A DNA stretch of 64,000 bases. Source: Granulicella sp. Lineage in GTDB: Bacteria; Acidobacteriota; Terriglobia; Terriglobales; Acidobacteriaceae. The stretch lies in NCBI GenBank assembly GCA_027339965.1, contig DAHWNL010000047.1, positions 1-64,000 of the forward strand, in the 5' to 3' direction. This document shows, piece by piece, positions 1 through 64,000 of the stretch. Below the pieces are notes generated by a model. It was given only the letters and a program-made list of their open reading frames with translations, ran no database searches and had not been told where the DNA came from. A program made the position numbers and the translations under genes. Position 1 is the stretch's first letter. Each line of letters begins with the position of its first letter.

Positions 1-191
1 GAGACTGTTTTTCCACCCTTGCCACCCACCTTGGAAATCAATGAAGCCGATTTCCACATTCCCACCGCTACCACGACCAGGAGATGAATTAATCTCTCAC
101 AACCGGCACGCTAAGAGATACGCAATCTGAGGGCAAGGTCAGTGTGGGGCACCCAGTACCCGGGACGTAAAGAATGTGATGAGTCTGAACA
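1..191. mobile_element. Probable insertion-sequence end debris: GGAAATC..GATTTCC hairpin, IS-like end at 141, REP-like GTGGGGCACCC, IS481-like end at 167-191
   Basis: The hairpin and ...GGGCAAGGTCA / GTAAAGAATGTGATGAGTCTGAACA resemble IS termini I recall from Acidobacteria. No transposase is in the window. Confidence 0.35.
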
Positions 192-237
192 AAAGTTTTG
201 TGGACAGAGGACGCCTTGCTTGAAGGCAAAGATGAGA

Positions 238-422
238 TGAGGGCGTAGGTGAGGCGGTAGCTGGTCTGGAGACGGTCCAGATCATGGATAATCTTGGCCG
301 CAAGGTCGAGTTGGTCGGGGGGCCTGGACGACCACGGCTTGCTCGTCAGGCACGAGGACCACGCGGCTATTGCGGCAGAGCGCAGTTTGCAGGACGGATT
401 CTTTCAGGAGCAATCTACTCAT
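238..422 (-). pseudogene. Frameshifted fragment of a secretin N-terminal (NolW-like) domain protein
   Basis: Hand translation gives MSRLLLKESVLQTALCRNSRVVLVPDEQAVVVQAP, then a frameshift in a C6 run, then DQLDLAAKIIHDLDRLQTSYRLTYAL. Confidence 0.4.
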
Positions 423-475
423 GGATCACGCCGAGATGAGGAATGAATCCGGCACAGGCGGGAAGGGTGGCAACG

Positions 476-1846
476 ATGAACGCGGAGGCTGGATTCACGG
501 GAGGCGCGGCGATGACTTCGGAAGAGGTGGTGCGGATGGTCCGGGAGACGAACTATGGAACCTGGAGGTTCCAGAATGGTTGGAACCCGATGCACATCGT
601 CGATGCTGAGGGGTGTTCGATCATTGACGGCGAAGGGAAAAAGTATCTAGATCTCTCCTCGCAACTGATGTGCATGAACCTGGGCCACAAGAATGCGGCG
701 GTGATTGCTTCCATCGCTAGGCAGGCGCAGGAGTTGGCCTATGCCATGCCCGGCTATGCGACGACCGCACGGGCCGAACTCAGCAAGCTGCTCCTGGAGG
801 TTTTGCCCAAAGGGCTGAATCGCTTCTTTTTTACCACCTCCGGCACAGATGCGAATGAAGCCGCGTTCAAGATCGCGCGGATGTACACCGGAAGGACCAA
901 GGTGATTGCGCGCTACCGTAGCTATCACGGGTCAACCGCGGGCAGTATTGCGGCCACCGGCGATCCACGGCGCTGGGCGATGGAGCCGCGCGGCAAAGGG
1001 CCGGGCGTGATCTTTGGTCCGGAGGTGAACTGCTTCAAGTGCCCGATGAAGCATACCTATCCGGGATGTGGCGTGGCCTGCGTGGACTATCTGGAACACA
1101 TGATTCGCAATGAGAGCGACGTGGCCGCGGTAGTGGTGGAACCGATTGTCGGAACCAATGGCGTGCTCGTGCCGCCGGAGGAGTACATGCCCAGGCTACG
1201 CAAGATATGCGATGAAACTGGGGTCCTGTTGATTGCGGACGAGGTGATGACCGGCTGGGGACGGGCTGGCGAGTGGTTCGCCATGAATCTTTGGGGGGTG
1301 ACGCCGGATATTCTGACCACAGCCAAGGGAATCACGTCAGCCTATGTTCCGCTGGGGTTATGCGCCACCCGTGAGAAGATCGCAGCCTTCTTCCAGGATC
1401 ACTACTTTGCGCATGGCCACACCTATGAGGCGCACCCGATGACGCTGGGGCCGGCGGTGGCGACGATTCAGGAGATGAAGCGGCTGAGATTGGTGGAACG
1501 CGCCAGGGATCTGGAGCCGTTTGTGGCTGAAAAGCTGCATGCGCTGAAGTCAAGGCACAAGAGCGTGGGCGAGGTGCGCGGCCGGGGATTGTTCTGGGGC
1601 GTGGATCTGGTGAAAAATCACACCACAAAGGAGCCATTCAATACGTATTCCGATAAGGTCTCCGGCAAGCCGTTGCTGGTGGATCAGATTGCCGCCAAGA
1701 CCCTGGCCGACGGCGTGATCCTTCAGGCCTGGGTGAGTCACTTTGTGATTGCGCCACCGCTGATTATTGAGAAGGAGGAGATTGAGCGCGGGATTGCGGT
1801 GCTGGATAAGTGGCTATGGATGGCCGACGAGCAGGCGGACGCATGA
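476..1846 (+). CDS. Class III PLP-dependent aminotransferase (omega-amino acid/taurine:pyruvate type)
   Basis: FFTTSGTDAN, SYHG, LIADEVMTGWGR, TAKG and HGHTY motifs. Start uncertain (443/476/512). Confidence 0.92.
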   Translation: MNAEAGFTGGAAMTSEEVVRMVRETNYGTWRFQNGWNPMHIVDAEGCSIIDGEGKKYLDLSSQLMCMNLGHKNAAVIASIARQAQELAYAMPGYATTARAELSKLLLEVLPKGLNRFFFTTSGTDANEAAFKIARMYTGRTKVIARYRSYHGSTAGSIAATGDPRRWAMEPRGKGPGVIFGPEVNCFKCPMKHTYPGCGVACVDYLEHMIRNESDVAAVVVEPIVGTNGVLVPPEEYMPRLRKICDETGVLLIADEVMTGWGRAGEWFAMNLWGVTPDILTTAKGITSAYVPLGLCATREKIAAFFQDHYFAHGHTYEAHPMTLGPAVATIQEMKRLRLVERARDLEPFVAEKLHALKSRHKSVGEVRGRGLFWGVDLVKNHTTKEPFNTYSDKVSGKPLLVDQIAAKTLADGVILQAWVSHFVIAPPLIIEKEEIERGIAVLDKWLWMADEQADA

Positions 1847-2005
1847 AGCTGGATCTCCTCGGTGAAGATGATGCCGGTTTGGGAGATGAACCGAGCAGGG
1901 CAGGCGCAGAATCAGGTTTCCGAGTTTCGATAGAGCGTTTCAGCAGTTGCCATGGCAGCTTCCTTCGCGCGCAAGGCTTGGCGCTTCGCCCGAATGAAGC
2001 CGGCT

Positions 2006-2902
2006 CTACTCTACAAGCTGGTTGCGAATGGCGAGCAGTTCGGAGTGGCGCTTGGGAGTGGTCTTGGGATAGGAGAGTTTGAGGCTCTTCAATGACTCCA
2101 GAACGATGGCGGCGATGATCAGCCGGGCATTGTCCTTGTCGTCGGCCGGAACCGCGTACCACGGCGCATGGGCTGTGCTGGTCGCGCTCAGGCAGTGTTC
2201 AAAGGCTTCGGTGTACTGGTCCCAGAACTTGCGCTCCTGAATGTCAGCCATGCTGAACTTCCAGTTCTTGGCCGGATCGTCGATGCGGGCCAGAAATCGC
2301 TGGCGCTGCTCCTCTTTGGAGAGATGAAGAAAGAACTTGAGGGTGCGGGTGCCGTTTTCATGAAGGTGGCGCTCCATATCCACGATGGAGCGATAACGGC
2401 CGGTGAAGATCTCCTTGAGTCTGTGCGGCTTGATGGCCTTGGCGGGGTCATCGGCAACGCCGCCAAGGCCCTCGTTCTTCAAAAGCTCTGGATGGACCTT
2501 CACCACCAGAACATCCTCGTAGTAGGAGCGGTTGAAGATGCCGATGCGTCCGCGCTGGGGCAGGCGCGCGTTGGTTCGCCAAAGAAAGTCATGCGAGAGC
2601 TCTTCAGCGCTGGGTTGCTTGAAGCTGGACACTTCGCAGCCCTGTGGGTTCACGCCGCTCATGACATGCCGGATGGCGCCGTCCTTGCCTGCGGCGTCCA
2701 TGCCCTGAAAGATGAGCAGAAGAGCATGGCTCCCGGCGCTATAGAGCAGTTGCTGGTGCTGGCTTAGGGCCGCAACCTGCTCCTGGAGCATGGAGTGATA
2801 CTTCTTGGGAGATTTGTAATAGGGATCGATGCGGGTGGGTAAGCGATTCAGTTTGACTGGCTTGCCAGGCCGTATGCGAAAGTCCTGCGGGTCGATCTTC
2901 AT
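2006..2902 (-). CDS. ppk2: Polyphosphate kinase 2 family (class III-like)
   Basis: Walker [26 protein letters not shown] and [10 protein letters not shown]. Confidence 0.93.
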
Positions 2903-3096
2903 CGTCGGGTGTACCATCCTCGGGTTCAACCGCGGAGGCCCGTGGTTCTTCCATCAGCGGGCAGCGGTTGGATTGACAGGCTCGAATGCAGTGCCTGGTG
3001 GTTAGGATGCGTCCTGGGGCCCATGGGGACAGTTGGCATCCCTGGGCCGGGCTATCCTTGAGCAAGGTTATCGCGATCTCTCCGGTGTTGCCGCTC

Positions 3097-3966
3097 TCAG
3101 GGCTTGGTAACGGCTACATCTGTGGCGGCCTCTGCGCAGCGCCTGCGCATCAGGGCGCAGGCCGCCGGGCTCTGGTCGATCAGGATGGCATGGCGGCCGT
3201 TGCGCAGCGCGGCGACGCCGGCGGTGCCGGAGCCGGCAAAGAAATCCAGCACGGTATCACCGGGGTTGCTGTGGACACGAACGATGCGTTCCAGGATTCC
3301 CAAGGGCTTTTGCGTGGGATAACCGGTCTTCTCCTTGCCGGTAGGGGAGACGATGGTGTGCCACCAGACATCGGTGGGGGTCTTGCCGCGAGCGGCCTTC
3401 TCGGCTCCCACCAGGCCGGGCGCCATGTACGGGATGCGGTCGGAGGCTTCCAGGTGGAAGGTGTAGTGGTCGGGGTCTCGTGTGTACCAGAGGATGTTGT
3501 CGTGCTTGGCGGGCCAGCGCCGGGCAGGGCGAGCGCCGTAGTCGTAGGCCCAGATGATCTCGTTCTGGAAGCACCTGCGGCCGGCGCCGCCGCGCAGAGC
3601 GAAGACTTCGTCAAGCATCACCTTGCCGTAGTGAACCTCGCGTGGGTCGAGGTGGAGAAAGAGCGACCCGGTTGGCTTGAGCACTCGGTGCGCCTGGGCC
3701 ATTCGAGGGCGAAGAAAGCCGACGTAGTCGTCAAAGATGTCGGCGTAGACCGGCTCTGCGGCCAGCTTCTCTGTGCGGTAGCGCTGCCCTCCAAAGCCGG
3801 TGCGGTCTCCGGCGTCGTCGCGGACGGTGCGTATGCGAGTACGGCTTTGCGTGACGCCGGTGTTGAAGGGCGGATCGATGTAGATGAGGTCCACGCTCGA
3901 GTCAGGCAGTCCAGCCAACGCGGTGAGATTATCTGCTTCCAGGATGGTAACGGTGGGGCTTGCCAA
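3097..3966 (-). CDS. Orphan N6A/N4C DNA methyltransferase, beta arrangement
   Basis: IDPPF catalytic motif N-terminal, then YPTQKP, then DFFAGSGT SAM motif C-terminal. Confidence 0.92.
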   Translation of the reverse strand: MASPTVTILEADNLTALAGLPDSSVDLIYIDPPFNTGVTQSRTRIRTVRDDAGDRTGFGGQRYRTEKLAAEPVYADIFDDYVGFLRPRMAQAHRVLKPTGSLFLHLDPREVHYGKVMLDEVFALRGGAGRRCFQNEIIWAYDYGARPARRWPAKHDNILWYTRDPDHYTFHLEASDRIPYMAPGLVGAEKAARGKTPTDVWWHTIVSPTGKEKTGYPTQKPLGILERIVRVHSNPGDTVLDFFAGSGTAGVAALRNGRHAILIDQSPAACALMRRRCAEAATDVAVTKP

Positions 3967-4157
3967 GGGGTGGTTCTCCGAAGGTAAGTGTAGTATCGCC
4001 GGGGTCTGAAGATCGAACGGCGTTGGAGGCGCAGATGCATCTCCGGACGTATAGTGGAGGTTGCCCTGAATCGGGTAATCTGCCGCAAAGCATTGGGTGG
4101 GTCCGGTTGACTTCTGGATCGCCAGCCCGGTCTTGCGAGGAAAGAGAGAGCTTCTGC

Positions 4158-5018
4158 ATGAGTCAACGCGAGCATCGGTTGGGAGTGGTGGGCGCGGGAA
4201 CGATGGGCAATGGAATCGCTCATGCCTGCGCGCGGGCAGGCTTTGAAGTGATGGTGCATGAGGTGAGTGAGGCTGCGCTGGAGCGCGGCCTGGCTACCAT
4301 CCGCACCAACCTGGACCGGGAGGCAGCCAAGGGCAAGATCGATCCCGCCGAGGTGCCCACAATCTTCGCCCGGATTCACCCCGTGCGCAGCGCGCAGGAT
4401 CTGAGCGCATGCACCCTGGTGGTGGAGGCGGCGACCGAGCGCCTGGAGGTCAAGCAGGCGATCTTTCGCGAACTGGATGCTGTGTTGGGGCCGGACGCCA
4501 CTCTGGCGTCGAACTCGTCGTCGATTTCCATCACCAAGCTGGCTGCGTGTACTCGACGGCCTGCGCAGGTGATCGGAATGCACTTCTTCAATCCGGTTCC
4601 CATGATGAAGTTGGTAGAGGTGATCCGCGGGTTGCAGACCTCGGATGCGACCTTTGAGGCGGTGCGGGCGCTGGCGCTGGATCTGGGCAAGACGCCGGTG
4701 GAGGTCAACGACGCTGCCGGGTTCGTCAGCAATCGGGTTCTGATGCCGCTGCTCAATGAAGCGATGTTCGCCGTGATGGAAGGCGTTGCCAAGCCGGAGG
4801 CCGTGGACGAGATCTTTCGCCTGGGCATGGCGCATCCGATGGGGCCGCTGACCCTGGCCGACTTTATTGGTCTGGATGTCTGTCTGGACATCATGCGGGT
4901 GCTGGAGGATGGGCTGGGTGATCCGAAGTACAGACCATGCCCTTTGCTGGTGCGGATGGTGGATGCAGGCTGGCTGGGACGGAAGTCGGGTCGCGGATTT
5001 TATACTTACGGCGCGTAG
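4158..5018 (+). CDS. hbd: 3-hydroxybutyryl-CoA dehydrogenase
   Basis: GAGTMGNGIA, ASNSS, GMHFFNP, HPMGPL and GRKSGRGFY. Confidence 0.93.
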   Translation: MSQREHRLGVVGAGTMGNGIAHACARAGFEVMVHEVSEAALERGLATIRTNLDREAAKGKIDPAEVPTIFARIHPVRSAQDLSACTLVVEAATERLEVKQAIFRELDAVLGPDATLASNSSSISITKLAACTRRPAQVIGMHFFNPVPMMKLVEVIRGLQTSDATFEAVRALALDLGKTPVEVNDAAGFVSNRVLMPLLNEAMFAVMEGVAKPEAVDEIFRLGMAHPMGPLTLADFIGLDVCLDIMRVLEDGLGDPKYRPCPLLVRMVDAGWLGRKSGRGFYTYGA

Positions 5019-5038
5019 AAGATAGGGGAGAGTGAGCT

Positions 5039-5515
5039 TTGCAGAATGAACTGTACTTTGAGGACTTCCATCCGGGGATGAAGATCCGCTCGCTACGCAG
5101 CTATGAGGTGACGTCGCAAGAGATCAAGCAGTTTGCAGCCAAGTACGATCCGCAACCGTTTCATCTGGATGAGGCTGCGGCAGAAAAGAGTTTTTTCAAA
5201 GGTCTGGCGGCCTCGGGATGGATGACTGCGGCGATTGCGATGCGGCTGCGTGTTGAGTCGCTTCGGGTGGCCGGTGGAATGATCGGGGCGGGCGTGGAGG
5301 AGATGCGCTTTACCCAGCCGGTACGGCCGGGAGACTTGTTGCATACGGAGACCGAGATCCTCTCCGCGCGGCGCTCAACCCACCGGCCGGAGATCAGTGT
5401 GGTGAAGTCCAGCACGGTGGTTCTGAATCAGCGCAATGAGGTGGTGATGCGCTCTGTGGTGAGCTTCATCGCGCCGGTGCGGAGCGCTGCAACGGAGAGC
5501 GGAGGGTTGGGATAA
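5039..5515 (+). CDS. MaoC-family dehydratase
   Basis: YDPQPFHLDE and GLAASGW hotdog-fold motifs. Lies immediately after hbd. Confidence 0.88.
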   Translation: MQNELYFEDFHPGMKIRSLRSYEVTSQEIKQFAAKYDPQPFHLDEAAAEKSFFKGLAASGWMTAAIAMRLRVESLRVAGGMIGAGVEEMRFTQPVRPGDLLHTETEILSARRSTHRPEISVVKSSTVVLNQRNEVVMRSVVSFIAPVRSAATESGGLG

Positions 5516-5591
5516 AGCTCGATCTCCGCGCCAAGTGCCCGCCGGGGCGCTCGGATGATTTCATCACGGGGAGGGAGAGTATTTTTAAGGG

Positions 5592-6509
5592 GTGCGGATG
5601 AGCATCCTGGCATCGGGATCCAAGGGTAATGCGACGGTGATCGCAGCGGGGTCGACGCGGCTGCTGGTGGATGCCGGAATGTCCTGCCGGGAGCTGCTGA
5701 AGCGGATGGCGCTGGTGGGCGAGGATCCTCAGTGCTTGAGCGCGATTTTGATTACCCATGAACATGTGGACCATGTCGCCGGGCTATCGGTACTGGCGCG
5801 AAGGTTGAAGATCCCGGTGTTCTTTACGGAGCCCACCTATCGCGCCTGGATGAGGATGCTGTCTCCGAGAGCTACGATGAGCTATTCGCAGTGGCTTAAA
5901 AAGGTGCAGCGCCAGAAGCAGGAGAACGCCCATCCCACGGAAGATGAGATTCAGCGTGCGGAGTTGTCCCCTTCGGGACGAGAGAGACCCGGTGCGGCCT
6001 TGCTTTCTGATGTAGAGTACTTCCTCGCTGGACAGAACTTTGCGATTGGAGAGATCGACGTAATGCCATTTACGACTCCCCATGACGCAGCCGATCCGTG
6101 CGGGTTCGTCTTCCATGCGCGCCGCGAGTCGATTCGCATGGCGATTGCAACCGACCTGGGGTATATACCAGCCAATGTGAAGATGGCGCTACGCGGCGTG
6201 GATGTGCTCCTGCTGGAGTCCAACCACGACCTGGAGATGCTCAAGGACGGACCGTACCCTTGGAGCGTCAAGCAGCGAGTGCTCAGCCGAGTGGGTCATC
6301 TGTCCAATGCGGCGGCGGCGGAGTTTCTCGAGCACGACTACGATGGCGGCGCGCATACCATCGTGCTGGGACATCTCTCCGAGCAGAACAATCTGCCGGA
6401 GTTGGCGCGGCTGGCTGCCGAGCAGGCCATTGGCCGGCGGAGCAACCTGCTGGGAAATCGCGTGTTGCTCGCCATGCAGCATCTTCCGCTGGAGCCGATT
6501 ACGCTGTAA
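5592..6509 (+). CDS. MBL-fold metallo-hydrolase (YycJ/WalJ-like)
   Basis: LASGSKGN, THEHVDH, PHDA, TDLG, ESNHD, GHLSN and GHLS. Confidence 0.9.
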   Translation: MRMSILASGSKGNATVIAAGSTRLLVDAGMSCRELLKRMALVGEDPQCLSAILITHEHVDHVAGLSVLARRLKIPVFFTEPTYRAWMRMLSPRATMSYSQWLKKVQRQKQENAHPTEDEIQRAELSPSGRERPGAALLSDVEYFLAGQNFAIGEIDVMPFTTPHDAADPCGFVFHARRESIRMAIATDLGYIPANVKMALRGVDVLLLESNHDLEMLKDGPYPWSVKQRVLSRVGHLSNAAAAEFLEHDYDGGAHTIVLGHLSEQNNLPELARLAAEQAIGRRSNLLGNRVLLAMQHLPLEPITL

Positions 6510-6798
6510 CGCACGGATGAATCATCCTGGTTGATGGTGAAGAGCCGTCGAGAGCTCCATTTTGATCAGCATGAAAGATTCCACCCGCGGGTGGCGATGG
6601 CCAGGATCCCAAGGGTTTCCAGGGTCGATCGACTCGCTCGGTGCGAGTTCCATTCGGTTGGCTCTTGTGGCCCGCCTCGGCTGTTCGCCGATGGCTTCCG
6701 AGCGGGGCGGTCTTGAATGTGTGCGACGATTGGCCACAACGTGTTGGGCTTTCAAGCGGGCAGAGAATCGACTAGGATAAAGAGAGCAACTCAGGCAC

Positions 6799-7311
6799 AT
6801 GGCTACAGAAAAAGTCCACCACGGCGAAGCAGGGAATGAGGTCTGCAATGATCCAGTGGTTGGCGCAATTCTATCGGGATGGCGTTATGACATCTCCGGT
6901 ATCTCTCCTGAGCTGCGGGTAGATTACGAGGCTCATCTTTACGGCTGCAATTACTGCCGGAAGCGCCAGAGAGTGCATCGCACCTGGGATGTCATGCTTC
7001 TGGCCATTACGACGCTCTCCTTTGCGGCGTTTCTGCTGGCGGCGCTGGTGATGCACAGGGTGGAGGCGATCAGCCACATCAGCAATGTGCAGCATCTGCA
7101 TCTGCACGACAAGAAGGCAGCCGCCTTGTTGCGCATACCAACCAGCATCTCAATCAGTCTGGAGACGCTGGCGATCATCGGCATGTTTATCTCCATGTTG
7201 CTATGGACGCTGGTAACCATCACAACTCCGATTCCAAATATGATCTCGGCACTGTTTCGCGAGCGGATCTCCCCGGAGTTGCGCGAGCGGCTTCGCAAGC
7301 AGGGTCTCTGA
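6799..7311 (+). CDS. Membrane protein with HxxxCxxC (ZAS/anti-sigma-like) zinc motif and two TM helices
   Basis: HLYGCNYC followed by two hydrophobic segments. Confidence 0.7.
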   Translation: MATEKVHHGEAGNEVCNDPVVGAILSGWRYDISGISPELRVDYEAHLYGCNYCRKRQRVHRTWDVMLLAITTLSFAAFLLAALVMHRVEAISHISNVQHLHLHDKKAAALLRIPTSISISLETLAIIGMFISMLLWTLVTITTPIPNMISALFRERISPELRERLRKQGL

Positions 7312-7422
7312 GCCATAGATTCCCCAGCGACGCGGATGATCTCCTCAAGACGGCGATGCAGGGCTCTTCTTCCGGCATCGATCACCCGCAGGGAAGGGTG
7401 AGAGGCTCGACAGGTGACTCCC

Positions 7423-8346
7423 ATGGATGAACAGATTGACGAGCTGAGAGCGCTGGAGATCGGCGATGTTCCTTGGCAGCCGGAGCCTGGGGGTGAGTCT
7501 CGGCCGCGGTCCCGGATACGCTCGGAGAGCAGGCGGCGAGTCTCCCTTTGGGCTTATCCGGCAACATATCTGTTGATGGGAATCAACATTGCCGTCTTCG
7601 CGGCGATGTTCTTCCATGGCCCCCTGCCGGCATTGATGGAACACCACGACTGGTCCGATCTGCTGACCGCTCCCTACAACGGTGCGACGCTGGAGCGTTT
7701 CGGCGGAACATCTTCCTATCTCATTCAGGAGGGCCAGTGGTGGCGTCTGGTGACCGGCGCCTTTGTCCATGTCACCGTGCTGCACCTTGCGCTGAACATG
7801 TGGTGCCTGTGGAACCTAGGACTGTTTGGCGAGCCGCTGCTGGGCAAGCGTGGCCTGGTGGCGGTTTATCTGTTGACCGGCTCCGCGGGCATGTTGTTCT
7901 CCTACGCCTGGAGCTTGCTGACAGGGCAGGGTGTGTTGGTGGTGGGGGCGTCCGGCGCGGTGTTCGGCATCGCCGGTACTCTCATCGTCCTGCTCTCCAA
8001 CCGCCGGCTGGCCGTGCCCTGGGAGGACCTGCGCAGTCTGCGCCGCCAGGTGATCTTCTTTGCGGCAGCCAATCTGGTGCTGGGTATGACGCCGCAGGTG
8101 CTGGGGATGGCGTCACGAAGCCAACTCCGGTTGCTGCATCTGGATTTGGGGATGTTGCCGCGAATCGACAACACCGCTCACCTGGGCGGCTTCTTGTGCG
8201 GGCTTCTGCTGGGATTGCCTCTGTTCCGGTACACGACCGCGGGGCGGGAGCGCTACCGGGCACGGCAGAGGACAACCTTCGGTTTCGCAACTTTTCTTCT
8301 CTGTTTGTTTGGATACGCGCTATCAAAGTTCTCCCAGGGCAGGTGA
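7423..8346 (+). CDS. Rhomboid intramembrane serine protease
   Basis: WWRLVT, HLALNM, GASG (Ser) and AHLGG (His). Confidence 0.92.
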   Translation: MDEQIDELRALEIGDVPWQPEPGGESRPRSRIRSESRRRVSLWAYPATYLLMGINIAVFAAMFFHGPLPALMEHHDWSDLLTAPYNGATLERFGGTSSYLIQEGQWWRLVTGAFVHVTVLHLALNMWCLWNLGLFGEPLLGKRGLVAVYLLTGSAGMLFSYAWSLLTGQGVLVVGASGAVFGIAGTLIVLLSNRRLAVPWEDLRSLRRQVIFFAAANLVLGMTPQVLGMASRSQLRLLHLDLGMLPRIDNTAHLGGFLCGLLLGLPLFRYTTAGRERYRARQRTTFGFATFLLCLFGYALSKFSQGR

Positions 8347-8483
8347 GTAGCAGGTTGGCTGCAGAAACGTGGGACGGTGTGGGCCGCGACACAGGAGCTG
8401 CCGGGCTTCCCTCTGTTCGTTAGCAGGGAGGCGACGGCAGCGGGGGCGGGTCAGAGGCTCGTGGACTGCCCTGATGGGGAGTG

Positions 8484-8897
8484 CTAGCTTACGCTGGATG
8501 TTGCTGTGGCGGCGAACTTGCGCACCATGGCCAGCAGAAGCTTGCGGTCACTCTCGTTCAGATTCGCGGAGTAACGCTGAATCTGAGTGAGGAAGCGAAT
8601 TTCATCTTCGCTGAGAGCGACGCCATAGGTCTCCTTGACTGGGTCTTCTGAGAAGAACTGGCTGAGCGGAAGTTCCATCGAGGCGGCGATCTTCTGCAGA
8701 GTCTCCAGAGATGGAACGGTGTGGCCATTCTCTACCCGGGAGAGATAGCAACGCAGCAAACCAGTGCGTTTTTCGATGTCACCTTGCGACATTCCGCGTT
8801 GCAGGCGAAGGTCGCGGATCGTTGCACCGATGTTGATGGGGGTCGGATCCTGACCTGCGAACTGCTCCTCGAGCGGTAATGTTTGCATATTTGCCAT
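8484..8897 (-). CDS. XRE-family HTH transcriptional regulator
   Basis: IRDLRLQRGMSQGDIEKRTGLLRCYLSRVENGHTVPSLETL. Confidence 0.9.
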   Translation of the reverse strand: MANMQTLPLEEQFAGQDPTPINIGATIRDLRLQRGMSQGDIEKRTGLLRCYLSRVENGHTVPSLETLQKIAASMELPLSQFFSEDPVKETYGVALSEDEIRFLTQIQRYSANLNESDRKLLLAMVRKFAATATSSVS

Positions 8898-9034
8898 TAG
8901 CCGTAAAATAACGATCGCAAGCGGACGTGGCAAGGGCTAAGTGCGCGATATGGCGGAACTTGTACCAACCAAGATTCGTGCTTGCCGGGGAACGCGGATC
9001 TGCTCGGTCAGAAACCGGTCTAGCCGAGGGGCCT

Positions 9035-9829
9035 CTATCCCATGTACATGCCGCCGTTTACGTCCAAGGTATGGCCGGTGATGTAAGCTGCGCTGCTGGA
9101 GCAAAGGAAGGCGACGGCCGCGGCGATATCGGCGTCGCTGCCGTAGCGTCCCAAAGGGATCTGGGCGAGGATGGAGGCCTTGTGGGCCTCAGGCAGGTCT
9201 TCGGTCATCGCGGTCTGGATGAAGCCCGGAGCGACAGCGTTCACCGTGATGCCGCGGCTGGCGAACTCGCGGGCCAACGATTTGGTGAGGCCGATCATGC
9301 CGGCTTTGGAGGCCGCATAGTTGGCCTGGCCGGCAGCACCGGTCTGGCCGACGACCGAGGAGATGTTGACGATTCGGCCCCAGCGGCCCTTCATCATGGA
9401 GGAGATCACGGCCTGGGTGAGGAGGAAGGCTCCGGTTAGGTTGGTGCGCAGGATATCTTCGAAGTCGGAGAGTTTCATGCGCAGGGTGAGGCCATCGCGG
9501 GTGATGCCGGCGTTATTGACCAGAATCTCCACCTTGCCCAGATCCGCCAGGACGGCCTTGGCGCAAGATCGGATGGACTCCTCGCTGGAGACATCCAGAC
9601 TGTAGGTGCGGGCCTGGCCGCCGATGGCGGCCACCTCAGCGGCGACAGCCTGAAGCTTCTCTTGCGAACGCGCGGCCAAAGCCACGGCGGCTCCGCAGCT
9701 GGCCAATCGCAGCGCACACGCACGGCCAATGCCCTGGCTGGCGCCGGTGATGAGGGCGATCTTTCCCTGGAGGCCATCGGCCTCGGCTTCTTTGGCGGCT
9801 GTGGCGCGGTTGAACTCCTGCTCGTTCAC
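9035..9829 (-). CDS. fabG: 3-oxoacyl-ACP reductase
   Basis: TGASQGIG, NNAGITRD, YAASK and VNGGMYM. GGAGG RBS precedes the GTG at 9829. Confidence 0.93.
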   Translation of the reverse strand: MNEQEFNRATAAKEAEADGLQGKIALITGASQGIGRACALRLASCGAAVALAARSQEKLQAVAAEVAAIGGQARTYSLDVSSEESIRSCAKAVLADLGKVEILVNNAGITRDGLTLRMKLSDFEDILRTNLTGAFLLTQAVISSMMKGRWGRIVNISSVVGQTGAAGQANYAASKAGMIGLTKSLAREFASRGITVNAVAPGFIQTAMTEDLPEAHKASILAQIPLGRYGSDADIAAAVAFLCSSSAAYITGHTLDVNGGMYMG

Positions 9830-10000
9830 GTGAACCTCCCTTTGTGCCCCCACCATTAAAGCAGAGGATAGAGGGTGGAGGGAGCAGGTGCGGAGAAGAT
9901 ATGCGGAGCCGAAGGGCGGCCGCGCAAGTTGGGATGAACCCGCCTGCCGCGCGATCGTTGAGGACACAACCACCTCCAGCGCGGTATGCTTGTGCGAGCA

Positions 10001-11623
10001 ATGACCGATAGTCTCAAAGGAAACCCCGAACCCAAGTCCGCTGACCTGAAGCATGCGGCGTGGAAGCCTGGCGCCGGCTCAACCATGGTTTATGCGATCC
10101 ACGGCGCCGAGCCGGAGGTGTTGGCCTATGCCATGGCCAAATACTCTCGTTCGGCATTGACCATGCGCGAGTCGTTGACCGAACTTAGCTCACAGCGGGC
10201 TGAGCAGTTTCTGAACACCTTCTACTTCCAGTATGGTCACCGCTCGATCGCCGACCTGGCGCACATTCCCTTTGCTGTGGAAAAGTTGAGTCTGTTGGCA
10301 GCGATCACGCTGGTGGATGAATCGCGCTGGGACGGACAGGAGCGTTCGACCCGCTATCAGAACTTTCGTCAGTCGGGCTGGTATACACCCCATCAGGAGT
10401 CCAATCGCCTGGGGCAGAGGCAACGAGCGGCCTACACGCAGGCGATCGAGTTGCTGCTGGCGGCCTATGACGAGCTGAGCGCCGGGATGCTGGCGGCGCT
10501 CGCTGACGTGACGCCGCGACCCGAGGAGATGAAGCCGGAAGCCTATACGCGCACCCTGAAGGCCCGCGCCTTTGACGCCGCACGGTATCTGTTGCCGTTG
10601 GCTACCAATACATCGCTGGGCCAGATTGTGAACGCGCGCACGCTGGAGACCCAGGTGTCGCGGCTACTCTCCAGTCCCTTTGCCGAGATTCGCGAGCTGG
10701 GAGCTAAGCTGCGCGAGGCCGCCACCGAGCCGGCCTGGAATGTGTTGCGCGACAAGCTGGAGGAGTTGGCTGGAGAGGGCGCAGTGGATGCTCAGGTCAC
10801 TGCGCAGATCCTCAACGAGCTGATGCCCCCGGTGCGTACCGCGCCGACGCTGCTGAAGCATGCGGAGCCGAGCCTCTACCAGTTGCGGAGCCGGGCCGAA
10901 CTGGCCCAGGCCGCGCGCGAGCTGATGCAGGGAACCGAGATCTACCCGTCGCCGGTGGTGGACCTGCTGGATGATGAGGAGGATCTGGAGGTCGAGCTGG
11001 TGACCTCGCTGCTCTACCCCAACTGCCACTACTCCTATCGGCAACTGCGCGGCGCCGTGAGCGCGCTGAGTGAGACGCGGCGCGATGAACTGCTAAAGAT
11101 TGGAACAGAGCATCGCGGCAAGCATGATGAACTGCTGCGCGCCTTTCACTCCGGCCACGGATTTCGCTTTGACATCCTGATGGATATCGGCGGCTTCCGC
11201 GACCTGCATCGTCACCGGCGCTGCGTGCAGCTCCTGCAGGAGTTCAGTGATCTGCATGGATATGAGGACCCGGTGTGTCCGGGACAGCCCACTTTGGCTG
11301 AGGCCGGGCTGGAGATGACCTACCGGAACGCCATGGACTCGGCCTTGGCCGCCTATCGCTCCCTGCGTGACAGTGGCGAGCCGGAAGCGGCCTGCAGCGC
11401 GCAGTATCTGCTGCCGCTGGGAACTCGTTGCCGCTCCATGTTCAAGATGGACTTCGCCGAGGCGCTTTACATCGCCGAACTCCGCTCCACCGTCGCAGGG
11501 CACTTCAGCTACCGCCGCGTGGCCTGGGAGATGTTTCGCTCCATCGCTGCCCGCCATCCGGCGCTTGCCGGCATGTTTCGCATCGAGGATGTGAACGTGC
11601 CCGTCGATCTGCTCAAGCGCTAG
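10001..11623 (+). CDS. thyX: FAD-dependent thymidylate synthase, tandem-domain form
   Basis: YGHRSIA, QERSTRY, ARYLLPLAT, DLHRHR and QYLLPLG, giving two ThyX-like halves. Confidence 0.85.
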   Translation: MTDSLKGNPEPKSADLKHAAWKPGAGSTMVYAIHGAEPEVLAYAMAKYSRSALTMRESLTELSSQRAEQFLNTFYFQYGHRSIADLAHIPFAVEKLSLLAAITLVDESRWDGQERSTRYQNFRQSGWYTPHQESNRLGQRQRAAYTQAIELLLAAYDELSAGMLAALADVTPRPEEMKPEAYTRTLKARAFDAARYLLPLATNTSLGQIVNARTLETQVSRLLSSPFAEIRELGAKLREAATEPAWNVLRDKLEELAGEGAVDAQVTAQILNELMPPVRTAPTLLKHAEPSLYQLRSRAELAQAARELMQGTEIYPSPVVDLLDDEEDLEVELVTSLLYPNCHYSYRQLRGAVSALSETRRDELLKIGTEHRGKHDELLRAFHSGHGFRFDILMDIGGFRDLHRHRRCVQLLQEFSDLHGYEDPVCPGQPTLAEAGLEMTYRNAMDSALAAYRSLRDSGEPEAACSAQYLLPLGTRCRSMFKMDFAEALYIAELRSTVAGHFSYRRVAWEMFRSIAARHPALAGMFRIEDVNVPVDLLKR

Positions 11624-11896
11624 TTTCCAGCAGTTGCGGCGAAGCAGCTCGCAGAACGTGGCAAGATGGCGGAGTGGCGGAGAGCAGTATGCGATGGATG
11701 AGGCCGTTTTCTGGCTGAAGCTTTGTCGCTGGACCGGCCCCTCGAAGTGACGCCCTTCGGGATCGAGAAGCGCAGCGGTTTGGATGCGCATGGCTTCCCG
11801 AGCGCAAGCAGTTCGTCTTGCGCTTCCACGATGGGCCTTTGGGGATCTTGAGCGCGAGGCCGAGCACCAGAGTCTCCGAAAAGTTTCGCTTTTTAT

Positions 11897-11924
11897 TTGC
11901 TTTTAGCGGCTGAGATGCTACCAT
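11897..11924 (+). promoter_or_regulatory. Putative recA sigma-70 promoter
   Basis: TTGCTT-N16-TACCAT with an extended TGn. Confidence 0.5.
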
Positions 11925-11984
11925 CGATGCTTAGAGAAATCTTATTTCGCAGATCTGCGAAGAACCACCGAGGAGAACAATATC

Positions 11985-13058
11985 GTGGCTAACGACCGCA
12001 GCAAGGCAATCGAAACGGCTCTTTCGCAACTGGAGAAACAATTCGGCAAAGGGTCGGTGATGCGTCTTGGAGCCAAAGAGGCGGTGGGTCCGATCTCGGT
12101 AATCTCCACCGGCTCCATCTCCTTCGATGCGGCCCTGGGTGTCGGCGGCGTGCCGCGTGGCCGCGTGATTGAGATCTTTGGTCCGGAGAGCTCGGGAAAG
12201 ACCACTATTACGCTGCAGATTATTGCTGAGGCGCAGCGGTCAGGGGGGTTGGCGGCGTTTGTGGATGCGGAGCATGCGCTGGATCCCGTCTATGCAAAAA
12301 AGCTGGGTGTGGACACCGACAACCTGCTGGTGAGCCAGCCGGACTACGGGGAACAGGCGCTGGAGATTGTTGAGGCTCTGGTACGTTCCGGCGCCATTGA
12401 TGTTCTGGTGGTTGACTCGGTGGCGGCACTGGTGCCCAAGGCCGAACTGGACGGCGAGATGGGCGACTCCCATGTGGGACTGCAGGCAAGGCTGATGTCG
12501 CAGGCCTTGCGCAAGCTGACCGGCACGGTCTCCAAGTCGCGTACCTGTCTCATCTTCATCAACCAGATCCGAGAGAAGATTGGGGTGATGTTTGGCAACC
12601 CGGAGACTACGACGGGTGGCCGCGCTTTGAAGTTCTACTCCTCGGTGCGCATTGATATTCGCCGCATCGGGGCGGTCAAAGAGGGGGACGCGGTCGTCGG
12701 CTCGCGCACCAAGGTGAAGATCGTGAAGAACAAGGTGGCCGCACCCTTCCGCGACGCCGAGTTCGACATCCTGTACGGCGAGGGCATCTCGCGCGAGGGC
12801 GACATGCTGGATCTGGCGGTGCTCAACAACATCGTCGATAAATCCGGCGCGTGGTACAGCTACCAGGGTGAGCGTATTGGACAGGGCCGCGAGAATGTAC
12901 GCGGATTTTTGAAGGAGAATCGCGACGTCTTCGCGCGCATCGATGCGGAGCTCCGCAAGAAGCTGGGGGTGCAGTCGCTGTCGGATGCGGAGATACCATC
13001 GGTTCCCGCGGATGGAGCGGAGCAGGCGGCGGCGGTGGTGAAGGGCCGGCGCGGATAA
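11985..13058 (+). CDS. recA: Recombinase A
   Basis: [56 protein letters not shown]. Confidence 0.99.
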
Positions 13059-13133
13059 ACCGGAAATCTCTGCAACCGTTTAAGAAAGATGGGAAAGCTT
13101 GGTAACATTTGGGGAATGCCAAGGTTCTCCTCT

Positions 13134-14357
13134 ATGACCATCTTCTTGTCTGTTCTCCATCTGCGGCGGCGCTCTTTGGTCCGTCTCGCTGCCATCAGCC
13201 TGGCTTTCTCTGCGCTGCTGTTGGCTCCCTGCTCCTCACGTGCTCTGGAAAACGGCCTTGCCCGAACTCCGCCGATGGGGTGGAATAGCTGGAATCGCTT
13301 TGGCTGCAAGAATGTAAATGAAAATGTGGCCCGTGCGGCGGCCGACGCCATGGTCTCCAGTGGCATGAAGGATGCTGGTTACCAGTACATCGTGATCGAC
13401 GACTGCTGGCAGATTGGCCGCGATGCCGCGGGAAACATCATCGCGGATCCGGAGAAGTATCCCAGTGGCATCAAGGCGCTGGCCGATTATGTGCATAGCA
13501 AGGGGCTGAAGTTTGGTATCTACACGGATGCCGGCGTAAAGACCTGCGCCGGTCGTCCCGGCAGCCTGGGGCATGAGTATCAGGACGCGGCGCAGTATGC
13601 GCGCTGGGGGGTGGATTTTGTCAAGGAGGACTGGTGCAACACGGTGCCGGGGCAGGATAGCCAGGCATCGTATACGGTGATGCGCAACGCTCTGGCTGCA
13701 ACCGGGAGGCCCATCGTCTTCAGCATCTGCGAATGGGGATCCACCAAGCCCTGGCTGTGGGCCGGCCCCATCGGCAACATGTGGCGTTCCGCCGGGGATA
13801 TCCAGGATTGCTGGAGCTGCCGGCGGCGCTGGGGCGGTCATGGCGTGCTTCAGATTATCGATCGGATGGCCCCAATATACAGTTATGCAGGGCCAGGCCA
13901 TTGGAATGATCCGGACATGCTCGAAGTGGGCAATGGCGGCATGACGGATGCGGAGTATCGAGCTCACTTCAGTCTCTGGGCGCTTTTCTCCGCCCCGTTG
14001 ATCTCCGGAAATGATCTGTCCCAGATGACGGAAGCGACCAAGGAGATTCTGCTCAACAAAGAAGTGATTGCTGTGGATCAGGATCCGATGGGAATTCAGG
14101 GCCATCGCGTGCAGAAGGATGGAGATCTTGAAGTGTGGTCCAAGCAACTCAGCGATGGGGGGCGAGCGGTGATTCTGCTGAACCGCGGCGACAAACCTGC
14201 GACGATTACCGCGAACTGGACCGCGATCGGATATCCGGCCACGCTGAAGGCTCGGGTGCGCGATCTTTGGCTGCATCAAAACCTGGCTCGGCACACGGGT
14301 AGTTACGCGGCGGAGGTGCCCGGCGATGCCGCGGTGATGGTGCGGATTACGCCCTGA
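13134..14357 (+). CDS. Alpha-galactosidase, GH27, secreted
   Basis: Signal peptide, TPPMGWNSWN, IDDCW, VKEDWC, WNDPDMLEVGN. Confidence 0.93.
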   Translation: MTIFLSVLHLRRRSLVRLAAISLAFSALLLAPCSSRALENGLARTPPMGWNSWNRFGCKNVNENVARAAADAMVSSGMKDAGYQYIVIDDCWQIGRDAAGNIIADPEKYPSGIKALADYVHSKGLKFGIYTDAGVKTCAGRPGSLGHEYQDAAQYARWGVDFVKEDWCNTVPGQDSQASYTVMRNALAATGRPIVFSICEWGSTKPWLWAGPIGNMWRSAGDIQDCWSCRRRWGGHGVLQIIDRMAPIYSYAGPGHWNDPDMLEVGNGGMTDAEYRAHFSLWALFSAPLISGNDLSQMTEATKEILLNKEVIAVDQDPMGIQGHRVQKDGDLEVWSKQLSDGGRAVILLNRGDKPATITANWTAIGYPATLKARVRDLWLHQNLARHTGSYAAEVPGDAAVMVRITP

Positions 14358-14763
14358 AATCTGCGCTGCCCTGGCTGTCATCGGGGATCCGTCGCGTCCG
14401 TTGATCGCCGGTGAGGTGTTTCCGGTTGTCTGAAAGTTTGTCCCGTGCCGGTGGAACCCGAGGGTTCCACCCCAGCGGGCATTTTCCCTGTGAGAACGCC
14501 GGCGCGATTCTGTACCGCGAGGCCCTCGACCAGGATGAGGCTTTTCGCCATAGCGTCGAGGCAACCGACCAGCGTCCCCGCCGACGCGTATTCCCCGATG
14601 CATATCCCCGATGCGCATCCGCCGAGAGAATCTCCCGAGGTCCGGACCAGCAAGCCATGCTGCCACAGGCGGTATGCCTCTGGTGGGCGAGCTACTGATT
14701 TCCCAATTGCCGCCCACTATACCTGGCTGAATCCATCCCGCTGCACATGCTAAACTTCATGAT

Positions 14764-14861
14764 GTGCCGGGTCCTACGCGACGTATTCCCGCCAACCCCG
14801 CCAGGTCCGGAAGGAAGCAACGGTAACGGGTCGATACGGGCGCAGTAGGGAAACCCGGTAC
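14764..14861 (+). ncRNA. ffs: Signal recognition particle RNA (small bacterial type)
   Basis: GCCAGGTCCGGAAGGAAGCAACGG domain IV, paired ends GTGCCGGG/CCCGGTAC, and TGc-TAAACT -10 at 14748-14756. Confidence 0.92.
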
Positions 14862-15074
14862 ATTTTTCCCTCCTCTTGGTTGGCGCGCGCCGCTCAACAG
14901 CCCTCTTTCGATCGCCTGACCCTGGATGCAAGCCGCTGCCCAGGCCGTTTTTTGCCCGTAGCATCCGTTCTTGGCCTCGGGAACATCGAATCGGCGAGAT
15001 ACGGTCCCCTCGCGGTGACGGAAAAACTACTCTAAGATGCCTATGGCGACACGTTTACCGCTGGAGGTCAAAGT

Positions 15075-16091
15075 TTGAGTCTCACCCTGAAGGACCGCAC
15101 CCCTGTACGCGCCAAAATCTCTGCCGTGGGAACTTACGTTCCACCCCGCCTGCTTACCAACTCCGACCTGGAGAAGATGGTTACCACCAGCGATGAATGG
15201 ATCCGGGAACGCACCGGAATCAGCCAGCGTCATCTGGTCGATCCAGGTACGGCCACCAGCGATCTGGCCGCTGCGGCTGCCCTCGACTGCTTGCAGCGAC
15301 GAGGCATCACTTCAACCGAGGTCGAGGTGATTCTGGTGGCCACGGTCACGCCGGATATGCTGTTTCCGGCGACTGCATGCCTGGTGCAGACCAAGATCGG
15401 CGCTGCGGGGGCGTGGGGCTTTGATCTTTCGGCGGCCTGCTCCGGCTTTCTCTATGCCCTGCAGATGGGCGCCAAACTGGTCGAGTCCGGAGCCCACAAG
15501 AAGGTGATGGTGATCGGCGCCGATGTCATGAGTTCGATCATCAACTATACCGACCGCTCCACCTGTATTCTCTTTGGCGATGGCGCGGGAGCCGTGCTGA
15601 TCGAGCCATGCTCGAACGGTGAGATAGGAATGTTGGACTACATCCATGAGATCGATGGGTCGGGAGCGAGTTCCCTCTACATGCCTGGTGGCGGCAGCCT
15701 GCACCCCCCCACCATCGAAACCGTGAACGCCAAGATGCACTATGTCCACCAAGAGGGTGGGGCCGTCTTCAAGGTGGCTGTTCGCAAGATGTCGGAGCTG
15801 GGCGAAAGAGTTCTGGATCGCAACGGACTGAAGGCGAGCGACGTCGATCTCTTTATTCCCCATCAAGCCAACGAGCGGATCATCATGGCCACGGCGGACC
15901 GACTGGGTCTGGCGAGGGAAAACATCGTTATCAACATCGGAGAGTATGGCAATACCACTGCGGCCACAATCCCCTTGGCGATCAACACCGCTCTCATGGA
16001 CGGCCGGCTGAAGAAGGGGATGACCATCCTTTTGTCATCCTTCGGCGGTGGCTATACCGTTGCTTCCACCCTTCTTCGCTGGGAGTGCTAG
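15075..16091 (+). CDS. fabH: Beta-ketoacyl-ACP synthase III
   Basis: [19 protein letters not shown] and GNTTAA. Confidence 0.95.
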
Positions 16092-16356
16092 GAGTTTGCC
16101 GCGATGCGGCGAGGCGTGGAGCGAGAGCCGGATGACGGTGGAGCAGTAGCCAGGCTGAAGAGACGAGACGGACGTTTTTCAAAGGCAAGTCGTTGCTTGA
16201 TCACGCGATCTTGCTGCGCGAGCCGAATGACGCTTGTTCCTGGTGCGGCCGCGGAGGCCGGAATTTCGGGCAGGACAGATAGAAGGGGATGGTGGATTGC
16301 CGTCCGGGGCTGAGAGGCGCAACCACGGGGGAGGAACTGCTCTAGAATAAAGAGGT

Positions 16357-17526
16357 ATGGAAGCAGCCCAGCCCATCAAGAGCTCCCGCAACGCCCCGCG
16401 TTCCCGCCATTCGTTCCAGACCGACGATCCGGCGCTTGAGCCGATCGCGAAGAAGGTGGAGGCCGGAGAACGGCTGAGCTTTGAAGATGGCCTGGCTCTT
16501 TATCGCAGCGATGACATCCTGGCCGTGGGCTGGATGGCAAATCAGGTGCGGGAGCGGATGCACGGCGATCTGGCGTACTTCAATGTGAACCGTCACATTA
16601 ACCCAACCAATGTGTGTGTGGCCTCCTGTAGGTTATGCGCCTTCGGGCGCAAGAAGGGCGCGCCGGATACCTATACGATGGCCCTGGAAGAGGCCTGGGA
16701 GACGGCGGGGAAGGGGCTTACGGAGGCGGTGACCGAGTTCCACATCGTCGGCGGCCTGCACCCCGATCTTCCCTTCGAGTATTTTATGGATCTGGTGCGC
16801 GGCCTCAAGCAGCGCTATCCGAAGGTACATATTAAGGCGTTCACGATGGTCGAGATTGCGTTTCTGGCCAAGGCGGGAAAGATCTCAGTCGCCGAAACCA
16901 TCGAGCGGATGAAGGCCGCCGGCGTGGACTCCTGCCCGGGTGGCGGAGCGGAGATCTTTGCCGACCGAGTGCGCCATATCATCTGCGACCACAAGATCGA
17001 TGGCAGCGAGTGGTTGGAGACGGCGCGGCTGCTGCATAAAGCCGGTTTGCGCTCCAACGCGACGATGCTCTACGGGCATATCGAGGAGGACGAAGACCGC
17101 GTCGATCACCTGCTGAAGCTGCGTGAGGTGCAGGATGACACGGGCGGATTTCAGACCTTCATTCCCCTCAGTTTTCATCCGGAGAACACTGCGCTTGGCC
17201 ATCTTCCCAAGTCAAGCGGACTCACCGACATCCGGCAGATCGCGGTCAGCCGCTTGCTGCTGGACAACTTTCCCCACATCAAGAGCTACTGGCAGATGGT
17301 GACCCCGCGCATGGCGCAGATCTCGCTGCGCTTCGGCGCCGACGACATCGACGGAACCGTGGTGGAGGAGAAGATCTATCACGATGCGGGAGCCAGTACC
17401 CCGCAGGGACTTCGCCGGCAGGATCTGGTGCAACTGATCACTGCGGCGGGGCGGATTCCCTTTGAGCGCGATACCCTGTACCGGGCGGTGACCCGCAGCG
17501 AAGATAGCTTTACCGTCGCGGTATAG
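16357..17526 (+). CDS. mqnE: Aminofutalosine synthase (radical SAM)
   Basis: NRHINPTNVCVASCRLC, PGGGAEIF, TMLYGHIE, HIKSYW, EEKIYHDAG. Confidence 0.9.
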   Translation: MEAAQPIKSSRNAPRSRHSFQTDDPALEPIAKKVEAGERLSFEDGLALYRSDDILAVGWMANQVRERMHGDLAYFNVNRHINPTNVCVASCRLCAFGRKKGAPDTYTMALEEAWETAGKGLTEAVTEFHIVGGLHPDLPFEYFMDLVRGLKQRYPKVHIKAFTMVEIAFLAKAGKISVAETIERMKAAGVDSCPGGGAEIFADRVRHIICDHKIDGSEWLETARLLHKAGLRSNATMLYGHIEEDEDRVDHLLKLREVQDDTGGFQTFIPLSFHPENTALGHLPKSSGLTDIRQIAVSRLLLDNFPHIKSYWQMVTPRMAQISLRFGADDIDGTVVEEKIYHDAGASTPQGLRRQDLVQLITAAGRIPFERDTLYRAVTRSEDSFTVAV

Positions 17527-17528
17527 GT

Positions 17529-18005
17529 GTGCCTGGCCTTTTGCGGCTGCGTGAGTATCGGGCGGACGACGTGGATGCGATGCACGCGCTGGACTTGGTC
17601 TGCTTTGATCCTCCGTTCCGCTTTTCGCGTGGAGCCATGCGCCGCTTTGCGGAGGCCAAACGGGCCCGCGTCGTCCTGGCGGAGCAGGAGGGGATCCTGG
17701 CCGGCTTTGTGATTCTTCACCTGGAAGAGTCCGCGCAGGGGCCGGTGGGCTATGTGGTCACCTTGGATGTCGCTCCGGAGTTTCGCCGCAGAGGCGTCGC
17801 CACGCAGTTGATGCGGGAGGCGGAGCGGCTGGCGGGGAAGGAGGGCTGCCTGGCGCTGGCGCTGCATGTATTTACAGAGAATCAGGCGGCTATCCGCTTT
17901 TATGCTCAGGACGGATTTTTTCGCTCCCACCTTGCAGAGGGATTTTACGGGGCATCGCGGGATGCGTGGGTCTTCTATAAGCCGCTTTGGGGTGGTGGGG
18001 ATTGA
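17529..18005 (+). CDS. GNAT N-acetyltransferase
   Basis: LDVAPEFRRRGVA and NQAAIRFY. Confidence 0.88.
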   Translation: MPGLLRLREYRADDVDAMHALDLVCFDPPFRFSRGAMRRFAEAKRARVVLAEQEGILAGFVILHLEESAQGPVGYVVTLDVAPEFRRRGVATQLMREAERLAGKEGCLALALHVFTENQAAIRFYAQDGFFRSHLAEGFYGASRDAWVFYKPLWGGGD

Positions 18006-18117
18006 GAGTGGTGTGCGGGTAGCAGCATTCGATCTGATCTTCACCCCACTCCTTGTCGAGGACCAAGATTCCTGAACTTGCCCCGCTGGGATTCCGGATG
18101 GCCGGTCTGGAAAGGGT

Positions 18118-19797
18118 TCAGCGTGGCGCCCGCAAGGCTGCGGTATGGCCGCGTGGAAAGCGCAGCACGGCTGCCCACTCGCCACCACGCTCCTGGCGCC
18201 ACACGACCCGGCCGCCCAGGAGTGCGGCGATCTCCGCCGGGGTGAGATCACGCTTGGCGGCAAAGGCGCGTCCACGCCAGGAGTTGGGATGGCTTAGAAG
18301 GTAACGCCGGTACAACGGAGTCACAAAGTGGGTGGTGAAGACGATCGCGGTGTTGTAGCGATTCGATTCGCGAGCGGCGAGCAGGACCTGCGGTAGGGTG
18401 AAGTCATCGATGGCGACCACCTTCATGGGATGGTTCACGTAGCCGAGGTACGGTTCAAAGAGATCGGTGGACACGGGCCATGCGGTAAGAATGGTTGCGC
18501 CCGGATAGTGCTGTTGCACGAAGTCGATCGCCTCCCGCTGGACAACGATCATGTCGCGGTAGGTGAGATTATCCTCCGGCGCAAACATGGATGGTGGGTT
18601 CAGCCACAGGACACTGAGGAAAGCTGCGGCGCTGGCCACCGCGAACAGGGGCCAGCGCCGAGTGTGGACGCGCCACTGGCTTACGCAGACGATCAGGATC
18701 AGCGGATAGACCGGTAGGAGATAGCGCGTGAGCAACGCTCCGCCCAGCACAGAGAACGCGAGCCAGTTGGCAGCCGCCAGAACCGCCATGGCGTAGAGCG
18801 GTCCCGGCTGCAGAGCGGAGGGAGCGTCCTGGCGCCGGGGCAGCAGCAGGCAATAGAGTGCAAGGGCGATCGGGAGCCAGATGTTGCGCTGCCAGAACAG
18901 ATGCAGAAAGCGATAGCAGAGGGCCCGCAGGATGTGAGCGGCGGTGAGATTGGCGGTGGCGTTGTAGCGCAGGAAGGCGGGGTTGCCGAAGGTGAAGCCC
19001 ACCACGTGGCGGTGGTAAGCAAACCACGCGATCAACGGAAGCACGGATGAGGTCAACGCAGCCGCCCAGGCTCCGTGCCTGCCGGAGCTACCACTCTGTT
19101 GCAAGCCCAGGCCGAGTGAGGGTTCTTGATGGCGCTCGGGCCGAGACCTGCGGCTGCCGAAGAGCAGCACCAGCTCCCAGGCGGTGAGCGCGGCGGGCTG
19201 GATGATCGAGGTCTCCTTGGAGAGAGCGGCCAGGGAGAACAAGACCGCTACGGAGATGTAGTGGGGTTGGGCGCGACCATCCTGGCTGCCATTGGCCGAG
19301 CGGGCCTGAAGAGAGGGCAGGTAGAGCGTGAAGGCCCAGAGTGAAAAGGCTGCGGCAAAGATATCCGCGTGGGCCAAAGAGCTCTGGGCAAACCAGATCG
19401 GATAGACGCTGGTCAGCAAGGTTGCGGCCAGGGCGGCGGAGGCGTCCAGCAGACGCTCTGTGAGGCGAAAGATAGCCAGAAAGGCCAGTGCTGCGAAGCT
19501 GCACGCCAACAGCCTGGTGGCAAGGATATGAAAGCCAACCAGGCGCCACAAGGAGCCCAGCAGAATGTTGGGCAAGGGTGGGTGGCCGTTGGTGAAGTGG
19601 GGAATGAGTTGGCCGGTATGGTAGAAGTCCAGCGCGGCCGGGATGTAGTAACCACCTTCATCCCAGAAATAGGGCAGGCGGAGAAGGGTGAGATGGCTAA
19701 GCGCAACGGCCGCAAAGAAGAGCAGCAGAAGCAAGCTGTCCGGCAGGGACGCAATCCGTGTGGGCAGAGTGCGAATCCGCTGGAAAGGAGCCTTCAC
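18118..19797 (-). CDS. GT-C glycosyltransferase (ArnT/PMT, GT39-like)
   Basis: PYFWDEGGYY, HPPL, multiple TM segments, TRYLLP. Confidence 0.85.
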   Translation of the reverse strand: MKAPFQRIRTLPTRIASLPDSLLLLLFFAAVALSHLTLLRLPYFWDEGGYYIPAALDFYHTGQLIPHFTNGHPPLPNILLGSLWRLVGFHILATRLLACSFAALAFLAIFRLTERLLDASAALAATLLTSVYPIWFAQSSLAHADIFAAAFSLWAFTLYLPSLQARSANGSQDGRAQPHYISVAVLFSLAALSKETSIIQPAALTAWELVLLFGSRRSRPERHQEPSLGLGLQQSGSSGRHGAWAAALTSSVLPLIAWFAYHRHVVGFTFGNPAFLRYNATANLTAAHILRALCYRFLHLFWQRNIWLPIALALYCLLLPRRQDAPSALQPGPLYAMAVLAAANWLAFSVLGGALLTRYLLPVYPLILIVCVSQWRVHTRRWPLFAVASAAAFLSVLWLNPPSMFAPEDNLTYRDMIVVQREAIDFVQQHYPGATILTAWPVSTDLFEPYLGYVNHPMKVVAIDDFTLPQVLLAARESNRYNTAIVFTTHFVTPLYRRYLLSHPNSWRGRAFAAKRDLTPAEIAALLGGRVVWRQERGGEWAAVLRFPRGHTAALRAPR

Positions 19798-19806
19798 GGG
19801 CCGCGC

Positions 19807-20133
19807 TCAGTGGATGGGGCCGGTGGCTGGAATCACGAAGCGCTGCACGCCCGGACCATCCAGGGAGATCGGACCAAAGTTCTGCTCGTACTGCGCGACG
19901 TTGTGCTGGAGCACATTGGCGAGCGCCTTGGCTTGCTGGGGACTGAGATAGATGCCCTGAAAGTTGTCTACGCGCACGTGGTCGGCCGTCTCCTGTTCCA
20001 GGGTTCCAAAGACCAGGAAGAAATCCCACAGAGAGAGACGGACCTGAACGCTATTGGCATAAGAGTCGCGGTAGCCGTCGGACTTTTCCAGCGTAATGCG
20101 GGTGTTATCGGGTGGGGTGATGGGCTGACTCAT
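19807..20133 (-). CDS. DUF3467-like small protein
   Basis: YANSVQV..WDFFLVFG..YLSPQQAKAL..YEQNFG. Confidence 0.8.
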   Translation of the reverse strand: MSQPITPPDNTRITLEKSDGYRDSYANSVQVRLSLWDFFLVFGTLEQETADHVRVDNFQGIYLSPQQAKALANVLQHNVAQYEQNFGPISLDGPGVQRFVIPATGPIH

Positions 20134-20183
20134 GAGGCTGCTTTCTTGATGTTGGCCACGGCTCGTTGACAAGACTCGTTGAT

Positions 20184-20268
20184 TGGTGCGGGAGAGGGGA
20201 GTTGAACCCCTACGCCTTTCGGGCACAGGCTTCTAAGACCTGCGTGTCTGCCATTTCACCACTCCCGC
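20184..20268 (-). tRNA. tRNA-Leu(TAG)
   Basis: Cloverleaf GCGGGAG...CTCCCGC-ACCA, anticodon loop CTTAGAA, long variable arm. Confidence 0.96.
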
Positions 20269-20848
20269 AATCCATTGGGGTGCTCGGTCCAAACTTGCCA
20301 CCAAGGTTGGTGGCCGAGCTTGGAGGCCGAGGCAGGGAGGGTCAAGTTGCTCCTCCATCCTGCGTGGCCAAGCTTTACGGCCAGATCTCATGGCCAGGTT
20401 TTGCGGCTCGTATTCGGAACCAGTTTTAGCCTACCGGCTCGGAGGCCGGGTTGCAATGCGTATGCCTGCCGATTGTTCTTTGCGGACCTCTTTCCTTTGA
20501 GCCCGTTCCCTGCAGCGATCTGCGCTGCCCGGCATCCTAAAGGTTAGTTGCAGTGTCGTCTGGATCCTGCCATGGGCAGTTTCGTAAACTTCGAGCGATG
20601 GCAAGAGCTGCCGCCGGCGAGAGGCGAGAAGGGCGCCGCATCTTGGGTTGCTGGAGACACGGATCACTGCCGAATGAGGCGGAAGTTGCCGATCAGAAGA
20701 GAAGGGTCTGGAGAGGTGGCCGGCAGAACGGGAGATGGCCGGCCGGAACAGGTTGGGGTGAGCCGGAAGGCGGAGGGCCAAAGGATTGCGTCCTGACCCT
20801 GTCCTGATGCATCCTATTTCAAGAAAGTTGATAAGGAAACACTCAATT

Positions 20849-23299
20849 ATGTCCACTGATTTTGTTAGCATAATTAAGCCGACCAGCAAAGAGTCTGGTC
20901 ATGAAGAGCGAGGGAAGGCCTATCCTGTTCTCCCAGTGCGGGATACGGTACTTTTTCCACATGCCGTTCTGCCTCTGACGGTGGGCCGGCAGAGCTCGAT
21001 CCAGCTGATCCAGTCCCTGGGCGAGGAGAAGATGATCCTGGTGGTGGCGCAGCGGGATGCGCGCCAGGACACTCCGGAGGGTGCCGATCTCTATGCCGTG
21101 GGCACTCGCGCGACGGTTCACAAGGTGGTGAAGATGCCGAACCAGAGCCTCTTTGTCTTTACCGAGGGGATGGAGAGGGTGAAGCTGGGAGAGTTCACTC
21201 AGAATCAACCATTCTTGACCGCTTCGTATTCGTCGCTGGAGGAGCTTGCTCTGGAGAGGACGCCGGAGGTGGAGGCTCTGCAACGAAATGTTATGGCCCA
21301 GTTTCAGGAGATCGTGACATCGTCGTCCACCCTTTCGGACGATCTGCAGACGATCGCGCTGAATATTGAGGAGCCCTCGCGGCTGGCGGACTTCATTGCG
21401 GCGAATCTTCCTTTTCTGACGACGGCCGAGAAGCAGGAGCTGCTGGAGACCGCTGAGGTGAAGCGCCGGCTCGACTTGCTCAACAACCTTCTCGCCAAGG
21501 AATTGGGTGTGCAACAGTTGCGCAACAAGATTCAGAGCGAAGTGCAGGACTCCGTGCAACAGTCGCAGCGGGACTTTTATCTGCGTGAGCAGTTGAAGGC
21601 CATTCAGAAGGAGTTGGGCGATCTGGACGAGACCCAGAAGGATGTGGCGGATCTGAAGGAGAGGATTGAAGCTGCGGGCATGCCGGAGGAGACCAAGAGG
21701 GATGCGTTGAAGGAGCTGGCGAGGCTAAGCCGCATGAATCCAGCGGCGGCTGACTACTCCTTGACCCGAAACTACATCGAGTGGCTGGCGGTATTGCCGT
21801 GGTCCAAGAGCTCTTCGACGGAAGTGGACATCAAGAAGGCGAAGGAGTATCTGGATGAGGACCATTACGGCCTGCAGAAGGTGAAGGACCGCATCCTGGA
21901 TTATCTGAGCGTGCGCCGTCTGAAGCCGAACATGAAGGGGCCGATTTTGTGCTTTGTCGGGCCTCCCGGAGTGGGGAAGACTTCCCTGGGGCGATCGATC
22001 GCGCGAGCCCTGGGCCGCAAGTTCTCGCGTATCTCGCTGGGTGGCATGCATGATGAAGCGGAGATTCGCGGGCATCGCCGGACCTACATTGGAGCCTTGC
22101 CCGGGCAGATCATTCAGCAGTTGAAGCGGGTGGAGGTGAACGATCCTGTGTTCATGCTGGATGAGATCGACAAGCTGGGCCGCGACTTCCGTGGCGACCC
22201 TTCCAGCGCCTTGCTGGAGACGCTGGATCCGGAGCAGAACAACACCTTTCGCGACAACTATCTGGATCAACCCTTCGATTTGAGCAAAGTGCTGTTTATA
22301 TGCACCGCCAACCAGCTCGACACGATTCCGGCGGCGCTGCTGGACCGCATGGAGGTCATTGAACTCAACGGATACACGGAAGAAGAGAAGGTGCACATCG
22401 CCGAGCGCTACCTGATTCCGCGCCAGATAAAGGAGAACGGCATTGAGCCCACGGAGGACGAGCAGCCGATCATTGAGATCCCGACCAGCAGCGTGTCCTT
22501 GATTGCCCGTCACTATACGCGTGAGGCCGGGGTGCGCCGCCTGGAGCAGTTGATTGGAACTGTCTGCCGAAAGACGGCGCGTCAGGTGGCGGAAGGTCGC
22601 ACGGAGAAGCTGGTGGTAACGCCGGAGATCGTCCATGAGTTTCTGGGTGGCATCAAGGTGCGGGTGGATACGGAGATTGCGGAGCGGACCAAGCGCGCGG
22701 GAGTCGCAGTGGGTTTGGCCTGGACGCCGGCGGGCGGAGATGTTCTCTTCATCGAAGCCAATCGGATGAAGGGCAAGGGCGGCTTCACCATGACGGGGCA
22801 GATCGGCGATGTAATGAAGGAGTCCATGCAGGCTGCGCTCACCTGGGTGCGGTCCAACGCGTCATCGCTGGGACTGGATGACGATGTGCTGAAGGACACG
22901 GATCTGCACATCCATGTGCCGGCCGGCGCCATTCCCAAGGATGGACCCAGCGCCGGCGTCACCATGGTCACGGCTCTGGTGAGCCTGCTGCTGAATCGGC
23001 CCATCCATCCGCTGCTGGCGATGACGGGGGAGATTACGCTGAGCGGCCACGTTTTGCCTGTGGGCGGCATCAAGGAGAAGTTTCTTGCCGCCAAGCGGGC
23101 CGGGATTCGCGATGTGATTCTTCCGGTCGACGTAAAGACGAACGTGGAGGAAGATCTGTCGCCCGAGCACATCAAAGGAGTCACCATCCATTATGCTGCG
23201 CACATTGAAGACGTCCTGGGCATTGCCCTGCCCAAGACCGTGGGCGAGGCGGCGCAGGACCACGAACTTCGGGAAGAGGTGTTGGCCACGGCAGAGTAA
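20849..23299 (+). CDS. lon: Lon protease
   Basis: GPPGVGKT, DEIDK and PKDGPSAG. Confidence 0.98.
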   Translation: MSTDFVSIIKPTSKESGHEERGKAYPVLPVRDTVLFPHAVLPLTVGRQSSIQLIQSLGEEKMILVVAQRDARQDTPEGADLYAVGTRATVHKVVKMPNQSLFVFTEGMERVKLGEFTQNQPFLTASYSSLEELALERTPEVEALQRNVMAQFQEIVTSSSTLSDDLQTIALNIEEPSRLADFIAANLPFLTTAEKQELLETAEVKRRLDLLNNLLAKELGVQQLRNKIQSEVQDSVQQSQRDFYLREQLKAIQKELGDLDETQKDVADLKERIEAAGMPEETKRDALKELARLSRMNPAAADYSLTRNYIEWLAVLPWSKSSSTEVDIKKAKEYLDEDHYGLQKVKDRILDYLSVRRLKPNMKGPILCFVGPPGVGKTSLGRSIARALGRKFSRISLGGMHDEAEIRGHRRTYIGALPGQIIQQLKRVEVNDPVFMLDEIDKLGRDFRGDPSSALLETLDPEQNNTFRDNYLDQPFDLSKVLFICTANQLDTIPAALLDRMEVIELNGYTEEEKVHIAERYLIPRQIKENGIEPTEDEQPIIEIPTSSVSLIARHYTREAGVRRLEQLIGTVCRKTARQVAEGRTEKLVVTPEIVHEFLGGIKVRVDTEIAERTKRAGVAVGLAWTPAGGDVLFIEANRMKGKGGFTMTGQIGDVMKESMQAALTWVRSNASSLGLDDDVLKDTDLHIHVPAGAIPKDGPSAGVTMVTALVSLLLNRPIHPLLAMTGEITLSGHVLPVGGIKEKFLAAKRAGIRDVILPVDVKTNVEEDLSPEHIKGVTIHYAAHIEDVLGIALPKTVGEAAQDHELREEVLATAE

Positions 23300-23341
23300 C
23301 TCCTCTCCTGTCGGCGTTAGTTTAGAAGGACGGAGGCACCG

Positions 23342-24031
23342 TTGGCTGGGACGAAGCGTATGCTGTTGATCGACACCTGCGGAGAGACGGCCGGCATGGC
23401 GCTGTGCGAAGGCGACAGAGTCCTATTCGCTGTCGACTTGGAAGATCGCCGCGCCTCGGCAGAGATTCTTCCTTCGCTGCGTCATCTTCTGGCTCGGTCC
23501 GGCTGGCATCTCCCGAGCATGAATGCGATTGGCGTGGTGCGCGGTCCCGGTTCGTTCACCGGTGTTCGAATCGGATTGTCCTTTGCCAAGGGGTTGTGTG
23601 AATCGACCGGCCTCAGGCTGGCCGCGGTGTCTCGGCTGGAGTCTCTTTCCGATGCTGCCGCTTGCGCCGCCGCGGGGGTTCCGCCTTCTCCTCTACCGGC
23701 GCTGGCCGCGCTTGACGCCGGGCGCGGTCAAGTCTATGTGCGAGAGATCGCCTCAGGCCGCGAGTGGCTCACTGCGGTGGGCGACCTGCACAGCCAATGC
23801 CAGAACGGCCATGCGGTTGCAGTTGCCGAGCAGCGCCTGGCAGAGCGTCTGTCCGGATGTTGTGTTCGGCTGCATCCCCTGCAAGCAGGTCATGCGCTCC
23901 CCGCGGTCTTACGCCGGCTTCAGGAGGGCGGCAGTGATGTGGAGTGCGAAGCCAACTATCTTCGCACTGAATCGAACCTGTACCACACTTCAGCTCGGAT
24001 GTTCGAAACGGGGCCGGAAAAGGCGTTCTGA
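23342..24031 (+). CDS. tsaB: t6A biosynthesis protein TsaB
   Basis: LLIDT, GPGSFTGVRIG and DAGRGQVY. Confidence 0.9.
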   Translation: MAGTKRMLLIDTCGETAGMALCEGDRVLFAVDLEDRRASAEILPSLRHLLARSGWHLPSMNAIGVVRGPGSFTGVRIGLSFAKGLCESTGLRLAAVSRLESLSDAAACAAAGVPPSPLPALAALDAGRGQVYVREIASGREWLTAVGDLHSQCQNGHAVAVAEQRLAERLSGCCVRLHPLQAGHALPAVLRRLQEGGSDVECEANYLRTESNLYHTSARMFETGPEKAF

Positions 24032-24076
24032 TCCGCGCCGGCCGAATCGAGGCGCCGGGTGCCCGGTGGAGACTTC

Positions 24077-24619
24077 ATGATTCACGACAGGAAGATCGCA
24101 GCGCATCCGGAAATCCCTTGGGGCGTGCGTCGAGCCATGCCTGCCGATCTGGAGGTGCTTCTGGCCATCCAGCACGGATCTCCGCAAGCGCCGGCCTGGA
24201 GCAGCCCAACCTGGCAGCGGATGCTCAACCTTGATCAGGCAGGCTCACTCTCGCGCGTCTGTCTGGTCGCTGAGGGCAAGAATCCAACTCTGCGCAGCCG
24301 ATGGGTTCTGGGCTTCTGCGTCGCCTGTTGCGCTGGAGAGTGGTCCGAGTTGGAGAGCGTTGTCACCGAGGTTTCGGCTCGCGGCCAGGGAGTGGGCAGG
24401 ATGCTGTGTCGCGAGGTGATGGATTGGTCCAGAGGGCAGGGAGCAAGAGTCATGGACCTGGAGGTTCGAGCCTCCAACCTGACTGCCCAGGCTCTCTACC
24501 GATCTTTGGGATTTGCGGACCAGGGAGCGCGCCGGAGGTATTATCAAGACCCAATCGAGGATGCTGTTCTCATGTCTGCCGAGCTGTTGACGGCGGCGGC
24601 TACAAGAGTGCTCCCGTAG
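24077..24619 (+). CDS. rimI: RimI-like GNAT acetyltransferase
   Basis: LEVRASN..LYRSLGF..RRRYY..EDAVLM, in the usual position after tsaB. Confidence 0.8.
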   Translation: MIHDRKIAAHPEIPWGVRRAMPADLEVLLAIQHGSPQAPAWSSPTWQRMLNLDQAGSLSRVCLVAEGKNPTLRSRWVLGFCVACCAGEWSELESVVTEVSARGQGVGRMLCREVMDWSRGQGARVMDLEVRASNLTAQALYRSLGFADQGARRRYYQDPIEDAVLMSAELLTAAATRVLP

Positions 24620-24665
24620 TTGGAGAAGCCTGGCCGGCCGGGATGCGAAGGTATAATCAAGGGCT

Positions 24666-25325
24666 ATGGTTCGGGATGGTTTTTTCTACGGAGCTTCGCT
24701 GCTCGGAGTTGCCGTGCTTGTGTATCTGTGGACGCATTGGCTGAGCCTGACACTGATTCCGGTCGCCTTGGCGGCGTTTTTTCTCTGGTTCTTCCGCGAT
24801 CCCGAGCGTAGGATTCCGGAGGGTGACGGCCTGATTGTCTCTCCGGCGGACGGCAAGGTGGAGGGCGCGGAGTGGATCGAGACCTCTTCGGGCAGCCGGC
24901 TTCGGGTGACGATCTTCCTGAGCGTGGTGGATGTTCACGTCAACCGGGTTCCGATCAGCGGCAGGGTGACGCTGGTGGAGTATAGAAGCGGCGATTTTCT
25001 CAACGCGATGGATCCGGAGTCTGCCGTGGTGAATGAGCAGACGCTGATTGCGATTGAAGATGGCCCGTTCACGGTGAGCTTCAAACAGATTGCCGGCCTG
25101 CTGGCGCGCCGCATCGTGTGCAATCTGAAGGCTGGAGATACAGTGCTGCGAGGGCAGCGCATGGGTATGATCAAGTTCGGTTCCCGCGTGGATGTGCTGA
25201 TGCCGGCTGATGTGGAGCTGCGGGTGAAGCAGGGCGAACGGGTGAAGGGCGGCAGTTCCATTCTGGGGGTCCTGCCGGGCTACAGCGGCGAAGCGGCCAA
25301 GCGCGCTTCCGACGGACGGAACTGA
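24666..25325 (+). CDS. psd: Phosphatidylserine decarboxylase proenzyme
   Basis: FFRDPER, SPADG, DVHVNR and the KFGSRVD cleavage motif. Confidence 0.93.
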   Translation: MVRDGFFYGASLLGVAVLVYLWTHWLSLTLIPVALAAFFLWFFRDPERRIPEGDGLIVSPADGKVEGAEWIETSSGSRLRVTIFLSVVDVHVNRVPISGRVTLVEYRSGDFLNAMDPESAVVNEQTLIAIEDGPFTVSFKQIAGLLARRIVCNLKAGDTVLRGQRMGMIKFGSRVDVLMPADVELRVKQGERVKGGSSILGVLPGYSGEAAKRASDGRN

Positions 25326-26158
25326 TGGCCCAGGGAACTCACTCTTCGGCTCGGCGAGGCATGTACATTCTGCCGTCGTTGTTCACCGCGGGCACCATTG
25401 CGCTGGGCTATTACGTCATCATGGAGAGTATTCGCGGGACCGTTGTCAGCGACCCCGGGCTGCGCGGGATGGCGTTTGATCGAGCGGCCCTGGCGATTAT
25501 CTTTGCCATCGTCTTTGATGGCCTGGATGGCCGCATTGCCCGCATGACCAATACCTCCAGCGAGTTTGGTAAGGAGTTGGACTCGCTGGCGGATGTGATT
25601 ACCTTCGGGGTGGCTCCCAGCCTGCTGGCCTATCTCTGGGGAGTTCGCCAGCTTGCGCCCAGTGGCCACCCTGAGATTGAAGGCCGGGTGATGCACTTCG
25701 GCATCGTGGTGTGCTTCCTGTTTCTTATCTGCGGTGCAAGCCGCCTGGCGCGCTTCAACATCAGCGTGAATCCGCAGCCGCGCAACCCCGGACTACCGGG
25801 CAGAAAGTACTTTGTGGGCATGCCCATCCCGGCGGCAGCCGGCGTCCTGGCGGCCGTAATTCACTTTGAGGCGGGCTCTCCGGTGTATAGCGTTTGGATC
25901 TCGCTGGTGTGGCTGGGTCTGGTAGCCTTCACCGGCTTCCTGATGGTGAGCAGCTGGCGTTTCTGGAGCGGCAAAGAGATTGACATGAACGCTCGCAAGC
26001 CAGGCCGTCTGCTGGCCGTAGTCGTGGTGATCATCGGAGTTGTGGTGGAGTGGCACCAGACGGCCCTGTTGGTCATGGCGCTGGGGTATCTGGTTTCGGG
26101 AGTCATGGCGAGACTGGCCTATTCGTTGAAGCGCCGCATGACGCAGCGTGCTTCTTAG
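25325..26158 (+). CDS. pssA: CDP-diacylglycerol-serine O-phosphatidyltransferase
   Basis: DGLDGRIAR..FGKELDSLADVITFGVAP and RLARFN. Overlaps the psd stop. Confidence 0.93.
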   Translation: MAQGTHSSARRGMYILPSLFTAGTIALGYYVIMESIRGTVVSDPGLRGMAFDRAALAIIFAIVFDGLDGRIARMTNTSSEFGKELDSLADVITFGVAPSLLAYLWGVRQLAPSGHPEIEGRVMHFGIVVCFLFLICGASRLARFNISVNPQPRNPGLPGRKYFVGMPIPAAAGVLAAVIHFEAGSPVYSVWISLVWLGLVAFTGFLMVSSWRFWSGKEIDMNARKPGRLLAVVVVIIGVVVEWHQTALLVMALGYLVSGVMARLAYSLKRRMTQRAS

Positions 26159-26198
26159 GGTCTGCTTTTTTGAAGCAATGCGTTACCCATGCTGCAGC

Positions 26199-27395
26199 TT
26201 AGCGCTCTACCGCCAAGGCGACGGAGTTGCCTCCGCCCAAACAGAGCGCAGCCACTCCCTTGAGCGCGTCGCGGCGCTGCATCTCATAGAGCAAGGTGAC
26301 CAGGATGCGAGCGCCGCTGGCGCCGATGGGATGGCCGATGGCGACAGCTCCACCGTTGACGTTGACGCGGTCCAGTGAAAGACCGAGTTCCCGGGTGACG
26401 CCGAGCGCTTGGACGCTGAATGCCTCGTTGAGTTCAAAGAGATCGACATCCTGGAGCGACCAGCCGGCACGGACCAGCAGCTTTTGCACCCCTGTGACGG
26501 GAGCCAGCATCACCCAGCGTGGAGCCACGCCGCTGGTGGCATGGGCGCGAAGGGTGGCCAGCGGCTTCAGGCGCAGTTGATGCGCCCGTTCCCTGGACAT
26601 GAGCAGGACGGCGGCGGCGGCGTCATTCATGCCGGGAGCGTTTCCGGCGGTTACGGTTCCGTCAGCCTTGAACGCCGGCTGGAGCGCGGCAAGCGCCTGC
26701 AGGGATGCGTCAGGACGGATGCTCTCGTCGTGTGCCAGGGTGCTGGGAGCCGCTCCTTTTTTGGCCGGGAGGGCGATGGGAACGATCTCGTCGCCGAAGC
26801 GTCCCGCTTGCGATGCGGCAGAAGCTTTGCGGTGCGAGCCGAGCGCGTATTCGTCCTGCTCCTGGCGGCCGATGGAGTGCTTTTCCGCCACCAGCTCCGC
26901 CGTCATGCCCATGTGCTGATGTTCCATGGCGCACCACAGACCATCGTGAATCATAGAGTCGATCATCTGGCCGTCGCCTGCGCGCAGTCCGGTGCGCACC
27001 TTGGGCAGGAGATAGGGCGCGTTGGACATGGACTCCATACCGCCGGCAACGGCGATCTCCGAGTCGCCGGCGGCGATGGCGTGCGCGGCCAGGGCGATGG
27101 CCTTTAGCCCCGAGCCGCAGACCATGTTGATGGTGAACGCCGAGGTCGTGTCGGACAGCCCCGCGCGCAGCGCGGCCTGACGAGCGGGATTCTGGCCCAG
27201 GCCCGCGGGAAGGACGCATCCCATGATGCAGTCCGTTATCGCCGAAGGATCCACCGCGCATCCCTGGATGGCGGTCCGCTCTACCGTGGCGCGCACCGCA
27301 ACCGCTCCGAGTTCCACGGCGGAGAAGTGAGAGAGTGAGCCAAGAAACCTGCCCACCGGGGTTCGAGCTGCACTGACGATCACCACTTCACGCAT
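26199..27395 (-). CDS. Acetyl-CoA C-acetyltransferase (thiolase)
   Basis: NMVCGSG, NEAF, GHPIGASG and CLGGG. Confidence 0.95.
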   Translation of the reverse strand: MREVVIVSAARTPVGRFLGSLSHFSAVELGAVAVRATVERTAIQGCAVDPSAITDCIMGCVLPAGLGQNPARQAALRAGLSDTTSAFTINMVCGSGLKAIALAAHAIAAGDSEIAVAGGMESMSNAPYLLPKVRTGLRAGDGQMIDSMIHDGLWCAMEHQHMGMTAELVAEKHSIGRQEQDEYALGSHRKASAASQAGRFGDEIVPIALPAKKGAAPSTLAHDESIRPDASLQALAALQPAFKADGTVTAGNAPGMNDAAAAVLLMSRERAHQLRLKPLATLRAHATSGVAPRWVMLAPVTGVQKLLVRAGWSLQDVDLFELNEAFSVQALGVTRELGLSLDRVNVNGGAVAIGHPIGASGARILVTLLYEMQRRDALKGVAALCLGGGNSVALAVER

Positions 27396-28056
27396 AAGCA
27401 CTCCATCCGGCCTGACGGGCCAAGAGGGCGTGCCCATCGCATTGGCCAAACACGATGACGAGGCGCGCAGCGCTGAGAACGATCCAGCGCGTCATGGCCG
27501 CACGTAGTATACGATGCGCAAGCGGCGAACAGACTCTGGTCGGAAGGGAGCAGAGTGTCGAGAGCGGCTTTCTACCCTGAATCCTCGACATCGCATTGCC
27601 TCCCGGATCGCGCCAGGGATGGAGCCGGCAGTAAAGGCTCCTACAGGTTGCATGGCCTCTGTTCTCGGTGTGGGGAGGAGATTTCGCACGCTGCGACGAG
27701 CAGAGTTCAGATGCTTCTCGATGCTGCGCCACCGGAAGACCTCATAAAACCTCCCCAGCTGCGAATCCTTGCACGAGGAGCAAGACTGTGGGTGAGGGAA
27801 GCCGGCCGGCGGAGGCAATGGAAAGATCTCGTTCGACGCCGGGCCCCATTCTGAAGAGAGATTCGCGTGCAGCAATTTTCCGTCTCGGGCTTCACCTATC
27901 TGGAGTGTGCGGCTTCCACTGTTTTGGCGAGGCAGGATGGAAAGATCCGCATCTGGACAGACGGGGGTCCGCGGAAGGACGGAAGCGCGAAGGAAAAAAT
28001 CCTTGTATGGCCTTCTTTTTTTCTTGACTCTTCGACGCAGGAAAACTATACCTTCG

Positions 28057-28195
28057 ATAGCTGCTCTCTACAGACAGAGCAGCGTCGATGTTCACCATCG
28101 ATTGGGAGCGCAGGCAAACGCAACCAAGGCAAAGCACGAAAGAAAAAGGCAACACACCCAGGGAACGCTCTTGAAGCGTTCCCTGATGTGTTTTT
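28057..28195 (+). ncRNA. Candidate sRNA (sRNA-A, about 140 nt)
   Basis: TTGACT-N17-TATACC upstream, two hairpins, an A-rich tract with three AGGCAA, an intrinsic terminator, and no plausible ORF. Confidence 0.6.
28159..28195 (+). terminator. Intrinsic terminator
   Basis: CAGGGAACGCT-CTTGA-AGCGTTCCCTG followed by ATGTGTTTTT. Confidence 0.8.
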
Positions 28196-28274
28196 AGCGC
28201 CTTCTCAAGTGTCGTGAGGAGGGGCGAATCGAGACGCCGAATTCCTTCTTGCCATCAAGCAGTATGCTGGACCC

Positions 28275-29003
28275 ATGACCAGAAGACGATGGATTGCCGA
28301 TACATGGACTGAGACCAGCGCGAGCTTGCGGGGAGAGCAGGCGGCGCATCTTGCGCGGGTCCTGCGGGCGCAGACGGGACAAGTATTTGACGTAGTGGCG
28401 AATGGATTCCTGCATCGCGCGGAGGTTATTTCCGCCGGTGAGAATGAGGTGGTATTTGCCCTGAAGGAGCAACTAGAGGCTGAGGTCTGTCTCCGAATCC
28501 ACCTTTTGATGGCCGTCTTCAAGTTCGATCATATGGAGTGGGGGATGGAAAAGGCTACCGAGCTGGGTGCAGCTCGCCTCTCTCCGGTGATCGCGCGAAG
28601 GACAGAGAAGCATCTGGCCCAGGCCGCCGCCAAGCGTGTAGAGCGCTGGAGAAGGATCGTACGGGAAGCTGCGCAACAGTCGCGGCGCAGCGATGTACCG
28701 GTGGTGGACGATCCCGTCGCGTTGAAGGCGGCGCTGGGTGGCGTGAGCGCGGAGACGAGATTTTTGCTGGCGGAGATCGAGCAGGAAAACTCCCTGCGCA
28801 ACGAGCTGGCCCGCGAGCGGCTGCGTGAGAGCCTTCCGGTAGCGCTGGCGATAGGGCCGGAAGGCGGATGGACGGCCGAGGAGATGGCGCTATTCCGTCA
28901 GAACGGGTGGAGGCCAGTGACGCTTGGACCCCGGATCCTGCGTGCGGAGACGGCAGCCATCGCCGGCCTGGCGGTCTGCGCGGCAATGTTGCAGGGGTCT
29001 TGA
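28275..29003 (+). CDS. rsmE: 16S rRNA m3U1498 methyltransferase
   Basis: HLARVLR, EKATELG, IGPEGG and LGPRILRAETA. Confidence 0.95.
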   Translation: MTRRRWIADTWTETSASLRGEQAAHLARVLRAQTGQVFDVVANGFLHRAEVISAGENEVVFALKEQLEAEVCLRIHLLMAVFKFDHMEWGMEKATELGAARLSPVIARRTEKHLAQAAAKRVERWRRIVREAAQQSRRSDVPVVDDPVALKAALGGVSAETRFLLAEIEQENSLRNELARERLRESLPVALAIGPEGGWTAEEMALFRQNGWRPVTLGPRILRAETAAIAGLAVCAAMLQGS

Positions 29004-29259
29004 TCTTTCCTGGCGAGGAGAAGAGCGATGCAAAGAATCTGTTTCGTGGCTGACGGTCTGTGGAGATTGCTGCTTTGCGGAGTTCCAAGCGGATGCATCT
29101 GGGCGTCGATTCAGCTCCAGAGGCTCAGGTTCTGAGACACCCCCGCCAGTTCGGCGGATCTGTTCTACCGTTCCGACGCTTGCGGCGCCTCGCGGAACTT
29201 CTCGGGGTGTTGCTTGCGAACTATAGCATTTTCAGTGTTGATGGGTGTTCCGAAGAGGG

Positions 29260-29299
29260 CTTCTATGGGCGTTTTCCTTGGGGAAAACGCCCATAGAAG
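29260..29299. terminator. 18-bp perfect hairpin between convergent rsmE and S1-paralog genes
   Basis: CTTCTATGGGCGTTTTCC-TTGG-GGAAAACGCCCATAGAAG. Confidence 0.6.
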
Positions 29300-29333
29300 T
29301 CGAGACATTGGATACTCCTGCACTGAAACTGCT

Positions 29334-31058
29334 TTAGTCGAGCTGCACCTCAATGGACTGGGACTCGATGTCCAGTTTCAGGATCCGAAAGCTGCGAATC
29401 TGTCCAGGGGCCAAAGGTTCAATCTTCGCCGGTAAGGCTGCGCTACCCTTCCATCGTGCGCTGAGCATCGAAGTTAGCTGTGAAAGATCGGCACCCGCGC
29501 TGCCGGAGTCCGCCGCCGGCGCAGGGCTGCGGCTAAGCAAACACGGGGCGCGAACCCCTTCTCCCAGCTCCACGATGACTGCTTCCGCGGTGTGTTCCGC
29601 ACTGGGAACGGAAACGACCCGTCCCGAAACGAGATCTCCTGGACGATGCTCTTGCAGATACTCAGAAAGTCCAGTGGGCGCGAGTTGCTTGATGCTCAGG
29701 CGAATCTGCCGTTTCTCAACGTCCAGGCCTGTGACCTCCGCCTTCACGGTTTCACCGATCCGCAGCACATCCTGGGGATGATGGATTCTGCGCTCCGCAC
29801 TGATCTCGCTGATGTGGAGGAGTCCTTCCACGCCTTCCGAAAGTTGAACAAATGCACCGAACTTCATCAGACGGGTCACCTGTCCCTGGACCACTGCGCC
29901 CACAGGGAACTTTTGCGGCACATCGTTCCATGGGTCGCCAAGGGCCTGCTTCAGCCCCAGAGAGATTCGCTTCTCCCCGCTGTTTACCGAAAGGATCATC
30001 ACCTCCACGTTATCCCCAGGTTTCAGTAGATCGCTCGGCTTGCGCACCTTCTTGACCCAGGACATCTCAGAGACATGAACAAGTCCCTCGATGCCCGGCT
30101 CCAGTTCCACGAACGCTCCGAAGTCCAGCAGACGCGTCACCGTGCCGGTAACACGCTGACCCGCCTGGTATCTCTCCGCCGCGCTAGTCCAGGGTTCCGG
30201 CTGGAGTTGTTTCAACCCCAGGGAGATGCGCCTTGTCTGCGGGTCGACGCTGAGAACCTTTAACTCGATGGATTGCCCCAGGCTCAAGAGATCCTCGGCC
30301 GAACTGACACGGCTCCATGCCATATCGCTGATGTGTAGCAGGCCGTCGATTCCGCCCAGGTCAATAAAAGCTCCGTAGGGCGCAAAGCTACGCACCGTGC
30401 CTTGCACGATAGCTCCTTCGCGGAGGGCGGCGACGCGGCTTTGTTGAAGAGCCAGGGCCACTTCCTCCATCACGGAGCGCCGGTCTACCACCACGTCCTC
30501 TTCCAGGCTGTCCAGTTTGGTGATCCGGCAGGTAATCTGCTGTCCCACCAGTTGCTCCATCTCCCCGGCATCTCTGGTTCCGCTGCGGGAAGCGGGGAGA
30601 AACGCTCGGACTCCGAGATCCACGGTGAGCCCACCCTTGACAACTCCTGTGACGGTGCCAACGACAGGAGTCTTCTGGGCAAAGGCCTGCTCCAGCGATT
30701 TCCAATCGGTGGGTTGGGTGACCCGCAGCAAGGAGAGTTCATAGTAGCCTTCTGGATTCCGCCCCGTGATGGAGACGGCAAGGGTGCTTCCTTGGCGCAG
30801 ATCTTCGGAGCGGTTCGCGCAGAGCTCCCTGGCAAGCACACCTTCGGTCTTGTATCCGATGTCGAGGTACACGAACTCTGCATCCATGGAGACGACCGTG
30901 CCCTGCAACTGCTTTCCATCTCCTTCACTGCGATGCGAATGCGTTTGTTCGAATTCGGAGAGTTGGTCAGCGAAGGAGACGGTGACTGGAGCCGGGGGCT
31001 GGGCAGCAGCGTCAGTGGCAGGGGCGGAGGCAGGAATGGGCTGTTCTGGCATCTTCAT
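29334..31058 (-). CDS. Ribosomal protein S1-like multi-S1-domain protein (probable paralog)
   Basis: Repeated YGAFIDLGGIDGLLHISDM, FGAFVELEPGIEGLVHVSEMSW and FGAFVQLSEGVEGLLHISEI, with a divergent C-terminus. Start may be 31127. Confidence 0.88.
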   Translation of the reverse strand: MKMPEQPIPASAPATDAAAQPPAPVTVSFADQLSEFEQTHSHRSEGDGKQLQGTVVSMDAEFVYLDIGYKTEGVLARELCANRSEDLRQGSTLAVSITGRNPEGYYELSLLRVTQPTDWKSLEQAFAQKTPVVGTVTGVVKGGLTVDLGVRAFLPASRSGTRDAGEMEQLVGQQITCRITKLDSLEEDVVVDRRSVMEEVALALQQSRVAALREGAIVQGTVRSFAPYGAFIDLGGIDGLLHISDMAWSRVSSAEDLLSLGQSIELKVLSVDPQTRRISLGLKQLQPEPWTSAAERYQAGQRVTGTVTRLLDFGAFVELEPGIEGLVHVSEMSWVKKVRKPSDLLKPGDNVEVMILSVNSGEKRISLGLKQALGDPWNDVPQKFPVGAVVQGQVTRLMKFGAFVQLSEGVEGLLHISEISAERRIHHPQDVLRIGETVKAEVTGLDVEKRQIRLSIKQLAPTGLSEYLQEHRPGDLVSGRVVSVPSAEHTAEAVIVELGEGVRAPCLLSRSPAPAADSGSAGADLSQLTSMLSARWKGSAALPAKIEPLAPGQIRSFRILKLDIESQSIEVQLD

Positions 31059-31069
31059 CGGCACTCTAT

Positions 31070-31109
31070 TTTGTCTCGAACCATCCGTGTTTGTCTCGAA
31101 CCATCCGTG
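31070..31109. repeat. Exact 20-nt tandem duplication
   Basis: TTTGTCTCGAACCATCCGTG twice (31070-31089, 31090-31109). Confidence 0.95.
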
Positions 31110-31136
31110 GTGGATTCCGGTCACCATCCGAATCCC

Positions 31137-34100
31137 CTATTGTTCCGGGGCGATTGCCTGATCGAGCTGCAGCTTGTGCTGCTCCTTCAGGTCAGCGGAG
31201 CGCAAAACCTCCAGGAAGCGATGCACCTGATATCCCGCGACTTTGGCGGCATATGCGAGGTTGGCGGCGATCTCGGTGATATGCTGGGCGTCTTTGACGT
31301 GTACCTGGGGCGCTCTGCCCATCTCGATGAGCGCCGGCAGGAGCAACCAGCATACGAAGCACTCAAAGCTCTCCTGGATAAAGTACTCGGGCTCAGTTGC
31401 GTCGCCATGGACTCCTGTTAGCCAGCGCGCATCGGCGTCGCTCCAGAACTCCTCCGAGCGTACCGCCGCCGAGCAAGAGCCGAATTGACTCATCAGCAGG
31501 AGCACGCGCACCAAAGCTGCTGCCCGCCAGGCCTGCTCGCCCTGCACTCCGATGGCAGAGAAGACCTCGGCGAAGACATGGCGCAGCCGAAGCGTGTCAT
31601 AGAGCGTCAATGCGGCGGCTGGAGAGGCCGAAAAACGCAGGACCAGCCAGGCCATGACCGGGCCCCAGGTCTTTGCCGATGGCGTGTGGATATCACTGCT
31701 GGGCAGTATGTTACGCGCTGCCGATTGAATCGTCTCGGGGTGCTTCAAAACCATCCAGGGCAGCCGAATGGCGGCGGCGGCTATCGCATTGGCGCCGCCT
31801 GCCGCGGAAGAATCGTCTGCAGTTACCCGGTCAATGGAGCACCAAGGCTGAAGCGTGGAAGGATCCGGCAGTCTCACCCCATCCAGCCGCGCCAGATTCT
31901 CCGCCTTCTCCAGGAACCGTTGCGCGCCCCGAATGAACTCGATGACACCCCCTTCCAGAGGCGGAAGAGCGGGGCCAACCTCCGGGCGTGCTGCCTTGAG
32001 GCTCTTTCCTCCGCTCTTCGTCCTTGCTCGCTTCGGCTCGGTGGGTGGAGAGATGCTCTGGGACTCAAGTTCGAGTTCCCGCGTCAGAGCCGTATAGGCG
32101 GCAATGACGAATCCTCGAATCGTCTCTTCATGGATGGTCCTGTGCAACGCATCCACCAGAGGTTGAAGCCGCAGTTGCGAAAGGGCCTCATCCAGGCTGT
32201 AAACGCCCGTTCCATGCAGGGCATCGCAGAGCCGATCCCAGGGATAAGCCTCTGAAGGCTGGAGATGTCGCCAATCCAGGAACACAGCATGTTGATAGCC
32301 GCGCAGATCCAGGGTCAGGCCGTGATCGCGAAAGTCGACGGCGCGGCGCAAAAACTCCAACCCCAGCGCGGAGTCCCGATAGGCGAGAATTGCGTTTTCC
32401 TCCCAGGGAAGGCGCAGGCCCTCAAAAAGACTCTTCTGGCGCAGAGTTCCACACTGCTTGTCCAGAAAGCCCACGGACATCTTGATGGTTCCCTGAGTCG
32501 ATCCGTAACGATTGTTGTACAAAATCAACGCTCGTTGATCATCGCACAGGTTGGAGTAAGCAAAGACGTTCTCGTCCACGGTGCCGTAGCCGGTCCAGAA
32601 GTCGTACAGGACGAAGTCCGCGCTTTCGGCAAACAGCCTGCGGTTTCTCAACAGTGGAGCGATCAGTTGCTGATGGCGCGCGATCAGTCCTTCATTCTGT
32701 TGTTCATCCAGGCGAGCTTGTTTGAAGTCCATGCCATAGCGCTCGGTGTAGCCCTCGATCTGCCCATGTCCAAACATCGGGAGCCCGGGAAGCGTGGCCA
32801 GGAGCACGCATACGCCAAAGTACTTGTCGCCCCACCCGAACTGATCGATCGCGGTGCGCTCGTCGGGATTGCTCATGAAGTTCACGTAGCGCTTCAGGAT
32901 ATCGGGGTCAAATTCGACGGTCTTTTTCAGATAAGATCTGTACTTTGCATTCTCTTCATCGCGAAGCATGTTCATGAAGGCGCTGTTATAGACGCGATGC
33001 ATTCCCAGGGTGCGGACGAAGTAACCCTCCAGCAGCCAGAAGGCTTCAGCCAGCAAAAGGGTTCCGGGAACCTCTGCCGCTACGCGATCGACCACCTCGC
33101 GCCAGAACTCATGCGGCATCAGCTCATCAAAGGTTTCCTGCGAAATGGCAGATTCGGCACGCGAGGGAATGGAGCCTCCGGCGCCGGGCAGGGGAAACCA
33201 GAGCCGCTGCACGTGACGCTTGGCCAGCACCATGGCGGCGTCGAAACGAATGATGGGAAATCTCCTCGCAACGTTCAGAATCACCTGGATGACGTGTTCG
33301 CGCACCTCGGCCCGGGAGTAGTCCAGTTGAGCGGTATCGTTCCAGGCGAACATGGTTCCATCATTGCCGTGGTAGATATAGCGGGTTGTTCCCTGACGAT
33401 AATGGTGCAGACGGAAGACGACCGCGGCGTCAGTCTGGTCGTAGTAGTGATCCTCGATCTTGATCTCGACGCGGCTGTCTGTGGAGAGATCGGGCCCATG
33501 GAAGTGGTAGGCGGGATAGGGGCTCTCCCAGCGCGACAGGAACCACTCGGGATGCTCGATGACCCAGGTAGAGTCAATGCCCATGTGATTGGGGACCATA
33601 TCGCTGGCCAGACGCAACCCCGCCATGCCTGCGCGATAGCGCAGGTTTTCGAGGGCCTCCTCGCCTCCCAGATCATGGGCGATGGAATAGTCCCGTAACG
33701 AGTACGCCGAGGCCACGGCATCGTGATTGCCTCGCAGGCGCTTGATCGTCTTAGACGCCCGGCTTCTTTCCCAGAGCCCAATCAACCACAGCCCGGTGAT
33801 GCCGCGCTCGGAGAGCAGCCGCAATTCCTCATCCGGAATCTGGTCCAGCCTGTGGATGTGGCGCTGGTACTTCTTGGAGAGCTGTTCCAGCCAGACGTAG
33901 GTGCTTTTAGCGATCAGCACGACGTTGGGCATCCAGGCCTGATCGGCGCTGAAGGCCTCATACTCGAATAGCGGAGCTGGCTGCCGAAGCCGCAGCGCGC
34001 TGTCCCAGCCCACATATTCGTCGCCGACGAATCCCTCATTGCCGCGGCCAGGAGGCGCATGGCGGTGCCAATCCGGGCCCAGGGGATGGAACTGCATCCA

Positions 34101-34883
34101 TATTGCCAGTTCCTCCTCACGCAGCACGTCGACAGCCAGGAGCACCCGCTTCAGGTCATCGCCCAGAATCTCGGCCCAGGCCCGGATGATGTAGTCCAGT
34201 TGCCCGGTTAATGAATCCGGAGAGGCCAGCATGGGAGCCCGGAGCGCATCGATAAGACTGCCGAGGCTGGGGGAGAGCTTGGGGCGAGAGCTGAAGAACT
34301 TGGGAATTTCCTGAGTTACTTGTCCATAGGAGGTCTTTTGCTGCAGGAGTTTGTCGCTGAAAAGACGCCGGAACGGCTTGAACGCCGGATTGTTGTTGGC
34401 GATCCACAACAGCAGTAGCTCTTCGAGCGCGATCTCCGAATTGGGCCGGCCTTCCGAGTTGCCGTTGAGCCACTGCCGCTCGGTGCGTTGGCCGCGGTAG
34501 ACATCCACGGTAGGGAACTGGCTTACGAACTGGAGCAACAGCCGATGGCTCGCTTTGGGCGTGATTTGCGCAGCGAGCCAGCGCAGCGCCTCAGCCATGA
34601 CCGCTGGATCCTGCTGTTGGCGATACCGCGCGACCAAGGCATGGCTCAGTTCGTCGATGATACCCATGGCAAAGAGCGCGCCGGCATGGAGGATTGGGGG
34701 CGAATTTGGAGGTTCGCCAGCCGCAGGGGTATCCGCCGGTTCCGGGTCACGCAGAGAGTTCAAACCTTCCGCGAGCTTGCGTGCAGCTGCGACGTTGGCA
34801 AAGACAATGTTGCCGGTAAAGCTGAACAGAACTTCCTCGATGTTCAGCCGTTCACGGATCGATCTTGAGATATGAAATTCCAT
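31137..34883 (-). CDS. Large alpha-amylase family (GH13) protein, 1248 aa
   Basis: DMVPNH, RFDAAM (nucleophile), LAEAFW (acid/base) and SNPDE. Confidence 0.88.
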   Translation of the reverse strand: MEFHISRSIRERLNIEEVLFSFTGNIVFANVAAARKLAEGLNSLRDPEPADTPAAGEPPNSPPILHAGALFAMGIIDELSHALVARYRQQQDPAVMAEALRWLAAQITPKASHRLLLQFVSQFPTVDVYRGQRTERQWLNGNSEGRPNSEIALEELLLLWIANNNPAFKPFRRLFSDKLLQQKTSYGQVTQEIPKFFSSRPKLSPSLGSLIDALRAPMLASPDSLTGQLDYIIRAWAEILGDDLKRVLLAVDVLREEELAIWMQFHPLGPDWHRHAPPGRGNEGFVGDEYVGWDSALRLRQPAPLFEYEAFSADQAWMPNVVLIAKSTYVWLEQLSKKYQRHIHRLDQIPDEELRLLSERGITGLWLIGLWERSRASKTIKRLRGNHDAVASAYSLRDYSIAHDLGGEEALENLRYRAGMAGLRLASDMVPNHMGIDSTWVIEHPEWFLSRWESPYPAYHFHGPDLSTDSRVEIKIEDHYYDQTDAAVVFRLHHYRQGTTRYIYHGNDGTMFAWNDTAQLDYSRAEVREHVIQVILNVARRFPIIRFDAAMVLAKRHVQRLWFPLPGAGGSIPSRAESAISQETFDELMPHEFWREVVDRVAAEVPGTLLLAEAFWLLEGYFVRTLGMHRVYNSAFMNMLRDEENAKYRSYLKKTVEFDPDILKRYVNFMSNPDERTAIDQFGWGDKYFGVCVLLATLPGLPMFGHGQIEGYTERYGMDFKQARLDEQQNEGLIARHQQLIAPLLRNRRLFAESADFVLYDFWTGYGTVDENVFAYSNLCDDQRALILYNNRYGSTQGTIKMSVGFLDKQCGTLRQKSLFEGLRLPWEENAILAYRDSALGLEFLRRAVDFRDHGLTLDLRGYQHAVFLDWRHLQPSEAYPWDRLCDALHGTGVYSLDEALSQLRLQPLVDALHRTIHEETIRGFVIAAYTALTRELELESQSISPPTEPKRARTKSGGKSLKAARPEVGPALPPLEGGVIEFIRGAQRFLEKAENLARLDGVRLPDPSTLQPWCSIDRVTADDSSAAGGANAIAAAAIRLPWMVLKHPETIQSAARNILPSSDIHTPSAKTWGPVMAWLVLRFSASPAAALTLYDTLRLRHVFAEVFSAIGVQGEQAWRAAALVRVLLLMSQFGSCSAAVRSEEFWSDADARWLTGVHGDATEPEYFIQESFECFVCWLLLPALIEMGRAPQVHVKDAQHITEIAANLAYAAKVAGYQVHRFLEVLRSADLKEQHKLQLDQAIAPEQ

Positions 34884-35052
34884 CCAGCAATAAACTCTCC
34901 TGCAGTATCTTGCCCGCTGTCGCGCTTCATTTGTTTCTTCACCGATGTTACTCTGCGCGGCCGGCTACCAGGGTTGTATCCTGCCTTTGTACAATCTATA
35001 ACGCCGGGGGAGGCAGCCCGAGACTGCTGCAACAGCTCTTCACGGAGGGAAC

Positions 35053-37911
35053 GTGGCTTATACGATCGATTCGCGTCCGCAAGGCTTTGACTGGCGGCCG
35101 CGGCACAACTGGCGGCGTCCGCTGCTAATCTTTGCCGGCGTTTTCCTTGTGGGGCTCATCTTCAGCTCCAGTTCGCTCCTCTCTTCCTGGGTCGATCTTC
35201 TCTGGTTCGATTCCCTCGGCTATGGGGAAGTTTATTGGAGGATGATTGGTCTCCAGGCGGGGATCTTTGCCGGAGTCGCTCTGATTACCTTTGCGATTCT
35301 CTTTCTGGCTTTCGCCGCGCTCCTCCGGATGCACCGCACGGGCCTGCCAAGGTCGCAGGCCATCCAGCTCTCGGGCCAGACGTTTCATCTCTCGGTCGAG
35401 CCGGTTCTTCGCATTCTTTCCCTGGTGACGTCGATTCTGGTGGCTCTCTTCTCCGGCGTCACCCTGATGGCGGACTGGCCGGCCCTGGCGCTCTTCCGGT
35501 ATGCCCAACGGACAGCCGAGGGCCTTACTGACCCCATCTTTGGCAAGCCGTTGAGCTTTTATCTTTTTACTCTTCCGGCCTGGAACCTGCTCAATGACTG
35601 GCTACTCACCCTGGCGCTAGCCATCTGCGCGGCCGCTGCCGTCTATTTTGTAATCACCGGCAGCACGCTTGCGCTGCGCGCGGAGGAGGGTGGCGGGAGC
35701 AGGATCGACAACCGCGGGAGCTCCTGGCGCGGCCTCTCGCTGAGCATCTCGTTTCTGCTTCTGGTGGTGGCCATGATGGTCTTTGTGAGCCGTTACCAGC
35801 TTTTGCTGGAGCACCATACCATCTTCGATGGCATCAGCTATACGGATGCGCACGTTTCCGTGCCCGGCCTGCTTGTGGTCTGTGTGGCGCTGGTGGTGGG
35901 AGCGGTCCTGGCGGCAGCCAACGCCGTTCGCCGCCCCCGCGCCCGTAACCTCGGGCTGGCGATAGCCCCTGCGGGCGTCAGCTACATGGTTCTGGGGCTG
36001 ATCGGCTGGTACGTGTCGAGCTTTGTGGTCAAGCCCAATGAGCTCGATCGCGAGACTCCCTATATCTCCCAGAATATCCAGACCACTCGCCGGGCCTTCG
36101 GGCTGGATCGCTTTTTTCAGCAGGAGTTTCCGGCTGAGACCACCATTGAGGCGGCCGACCCAGACCACAACCAGCAGACGCTTGAGAACATTCGACTGTG
36201 GGACTGGCATGCCCTGCAGGATACCCTGCGCCAGGTTCAGGAGATCCGCACCTACTACGACTTTCCCGATATTGATATCGATCGCTACAACCTGAACGGA
36301 ACCACCCGAGAGGTGATGCTGGCCGCCCGGGAGCTGAATGTGGACAGGCTCCCGGTCAGTAGCCACAACTGGATCAATGAGCGCCTGACCTATACGCATG
36401 GCTACGGCGTCACGATGAATACGGTGAATGGATTTACGCCGGAGGGTCTCCCCGAGTTTCTGCTGAGTAACATGCCGGTGCAGAGCACGGTCCCCGGGCT
36501 AAGCGTCAGCCGCCCCGAGATTTACTTCGGCGAACTGACCAAGACGGACGTCTATGTCAAAACCCGCCAGCAGGAGTTTGACTATCCCCAGGGCCAACGG
36601 AACAACTTTACTTCCTATCGGGGCAATGGCGGCATTGTCCTGGGCGGCTTTTTGCGCCGGCTTCTCATTTCGGTCTACGAAGGCGATTTGGGCAAGCTAC
36701 CCTTCAGTGACGACATCAAGACGGATAGCCGGCTTTTGATGCGCCGCAGCATCGCGGACCGGGTTGCGGCCCTGGCTCCCTTCCTCACCTTTGACGGAGA
36801 TCCCTACCTGGTGGTGGGTGACCAGGGAAGATTGTTCTGGATCATTGACGCTTACACTACCTCCGATTCCTATCCGGAGTCGACTCACTATGCGCTGGAT
36901 GGCGACTCGGTGAATTACATCCGGAACAGCGTCAAGGCAGTGATCGATGCCTATAACGGCACGACAACATTCTATGTGTTTGATTCCTCCGACCCGATTC
37001 TGGGTGCTTACCGCCGCGTCTTCCCCAGGCTCTTTCGGGAGGCTGCGTCGATGCCAGCGGATCTCAGCCGCCACGTCCGCTACCCCGAGGAGATATTCAA
37101 CTTACAGTCAGAGGTCTATGGCCTTTATCACATGACCGACCCGGAGGTCTTCTTCAATCGGGAGGACTTGTGGACGGTGGCCACGGAGAACAGCCTGGAC
37201 GCGGACGGAAACCAGGCGGTTCTGCCGGTACAGCCAAACTTTGTTCTGATGAAACTCCCAGGCGAAACCTCGGCCGAGTTTGTGGAGATACTACCCTTCA
37301 CGCCGGCCAACAGAAATAATTTGATCGGCTGGATCGCCGGCCGGTGCGATGGAGCGCACTACGGCACAGGGGTGGTCTATGACTTTCCCAAGACCCGGCT
37401 GGTGGATGGGCCGCAGCAGATCGAGGCCCGCATTGACCAGAATGCGCAGCTTTCTGGCCAACTCACCCTGTGGAACCAGCAGGGTTCGCATGTTTTGCGC
37501 GGCAGCCTGCTGGTGATCCCCTCCGGCAAGGCGCTGCTCTACGCCGAACCCATTTATCTGCAGGCGCAAGAGAGCCCCATGCCGGAGCTGCGCCTGGTGG
37601 TGCTGGCGCTGCAGGATCGACTGGCCTACGGACCCAGCTTTTCTTCGGCTTTAGCGGCGCTCTTTGCGGGACAGCCGTCTTCGTTGAGCGGGGCCGAGAC
37701 AGAGCCGGCTGCCACGACCTCTTCGAAGTTGCCCGGGAGCACCTCGTCCGCGTTGCCGCCTGAGGAGACGACTAACGACCTTATTCGTGAGGCCGGCCAG
37801 GACTTCTCCGAGTACCAGCGATTGACCGCAGCCGGAAAGCTGGCCGCGGCCGGAGAAAAACTCGATGCCCTCAAACAGGTTCTGGAGCAGCTCAACGCTC
37901 GCGCCAAATGA
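35053..37911 (+). CDS. UPF0182 family membrane protein
   Basis: DLLWFDSLGY, DPIFG, NIRLWD, YTHGYG, NYIRNSVK, LLYAEPIY. Confidence 0.92.
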   Translation: MAYTIDSRPQGFDWRPRHNWRRPLLIFAGVFLVGLIFSSSSLLSSWVDLLWFDSLGYGEVYWRMIGLQAGIFAGVALITFAILFLAFAALLRMHRTGLPRSQAIQLSGQTFHLSVEPVLRILSLVTSILVALFSGVTLMADWPALALFRYAQRTAEGLTDPIFGKPLSFYLFTLPAWNLLNDWLLTLALAICAAAAVYFVITGSTLALRAEEGGGSRIDNRGSSWRGLSLSISFLLLVVAMMVFVSRYQLLLEHHTIFDGISYTDAHVSVPGLLVVCVALVVGAVLAAANAVRRPRARNLGLAIAPAGVSYMVLGLIGWYVSSFVVKPNELDRETPYISQNIQTTRRAFGLDRFFQQEFPAETTIEAADPDHNQQTLENIRLWDWHALQDTLRQVQEIRTYYDFPDIDIDRYNLNGTTREVMLAARELNVDRLPVSSHNWINERLTYTHGYGVTMNTVNGFTPEGLPEFLLSNMPVQSTVPGLSVSRPEIYFGELTKTDVYVKTRQQEFDYPQGQRNNFTSYRGNGGIVLGGFLRRLLISVYEGDLGKLPFSDDIKTDSRLLMRRSIADRVAALAPFLTFDGDPYLVVGDQGRLFWIIDAYTTSDSYPESTHYALDGDSVNYIRNSVKAVIDAYNGTTTFYVFDSSDPILGAYRRVFPRLFREAASMPADLSRHVRYPEEIFNLQSEVYGLYHMTDPEVFFNREDLWTVATENSLDADGNQAVLPVQPNFVLMKLPGETSAEFVEILPFTPANRNNLIGWIAGRCDGAHYGTGVVYDFPKTRLVDGPQQIEARIDQNAQLSGQLTLWNQQGSHVLRGSLLVIPSGKALLYAEPIYLQAQESPMPELRLVVLALQDRLAYGPSFSSALAALFAGQPSSLSGAETEPAATTSSKLPGSTSSALPPEETTNDLIREAGQDFSEYQRLTAAGKLAAAGEKLDALKQVLEQLNARAK

Positions 37912-38145
37912 TATGGCGATGAGGTGTTTCCACGACGGCGGAGATTTTGTCCAGCTTGCATGGGCCATGAGGCGGCCGTAGCCGGTTGCTGAAGGACTTC
38001 CCCGGCTCGGTTGTTCAGCAGTTGGGATGCCAGGCTCATGCTGACGATAGGGCAAAGAACGGAAGATTGAGGATTCGATTTAGGCCCAAACCAAACCCCG
38101 GCTTGAAACGAGTTTCAAATAATATTGATGAGATAGAGTTCTCCC

Positions 38146-39420
38146 ATGAGCCAAGGCTTGTCTGATTCAAGTTGTATCTCTACCCAGAGCTCCGCTGGGA
38201 ACGCCGATGAGACCGAAAAAGCTGATCCAAAGGGTGAAGCGAAGGCGATTCCAGAGCCGGAGTCTGGAGCTGGGGCTTTGAGTCTGGCTGAGCGAAGGTT
38301 TCAGGATCTCTTTGAAAGCGCTCCCGACGGGATTCTGCAGATCGACCCTGCCGGCAGGATCCTAGTGGCCAATCGCAGCGCTGAACAGATGTTCGGTTAC
38401 ACCCGCGAAGAGCTGTTTGGATCGAATGTGGATCTTCTGGTCCCGGAGGCAAACCGCCGCGGACATGCCAAGCACCGCCGTGAGTTTGCCGCTGCCGGAC
38501 GGACCCGGCCCATGGGGCTGGGGTTGGATCTCTCCGCCCGGCGCAAGGATGGAAGTACATTTCCCGTAGAGATTAGCCTGAGCCCGATCCAGACCGAGGA
38601 GGGTGTGCATGTAACGGCTGTGATTCGGGATGTCACAGAAAGGAAGCTCGTGGAGGAGCGTGTGCGGAGCCTTCAGGAGAGCTACATGACGGAACTGGAG
38701 GCTCGACAGAAGGAAGCCGAGCGCCTGAATCTTCTCAAAAGCGAGTTCATGGCCAGCATCAGCCATGAGCTTCGCACCCCACTGCACACGATCATCGGAT
38801 TCACCGAACTGCTGGAAGAAGAGGGCGAAGGTCCTTTGAATGAAGGGCAACGTCGATTCCTGCGCCATATTCACGCTGATTCGGAGCACCTGCTCGGCCT
38901 GATCAACGACGTGCTTGACCTGAGCCGCATCGAGGCCGGGGGACTGCAGCTCCGCACTGAGCCGCTGATCCTGCAGGCCATCGCAATCGAAGCGGCGGAT
39001 TCCATTCGGCCTTATGCCCAGTCCAGAGGCATAAAAATCCATCTGGGAGAAGATCTCAACGTGCAGGTCTTTGCCGATCTGATGCGCGTCCGGCAGATTC
39101 TGTATAACCTGCTGAGCAACGGAGCCAAGTTTACCGGCCCCGGAGGGAGCGTCTCCGTTGATGCCGCTATTGAGGGAGATTGGGTCAGGGTGACCGTTGC
39201 CGACAACGGCATCGGCATTGCTGCGGAGGAGTGTACCAGGATCTTCGATAAGTTCTATCAGGTAGGACTGCCACCGGTGGGGGTGCGCGAAGGCACCGGA
39301 TTGGGGCTGGCGATCTGCAAGCAACTGGTGGAGATGCAGCGGGGACGCATCTGGGTAGAGAGCGAGTTGGGCCGTGGAGCCCGCTTTCATTTCACGCTGC
39401 CTTATCAACAGTTGGGATGA
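38146..39420 (+). CDS. PAS-domain sensor histidine kinase
   Basis: PAS/PAC (RRKDGSTFPVEISL), SHELRTPL, NLLSNGAKF, DNGIGI, GTGLGL. Confidence 0.95.
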   Translation: MSQGLSDSSCISTQSSAGNADETEKADPKGEAKAIPEPESGAGALSLAERRFQDLFESAPDGILQIDPAGRILVANRSAEQMFGYTREELFGSNVDLLVPEANRRGHAKHRREFAAAGRTRPMGLGLDLSARRKDGSTFPVEISLSPIQTEEGVHVTAVIRDVTERKLVEERVRSLQESYMTELEARQKEAERLNLLKSEFMASISHELRTPLHTIIGFTELLEEEGEGPLNEGQRRFLRHIHADSEHLLGLINDVLDLSRIEAGGLQLRTEPLILQAIAIEAADSIRPYAQSRGIKIHLGEDLNVQVFADLMRVRQILYNLLSNGAKFTGPGGSVSVDAAIEGDWVRVTVADNGIGIAAEECTRIFDKFYQVGLPPVGVREGTGLGLAICKQLVEMQRGRIWVESELGRGARFHFTLPYQQLG

Positions 39421-39422
39421 GG

Positions 39423-39438
39423 TGTGATTGAGATCACA
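39423..39438. promoter_or_regulatory. CRP/FNR-family binding box
   Basis: TGTGA-TTGAGA-TCACA, an exact CRP consensus. Confidence 0.7.
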
Positions 39439-39471
39439 ATTTCGTCGGCATCCGCTCCCTAATCTCTTTTT

Positions 39472-39888
39472 GTGCCGACGAGACTGCCAGATCATGCTCA
39501 GTGTGAGCCATCCACTGCCGCGCCGAGGATTCTTGTGGCCGATGCAGCCCTGAGCAGCCGGGATCTGCTGCGCGCGATTCTGGAGCGTTCCGGCTATGAG
39601 GTGATTGAGGCTGCCGAAGGCGAGCATGTCGTGGCATGCGCCAGGGAGTTCAGGCCGGATCTGGTGATTCTGGATCTGAAGATGCCCAGGCTGGATGGCT
39701 TTTCCATTGCGCGAACGCTGCGCGAATGCCCCGGGTTTGAAGAGATCCCGGTGGTTGCGCTTGCGGCTTCATTGCCCGAGGTGATGCCGGAGCAGATGAA
39801 CGAGGCGGGGTTTACTGAGTTTCTGGTGAAGCCGATTCATCCTGGACGTCTGCGCGAGTGCGTGGCATATCTGCTGGCGAAGAGATAG
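39472..39888 (+). CDS. Single-domain response regulator
   Basis: RILVADAA, LVILDLKMP.LDG and FLVKP. Confidence 0.88.
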   Translation: MPTRLPDHAQCEPSTAAPRILVADAALSSRDLLRAILERSGYEVIEAAEGEHVVACAREFRPDLVILDLKMPRLDGFSIARTLRECPGFEEIPVVALAASLPEVMPEQMNEAGFTEFLVKPIHPGRLRECVAYLLAKR

Positions 39889-39970
39889 AGGGTGCAGCGA
39901 GGGTAAAGCCGATCTCTTCGGGTCGTCATGGGGTCCGGAGCGGTCCCCCGCTGCAGAGGTGACTAGGACT

Positions 39971-41347
39971 TCAGGGGTTTAGCTCGTAACGCTTGATCTT
40001 GTAGCGTAGAGCATCGCGGCCGATTCCCAAACGCCGGGCAGCCTCCGACTGGTTTCCACCGGCGGCGTGAAGCGCCTCCACGACCAACTGCCGTTCCTGC
40101 TCCTGGAGTCTGGACGGAGCGGCATCTCCGTTGTCGGCGGGTTGGGCTGAAGTTCGGACCATGTTTTCGGGCAGATCCTTCACGTCGATCATGGGGCCTT
40201 CGGCCAGCATGCAGGCGCGTCCAACGATGTGCTCCAACTCGCGTACGTTGCCGGGCCATGAATAACGTTCCAGGACCAGCAACGCCCGTTGGGTAAGACC
40301 TTCGATGGGCCGGGAGAACTCGACGCTGAACTTGCGAACGAAGTGTTTGGCCAGAAGTTCGATATCGCCGGGACGATCCTTGAGAGCGGGAACGGTGAGT
40401 TCGACCATTGACAGGCGATAGTACAGGTCTTCACGAAACTTTCCATCCGCGATGGCGGCCCGCAGATCGCGATGGGTGGCCGCGACGATTCGCACATTCA
40501 CCTTCCGGGAAGTGAGAGAGCCAACAGGAAGGACCTCCTGGTTTTGGATTGCGCGCAGGAGTTTGGCCTGGGTTGGCAGGGGCATATCCCCGATCTCATC
40601 CAGGAATAGCGTGCCCCCGCTGGCCAGTTCAAACAGCCCGGTCTTGTCCCGGTCCGCTCCGGTAAATGCTCCTCGGACGTGTCCAAACAACTCGCTCTCA
40701 AACAGCGTCTCCACAACGGCGGAGCAGTTCAGCACCACAAACTTGCCGGGGACGCGGCTGCGGTTGTGGAGCGCTGTGGCCACCAGATCCTTTCCCGAGC
40801 CGGTGGAACCATGAACCAGCACCGAACGATAGTGTGGAGCTATGCGCTGAATCATCGCGAACAGATCCCACATTACATCGCTCTTCGCCTGCAGACCTTC
40901 GAACTCCAGGTCCTGGACGCTTGACGGGGATCCTGCCTGAACTCTTCTACGGCGGTTGGCGGACTCCATGAGCGCCTGGACGCGAGCCCGCAGAACGGCG
41001 ATCTTGACGGGCTTCTGCAGATAGTCCGCAGCTCCCTGGCGGATGGCGGCGACGGCCGTCTCTGTCGTGTAATAGGCCGTCATCAGAATGACATCGATGG
41101 AGGAGTCGAAGTTGACCACCTGCTGGAGCACCTCCAGTCCACTCATCTCCGGCATCACCAGATCGGTGATGACCAGGCGGGGATGGTGCTTTTTGACCAG
41201 AGCCAGGCCGTCTACAGGTCTGGATGCGGTATAGACCCTTGCTTCCGTGTGCGCCAAGGCGGCGGAGAGCATCTCCAGACTTCCCGGATTATCGTCAATG
41301 ATGACGACGGACAGCGCTGCCGGTATCGATCGGGTGATGGCCATCAC
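39971..41347 (-). CDS. Sigma-54-dependent response regulator (NtrC family)
   Basis: Receiver domain, GSTGSGKD, ESELFGHVRGAFTGA, WPGNVREL, Fis-type HTH. Confidence 0.95.
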   Translation of the reverse strand: MMAITRSIPAALSVVIIDDNPGSLEMLSAALAHTEARVYTASRPVDGLALVKKHHPRLVITDLVMPEMSGLEVLQQVVNFDSSIDVILMTAYYTTETAVAAIRQGAADYLQKPVKIAVLRARVQALMESANRRRRVQAGSPSSVQDLEFEGLQAKSDVMWDLFAMIQRIAPHYRSVLVHGSTGSGKDLVATALHNRSRVPGKFVVLNCSAVVETLFESELFGHVRGAFTGADRDKTGLFELASGGTLFLDEIGDMPLPTQAKLLRAIQNQEVLPVGSLTSRKVNVRIVAATHRDLRAAIADGKFREDLYYRLSMVELTVPALKDRPGDIELLAKHFVRKFSVEFSRPIEGLTQRALLVLERYSWPGNVRELEHIVGRACMLAEGPMIDVKDLPENMVRTSAQPADNGDAAPSRLQEQERQLVVEALHAAGGNQSEAARRLGIGRDALRYKIKRYELNP

Positions 41348-41348
41348 A
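41333..41348. promoter_or_regulatory. CRP-type box over the NtrC-gene start
   Basis: Minus strand TGTGA-TGGCCA-TCACC. Confidence 0.55.
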
Positions 41349-41520
41349 TAAATCGTATAAGGCTCTGAACGGGTTGGCTACCGTGAGCCTTGCAGACCGG
41401 GGAGGGGGCGGCCGGAAGGCAATCCATGCCGGTGGGTGGAACGGCATCTGGGTGAAATGGCGCAGTGGCTGGGTGTCCACGCGCAGCATGCGGAGCGGCG
41501 AGTCGGATCGCACGGAAGTA

Positions 41521-41536
41521 TGTAATTGAAATCACA
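41521..41536. promoter_or_regulatory. CRP-type box upstream of the Crp/Fnr gene
   Basis: TGTAA-TTGAAA-TCACA, 14/16 identical to the 39423 box. Confidence 0.65.
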
Positions 41537-41547
41537 AGGGAAGAGCT

Positions 41548-41564
41548 TTGGCAAGATGATTGCT
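41548..41564 (+). promoter_or_regulatory. Sigma-54 -24/-12 promoter
   Basis: TTGGCAAGATGATTGCT versus consensus YTGGCACGRNNNTTGCW, with correct spacing. Confidence 0.8.
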
Positions 41565-41625
41565 ATTCAAAAGGCAAGCGCAGCATTCAGCAGAACGCAA
41601 GCTGAACTGCCCAACGGAGGGTTTC

Positions 41626-42312
41626 ATGTCCAAGTGCCTTAGCTGCTCCCAAGCTGGAAAGGGTGCGTTCTGCAAGTTCGGACCTCAGTCCCGCGCGTTT
41701 CTCCAGTCAAACTCGGTCAAGACTGATTATGTACGCGGGGCGAGTCTCTTCCGCGAGGGTGATTGCAGCAACGCCATCTTTCTTGTCTGCTCGGGCAAGG
41801 TGAAGGTCTCAGCGACATCCAGAGGGGGACGTGTGATGATCCTCCGCATCGCGCAGGCCGGCGATGTGCTTGGCATGAGTGCGGCGCTGACGCAAAGCGA
41901 CTATGAGGTGACAGCGGAAGCTATGGAGCCATGCAGTGTGCTGGTACTGCCCACCAGGCACCTGATGACGATGTTGCAGAACTTTGGGGATGCGAGCCTT
42001 GCCGCAGCCAATGTTCTGGCGGAGGACTATCGGGCCGCTTTTGATGAGGCGAGACTGATCTCTCTGCCATCCTCTCCGGCCGGCCGAGTCGCCCGTCTCA
42101 TCCTGGACTGGGCTCAAGATGCGAAAAGCCGCTCGAACCCGTTCATCACAATGTCGATGACTCACGAAGATCTGGCGTCGATGACGGCGACCACCCGGGA
42201 GACCATCACCCGAACCCTGGGCCGCCTGCGCAAGGAGAAGATCATTGAAACGCATGGAGTGGTTCTTAAGGTTCTTCAGCCGCAGGCCTTGGAGAGGCTG
42301 TGTGCCTGCTGA
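41626..42312 (+). CDS. Crp/Fnr-family regulator with N-terminal Cys cluster
   Basis: MSKCLSC..AFC, a cNMP-binding-like domain, HTH TTRETITR. GGAGG RBS. Confidence 0.92.
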   Translation: MSKCLSCSQAGKGAFCKFGPQSRAFLQSNSVKTDYVRGASLFREGDCSNAIFLVCSGKVKVSATSRGGRVMILRIAQAGDVLGMSAALTQSDYEVTAEAMEPCSVLVLPTRHLMTMLQNFGDASLAAANVLAEDYRAAFDEARLISLPSSPAGRVARLILDWAQDAKSRSNPFITMSMTHEDLASMTATTRETITRTLGRLRKEKIIETHGVVLKVLQPQALERLCAC

Positions 42313-42425
42313 AGTATCGTCTGTGCCGGCTTTGGGCCGGCGCTGCGGCCCATTGAGACGGCTTTTCCACGTGAAAACGCCCATTCCAGCCTACAGCTTC
42401 AGGATGCGCCGACGCGGAAAGATCG

Positions 42426-44414
42426 TTAGCTAAAGAGAAACTCCTTGGAGCGAAGGTCCCTGATGGTGTCGCGAAGCTTCGCAGCTCTTTCAAACTCAAA
42501 CGCCTTGGCGGCTTCCCGCATATCTCCTTCGAGCTTGCTCAGGTAAGCGTCCAGATCAGACTGGCTGGCGAACTCCGTGAGAGCTTCCTCTTCCTGGGCG
42601 AGGTCTGCGTAGTCGGCTTGGAGGACGCTGGCCAGGGATTCGTCCAGAGAGCGTATCACGGTCTGCGGGGTGATGCCGTTCTCGCGGTTGTAAGCCACCT
42701 GCCGCTCTCGGCGGCGGTTGGTCTCCTCGATGGCTCTGCGCATGGAATCGGTTTGGCTGTCAGCGTAAAGAATCGCTCGGCCCTCCACATGGCGAGCGGC
42801 GCGGCCCATGGTTTGGATGAGCGATCCCTGGGAGCGCAGAAAGCCCTCTTTGTCGGCATCGAGGATGGCGACCAGAGAGACCTCGGGAAGATCCAAACCT
42901 TCGCGCAGCAGGTTAATTCCGATCAGAACGTCGTACTCTCCGTTGCGCAGTCCGCGGAGTAGACGGATGCGTTCGAGCGTCTCGATCTCCGAGTGCATGT
43001 AGCGGCAGCGAACCCCGACCTCGGTGTAGTAGTTGGCCAGGTCTTCGGCCATGCGTTTGGTCAGGGTGGTGACCAGCACGCGCTGGTTTTTGGCGGCGCG
43101 CTGGCGAATCTCCGCCAGGAGGTTGTCGATCTGGCCCTTGACCGGCCGAACCTCAACTTCGGGATCTACCAGGCCGGTGGGGCGAATGACCTGCTCCACG
43201 ACGACGCCAGAGGACTTGGTAAGCTCATAAGGCCCCGGGGTAGCCGATACATAGATCGTCTGGCCGATGCGGTCCTCAAACTCCTGGAAGCGCAAGGGAC
43301 GGTTGTCCATCGCCGAAGGCAGGCGAAATCCGTAGTCCACCAAGTTTTGCTTACGCGAGCGGTCGCCATGCCACATGCCGTGGAGTTGCGGAACAGTGAC
43401 GTGGGACTCGTCGATGAAGACCAGGAAGTCGTGAGGAAAGTAGTCGAGCAGGGTGGGAGGAGGTTCTCCGGGAAGCCGTCCTGAGAAATGGCGTGAGTAG
43501 TTTTCGATGCCATGGCAGTAACCCACCGACTTGATCATCTCCAGATCAAAGCGAGTACGCTGGTGGATGCGCTGCGACTCCACCAGGCGGCCTTCCTGTT
43601 CCAGTTGCGCCTCCCACTCCGCCAACTCGGCGAGGATGCTATCGATCGCGGTGTTCTTGCGCTCTGGTGGAACCACGTAATGGCTCTTGGGATAGATGGG
43701 CAGACGAGCATAGCGCTGCTTGACGGAGCCGAAGAGAGGATCGATCTGGGAGAGCGACTCGATCTCGTCACCGAAGAGCTCGATGCGGAAGGCGTCTTCG
43801 TCATAGGTGGGATAGATCTCGATCACATCGCCGCGAACCCGGAAGGATCCACGTTGAAAGTCAACGTCGTTGCGTTCGTACAGGATTTCGACCAGGCGCC
43901 GGGTAATATCCTGGCGTTTGATCTTCTGCCCCTTCTCCAGCAACAGCAGCATGCCATAGTAAGCCTCCGGCGAGCCGAGGCCATAGATGCAGGAGACGGA
44001 GCTGACGATGATGGTGTCGCGCCGCTCGAAGAGGCTGCGCGTGGCGGAGAGGCGCAGCTTGTCGAGCTCTTCGTTGACGGTAGATTCTTTCTCGATATAG
44101 AGGTCGCCCGAGGGTATATAGGCCTCCGGCTGATAGTAGTCATAATAGGAGACAAAGTACTCCACCGCATTGTTGGGAAAGAACTGCTTGAACTCATGGT
44201 AAAGCTGGGCCGCCAGTGTCTTGTTGTGCACCAGCACCAGGGCGGGGCGATTCATCTCCGCGATGATGCGGGCCATGGTGAAGGTCTTGCCGGATCCGGT
44301 AACGCCGAGCAGCACCTGGTCCTTTTCCCCCGCCTGAAGACCGGCGACAAGCTCCTTGATGGCGCGCGGTTGATCTCCCTGCGGCTTGTATCCAGAGACG
44401 AGCTGGAAGTCCAT
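42426..44414 (-). CDS. uvrB: Excinuclease ABC subunit B
   Basis: [28 protein letters not shown] and a C-terminal UVR domain. True start is MDFQLV. Confidence 0.98.
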
Positions 44415-44492
44415 GCTCTTAGGATAGGGGATCGAGGCTCTGTAAGATAGAGAGTGGACGGATGGTGATCTTTCCTGGAGGTTCCGGAGACT

Positions 44493-45065
44493 TTGACAGA
44501 GCTTTGGTTGATGCGGCACGGAGAGACGGCTTGGAGCGCCGATGGGCGGCATACCAGCACGAGCGATATTCCGCTCACCGATCGCGGCCGCGAAAGGGCG
44601 AAGCGCCTGCCTGGCTTGCTTGCGGGTACAAAGTTTGGGGCGGTCTTCACCAGTCCTCGGCAAAGAGCCCAGGAGACCTGCCAGATTGCGGGATATGGCG
44701 AAGTGGCCGTGGTGGATTCTGACCTGCAGGAGTGGAACTATGGCGAGGCTGAGGGCAAGACGACACAGGAGATGCGAGCGCTCCATGGTCCGCAATGGAG
44801 CGTATGGAGCAGTCCACTGCTGAACGGAGAGACCCTGGAGCATGTTGGAGAGCGGGCCGATGCCGTGATTGCGCGATCGCTGGTTGCTGTGCCTGGCCAG
44901 GCAGCGGTGGCCTTGTTTGCGCATGCGCACTTCCTCCGGATCCTTACGGCACGCTGGATCGGCCTTTCCCCCTCGGTCGGCGCGCTGCTGGCCTTGGACA
45001 CGGGAAGCGTCAGCGTGCTCGGCTTTGAGCGCGAGACTAGGGTGATTCGGAGATGGAATCTGTAA
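44493..45065 (+). CDS. Histidine phosphatase family protein
   Basis: RHGET, EWNYG and AHAH. Confidence 0.9.
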
Positions 45066-45143
45066 TCTCCAGATTGCTTCAGCGTGGACGTCGACAGCAT
45101 TGCGTGACTGCGAATCAGGTGAGATTGGAGGGACCGGAACGAG

Positions 45144-45977
45144 ATGCGGGTAGGAGGCCAGCCTGGAGGTGAGGAAAGGGACGCGATCGTAGACTTGCAA
45201 CACGTCTTTGTGGCTCGCGGCGAGAGGGTTGTGCTGCATGACGTTTCCCTTCGCATTGAGGCGGGTGAGCATCTGGCGATTCTGGGGCCGAATGGATGCG
45301 GCAAATCCACACTGCTGAAGACGATCACCTGCGAGGTCTATCCGCTGGTGAATCCGGCGACTCAGGTTCGCATCATGGGCAGAGAGCGCTGGGATCTGAC
45401 ACAACTGAAGCGCCGTATGGGAGTGGTGGCATCCGACATCCCAGGAGGAAGTACTCTGGCCATTACCGGGAGGGAGGCAGTGTTGACCGGTTTCTTCTCG
45501 AGTTCGAGAATATGGCCGAATTTGACCGTAACTGCGGAGATGCAGGAGCGTGCGGAAGAGATTCTCCAGTTGGTGCATGCTGAAGATCTGGCAGCGGTCC
45601 CGGTGGGAGAGATGTCAGCCGGGCAGCAGCGGCGAGTGATGATTGGGCGTGCCATGGCAGGAACTTCTCTGGATGCGCAACAGGGCAGTGTTCAGATGCT
45701 ATTGCTCGATGAGCCCTCGAATGCATTGGACTTGGCTGCGCAACAGGATTTGCGCGAGATGCTGCGCGAACTGGCGCAGAAGGGAACCGCTATTTTGTTG
45801 ATTACGCACCATATTGCCGACATCCTGCCGGAGATGGATCGCATCGTGATGATGCGCGAAGGACGGATTGTGGCCGACGGGCTTAAGAAGGTGTTGCTGA
45901 CAGAGATGCATCTCGAGAGGCTGTTCGGACGGGAGATTGTTTTGACGGAGCGAAGCGGCTACTGGAACGCGTGGTAG
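45144..45977 (+). CDS. ABC ATP-binding protein (ModF-like, stand-alone)
   Basis: [19 protein letters not shown] and ITHH. Confidence 0.9.
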
Positions 45978-46321
45978 GGCCTCGTCCAGCCAAGGAAGAA
46001 GAGTCTGGCGCAGAGGGCTTTGGCCGCGCCGCACCAGCCAGCCTGACAGGAGAGGCCGGACCGCTTTGCGGAGGGACACATCCGGGTCGGATGGGCCTGA
46101 GGTTGTGCTCTTCGGAGCGAATGAAACTCGGAGCGAACCAAACTGGGAGAGGCTGTACCGGCCATCTTCTCCAGCAAATCTTCTCCAGCTCGGCTATGGC
46201 CGGACTCCTCTTGTGCCCTGCAAGGCTCCATCCTTTTCAACGCCGGCGTGGATTCCAGCTTCGCTCTTGGATGACGGGTGAGGCAGGACGGAGACGCCCC
46301 TGCCCGCTCTATGGCTTCGCT

Positions 46322-46921
46322 CTATCCTCCCGCAGGCGGCGCCAGCGGAATCAGGTGCTGTTCCGCCACTTGCAGTCTCTCCGTCTGCCCTGGCTGCACC
46401 ACGAGTTTGAAGGTGGCGATTTTGCCTTCCATCGCAGTGGGTTGCGGAACGGAGTCTACGGTCCATCCATCCGGCACGCTGTGTTCTACGACAAAGACGA
46501 CCGGTTGCGCAAATGGATTTTGCAGCAAGTACTGCTGCTGCTGCACTACGACCACGCTACGCTGGATGGTCCCGTTCACCAGCGTACTCTGAACGTGGTT
46601 TGAAGTAAGTTTACTCTCCAGATGGCAGACCACGGGATCCACCTCTTCTCCGCTGGGCAACGTCTGTCCTCCGGGCACGCTGATTCCCTGGACCCCATCT
46701 AGATTGTCCCGAAGAATGAGGCAATCCTGATTCACATGGACCTCTGGCACAGAAGCCGCGGTCCCGCCCGGCGCCTCGGGAGTCTCGCCAACCGCCGATG
46801 GGGCCATCGCTACCGCCGGCGGGGCCGGCGCAGGAGCCGACCGGTGAGAGCATCCCGTCCAGCCCGCGGCCCCTAAAGCCACCAGGCTCGCCCATTGACT
46901 CACGCTCGATCGTACCTTCAT
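46322..46921 (-). CDS. Putative lipoprotein with DUF4139-C-terminal-like beta domain
   Basis: Signal peptide ending WTG-C, Pro/Ala linker, YLLQNPFAQPVVFVVEHSVPDGW. Confidence 0.6.
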   Translation of the reverse strand: MKVRSSVSQWASLVALGAAGWTGCSHRSAPAPAPPAVAMAPSAVGETPEAPGGTAASVPEVHVNQDCLILRDNLDGVQGISVPGGQTLPSGEEVDPVVCHLESKLTSNHVQSTLVNGTIQRSVVVVQQQQYLLQNPFAQPVVFVVEHSVPDGWTVDSVPQPTAMEGKIATFKLVVQPGQTERLQVAEQHLIPLAPPAGG

Positions 46922-47387
46922 GCGCAACATCTTGTCTCTCCGCCTCATCTCGCTTGCGCCAGTGGACAGGCCCCGGAACGCGCGACAAAACTCCACTTTA
47001 CTTGTGGAAATACAGGCAATCAATGTTTTGGATGTAACAGATGCTTCTTCTGTTGGTTCAGCGAGCACTTTTCCCTTTGCCCAGGTTTGAGTACTCTTGG
47101 GCCATGCGGTTTTCTCCGGAGGCGGCTTGGAATACGTCCTGTTCCGAACCGGAGTTGCTTTGAGTTGCTTGAAGGCGGCCCGGAAGCAACCAATCGGGCG
47201 CTTCAAGTTGAGAACAGGCAGACGAACATCCGCCATGGGCGGGCAACTTTTCTGCCCAAAGATTGTTCTTCCATCGATTTCTTGACCTCCCGGCGCAGAA
47301 GGTCAAAAACTTCTTCTTTGGCGAGGGTGCCTGTGGATGTCAAGAGCAGCATTGCAAACGTTACCGACAGAAAGATGTCTCGAACCT

Positions 47388-48524
47388 ATGGAACACGCTG
47401 AAAGCTCGTCCTTACCGTGCGCGGGCCTTGAGATTCGTCCCTGGCAGGGGACACGCTGGGATCTCCTCTCGCTGGGTGAGGTGATGCTCCGCTTCGATCC
47501 AGGCGAAGGCCGGATCGTCAATGCGCGGAGCTTCCAAGTCTGGGAGGGCGGAGGTGAATATAACGTCGCCCGCGGCCTGCGCCGCTGCTTTGGCCAGCGT
47601 ACGGCGATTGCGACTGCCCTGGTGGATAACCCGGTCGGCCGCCTGGTGGAGGATCTGATTCTGCAGGGGGGCGTGGATGCCTCGCAGGTCCGCTGGGTAG
47701 CGTTTGATGGCGTTGGGCGGGAGACACGCAACGGCATCTATTTTCTGGAGCGCGGCTTTGGCGTTCGTCCCGGCTTGGGCATGATGGACCGTGGACACAC
47801 GGCGATTGCCCAACTTCGTCCCGGCGAGATCGACTGGAAGAGGATCTTTGGGAGCGAAGGCGTACGGTGGTTTCATACTGGCGGCATCATGGCCGCGCTG
47901 AGCGAAGACGCCACAGAGGTGGTCCGCGAAGCCATGGCGGCGGCCAGGCAGTACGGCGTCGTGATCAGCTTTGATGCCAATTACCGGCCCTCTCTATGGA
48001 AGGCTCGCGGCGGACGCCAGCGTTCGGTGGATGTGAGCCGCTCGTTGTTGCCCATGGTGGACGTCTTCTTTGGTCACGAAGGGGATGTTGCCGCAGAGTT
48101 GGGTGAGGCGTCCAGCCGCCCGGCCTGGCATCAGATCGAAAGCTTTCGTTCGATGGCCGAGCGCGTTCATCGCGAGTTTGCCAACCTGAAGGTGATTGCC
48201 ACTACCATCCGACGGGTGCATAGCACCAATCACAATGGCTGGGGCGGTTTCGCGTACTTCTGCGGTTCCGCGACGGAGAAGGGAGAGGCCTATGCCGGTC
48301 TGCATTTTGATGATCTTGAGATCCTGGATCGAGTGGGTGGCGGCGACTCCTTTGCCGCAGGTTTGATCTATGGACTGCTGGAGGGCAGGGGCCTGGCCTG
48401 GGCGTTGAACTGCGGCGTTGCCCATGGCGCGCTGACTATGACCACCCCAGGGGATACCTCCATGGTCACTCTCCCCGAGGTGGAACGTCTGATGGCCGGC
48501 GCGGCCTGTGGAACGCTGCGTTGA
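47388..48524 (+). CDS. kdgK: PfkB sugar kinase, 2-keto-3-deoxygluconate kinase-like
   Basis: SLGEVMLRFDP, GGGEYNVA, FDANYRPSLW, DRVGGGDSFAAG. Confidence 0.85.
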   Translation: MEHAESSSLPCAGLEIRPWQGTRWDLLSLGEVMLRFDPGEGRIVNARSFQVWEGGGEYNVARGLRRCFGQRTAIATALVDNPVGRLVEDLILQGGVDASQVRWVAFDGVGRETRNGIYFLERGFGVRPGLGMMDRGHTAIAQLRPGEIDWKRIFGSEGVRWFHTGGIMAALSEDATEVVREAMAAARQYGVVISFDANYRPSLWKARGGRQRSVDVSRSLLPMVDVFFGHEGDVAAELGEASSRPAWHQIESFRSMAERVHREFANLKVIATTIRRVHSTNHNGWGGFAYFCGSATEKGEAYAGLHFDDLEILDRVGGGDSFAAGLIYGLLEGRGLAWALNCGVAHGALTMTTPGDTSMVTLPEVERLMAGAACGTLR

Positions 48525-48810
48525 TCAAGGTGCGGGGTGTTCAGGGTGCTCCGCCGAAAGACATGGCGCTTCGGAGTGCCTTGCGGTGAAGCTTGCTTGT
48601 ATACTCAAGCCGAGAAGAAGGGTCATTCTGGGTCGGGCGCTGCGCCTCTCGCGACCGCAGACATAAGCTGTTTTACGCCTCTTAAAATTTTCCGTGCAGG
48701 TGTATCCCGATGCTTCGACTTTTCCCGGCATTGTCCACAATGAAGACGCCACGGCAAGTCCGCTTGGGGAGAACCGTCCACACGGAAAGAGCAATAGCGC
48801 AGGGTTGTGC

Positions 48811-49875
48811 ATGAGATCCACCCCCCGCAACGACGATCCGGCGGCTCAGCCGCGACGCAAGCGAACCAGCTTGAAGGATCTGGCTGCCTACCTAGGCGTC
48901 TCTCAGACCACGATATCGTTTGTCTTAAATGATGCTCCTCTGGCCAAGAATCTCACGGAGGAGACGCGGCGCCGCGTTGTGGAAGCAGCGCGCAAATTCA
49001 ACTATCGGCCCAGCTACTTTGCCGTCAATCTGCACAAGACGAGCAGCGACTCCGTGGGCATCCTTTTGCCGGAACACAGCGAAGGCTACAACACGGTGGT
49101 GATGGAGGGGGTTGAGAGCTTCCTTCTGAAGCAGCATTATCTTTACTTCACCGCCTGCCACTATCACAAGCCAAACCTCGTGGTGGAGTACGCGGAGCTT
49201 TTGCTCAACCGCGGCGCAGAGGGAATTTTGGTATTGAACTCCAACGCGGACTTTGATACCCCGCTACCGGTGGTGACGATCTCCGGCCATTTGGAGAAGC
49301 CTGGCGTAACGAATGTGGTCCTGGATCATCGGGCCGCGGCCCGCCTCGCTGTCCGCCATCTTTACGTTCTGGGTCACCGCAAGATCGCTTTCATGAAGGG
49401 CCCTCACTCCATTGGCGACTCGGCGTTTCGCTGGGAGGCGATGATGCAGGTGGCCCGTGAGTTCGGCGTCCAGCCCACGCCGGAGCGCATCGTCCCACTT
49501 ACTGAGCGAGGCTGGACGCCCCATATCGGCTATGGACCGACGCAGCGCCTGCTCAACGCCACGCGGGATTTTACCGCTCTGGTTGCTTTTAATGACATTG
49601 CTGCCATCGGGGCCATCCGGGTGCTTCACGAGTACGGGATTGCGGTGCCTCGGGATCTTTCGGTGATCGGTTTTGACGACATTATCTCGGCCCCCTTCCA
49701 GGTGCCGAGCCTCACTACCATCCGCCAGCCCCTCCAACACATGGGCAAGCTGGCTGCAAGTATTCTGCTGGAACGTATCAACGATCCGGCAGCCGAGTAT
49801 GCCCTTACCGTTCTGGCCAAGCCGACTCTGATCGTTCGGGAATCCACGACCCAGGCCAGCGGCGGACAGCCATAG
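48811..49875 (+). CDS. LacI-family transcriptional regulator
   Basis: SLKDLAAYLGVSQTTISFVLN, SVIGFDD, PSLTTIRQP, LIVREST. Confidence 0.94.
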   Translation: MRSTPRNDDPAAQPRRKRTSLKDLAAYLGVSQTTISFVLNDAPLAKNLTEETRRRVVEAARKFNYRPSYFAVNLHKTSSDSVGILLPEHSEGYNTVVMEGVESFLLKQHYLYFTACHYHKPNLVVEYAELLLNRGAEGILVLNSNADFDTPLPVVTISGHLEKPGVTNVVLDHRAAARLAVRHLYVLGHRKIAFMKGPHSIGDSAFRWEAMMQVAREFGVQPTPERIVPLTERGWTPHIGYGPTQRLLNATRDFTALVAFNDIAAIGAIRVLHEYGIAVPRDLSVIGFDDIISAPFQVPSLTTIRQPLQHMGKLAASILLERINDPAAEYALTVLAKPTLIVRESTTQASGGQP

Positions 49876-50021
49876 GAGTTGGTTGAGGAACGCATGGAAG
49901 CAGCGAGCGGGACGCCGCAAGGGGCGAAGCCGCCCGTTGCGGCGCGGCCTGGATTTGAATCGCCTGTTGTCCGGGACTCTATCTCTCAGCGAACTCCGGC
50001 GTGGCCAGCACTTCATTCACT

Positions 50022-51995
50022 TCACGGAGCCATGGACGAGGTTTCCTTTCCTTTCGCCAAGGGCAGCGTGATGTAGGTTTGCTGCCCTGGAGCGCAATAG
50101 ATGCGTTGCGTGGCCTCCTTATAGGCCGAAGCCGGCGCGTTGAAGATGTTGGGAACAAACGTTTGCGGATTGCGGTCGTAGAGAGGGAACCAGGTGGACT
50201 GAATCTGCACCATCATTCGGTGACCAGGAAGGAACACATGATAAACCGCAGGCAGGAAGAAGCTGTAGAGCAGCGGTTTGTTGGGGGTGAGAGGTGACGG
50301 ATGGGACAGGTCCTCACGATAGCGTCCACGGAAGATGTCCATGGAGACTGCCAGCTGGTAGCCGCTCATCTCCGGTTCATCTGTGTCCTGCTGCGGGTAG
50401 ACATCGATCACCTTGACGACCCAGTCGGAGTCAGTGCCACTGGTGGAGGCTACCAGATGAACCTGAGGGCGTCCGCTTACCGTTATTGGTTTGGTAAGAA
50501 CAGGTGTCTCGTAGGTTTCGACGTCCGGACGAGCCGAGGCCGGGCGCTGGTCGCCGACCAGCCATTCGGGCCAGGTAGCGGTCTCAGCGGGCGGTACAGG
50601 ACGCGGGCGGTAGGGCACGGGCGTGGCCGGATTGGAAACATACTGGTCATACGCTTGGCCGCCGGAGGTTTGTGGCGGTTCGAAGCTCAGTCCGTGGTTG
50701 GCAGAGAGATACAGCGGCTTTCGGTCGAAGCGGCAGCCGCCATTGCAGGAGGGCCACTTGGATAGCTGCTCCCACTGGTTGGGGCCAGTCAGGAAGGCGT
50801 TGACATGCGCCAGATGCGCATCGGGTCCATTCTCCTGGAGATGCTGCGCGAGAAAGGGCAGCAAGATGTGATGGACGAAGTAAGCTGATGTATCCGACCC
50901 AAAGTTGATGGCCCCCAGGTGTGTGCCCTGGGTGGCCTCCTGGCCGTGAAACCACGGACCGAGGGCTAGAAAGAGATTGGCGCGGTTGGCGGGCTCCGCA
51001 TACAGCGCGCGGTAGACGGCCAGCGCTCCATAGATGTCTTCCTGGTCCCATTCGCCGGCCACCAGCAGCGTCGGCACGGTCAGTGGCTCTTTGGCCAGGA
51101 TCTTGTCCACCGCCTGATCCTGCCAGAACGCATCGTAGGAGGGGTGGGCGACCAGCTTGTTCCAGAATCCGAGCTGTTGCATGCCGTGCTGGTCTGCGAT
51201 CGCGCTTGCATTGCCGGCATCAAGATACATGTTGTAGTCGTCACTGTAGTTGGTCCACCACTTCTGGGTGCCTTTGCGGGTTGCCTCCTGCGAGTAAATG
51301 TAGGGGATCATCTGTTCACGGAAGGCGCCGTTGTGAAACCAGTCGTCTCCGATCCAGCCATCCACCATGGGATTCTCAGGAACTGCGGCCTTGAGGGCGG
51401 GGTTGGGATGAACCAGCCCCATGAGGGCCTCAAAACCGTCGTAAGAGATCCCCATGACGGCGACCCTCCCATTGCTCTGGGGAAGGTTTTTGACCAGCCA
51501 GCCGATGGTGTCAGAGGCGTCCGTGGCATCCGACACCGGGGTTGGGTTCAGCGGACCGCGTACATAGCGGTTCATGATGTAGTCTCCCTGGGACCCGTAC
51601 TTGCCACGCACATCTTGAAATACGTGGATATATCCGGCCTTAAGCGCCCAGTCCCGAGCTTCGCGCTCGCGCGTGCTGAAACGGTCAGCATCATAGGGGG
51701 TGCGCTCCAGAATGATTCCGGCGTGCTGAGTAGACTTCGGGATGACGATCACGGTGTTCAGCTTGGTTCCGTCGCGCATGGGAATCTGCACCACGGTGCG
51801 GGTGTAGCTCAGATCCTTGGTTGCCGGTATGAAATGCTGCGGAATTTCGGTGGGTAGAGCGGGATACTGCGATTGGGCTTGTGGCGCAGCCGGCTGCTGC
51901 GCCGTGGCGCACCTCGATCCGGACAGAAGCAACAACGCTAAGGCGAGCAGCAGCGGGGCCGCAGGAGGGGCGAGGATACGAATTCGCGTCGGCAT
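50022..51995 (-). CDS. CocE/NonD hydrolase (alpha-amino acid ester hydrolase type), secreted
   Basis: Signal peptide, IPMRDG, RTPY, QDVRG, GISYDG and DWFHNGAFR. Confidence 0.92.
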   Translation of the reverse strand: MPTRIRILAPPAAPLLLALALLLLSGSRCATAQQPAAPQAQSQYPALPTEIPQHFIPATKDLSYTRTVVQIPMRDGTKLNTVIVIPKSTQHAGIILERTPYDADRFSTREREARDWALKAGYIHVFQDVRGKYGSQGDYIMNRYVRGPLNPTPVSDATDASDTIGWLVKNLPQSNGRVAVMGISYDGFEALMGLVHPNPALKAAVPENPMVDGWIGDDWFHNGAFREQMIPYIYSQEATRKGTQKWWTNYSDDYNMYLDAGNASAIADQHGMQQLGFWNKLVAHPSYDAFWQDQAVDKILAKEPLTVPTLLVAGEWDQEDIYGALAVYRALYAEPANRANLFLALGPWFHGQEATQGTHLGAINFGSDTSAYFVHHILLPFLAQHLQENGPDAHLAHVNAFLTGPNQWEQLSKWPSCNGGCRFDRKPLYLSANHGLSFEPPQTSGGQAYDQYVSNPATPVPYRPRPVPPAETATWPEWLVGDQRPASARPDVETYETPVLTKPITVSGRPQVHLVASTSGTDSDWVVKVIDVYPQQDTDEPEMSGYQLAVSMDIFRGRYREDLSHPSPLTPNKPLLYSFFLPAVYHVFLPGHRMMVQIQSTWFPLYDRNPQTFVPNIFNAPASAYKEATQRIYCAPGQQTYITLPLAKGKETSSMAP

Positions 51996-52185
51996 GCCTG
52001 AAAGGATACAACCAAAAAATGCCCTCGGCGCTCGCGTCGGCAGACCTTTCTCTTGCGAGCCGATGGTCAAGGGCGCGACAGAGAGGTGGTTGCGAATGCT
52101 TACCGCTGTCAACCTGATGCCGCAGGATGCCGGCTGGCGCCTCCGTGCTCTGCCCGGTGGCCGAGAAGTGCTCTAGACTAAAGAG

Positions 52186-53286
52186 GTGAGTCCTGCAACG
52201 ATGTCTATCGTCGAGATTCGAGAGAACGTGAAGAGCGGTGGCCGCGTGAGCGCGCAAGACGCGCTGTGGCTTTGGAAGAACGCCGGTGATGGGGAGTTGC
52301 GCGAGTTGGCGCAGATAGTGCGCGCCCGGTTTCATCAGCCCGGGGCGTGTACCTATATGTTGATGCGGATCATCAACTACACCAACGTCTGCGTGGCCCA
52401 GTGCGATTACTGCGCGTTTTATACTCTGCCAGGCGCTGCGAACGGGTACGTGCTGAGTCAAGAGCAGGTATTTGCCAAGATCGACGAGCTGATGGCCATG
52501 GGCGGGGATCTGGTGGGGTTCAATGGGGGATTCAACCCGCAGTTGGCGCTGGACTACTACTGCGACTTGTTTCATGCGGTTCGCGAGCGGTATGGGGACA
52601 GCATAGAGTTCTATGCGCTGACCGTGGCCGAGTTCATGTACCTGGCCGACCACGCCAAGTTGGAATATTCCGCCACGGCGAGGAGACTGAAGGAAGCCGG
52701 AGTTCGCTGGGTGACCGGGGGTGGTTCCGAGATTCTGACGGAGAACTTTCGGCAGAGGCATAGCAAGTTCAAGTACACGGTGGTTCAGTACTTTCAGGCG
52801 CAGCGGGCGATTGTGGAGGCGGGCTTGAATACCTCCGCGACCATGGTGATCGGCTTCGACGAGACCATCGAAGAGCGCATCGAGCATATGGAGCGGACGC
52901 GCCATTTTCAGGATGAGGTGGGAGGGTTGGGAAGCTTTCTGTGCTGGACGTTCAAGCCTTACTTCACGCCTCTGGGCGACCGGTTGGGTGGAATTGAGAT
53001 CAGCACCGGGGAGTATCTTCGGCATCTGGCTTTGAGCAGAATCTATCTGGACAACGTTCCGCGAATACGCACCTCCGTGCTGACGCAGAATGAACGCGCG
53101 TTGGAGGGGTTACTTTACGGAGCGGATGACTTTGATCTGCCCATGGAAGATGAGGTGACGCAAAAGGCGGGGGCAACGATCAGCCTGCAGTTTGACCGGA
53201 TTCTGGGCTTTGCCAGGGGCCTGGGATATCAGCCCGTGTATCGGAGTGTGGCGCGGAGGCGAGCCGCTCCATTGCCGGTGATGTAA
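52186..53286 (+). CDS. CofH/MqnC-family radical SAM protein
   Basis: IINYTNVCVAQCDYCAFY, GGSEIL, ATMVIG, FLCWTF, SRIYLDN. Confidence 0.85.
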   Translation: MSPATMSIVEIRENVKSGGRVSAQDALWLWKNAGDGELRELAQIVRARFHQPGACTYMLMRIINYTNVCVAQCDYCAFYTLPGAANGYVLSQEQVFAKIDELMAMGGDLVGFNGGFNPQLALDYYCDLFHAVRERYGDSIEFYALTVAEFMYLADHAKLEYSATARRLKEAGVRWVTGGGSEILTENFRQRHSKFKYTVVQYFQAQRAIVEAGLNTSATMVIGFDETIEERIEHMERTRHFQDEVGGLGSFLCWTFKPYFTPLGDRLGGIEISTGEYLRHLALSRIYLDNVPRIRTSVLTQNERALEGLLYGADDFDLPMEDEVTQKAGATISLQFDRILGFARGLGYQPVYRSVARRRAAPLPVM

Positions 53287-53703
53287 AGCCGTCTTGCGCT
53301 GGATGAGACCCCCGCAAGTGGTCGATGGTGCGCCAAACACCGGCGATGGAGAACCGTGTGAGGGCGGCGACGCCTCGAATGTCCATCTTGCCGGGCGCGG
53401 ATGCCGGGGAGCGTTTGCGTCGTGGTTTCAAGAAAAGAATCCTGCAGGCTCATGATGCCATCCGCATACTCGCGGTAGCCTGCGAAGGCGAGATGGAAAG
53501 AGCAGAAGCGCGGAAGGACTTCCGGCGCGGAGCAAACCGGGCTTGTCGAGGATCTTGAAGATGGGTGAGGCCGGATTTGATGAACCCCGTGGCGGGAATT
53601 ATGTCCGGGAAACGACTACGCAGGCCGCCTTCTCTCTGCCGACAGTGCTGGCGGCTTGGCTGCAGGGAGGCGGAAGCTTCGAGAACCGCAGGATGAGGAT
53701 GAT

Positions 53704-55284
53704 ATGGCGATCGTGGCGGGTGTTGATTTTGGAACGCTGAGTGTACGTGTGACGCTGCTGGATAGCGAGCGGGGAAGACTGGGCACCGCCTCATCTGGCT
53801 ATGTCCTGCAGCGCAGCCCGGAGGATCCCGATCTGGCGACCCAGAAGCATGAGGATCACATGCGTGCCATGGTGGCGGCCGTGCGGGAGGTGGTGCGGCA
53901 GAGCGGTGTGAAGGCGGGAGAGATTGCGGCGCTGGCCTTGGATACGACTGGATCCAGCGTGATTCCTGTTGATGCACACCTGCAACCTCTGGATGACTAC
54001 ATGCTGTGGTGTGATCACCGCGCACATCGTGAGGCCAGGGAGATCACCGAGCTGGCGCACGCCATTGGACTGGAGGCGATTGAGTGGTGTGGCGGAGTGT
54101 ACTCCCATGAGTGGGGATTTGCGAAGCTGCTGTACTGGCTGCGCTATCACCCCGAGAAGCGGGCTCTCTTGGGGACCGCTCTTGAGCACTGCGACATGGT
54201 GGCGGCGACGCTGGCCGGGGTGACCGATGCGAAGAAGGCACCGCGCAGTGTTTGCGCCATGGGGCATAAGTGGATGTGGAATCCGCGCTGGGGAGGGCTG
54301 CCGCCCCAGGAGTTTCTGTCCCGGCTGGATCCGTTGCTGGACGGAGTACGAGAGAAGCTCGACGGAGTGTACGGACGCTCGGACGCATTGGCGGGCAAGC
54401 TGAGCCAGAGATGGGCGGATGCCATGGGACTCAGGGCCGGGATTCCGATCCCAGTGGGAGCCTTTGATGCCCACTGGGATGCGATCGGCGCCGGATGTCG
54501 GGAAGGCGATGTCGTGAACGTGGTGGGAACATCAACCTGCATCATCGCGATGAGCAGCCAGACGCGACTGGTGCCCGGCGTCTGCGGTGTGGTGCCAGGG
54601 AGCGTGCATCCGGCCTATACCGGAATTGAGGCAGGGTTATCGGCGACGGGGGATATCTTTGAGGCCATTGCGCGGCGCGCAGGTACAAATGTGCAGACGC
54701 TGAGCGAGGGGCTGGATGCCTACCGGCCAGGGCAGACCGGACTGATGCGATTGAGCTGGGACAATGGAGACCGGACCGTGCTGGTGAATCCGGAGCTGGG
54801 TGGCATTACGCTGGGATGGAATCTATTGCATTGCGCCAAGGACGAGCTTTTTGCCGCGATTGAGGGAACCGCGTTCCATACCCGCATCATTCTGGAGCGG
54901 ATGGCGGAGTATGGCGTGCCGGTGCATCGAGTGATCCATGCGGGAGGGGTTCCGCAGAACAATGCGGTTTTGAACCAGGTATATGCGAACGTATTGGGCA
55001 AGACGGTGCTCGTGCCCGATGGCGTGCCGACGAGTTTGGGCTCAGGGATCTTCGCGTTGCTGGCTGCGGGGGCCTTTACCAGCATCGAGCAGGCGCAGGC
55101 AAAGATGTGTCTTCCCTTCCGATCGTTCCATCCTCAGCCTGAGGCGGTAAACCGGTATGAGCCGTTGTTTGCGCTTTACAAAAAGATGTACTGTGCCTTT
55201 GGCGCCCCGCAGAGCTCTCCGGTTGCGCTGGGAGATGTGTTGCCCGAGCTGCGCCGGAGCGCGGCCGAGGTTCGCGGCGCCTGA
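53704..55284 (+). CDS. araB: Ribulokinase (FGGY family)
   Basis: GVDFGTLSVR, DTTGSS, LWCDH, FDAH, VGTSTC, WDNGDR. Confidence 0.88.
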   Translation: MAIVAGVDFGTLSVRVTLLDSERGRLGTASSGYVLQRSPEDPDLATQKHEDHMRAMVAAVREVVRQSGVKAGEIAALALDTTGSSVIPVDAHLQPLDDYMLWCDHRAHREAREITELAHAIGLEAIEWCGGVYSHEWGFAKLLYWLRYHPEKRALLGTALEHCDMVAATLAGVTDAKKAPRSVCAMGHKWMWNPRWGGLPPQEFLSRLDPLLDGVREKLDGVYGRSDALAGKLSQRWADAMGLRAGIPIPVGAFDAHWDAIGAGCREGDVVNVVGTSTCIIAMSSQTRLVPGVCGVVPGSVHPAYTGIEAGLSATGDIFEAIARRAGTNVQTLSEGLDAYRPGQTGLMRLSWDNGDRTVLVNPELGGITLGWNLLHCAKDELFAAIEGTAFHTRIILERMAEYGVPVHRVIHAGGVPQNNAVLNQVYANVLGKTVLVPDGVPTSLGSGIFALLAAGAFTSIEQAQAKMCLPFRSFHPQPEAVNRYEPLFALYKKMYCAFGAPQSSPVALGDVLPELRRSAAEVRGA

Positions 55285-55394
55285 GGGAGCGTAGGGTTCC
55301 GTAGCCTCGCAGCCTTCGCAGGAGCGCCTTGCGAGGTAAGGCTGAGCGCTGGGAAGAGGGTTGGGATTCAGGTTGAAGAGTCAAGGAGCTACCG

Positions 55395-56099
55395 ATGCTT
55401 TTAAGGGCGTTGCGAGAAGAGGTATTGCGTGCGAATCTGGAACTGGCGCGCAGAGGGTTGGTGCTGTACACGTTTGGGAATGCTTCGGCAGTGGATCGCA
55501 GGCAGGGACTGGTGGTGATCAAGCCCTCGGGTGTGGAATATGACGTGCTGCGCGCTGAAGACATGGTGGTGACCGATCTGGAAGGAAAGATCGTGGAGGG
55601 CAGACTGAAGCCCTCCTCGGATCTGGATACCCACACGCTGCTGTATCGCGAGTTCATCGGTATTGGCGCAGTGGCGCATACGCACTCGGAGTATGCCACC
55701 AGCTTTGCGCAGGCAGGGATGTCGATTCCGGCGCTTGGAACGACGCACGCAGATTACTTTCACGGACCGGTTCCCGTGACTTTGCCGCTGAGCGATGAGG
55801 CGATCCATGGAAGGTATGTTCATGAGACGGGGATGGCGATTGTCGCGAGGTTCAAGGCGCAGCCAGCGAAGGTCGATCCAATGGCGGTTCCTGCCTGCCT
55901 GGTGGCGGGACATGCTCCGTTTGTCTGGGGCAAGGATGCTGCGGAGGCGGCGCACCACGCGGTGGTGTTGGAGGCCGTGGCCAGAATAGCCTATCGTACC
56001 CTAACCCTGAAGGCGGGCGCTGAAGAGGTTTCGCAGGCGCTGCTGGACAGACATTACCGGCGCAAGCATGGAGCCGCCGCCACTTATGGACAGGGCTAG
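55395..56099 (+). CDS. araD: L-ribulose-5-phosphate 4-epimerase
   Basis: FGNAS, IKPSGV, PSSD, HTHS, GTTHADYF, RKHG..YGQ. Confidence 0.95.
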   Translation: MLLRALREEVLRANLELARRGLVLYTFGNASAVDRRQGLVVIKPSGVEYDVLRAEDMVVTDLEGKIVEGRLKPSSDLDTHTLLYREFIGIGAVAHTHSEYATSFAQAGMSIPALGTTHADYFHGPVPVTLPLSDEAIHGRYVHETGMAIVARFKAQPAKVDPMAVPACLVAGHAPFVWGKDAAEAAHHAVVLEAVARIAYRTLTLKAGAEEVSQALLDRHYRRKHGAAATYGQG

Positions 56100-56190
56100 G
56101 AGTTATAGGGAAGAATGAGGGCGTTGCAATTGAACGAATTCGATGCCTTCCTGTGAACGGTGGATGGGTGCCTGGATGATGGGAGAAGCG

Positions 56191-57414
56191 ATGAAAAAGG
56201 GATGGACGGCGGCGCTGCTGGTGATGCTCTTGTGCCCTGCGGCCTGGGGGGCTCGGAGCGAGGGTTCCCAGAGCCAGGCGGCCTCTAAGAAAACAACCTC
56301 TGCCATGCGGCCCGGCGCTTCGGTGCGCCAAACTGTCTCTGTTCAAGAGAAGGCATGGGGGACGGCGGACGATGGCAAGCCCGTGAAGATCTTTACCATC
56401 AGCGATGGCATGTTGACGGTACGGATCACGACCTTCGGGGCAAGAATCGTCAGCATCGAGACGCCGGACCGCCAGGGCAAGATGGCCGATGTGGTGCTGG
56501 GATATGACACCCTCGAGCAGTATGAGAAGAGCACAAAGAGCTACTTCGGCGCCGTTGTAGGGCGGTATGGCAATCGAATCGCCAAAGGAACGTTCGCAAT
56601 CGATGGAAGAACCTACCACGTGCCAATCAACAACAACGGCAATGCGTTGCATGGAGGACCGAAGGGCTTTAGCACCAAGGTGTGGACGGGCAATGTACTT
56701 CCGGATGGCGTGGAGATGACGCTGGTGAGTCCGGATGGAGATATGGGATTTCCCGGCACGCTGACGGTGCATGTGCGTTATAGCCTGGAGGGTCACTCGC
56801 TGCGGATTCTCTATAGCGCGACAACGACGAAGCCCACGGTGGTGAACTTGACCAACCACAGTTACTTCAATCTGGCCGGAGATGGAAGAGGCAATATCCT
56901 GAATGAGGTATTGATGATTCCAGCCGACCGCTATACGCCGGTGGATGGGACACAGATTCCAACCGGAGAGCTGGCGACGGTGAAGGGGACGCCCTTCGAC
57001 TTCCGAAAGCCGACTGCGATTGGAGCGCGCATCGCAGAGGACAACGCCCAGTTGGAGGTTGGCGGTGGGTATGACCAGAACTTTGTGTTGGATGGCAAGC
57101 CCGGCAGCCTGCATCTGGCGGCCAAGGTCTATGATCCGCAGAGCGGGAGGACGTTGACGGTGATGACCACCCAGCCGGGAGTGCAGTTCTACTCCGGAAA
57201 CTTTTTGGATGGAACCGAGCATGGGAAGTACGGCGTGACCTATGAAAAGCACTCTGGCTTTTGCCTGGAGACGCAGCACTTTCCTGATTCGCCCAATGAA
57301 CCAAAGTTTCCTTCTACCCTGCTGCGACCGGGTCAGACGATGCGCTCTGAGACCGTATTTGTGTTGGGTGTGATGCATGCAAAGAGTTCGGGCGCGGGGG
57401 TGCCAAACTCCTAG
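56191..57414 (+). CDS. galM: Aldose 1-epimerase (mutarotase) with signal peptide
   Basis: GRYGNRI, LHGG, NLTNHSYFNL, GYDQNF, CLETQHFPDSPN. Confidence 0.92.
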   Translation: MKKGWTAALLVMLLCPAAWGARSEGSQSQAASKKTTSAMRPGASVRQTVSVQEKAWGTADDGKPVKIFTISDGMLTVRITTFGARIVSIETPDRQGKMADVVLGYDTLEQYEKSTKSYFGAVVGRYGNRIAKGTFAIDGRTYHVPINNNGNALHGGPKGFSTKVWTGNVLPDGVEMTLVSPDGDMGFPGTLTVHVRYSLEGHSLRILYSATTTKPTVVNLTNHSYFNLAGDGRGNILNEVLMIPADRYTPVDGTQIPTGELATVKGTPFDFRKPTAIGARIAEDNAQLEVGGGYDQNFVLDGKPGSLHLAAKVYDPQSGRTLTVMTTQPGVQFYSGNFLDGTEHGKYGVTYEKHSGFCLETQHFPDSPNEPKFPSTLLRPGQTMRSETVFVLGVMHAKSSGAGVPNS

Positions 57415-57795
57415 ACCTGCTGGTGGGTCGGCTCCTGGTCAAAATATGGACCAAGGCGGTTCTGGATCTCATGTCAGATTTGCTGCAAGATCCTGAGTTC
57501 GGCGGCTCCATCTCGAAGTTCGGCCTTAATACGAGCGAGGATTTCGTTTTCCACGCCGTTTCCAAACGGCTTGAACGCTCATGGCTCTGCTCATCCATGT
57601 TCAGGCCACGCGCCCTGCTTCCTCAACAAACGCCCCTTGCTGCGAGAAGGCGTGAGCGGTCTGGCTCGCCGGTATCCTGTACCCTCACTTTGCGAGCGCA
57701 CTGCAACCTGGTGGATCGATAATGACCACAGGGTGCCCGCGTTCCGCACTCTGGCAGCTCAATGACAGAAAGCATAGAAAAGGAAGAGAGCCAAC

Positions 57796-58842
57796 ATGGC
57801 AGCAAGGGTACTGCGCGGGGCGGTTGTCGGAGCATCGCAATTGATGGGCAAGGAGCTTGCCGAAGAGCTGAGCGCGGCATCGTCGGCATCCTGGGACGTT
57901 CTCCTGCTGGACGAACAAGTCTCTCAGGGGACGATGACTTCCCTGGGAGATGAGGCTGTCGTGATACAGCCCGTTTCCGCGGAGGCGTTTGCAGGTCTGG
58001 ATGCCGTCTTCTTTGCCGGCGAGGCTTCAACGGTGATGCAGTTCTGGAAGGCGGCTTACCTTTCGGGAGCGGCCGTCGTGGACCTAACCGGGGCTTTGGA
58101 GGGGCAGCCGCACGTTCTGGTGCGTTCGCCGCTGGTGGAACTCTCCGCAGGGAGTCTTGCAGAGCCGTCTACCGCGGGTTCCAAACCGGACGGAATGACC
58201 TTGGCCGAGATCTCGGCCCATCCGGTGTCCGTGCTGTTGGCTCTGGTCGAGGTCAGGCTGGGGCCTTTAGGGTTCTCCCGCATGGTGGCGACGGTGCTCC
58301 AGCCGGCCTCGGAGATGGGCAACGAGGGTGTGGATGAGATGCATCAGCAGACCGTGAGTCTGCTCTCCTTCAAGCCGTTGCGGCGGGAGATCTACGATGC
58401 GCAGATAGCCTTCAATCTGGTGGCTTCGCTGGGGGAGGGTGCCCGGACGGATCTTGCCCGAACCACGGAGAAAGTTCAGCGCCACATCGGATTGCTGGCT
58501 GGAGAAGAAGCGGTTCGGTCCACTCGGCTGCAGATGCTACAGGCTCCGGTCTTTCACGGCTACACGGCCTCAGTGTGGGTGGAGATGTCGCAGCGACTCT
58601 CCACCGAGACGATTCGCGGGGCGCTGGTGAAAGACGGCCAGATGGTGGAGGAGGACTCTGCCGGCAATCAGATGGCGGTGGGCCGCGGCGAGGTGCTCTT
58701 CCGTTTGGGCAGCGAGCAGGCGTCGGAGACCGACAGTTTCTGGCTATGGATCGCCGCCGACAATCTGCGTCTGGCTGCTCGCAACGCCGTCGCCTGCGCC
58801 CTGGAACTGATCGAGCAGAAGCCCCTCCGTGGACTTCGATAG
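57796..58842 (+). CDS. Aspartate-semialdehyde dehydrogenase-like (Usg-like) protein, probably catalytically inactive
   Basis: Asd-fold motifs (QIAFN, PVFHG, WIAADNLR..ARNAV) are present, but the catalytic Cys and His are absent. Confidence 0.8.
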   Translation: MAARVLRGAVVGASQLMGKELAEELSAASSASWDVLLLDEQVSQGTMTSLGDEAVVIQPVSAEAFAGLDAVFFAGEASTVMQFWKAAYLSGAAVVDLTGALEGQPHVLVRSPLVELSAGSLAEPSTAGSKPDGMTLAEISAHPVSVLLALVEVRLGPLGFSRMVATVLQPASEMGNEGVDEMHQQTVSLLSFKPLRREIYDAQIAFNLVASLGEGARTDLARTTEKVQRHIGLLAGEEAVRSTRLQMLQAPVFHGYTASVWVEMSQRLSTETIRGALVKDGQMVEEDSAGNQMAVGRGEVLFRLGSEQASETDSFWLWIAADNLRLAARNAVACALELIEQKPLRGLR

Positions 58843-59552
58843 GGGCAGGCGGCAGCGAGACTCCTCGACGGGTCCGGGCCTTGAATTCGCGCGGCGAAGG
58901 CTTGGTGCTTGGATCCTTGGTGCATGGATCGCTCCATCCTGGCGTTTCCGTCAGGGGGGCCGCCAGGATGGAGCGATGGGTCAACTCGCACCAGCAACGT
59001 CCGTGAAGCAGAGCAGGTTGACACGAAGCCCAAAGCGCCGCCCTTGAGGCTGTGTTCCGGGAGCTATTTCCTTTGAGTTATGCTTGCGCGCCCCTCGGCC
59101 ACCACTCTCTTAGATTCCGTATCCGCCGGGAAGGCGTTGCGGTACAGGCTAGAGTCCTGGGCCTTCGAAAAGATGGTGCGCTTTACCAGGTGGAGGGCGT
59201 GCTGTCGGCGCTTTGCATCCACAAGAGCCAACGGACAGCTCAGCAACTTGGTCAGTGGCCGGCCGCGATTTTGGCCTTTTTCGCCGCCCAGCTCGAACAA
59301 GCCAAGCCCGCAACGGCTTGGAACTGCGAGCAGCGCAGCTAGGGATGGACTAGGGATGGAACCCACCGCATCCGCACAAGGCCGGTTTCTACGTTGTCGG
59401 CCGGTGCTCTCGAAGCCCTCTTTCCGCCAAATTCTGAGCCATGCTCACCCCAATAGCTTCGCTTTCAGGCTCGCGATGTCCCGGTGTTGCAGCGTCATGC
59501 GAGCTGGTGGCTCACGCTTGCCTGGGGCCGGTTGGTGTAGTCTGTGCGCTGT

Positions 59553-60851
59553 ATGCGTTCGGATTTGAGGGTAGGGCGAGCGGTGAGGATTGAAGTGCTG
59601 CGGGCGGTGCTCATCGGTGTGGCCGGCTTCACGGGAGTGGCATGGGGAATTGGCTCTGCGGCACCGGCCCAAATCAAGATTACAGAGCCAGAGGCCGCTC
59701 TGCTGCCCGCCCGGTTTGGCGGCTGGGCGCGGACCTCCGGTCCGGCCGCGGTGTCGCCTTCTCCTTTGGCATCTCTGCGTCCAGAGGCGCTCTCCGAGTG
59801 CGGAGAACGGCGGTGGAAGGTGGCCGATTATGCGCGCGGAGGGAACACCGTGCAGGTGGAGGCCCTGGAGTTTGGAGATCGAACCGGGGCCTATAGCGCG
59901 TTTACGCTGCTGGAGCAGGTGCAACAGGCCGCGGCGGGCAGTTCACCGGGCGAAGAGCAAGGGGCCGGGTCGGGAGCGGGAGAGGCAGCGGTGGCTTCGG
60001 GGTGGTGGCTAACCGGGGTGACGGTGGGCAAGGGGTTGGAGGCCTACCAGACGGCGGGAGCCGGTGCGCAGGGAGGAGCGGTGGTGCTCTCCATGGTGGG
60101 CAAGACGGTGCTTCTGGCGAGGTTTCGCCAAGGGACGCCCGAAGCAGATGCGCAGGCTCTAACCCCTCTGCTGGAGGCGATGCCGAAGGTATTTGGCAGC
60201 GCGGCGGTTGCGCCCGTCCTGCCGACGCTGCCGCCGGCCAGGGGGCTGGTTGCGGGCAGCTTGCGCTATGCGTTGGGACCGGTGAGCTATGCGGCCGCAG
60301 GAGGTGTGCTTCCGCCTGGATTGCTGGATTGGACGATGGAGCCGGAGGTCGTGACAGCCAGATATGACGACGCGCGCGGCAAGGAGATACTAACCCTGAT
60401 CCTCTACCCAACGCCCACCATCGCGCGGAGGGCGGCCAAGGTGATTGCGTCCCGGATGCCAAGGCCAAAGACGAATACCCGGCTGCAGCAGCAGGGGATG
60501 CTGGTGGCTCTGGCGACCGGAAGCTTCTCCGGGGCAGAGGCTGAGCAGATGGTGAAGGGAGTTCACCTGAGTGAGTTGGCCTTCAACCAGGATGCCCATC
60601 CTCCTTTCAAGGTAGTGGCGGCGCAGGCGTTTACGCTGCTGGAGAATATCGCGATTCTCTCTGGAGTGCTGGGAGCGGCGGCGGTGCTGCTGGGGCTGTT
60701 CCTGGGGTTTGGGCGCGCGGGGTATAGGGTGCTGCGAGGCAAGCCGCCGGCGATGGAGGTGGAGTTTCTGAGCCTGCACCTGGCTCCGCAGAATAAGCCG
60801 GCGATCTTTACGGGGCCACAGAGCGCGGAGGACGAGAAGAAGGGGGCTTGA
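59553..60851 (+). CDS. Exported, membrane-anchored hypothetical protein (DUF6599-like)
   Basis: Signal-like N-terminus, FGDRTGAYSAFT, LILYPTP, and a C-terminal TM followed by RGKP..EFLSLHL. Confidence 0.7.
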   Translation: MRSDLRVGRAVRIEVLRAVLIGVAGFTGVAWGIGSAAPAQIKITEPEAALLPARFGGWARTSGPAAVSPSPLASLRPEALSECGERRWKVADYARGGNTVQVEALEFGDRTGAYSAFTLLEQVQQAAAGSSPGEEQGAGSGAGEAAVASGWWLTGVTVGKGLEAYQTAGAGAQGGAVVLSMVGKTVLLARFRQGTPEADAQALTPLLEAMPKVFGSAAVAPVLPTLPPARGLVAGSLRYALGPVSYAAAGGVLPPGLLDWTMEPEVVTARYDDARGKEILTLILYPTPTIARRAAKVIASRMPRPKTNTRLQQQGMLVALATGSFSGAEAEQMVKGVHLSELAFNQDAHPPFKVVAAQAFTLLENIAILSGVLGAAAVLLGLFLGFGRAGYRVLRGKPPAMEVEFLSLHLAPQNKPAIFTGPQSAEDEKKGA

Positions 60852-61294
60852 GACGGGACGCGAGGTTGAACTGCCAGGCCCGCTTCCGCTTGAGGTAGAA
60901 ACTTCGATGATCCGTCCTACCCAAATCTCAGGGCTTGAGCGTAGCCGTGAGCTGACGATCTTTTCCGCTTTGCGCCCCGGGCTCGTTTGGCTGGGTGTCC
61001 ATGGGAGCCGGCTTTGAGAACCCGGAAGGAGAATATAAGGCGAATATTGGCAAGACGGTCCGCTCTTCTGGGTCCGGAGACGGTGCGGGAGTATGAATGT
61101 CAGGCCGACGAACGGATCTCGCGGGTTGCGTTTCCGGGCCGGCAGACAGTAGCGGGTGAGTCGGCGGAGGGTTCATGGGTACGGGAAGGCGATGCGGAGA
61201 GGAGCCGAAGAAACCCAGAGAAAACCGCTGCGGATGGTAGAAAAGCATGTAAATCATTGATTTTGCGATAGATGAGAAAAGATGGAAAACTTTC

Positions 61295-61323
61295 TTGACA
61301 GGGCTGAGGGTCGAACATAGTCT
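61295..61323 (+). promoter_or_regulatory. Strong sigma-70 promoter
   Basis: TTGACA-N17-TAGTCT with an A-rich upstream region. Confidence 0.75.
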
Positions 61324-61329
61324 TGCACC

Positions 61330-61409
61330 AGAGAGTTCCGATGGCTTTGCCTCCGTTGGAGCTGCCTCCCATAGTAAAAAGGGTCGCCCTGTTGCCGGGC
61401 GGCCCTTTT
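61330..61409 (+). ncRNA. Candidate sRNA (sRNA-B, about 80 nt) with anti-SD motifs
   Basis: Promoter, 11-bp hairpin with CTTTGCCT loop, single-stranded GCCTCCCA, terminator at 61377-61409. Confidence 0.7.
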
Positions 61410-61590
61410 GCGTTGTGGATAACTGGGGAGAAACTGTCTGGAAGAATGTTCGGAGCGGAAGCAGATGGGCCGCGACGAAGAGAGACAGAGAGAGTTTCGA
61501 GCAGCGTCCCGCAGAAAGATACCTCCGCTGGCGGAGGCGGACGAAGATTTTGCGGAAGCGATGATTGCCGATAAAATGACGGAGGAGTTC

Positions 61591-61666
61591 GCCGACGTAG
61601 CTCAGTTGGTAGAGCAGCTGATTCGTAATCAGCAGGTCAACGGTTCAAGTCCGTTCGTCGGCTCCA
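61591..61666 (+). tRNA. tRNA-Thr(CGT)
   Basis: 76-nt cloverleaf GCCGACG...CGTCGGC-TCCA, anticodon loop TTCGTAA. Confidence 0.97.
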
Positions 61667-61842
61667 TGCATTCTGTCATTCAGCAGCGGATGGAATCTGC
61701 CCCCAATGGGCGAGAGTGAGTTTCCACGGGTGTGACCGTTTTGATGGTCACACTTTTTCTTTGCGCATCTTTCTTTCTCGTTCGGCTCCAGATCTCTTGT
61801 ACATCCTTCTTGCTGGAAGGCTGTCCAAGCTTGGATCAGAAG

Positions 61843-62184
61843 TCAGGTTGGACGGCGGGCGGCAATGGCTTGATCTTCGCTGGGGAAGATCGAGAAGAGA
61901 TTAAGGATGCCGACCATCTTTAAGGTCTTGGCGGCGACGGACGAGGGATTCACGAGCTTGGTGTCGCCCCCGATCTGGCGGGTGCGGCGAAGAGCGCCGA
62001 CGATGGCACCGATACCGGAAGAGTCGATGTAGTTCATCTGTTCCAGATCGAAGATGAGATAGAGGCACTGGCCGGCAATGGCCTGGTCCAGGGCAGAGTC
62101 CAAGGCGGAGGTATCACAGGACTTGAACGGGCCTTTGATGCGAAGAGCGCGGATGGAGCCGGTTTGCCCAATGTCGAGATCCAA
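61843..62184 (-). CDS. STAS-domain anti-sigma factor antagonist
   Basis: FDLEQMNYIDSSGIG. AAGGAG RBS precedes the TTG at 62184. Confidence 0.88.
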   Translation of the reverse strand: MDLDIGQTGSIRALRIKGPFKSCDTSALDSALDQAIAGQCLYLIFDLEQMNYIDSSGIGAIVGALRRTRQIGGDTKLVNPSSVAAKTLKMVGILNLFSIFPSEDQAIAARRPT

Positions 62185-62262
62185 GAGGTTCTCCTTAAAA
62201 AGGATGAACGAGAAGGTGACGATTGCAGAAGGATTGGGGATCCAGAAGAGTTGGACTCCAGA

Positions 62263-63444
62263 TGGCCTGCCCCCATTTTCCGCATACGAATAATACTCAG
62301 CCCGCCGCTTGCCTGCGCGGCGAACTCTGATGGTGTCATGCAACTCAGACTGCTATGTGGCCTCCGTTCGTTGTAATCGCAGCGCCAGTTGGCAATGATT
62401 CTCCCGGCCTCGAAGAGGTTCTGGAACCCGCTGACACGCAGGCATTCCTCGCGCAGCTTGCTGTTGAACCTCTCCACGTATGCGTTCCGTGTGGGCTTGC
62501 CCGGTTGGATGGGAACGAGATCGATCTTGCGATCGAGCGCCCAGGCAAGGAAATGGCGACTAGGCGGCTCGGGGCCGTTGTCACAACGTATGGCCTGCGG
62601 CCGACCGCGGTCAGCGAGGATCTGGTCGAGCACCCGCGTAACGCGCAAGCCGGCGAAGCTTGTGTCCACCTCCATGGCAAGGCTCTCGCGTGTAAACGCG
62701 TCGATCACGTTGAGCACGCGGATCGAGCGGCCCGAAGCCACCGCGTCATGCACGAAATCCAGCGCCCACTCCTGGTTGGCCGCCGTATAGATCCCCAGAG
62801 GTGTGCTCAGGCGCACGCAGTGCTTCCGCTTCTTGCGGCGTAGTGCCAGGCCGGCTTCGCGATAGATCCGATGCACGCGTTTATGGTTGATCTGCTCGCC
62901 ATCGTGAGCCAGCAGCACATGCAGGCGATGATAACCGAAGCGCGGCTTCTCTCGCGCAAGCGCCATCAGCCGGTCGCGCAGACTATCGTCGTTCTGGCTC
63001 GGCTTGTTACGATAGCTCGAAACCGGAACCAGCAACAGGCGGCAGGCCGGACGTTCGGTGAAGGCGAACTCCTCCCGGATGTGCTCGACAGATGCCTTCA
63101 CCGCTGCGAGCTCCAACCGCCTTTCTCAATCACCGACTGCAACGCTTCCTTGTCCAGGCTCAGATCGGCAGCCTACTTGCGCAATCGGCTGTTCTCATCC
63201 CGCAGCCGCTTGGCCTCTTGTGCTTCGCTTACGTCCATGCCGCCGTACTTCGACTTCCAGGCATACATCGTGTGCGGGCTGACCCCCACTTCGAGCGCTA
63301 CGTCCTCAGCCTTCCAGCCCGCCTCCATCTGCTTCACCGCCGCAATCATCTGCGCTTCTGTCTGCTTGCTCCTCGACATCTCTCCGCTCCTTCCCGAATA
63401 CGAAAATCGTATCCGGTACTGTGCGGATAACGGGGATCAGGCCA
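62263..63444 (-). mobile_element. Decayed IS3-family element (IS407-like)
   Basis: Imperfect IRs TGGCCTGCCCCCATTTTCCGCA / TGGCCTGATCCCCGTTATCCGCA. orfA from 63379 has a premature TAG. orfB carries DDE motifs WALDF, DNGPE and ERFN. Confidence 0.92.
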
Positions 63445-63572
63445 ACGAGAGGATGGTTTCAGAGGTGGAAGCGTCAACCTGCGTTCGCATGGAGGCATGC
63501 CGCACAGGAATGAAGATATTCTGGAAAGAGACAGGACGATAGATTCAACTTTTCTGAGAGGCTGATTGGCCG

Positions 63573-64000
63573 ATGTCCGAGATGATTCCAGATTCCATGC
63601 AGGCTGCGGTGTACCGAGCGGTGAATGTTGTCCGTACGGAGACGATTCCGGTTCCGGAGATTGGCTCCCGCGAGGTGCTGATGCGGATCGATACCTGCGG
63701 TATCTGCGGCACGGACCTTAAGAAGATTCATACTGGGTCACACTCGGCGCCACGGGTCTTCGGTCACGAGATGGCAGGGACGATCGCCGCGGTGGGCAGG
63801 GGGGTACGAGGATTCGGGGTGGGAGATCGGGTGATGGCCTTTCACCACATTCCTTGTGGAGTCTGCTTCTACTGCCGCAAGAAGACCTTTGCGCAGTGCG
63901 AGCGATACAAGAAGGTGGGCACGACGGCGGGGTTGGGAGAGGCCGCGGGCGGCGGCTTTGCGGAGTACATTCGGGTGATGGACTGGATTGTGGGTGACGG
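63573..64000 (+). CDS. Zinc-binding alcohol/polyol dehydrogenase (5' part, runs off the window)
   Basis: Hand translation MSEMIPDSMQAAVY..CGICGTD..GHE..GDRV..CGVCFYC..C. Absent from the ORF track because there is no stop in the window. Confidence 0.9.
   Translation, partial: MSEMIPDSMQAAVYRAVNVVRTETIPVPEIGSREVLMRIDTCGICGTDLKKIHTGSHSAPRVFGHEMAGTIAAVGRGVRGFGVGDRVMAFHHIPCGVCFYCRKKTFAQCERYKKVGTTAGLGEAAGGGFAEYIRVMDWIVGD

Follow-up and report, generated by a model that had tools for sequence, protein, structure and literature searches.

Two candidate small RNAs, A and B, lie far apart on one strand of the window (the whole 64,000-nucleotide stretch of Granulicella sp. DNA analyzed here), and the original prediction held that they are complementary and that A is a multi-site decoy or sponge for B, or that the two regulate each other. 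Do these RNAs form a pair, and if so, what is A? The two quoted segments were found at 28103-28135 and 61344-61371, both on the + strand, and the register was as claimed, with blocks of 6, 4, 4, and 9 bp giving 23 Watson-Crick pairs at -34.4 kcal/mol (RNAduplex, quoted segments). A cofold of the full RNAs held the same register, with a net binding of approximately -13 kcal/mol.

RNA B (61330-61410, + strand, approximately 80 nt) lies between the DUF6599 gene and tRNA-Thr and is predicted to be a trans-acting sRNA. Its predicted promoter (61295-61323, +) consists of a -35 box, TTGACA (61295-61300), a 17-nt spacer, and a -10 box, TAGTCT (61318-61323); these boxes are conserved in homologues, and a strict scan did not call the promoter. 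Hairpin 1 (61335-61362, +) has a stem of 61335-61344 with 61353-61362 and the loop CUUUGCCU at 61345-61352. It is followed by the linker seed CUGCCUCCCA (61362-61371, +), which is CUAUUCUCCCU in most of the family, and by a terminator (61381-61409, +) whose loop, UGUUGCC (61390-61396), is invariant in the genus. By sequence, B is thus a stand-alone unit with its own promoter and intrinsic terminator, both conserved in homologues. The fold had a z of -4.2, structural pairs were kept in 100% of cells, and double changes occurred at 3 pairs. B appears to be non-coding, as homologues do not keep the ATG of hairpin 1 and have indels in the A-run. B was matched in 146 of 150 family genomes, and DUF6599 was near it in 71 of 74 loci. 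A B-like hairpin in one other genome (G032, locus L264) was rejected as an orthologue by both promoter and seed.

RNA A (28058-28195, + strand, approximately 138 nt) is predicted to be a decoy of B and a non-coding derivative of an mRNA for a Lys/Ala mini-peptide. The predicted promoter (28024-28052, +) has TTGACT at -35 (28024-28029), a 17-nt spacer, and TATACC at -10 (28047-28052), from which the position of the start site was inferred. Both boxes are kept in homologues with a variable spacer; a strict consensus scan did not call them. The fold z was -5.2. Homologues of A were found in 25 of 36 same-genus genomes, in 148 of 150 family genomes, and also at the order and class levels; neither A nor B had a paralogue in its own genome (models R1 and R2). 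The RNA opens with two 5' hairpins (28060-28102, +) that vary in sequence and carry compensatory changes, and it closes with an intrinsic terminator (28159-28195, +) whose base pairs have changed on both sides. Between them, the paired core had an identity of 0.988, compared to 0.71 (mean over 28058-28102) and 0.58 in the flanks. This core contains the former ribosome-binding site UGGGAG-C-GCAG (28103-28113, +), which pairs with the B linker at 61362-61371; CAAC (28121-28124), predicted to pair with GUUG of the B stem strand; and AGGCAAAGC (28127-28135, +), a 9-bp match to the B hairpin loop at 61344-61352. The two further AGGCAA copies that had been reported in A were confirmed at 28112-28117, within the internal loop, and at 28147-28152. 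A search of RNA runs for A gave only small shares. Four RNA runs matched at A, each with one relative's contig over 28016-28136 extending 126-171 nt upstream; since these contigs run through the promoter of A, DNA carry-over or read-through is possible.

Within a single genome, the energy of A with B was only partly beyond chance. The observed duplex energy was reached by 20 of 2000 shuffles of whole A and by 7 of 5000 shuffles of the 5' part of B, whereas shuffling the A core against full B reached it 1104 times in 5000, which was not significant. By raw duplex energy, A was 270th as a partner of B among sites drawn from 13,403 seeded windows, with duplicates removed; when the best 1500 were rescored for accessibility, A was narrowly first of the trans sites (-19.5 vs -19.3). 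The claims that the B seeds are exposed and that the pairing region of A is unstructured stood in part. The mean unpaired value was 0.87 for the B loop and 0.5-0.6 for the linker, which is partly exposed, but the GUUG block had a value of 0.0, and UGGGAG in A was only 0.35 unpaired. Because GUUG lies within the B stem, the middle block needs strand invasion.

What rules out chance is covariation across genomes, not the energy in one genome. The 11-bp duplex of AGGGAGAAUAG with CUAUUCUCCCU was present in 64 of 102 genome pairs, and genomes with variant sequences kept the pairing (G064 and G166, with a double change; G147; G067; G187; and the whole genus g1). B was located by synteny alone in 12 of 18 genomes of family f2 and, for other orders, in 16 of 20, and the linkers at these loci matched, by eye, the A site of their own genome, with up to 15-17 bp in G302, G309, and G354. 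B was not recovered in 6 of 18 f2 genomes and 4 of 20 class-level genomes, where the DUF6599 hit was missing, the contig ended, or the promoter was unrecognizable. Cognate pairs bound at -13.4 kcal/mol compared to -8.4 kcal/mol for permuted pairs (31 pairs; 0 of 200000), and likewise at -15.05 compared to -9.12 with one pair per family (10 pairs; 0 of 200000), where the 31 and the 10 pairs were hand-picked from 149 after the sequences had been inspected and related genomes are not independent. In the 35-nt window test, the window's own site took ranks 4 and 24 of 31. The cognate pair of G264 did poorly (rank 21 of 31), and the G277 segment in the 31-pair matrix used a downstream ATG. G021 had a double change, one on each RNA, that bears on the CAAC/GUUG block; its A bound its own B best (-16.2 vs -15.0 and -12.3) and its B bound standard A no worse, so that this genome gives partial support only to covariation. 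Taken together, conservation, intermolecular covariation, and joint loss strongly support A and B as a base-pairing pair, with the pairing itself predicted; the complementary blocks are conserved and change together in ten families.

The comparison with relatives changed our reading of A. Rather than an ordinary sRNA, as had been proposed, A in the window is what is left of a peptide-coding mRNA, with the predicted ancestral target of B in its ribosome-binding site. Outside the window's genus, A usually encodes, as a mini-mRNA, a Lys/Ala peptide of 12-32 aa, and the B linker is complementary to the ribosome-binding site of this coding form. The ORF was present in 75 of 102 paired genomes, an in-frame stop ended all 75 coding copies, and the composition was 53% K and 30% A. 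A Pfam scan of in-frame peptides gave a match to HC2 for 1 of 7 (E=0.0014; 19 bits, below the cut-off of 40), Atlas neighbors of the peptide carried no names, and an exact-sequence search of a protein collection found 0 of 9 peptides. In the window, the segment 28103-28113 is homologous to AGGGAGAAUAG of the coding forms and covaries with B. Alignment with those forms places the destroyed ORF start at 28118-28125 (+), where ATGGCAACC has become ACGCAACC and the reading frame is gone; A copies of the same genus carry frame-shifting indels, and the start codon is absent. On a DUF6599 tree, a single-gene quick tree, the ORF-less forms made up three groups with coding forms between them, which points to ORF loss in at least three lineages.

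Because A lost its start codon and frame but kept the sites that match B, it is likely a non-coding decoy of B. Given the same B loop, the perfect match to it, AGGCAAAG, was found in 35 of 39 non-coding copies compared to 3 of 43 coding copies. Whole-RNA binding of A and B was not stronger in the window's genus (-13.8) than in the coding forms (-16.6). Codon choice in the coding forms also followed B: with a UUGCCU loop in B, 70 of 118 Lys-Ala dicodons read AAGGCA, compared to 11 of 59 otherwise.

The two RNAs tended to occur and to disappear together. Across the genus, 23 genomes had both, 11 had neither, none had only B, and 2 had only A; both of the latter are drafts that did not yield the B locus. 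B was cleanly gone from its locus in G018, G033, G011, G023, and G245, and A was not found there either. The complete genome G230 kept a coding A with B absent; decay of its site after the loss of B was not supported (-12.9 vs -13.6). The disappearance of B along with A also fits a B that has no other job.

On balance we lean, slightly, toward B being a trans sRNA that silences the Lys/Ala peptide mRNA, with the ORF-less A of the window acting as a decoy of B. Both RNAs would be transcribed from their conserved promoters. Pairing may nucleate where the B linker meets the GGGAG site of A and the B loop meets AGGCAAAGC; hairpin 1 would then open and the GUUG/CAAC block form, probably on Hfq, for which the genome has three family matches. 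In coding forms, the duplex would cover the Shine-Dalgarno site, spacer, and AUG and thereby block translation. In non-coding forms, the complex would sequester or co-degrade B, and removal of B could free other mRNAs with GGAGGCA-type sites matching its two GCCUCC seeds. A pairs, by prediction, with both the loop and the linker of B and needs no translation. The sponge reading of the original prediction is the best one for the window's genus, with two reservations: a scan of 742 seeded start regions from 3478 crudely called genes yielded no strong mRNA target of B (best, -16.7), and the direction may be reversed. More broadly, we give an even chance to a class-wide Acidobacterial module, in which one sRNA and one mini-gene co-evolve one-to-one and the target gained sites through synonymous codons, then dropped its frame in at least three lineages to become a pure decoy.

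The alternative that survives best, although we consider it unlikely, reverses the direction: A would be the active RNA, using its purine-rich core to pair with other RNAs, and B would be its dedicated antagonist, as it is for the mRNA. Class-wide, the linker tracking A is the only constant part of B while the B loop varies widely, and B is lost with A. Many genomic sites also bind A better than B does, and B came 355th of 700 when partners of A were ranked in a reverse scan. There are precedents, such as SgrS/SgrT in the available part of PMC12612679, for dual-function RNAs whose ORF is missing from some homologues. However, every invariant single-stranded part of A is complementary to B, G230 has retained A in the absence of B, and column identity in the genus is higher for B (95%) than for A (70%).

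The ORF-less pair could instead be mutually dependent or a decaying relic, with each RNA retained solely to neutralize its partner, much like an RNA toxin-antitoxin pair, until both are deleted, which we regard as improbable. Of the three groups with joint loss, two are nested among ORF-less lineages, no complete genome with only B was seen, and the anti-Shine-Dalgarno seeds of an unopposed B could be harmful. Against decay, 28 of 33 core positions of A were invariant across 26 genomes with substantially divergent DUF6599 proteins, promoters and terminators persist and carry compensatory changes, and, in contrast to mobile addiction modules, each locus is single-copy and distant from the other.

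Slightly less probable still is that A mainly titrates a protein, for example of the Hfq family through its A-rich AAG/GGCAA repeats, with B masking the motifs. GGCAA is repeated approximately 3 times per RNA in an unstructured, A-rich region, the genome has the Hfq-family genes noted above, and CrcZ-type Hfq decoys are known (available part of PMC13501541); but CsrA was not found in this 98.9% complete genome, and GGCAA content per coding RNA follows the B loop sequence (2.8 vs 1.1), as expected for RNA pairing. A CsrB/RsmZ-type sponge was likewise rejected, the repeats being GGCAA and not GGA loops. Very improbable, and largely refuted by covariation, is a chance or generic anti-Shine-Dalgarno match, or A as an attenuator leader of rsmE: the raw duplex energy is unremarkable, B also binds the standard Shine-Dalgarno site of the f2 paralogue to some degree (-6.9 to -12.6, compared to -10.1 to -13.3 for the orthologue), and a Lys-rich ORF followed by a terminator precedes rsmE in most loci, but the pairing extends well past the GGAG core, 39 of 58 loci, among them those of two genomes that lack A, show a separate -10-like TAnnnT box for rsmE 5-9 nt upstream of its start, rsmE is missing from the neighborhood of two A loci, and ORF-less copies, as in the window, make translation-based attenuation impossible.

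The preferred reading, B as silencer of the peptide mRNA and A as its decoy, was compared with known systems. Alphaproteobacteria have anti-Shine-Dalgarno sRNAs, AbcR1/2 and the cuckoo RNAs, whose CCUCC/CUCCC seeds occupy a hairpin loop and a linker ahead of an intrinsic terminator. B resembles these in its C/U-rich seeds in loop and linker and its intrinsic terminator, but its seed tracks a single gene and not a generic Shine-Dalgarno sequence, and it has no Rfam match. Rfam 15 at the gathering threshold gave no hit for A or B (including Acido-1 and Acido-Lenti-1), and 19 homologue loci of the pair gave tRNA only. Type I toxin-antitoxin was rejected because the peptide is 53% Lys and not a hydrophobic toxin, the loci are 33 kb apart, and A occurs without B in G230.

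Known sRNA sponges include the chbBC trap of ChiX, SroC of GcvB, and QrrX of Qrr (PMC13501541, in the part available). As in those cases, A is predicted to bind a regulatory sRNA at its seed, and the sponge would be an mRNA-derived or stand-alone transcript. By that same account, chbBC, SroC, and QrrX are fragments or parts of still-coding mRNAs, whereas for A the whole target gene would have lost its ORF, at least three times; its sponge site would be the old ribosome-binding site, and the start-region scan gave no other strong target for B. The accessible text of PMC4355289 describes Chlamydia IhtA, a lineage-conserved trans sRNA that represses hctA, encoding a small basic histone-like protein, at the initiation region. 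The likeness, predicted here, covers a trans sRNA, a small basic product, initiation-region pairing, and lineage conservation; no homology to IhtA-hctA was found. In that account, IhtA pairs over the AUG through a 7-nt loop and leaves the Shine-Dalgarno sequence unbound, whereas the main seed of B covers the Shine-Dalgarno site with 9-17 bp; pairing of the IhtA-hctA type was therefore rejected, the main B duplex lying on the Shine-Dalgarno site and spacer. Compared to the hctA protein, the A peptide has only 12-32 aa, and the below-cut-off HC2 match only suggests a histone-like function. From the portion of PMC12612679 that deals with them, the SgrS/SgrT ORF is missing in some homologues and FnrS pairs near the azuC ribosome-binding site (AzuCR). 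A is similarly a short transcript with a small ORF that some homologues lack, and B is predicted to pair near its ribosome-binding site as FnrS does on azuC; unlike those systems as described there, A and B match one-to-one and co-evolve across the class, and B is the only base-pairing output known for A.

The A-B module appears to be uncatalogued: no Rfam family and no published account of the pair were found; supplements of PMC2864571 may hold Acidobacterial motifs outside Rfam. The origin of sRNAs and sponges is described as poorly understood in the available part of a preprint (bioRxiv 10.64898/2026.08.28.747715). If true, the class-wide module would provide a natural, repeated record of a sponge RNA born from an sRNA's own target, and would add an unannotated basic micropeptide under dedicated sRNA control. 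This conserved basic micropeptide would be revealed in a phylum for which no sRNA-target study was found in the literature searched. Since related genomes hold coding, non-coding, and lost states of A and cultured Granulicella strains are among the records, the step from mRNA to decoy is directly testable. The clear intermolecular covariation over ten families also makes the pair a clean benchmark for target prediction.

A third contact is possible between GGCAACA in A (28148-28154, +) and the UGUUGCC loop of the B terminator. B had this loop for 47 of 49 A copies with GGCAACA and 27 of 72 without it, a comparison confounded by clade, and GGCAACA was invariant in 26 of 26 copies.

The two complementary segments of the original prediction were present on the forward strand at 28103-28135 and 61344-61371, and RNAduplex returned the claimed collinear register of 23 Watson-Crick pairs at -34.4 kcal/mol. 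Cofolding of full-length A and B kept this 23-pair register, with a net binding energy of approximately -13 kcal/mol. A (predicted RNA gene, approximately 28058-28195, +) is flanked by a thiolase gene and rsmE, and B (predicted sRNA gene, approximately 61330-61410, +) by a DUF6599 gene and tRNA-Thr. Each has a promoter-like box pair and a terminator, and on the + strand each had a more stable fold than any of 200 shuffles. Neither matched Rfam, including the Acidobacterial motif families of PMC2864571. An SRP RNA and two tRNAs are also present in the window (14765-14863, +; 20187-20268, -; 61591-61663, +). The rsmE gene is apparently leaderless, with TATGCT 6 nt 5' of its ATG (28263-28275, +); a TAnnnT box precedes the rsmE start by 5-9 nt in 39 of 58 loci. 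A STAS (anti-anti-sigma-like) gene adjoins tRNA-Thr, and an IS3-type integrase ORF (rve, HTH_21; 61843-63116, -) is directly upstream of the STAS gene.

The shuffle control for A-B duplex energy was mixed, with counts of 20/2000 and 7/5000 but 1104/5000 depending on what was shuffled. As B's target, A was first among trans sites after accessibility rescoring but 270th by raw energy (sites from 13,403 seeded windows); its lead over the next trans site was 0.2 kcal/mol among the best 1500 sites, which were those rescored. In the reverse scan, B was 355th of 700 partners of A. The A-B question is not settled by energy alone.

Across homologues, the predicted covariation was observed: cognate pairs bound at -13.4 kcal/mol compared to -8.4 kcal/mol for permuted pairs (31 pairs; 0/200000 permutations). 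These 31 were selected out of 149, with the sequences already seen, so that every family and variant was represented, and kin among them are not independent. With one pair per family (n = 10), the values were -15.05 and -9.12 kcal/mol (0/200000 permutations). A perfect 11-bp duplex between the B linker CUAUUCUCCCU and the A site was found in 64 of 102 pairs. Paired changes on A and B occurred in G064 and G166 (A-U to G-C), G147, G067, and G187, and the whole group from the window's genus was changed on both RNAs, A UGGGAG-C-GCAG accompanying B CUGCCUCCCA. B linkers found by position matched, by eye, the A site of their own genome, the match reaching 15-17 bp in G302, G309, and G354; G264 is a poor cognate pair. 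In a second family, f2, binding of B to the A orthologue exceeded that to a paralogue carrying a standard Shine-Dalgarno site in all 3 genomes compared, by a margin of just 0.7-4.1 kcal/mol. We consider it very probable that the A and B RNAs pair. No paper describing the pair was found in the literature searched, outside which most subscription journals lie; A-B is a real, uncatalogued, co-evolving RNA pair.

BLAST identified A in 25 and B in 24 of 36 same-genus genomes, one of the B matches being weak and non-orthologous. Co-occurrence was likewise borne out (n = 36), with both RNAs in 23 genomes, neither in 11, B only in none, and A only in 2, both of them draft genomes that did not yield the B locus. 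The complementary block was conserved in A homologues (28 of 33 core positions invariant, 26 genomes); identity was 0.988 in the paired core compared to 0.71 in the 5' hairpins and 0.58 in the spacer. Both helices of B remained paired in 100% of cells, and 3 of their base pairs showed double changes. By record title, the 51 stretches with the genus-type B pattern were 14 Granulicella, 34 Acidobacteriaceae or higher Acidobacterial ranks, and 3 other. Those three records (L407, L425, and L398) carry the genus-type B motif under titles outside Acidobacteria, probably through naming or binning differences.

Of 150 family genomes, 146 had a B and 148 an A according to covariance and profile models, two of the A matches being weak; the unpublished G062 and G081 were counted solely in these two tallies. 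All 18 f2 genomes had an A homologue, as did 62 of 121 genomes across the class. Beyond the family, a search by position alone, downstream of DUF6599, located B in 12 of the 18 f2 genomes and in 16 of the 20 class-level genomes whose A was retrieved. Locus L264 (G032:C7:35187-35263) resembles B in its hairpin and terminator but lacks the promoter and seed of B; it may be a distant paralogue or a terminator that arose by chance.

Outside the genus, A has the same promoter and terminator, but with AGGGAGAAUAG followed by an ancestral ORF such as MATKKAAKK...KKK. The original reading of A as a non-coding RNA holds in the window, where there is no ORF, but A is coding in 75 of the 102 genomes with both genes and non-coding in 27. 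The peptides are 12-32 aa (Lys 53%, Ala 30%), with an in-frame stop in all 75. The window's A has ACGCAACC where the coding form has ATGGCAACC, and frame-shifting indels distinguish same-genus copies. From composition only, we infer that the peptide may have a histone-like, nucleic-acid-binding role. None of 9 peptides had an exact match in the protein collection, 1 of 7 had an HC2 match below threshold, and the one 32-aa peptide tried in the Atlas was present, with unnamed neighbours. A second copy of the mini-gene occurs in f2 (L294, L296, L299, L301, L303, L305, L307, and L309), where this second copy has a standard AAGGAGG site, and in G186 (L311). Peptides of families f9, f11, and f12 (L331, L334, and L336-L339) have a conserved Cys and start MKCA or MAKCA. 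In genomes without A and B (G026, G011, and G018; L231-L234), longer proteins have a comparable KKAAKK stretch at their start; one follows directly on what we take to be the end of a dnaJ-like gene.

A is ORF-less in 10 of 10 genomes of genus g55 and 4 of 13 of genus g58 examined. A quick, single-gene DUF6599 tree (73 genomes) split the ORF-less copies into three groups separated by coding forms, and placed one coding genome inside the g58 ORF-less group. The perfect B-loop match AGGCAAAG was found in 35 of 39 ORF-less copies, compared to 3 of the 43 coding copies for which B carries this loop, and in coding copies Lys-Ala is AAGGCA in 70 of 118 dicodons where the B loop is UUGCCU and in 11 of 59 otherwise, both contrasts being confounded by clade. 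Whole-RNA binding was -13.8 for same-genus, -16.6 for coding, and -18.2 (mean) for other ORF-less copies; same-genus binding was not stronger than coding. The pair has also been lost jointly. A was not found and B was cleanly missing from the DUF6599-tRNA-Thr interval in G018 (complete), G033, G011, and G023, which form one clade with G026, where neither RNA was matched; G245 (complete) lacks both independently of this clade. G230 (complete) has a coding A and no B. In G129, where the A match is weak, the B remnant downstream of DUF6599 (L355) retains its promoter and loop CCUUGCCU with a decayed linker seed, a hint that the B loop has another partner.

The genome has three Hfq-family matches over the cut-off (C70, C27, and C17), and no CsrA was found in it; B would act as an Hfq-assisted sRNA whose linker and loop nucleate on A, after which hairpin 1 would open. 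In coding forms B would cover the Shine-Dalgarno site and AUG, and this ancestral form resembles IhtA-hctA (PMC4355289) and FnrS on azuCR (PMC12612679). ORF-less A is still under strong selection, so some output is needed, and titration of B is the simplest, since every invariant single-stranded part of A is complementary to B. On this sequence evidence we give slightly better than even weight to ORF-less A being a decoy that titrates B, which would work like the sponges chbBC, SroC, and QrrX as described in PMC13501541. The predicted sponge is consistent with this complementarity, but no convincing further B target was found in the start regions of the window's genome. Regulation in the reverse direction is unlikely. 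That A and B are a mutually neutralising relic is a distinctly less probable reading, and slightly less probable again is titration of a protein by A. Chance complementarity or attenuation is very improbable. Four start regions contain GGAGGCAAAG, a 10-nt match to the B loop (G000:C56:3373-4422, -; C33:10609-11349, +; C76:11522-11989, +; C70:93219-94442, -), and are candidate B targets.
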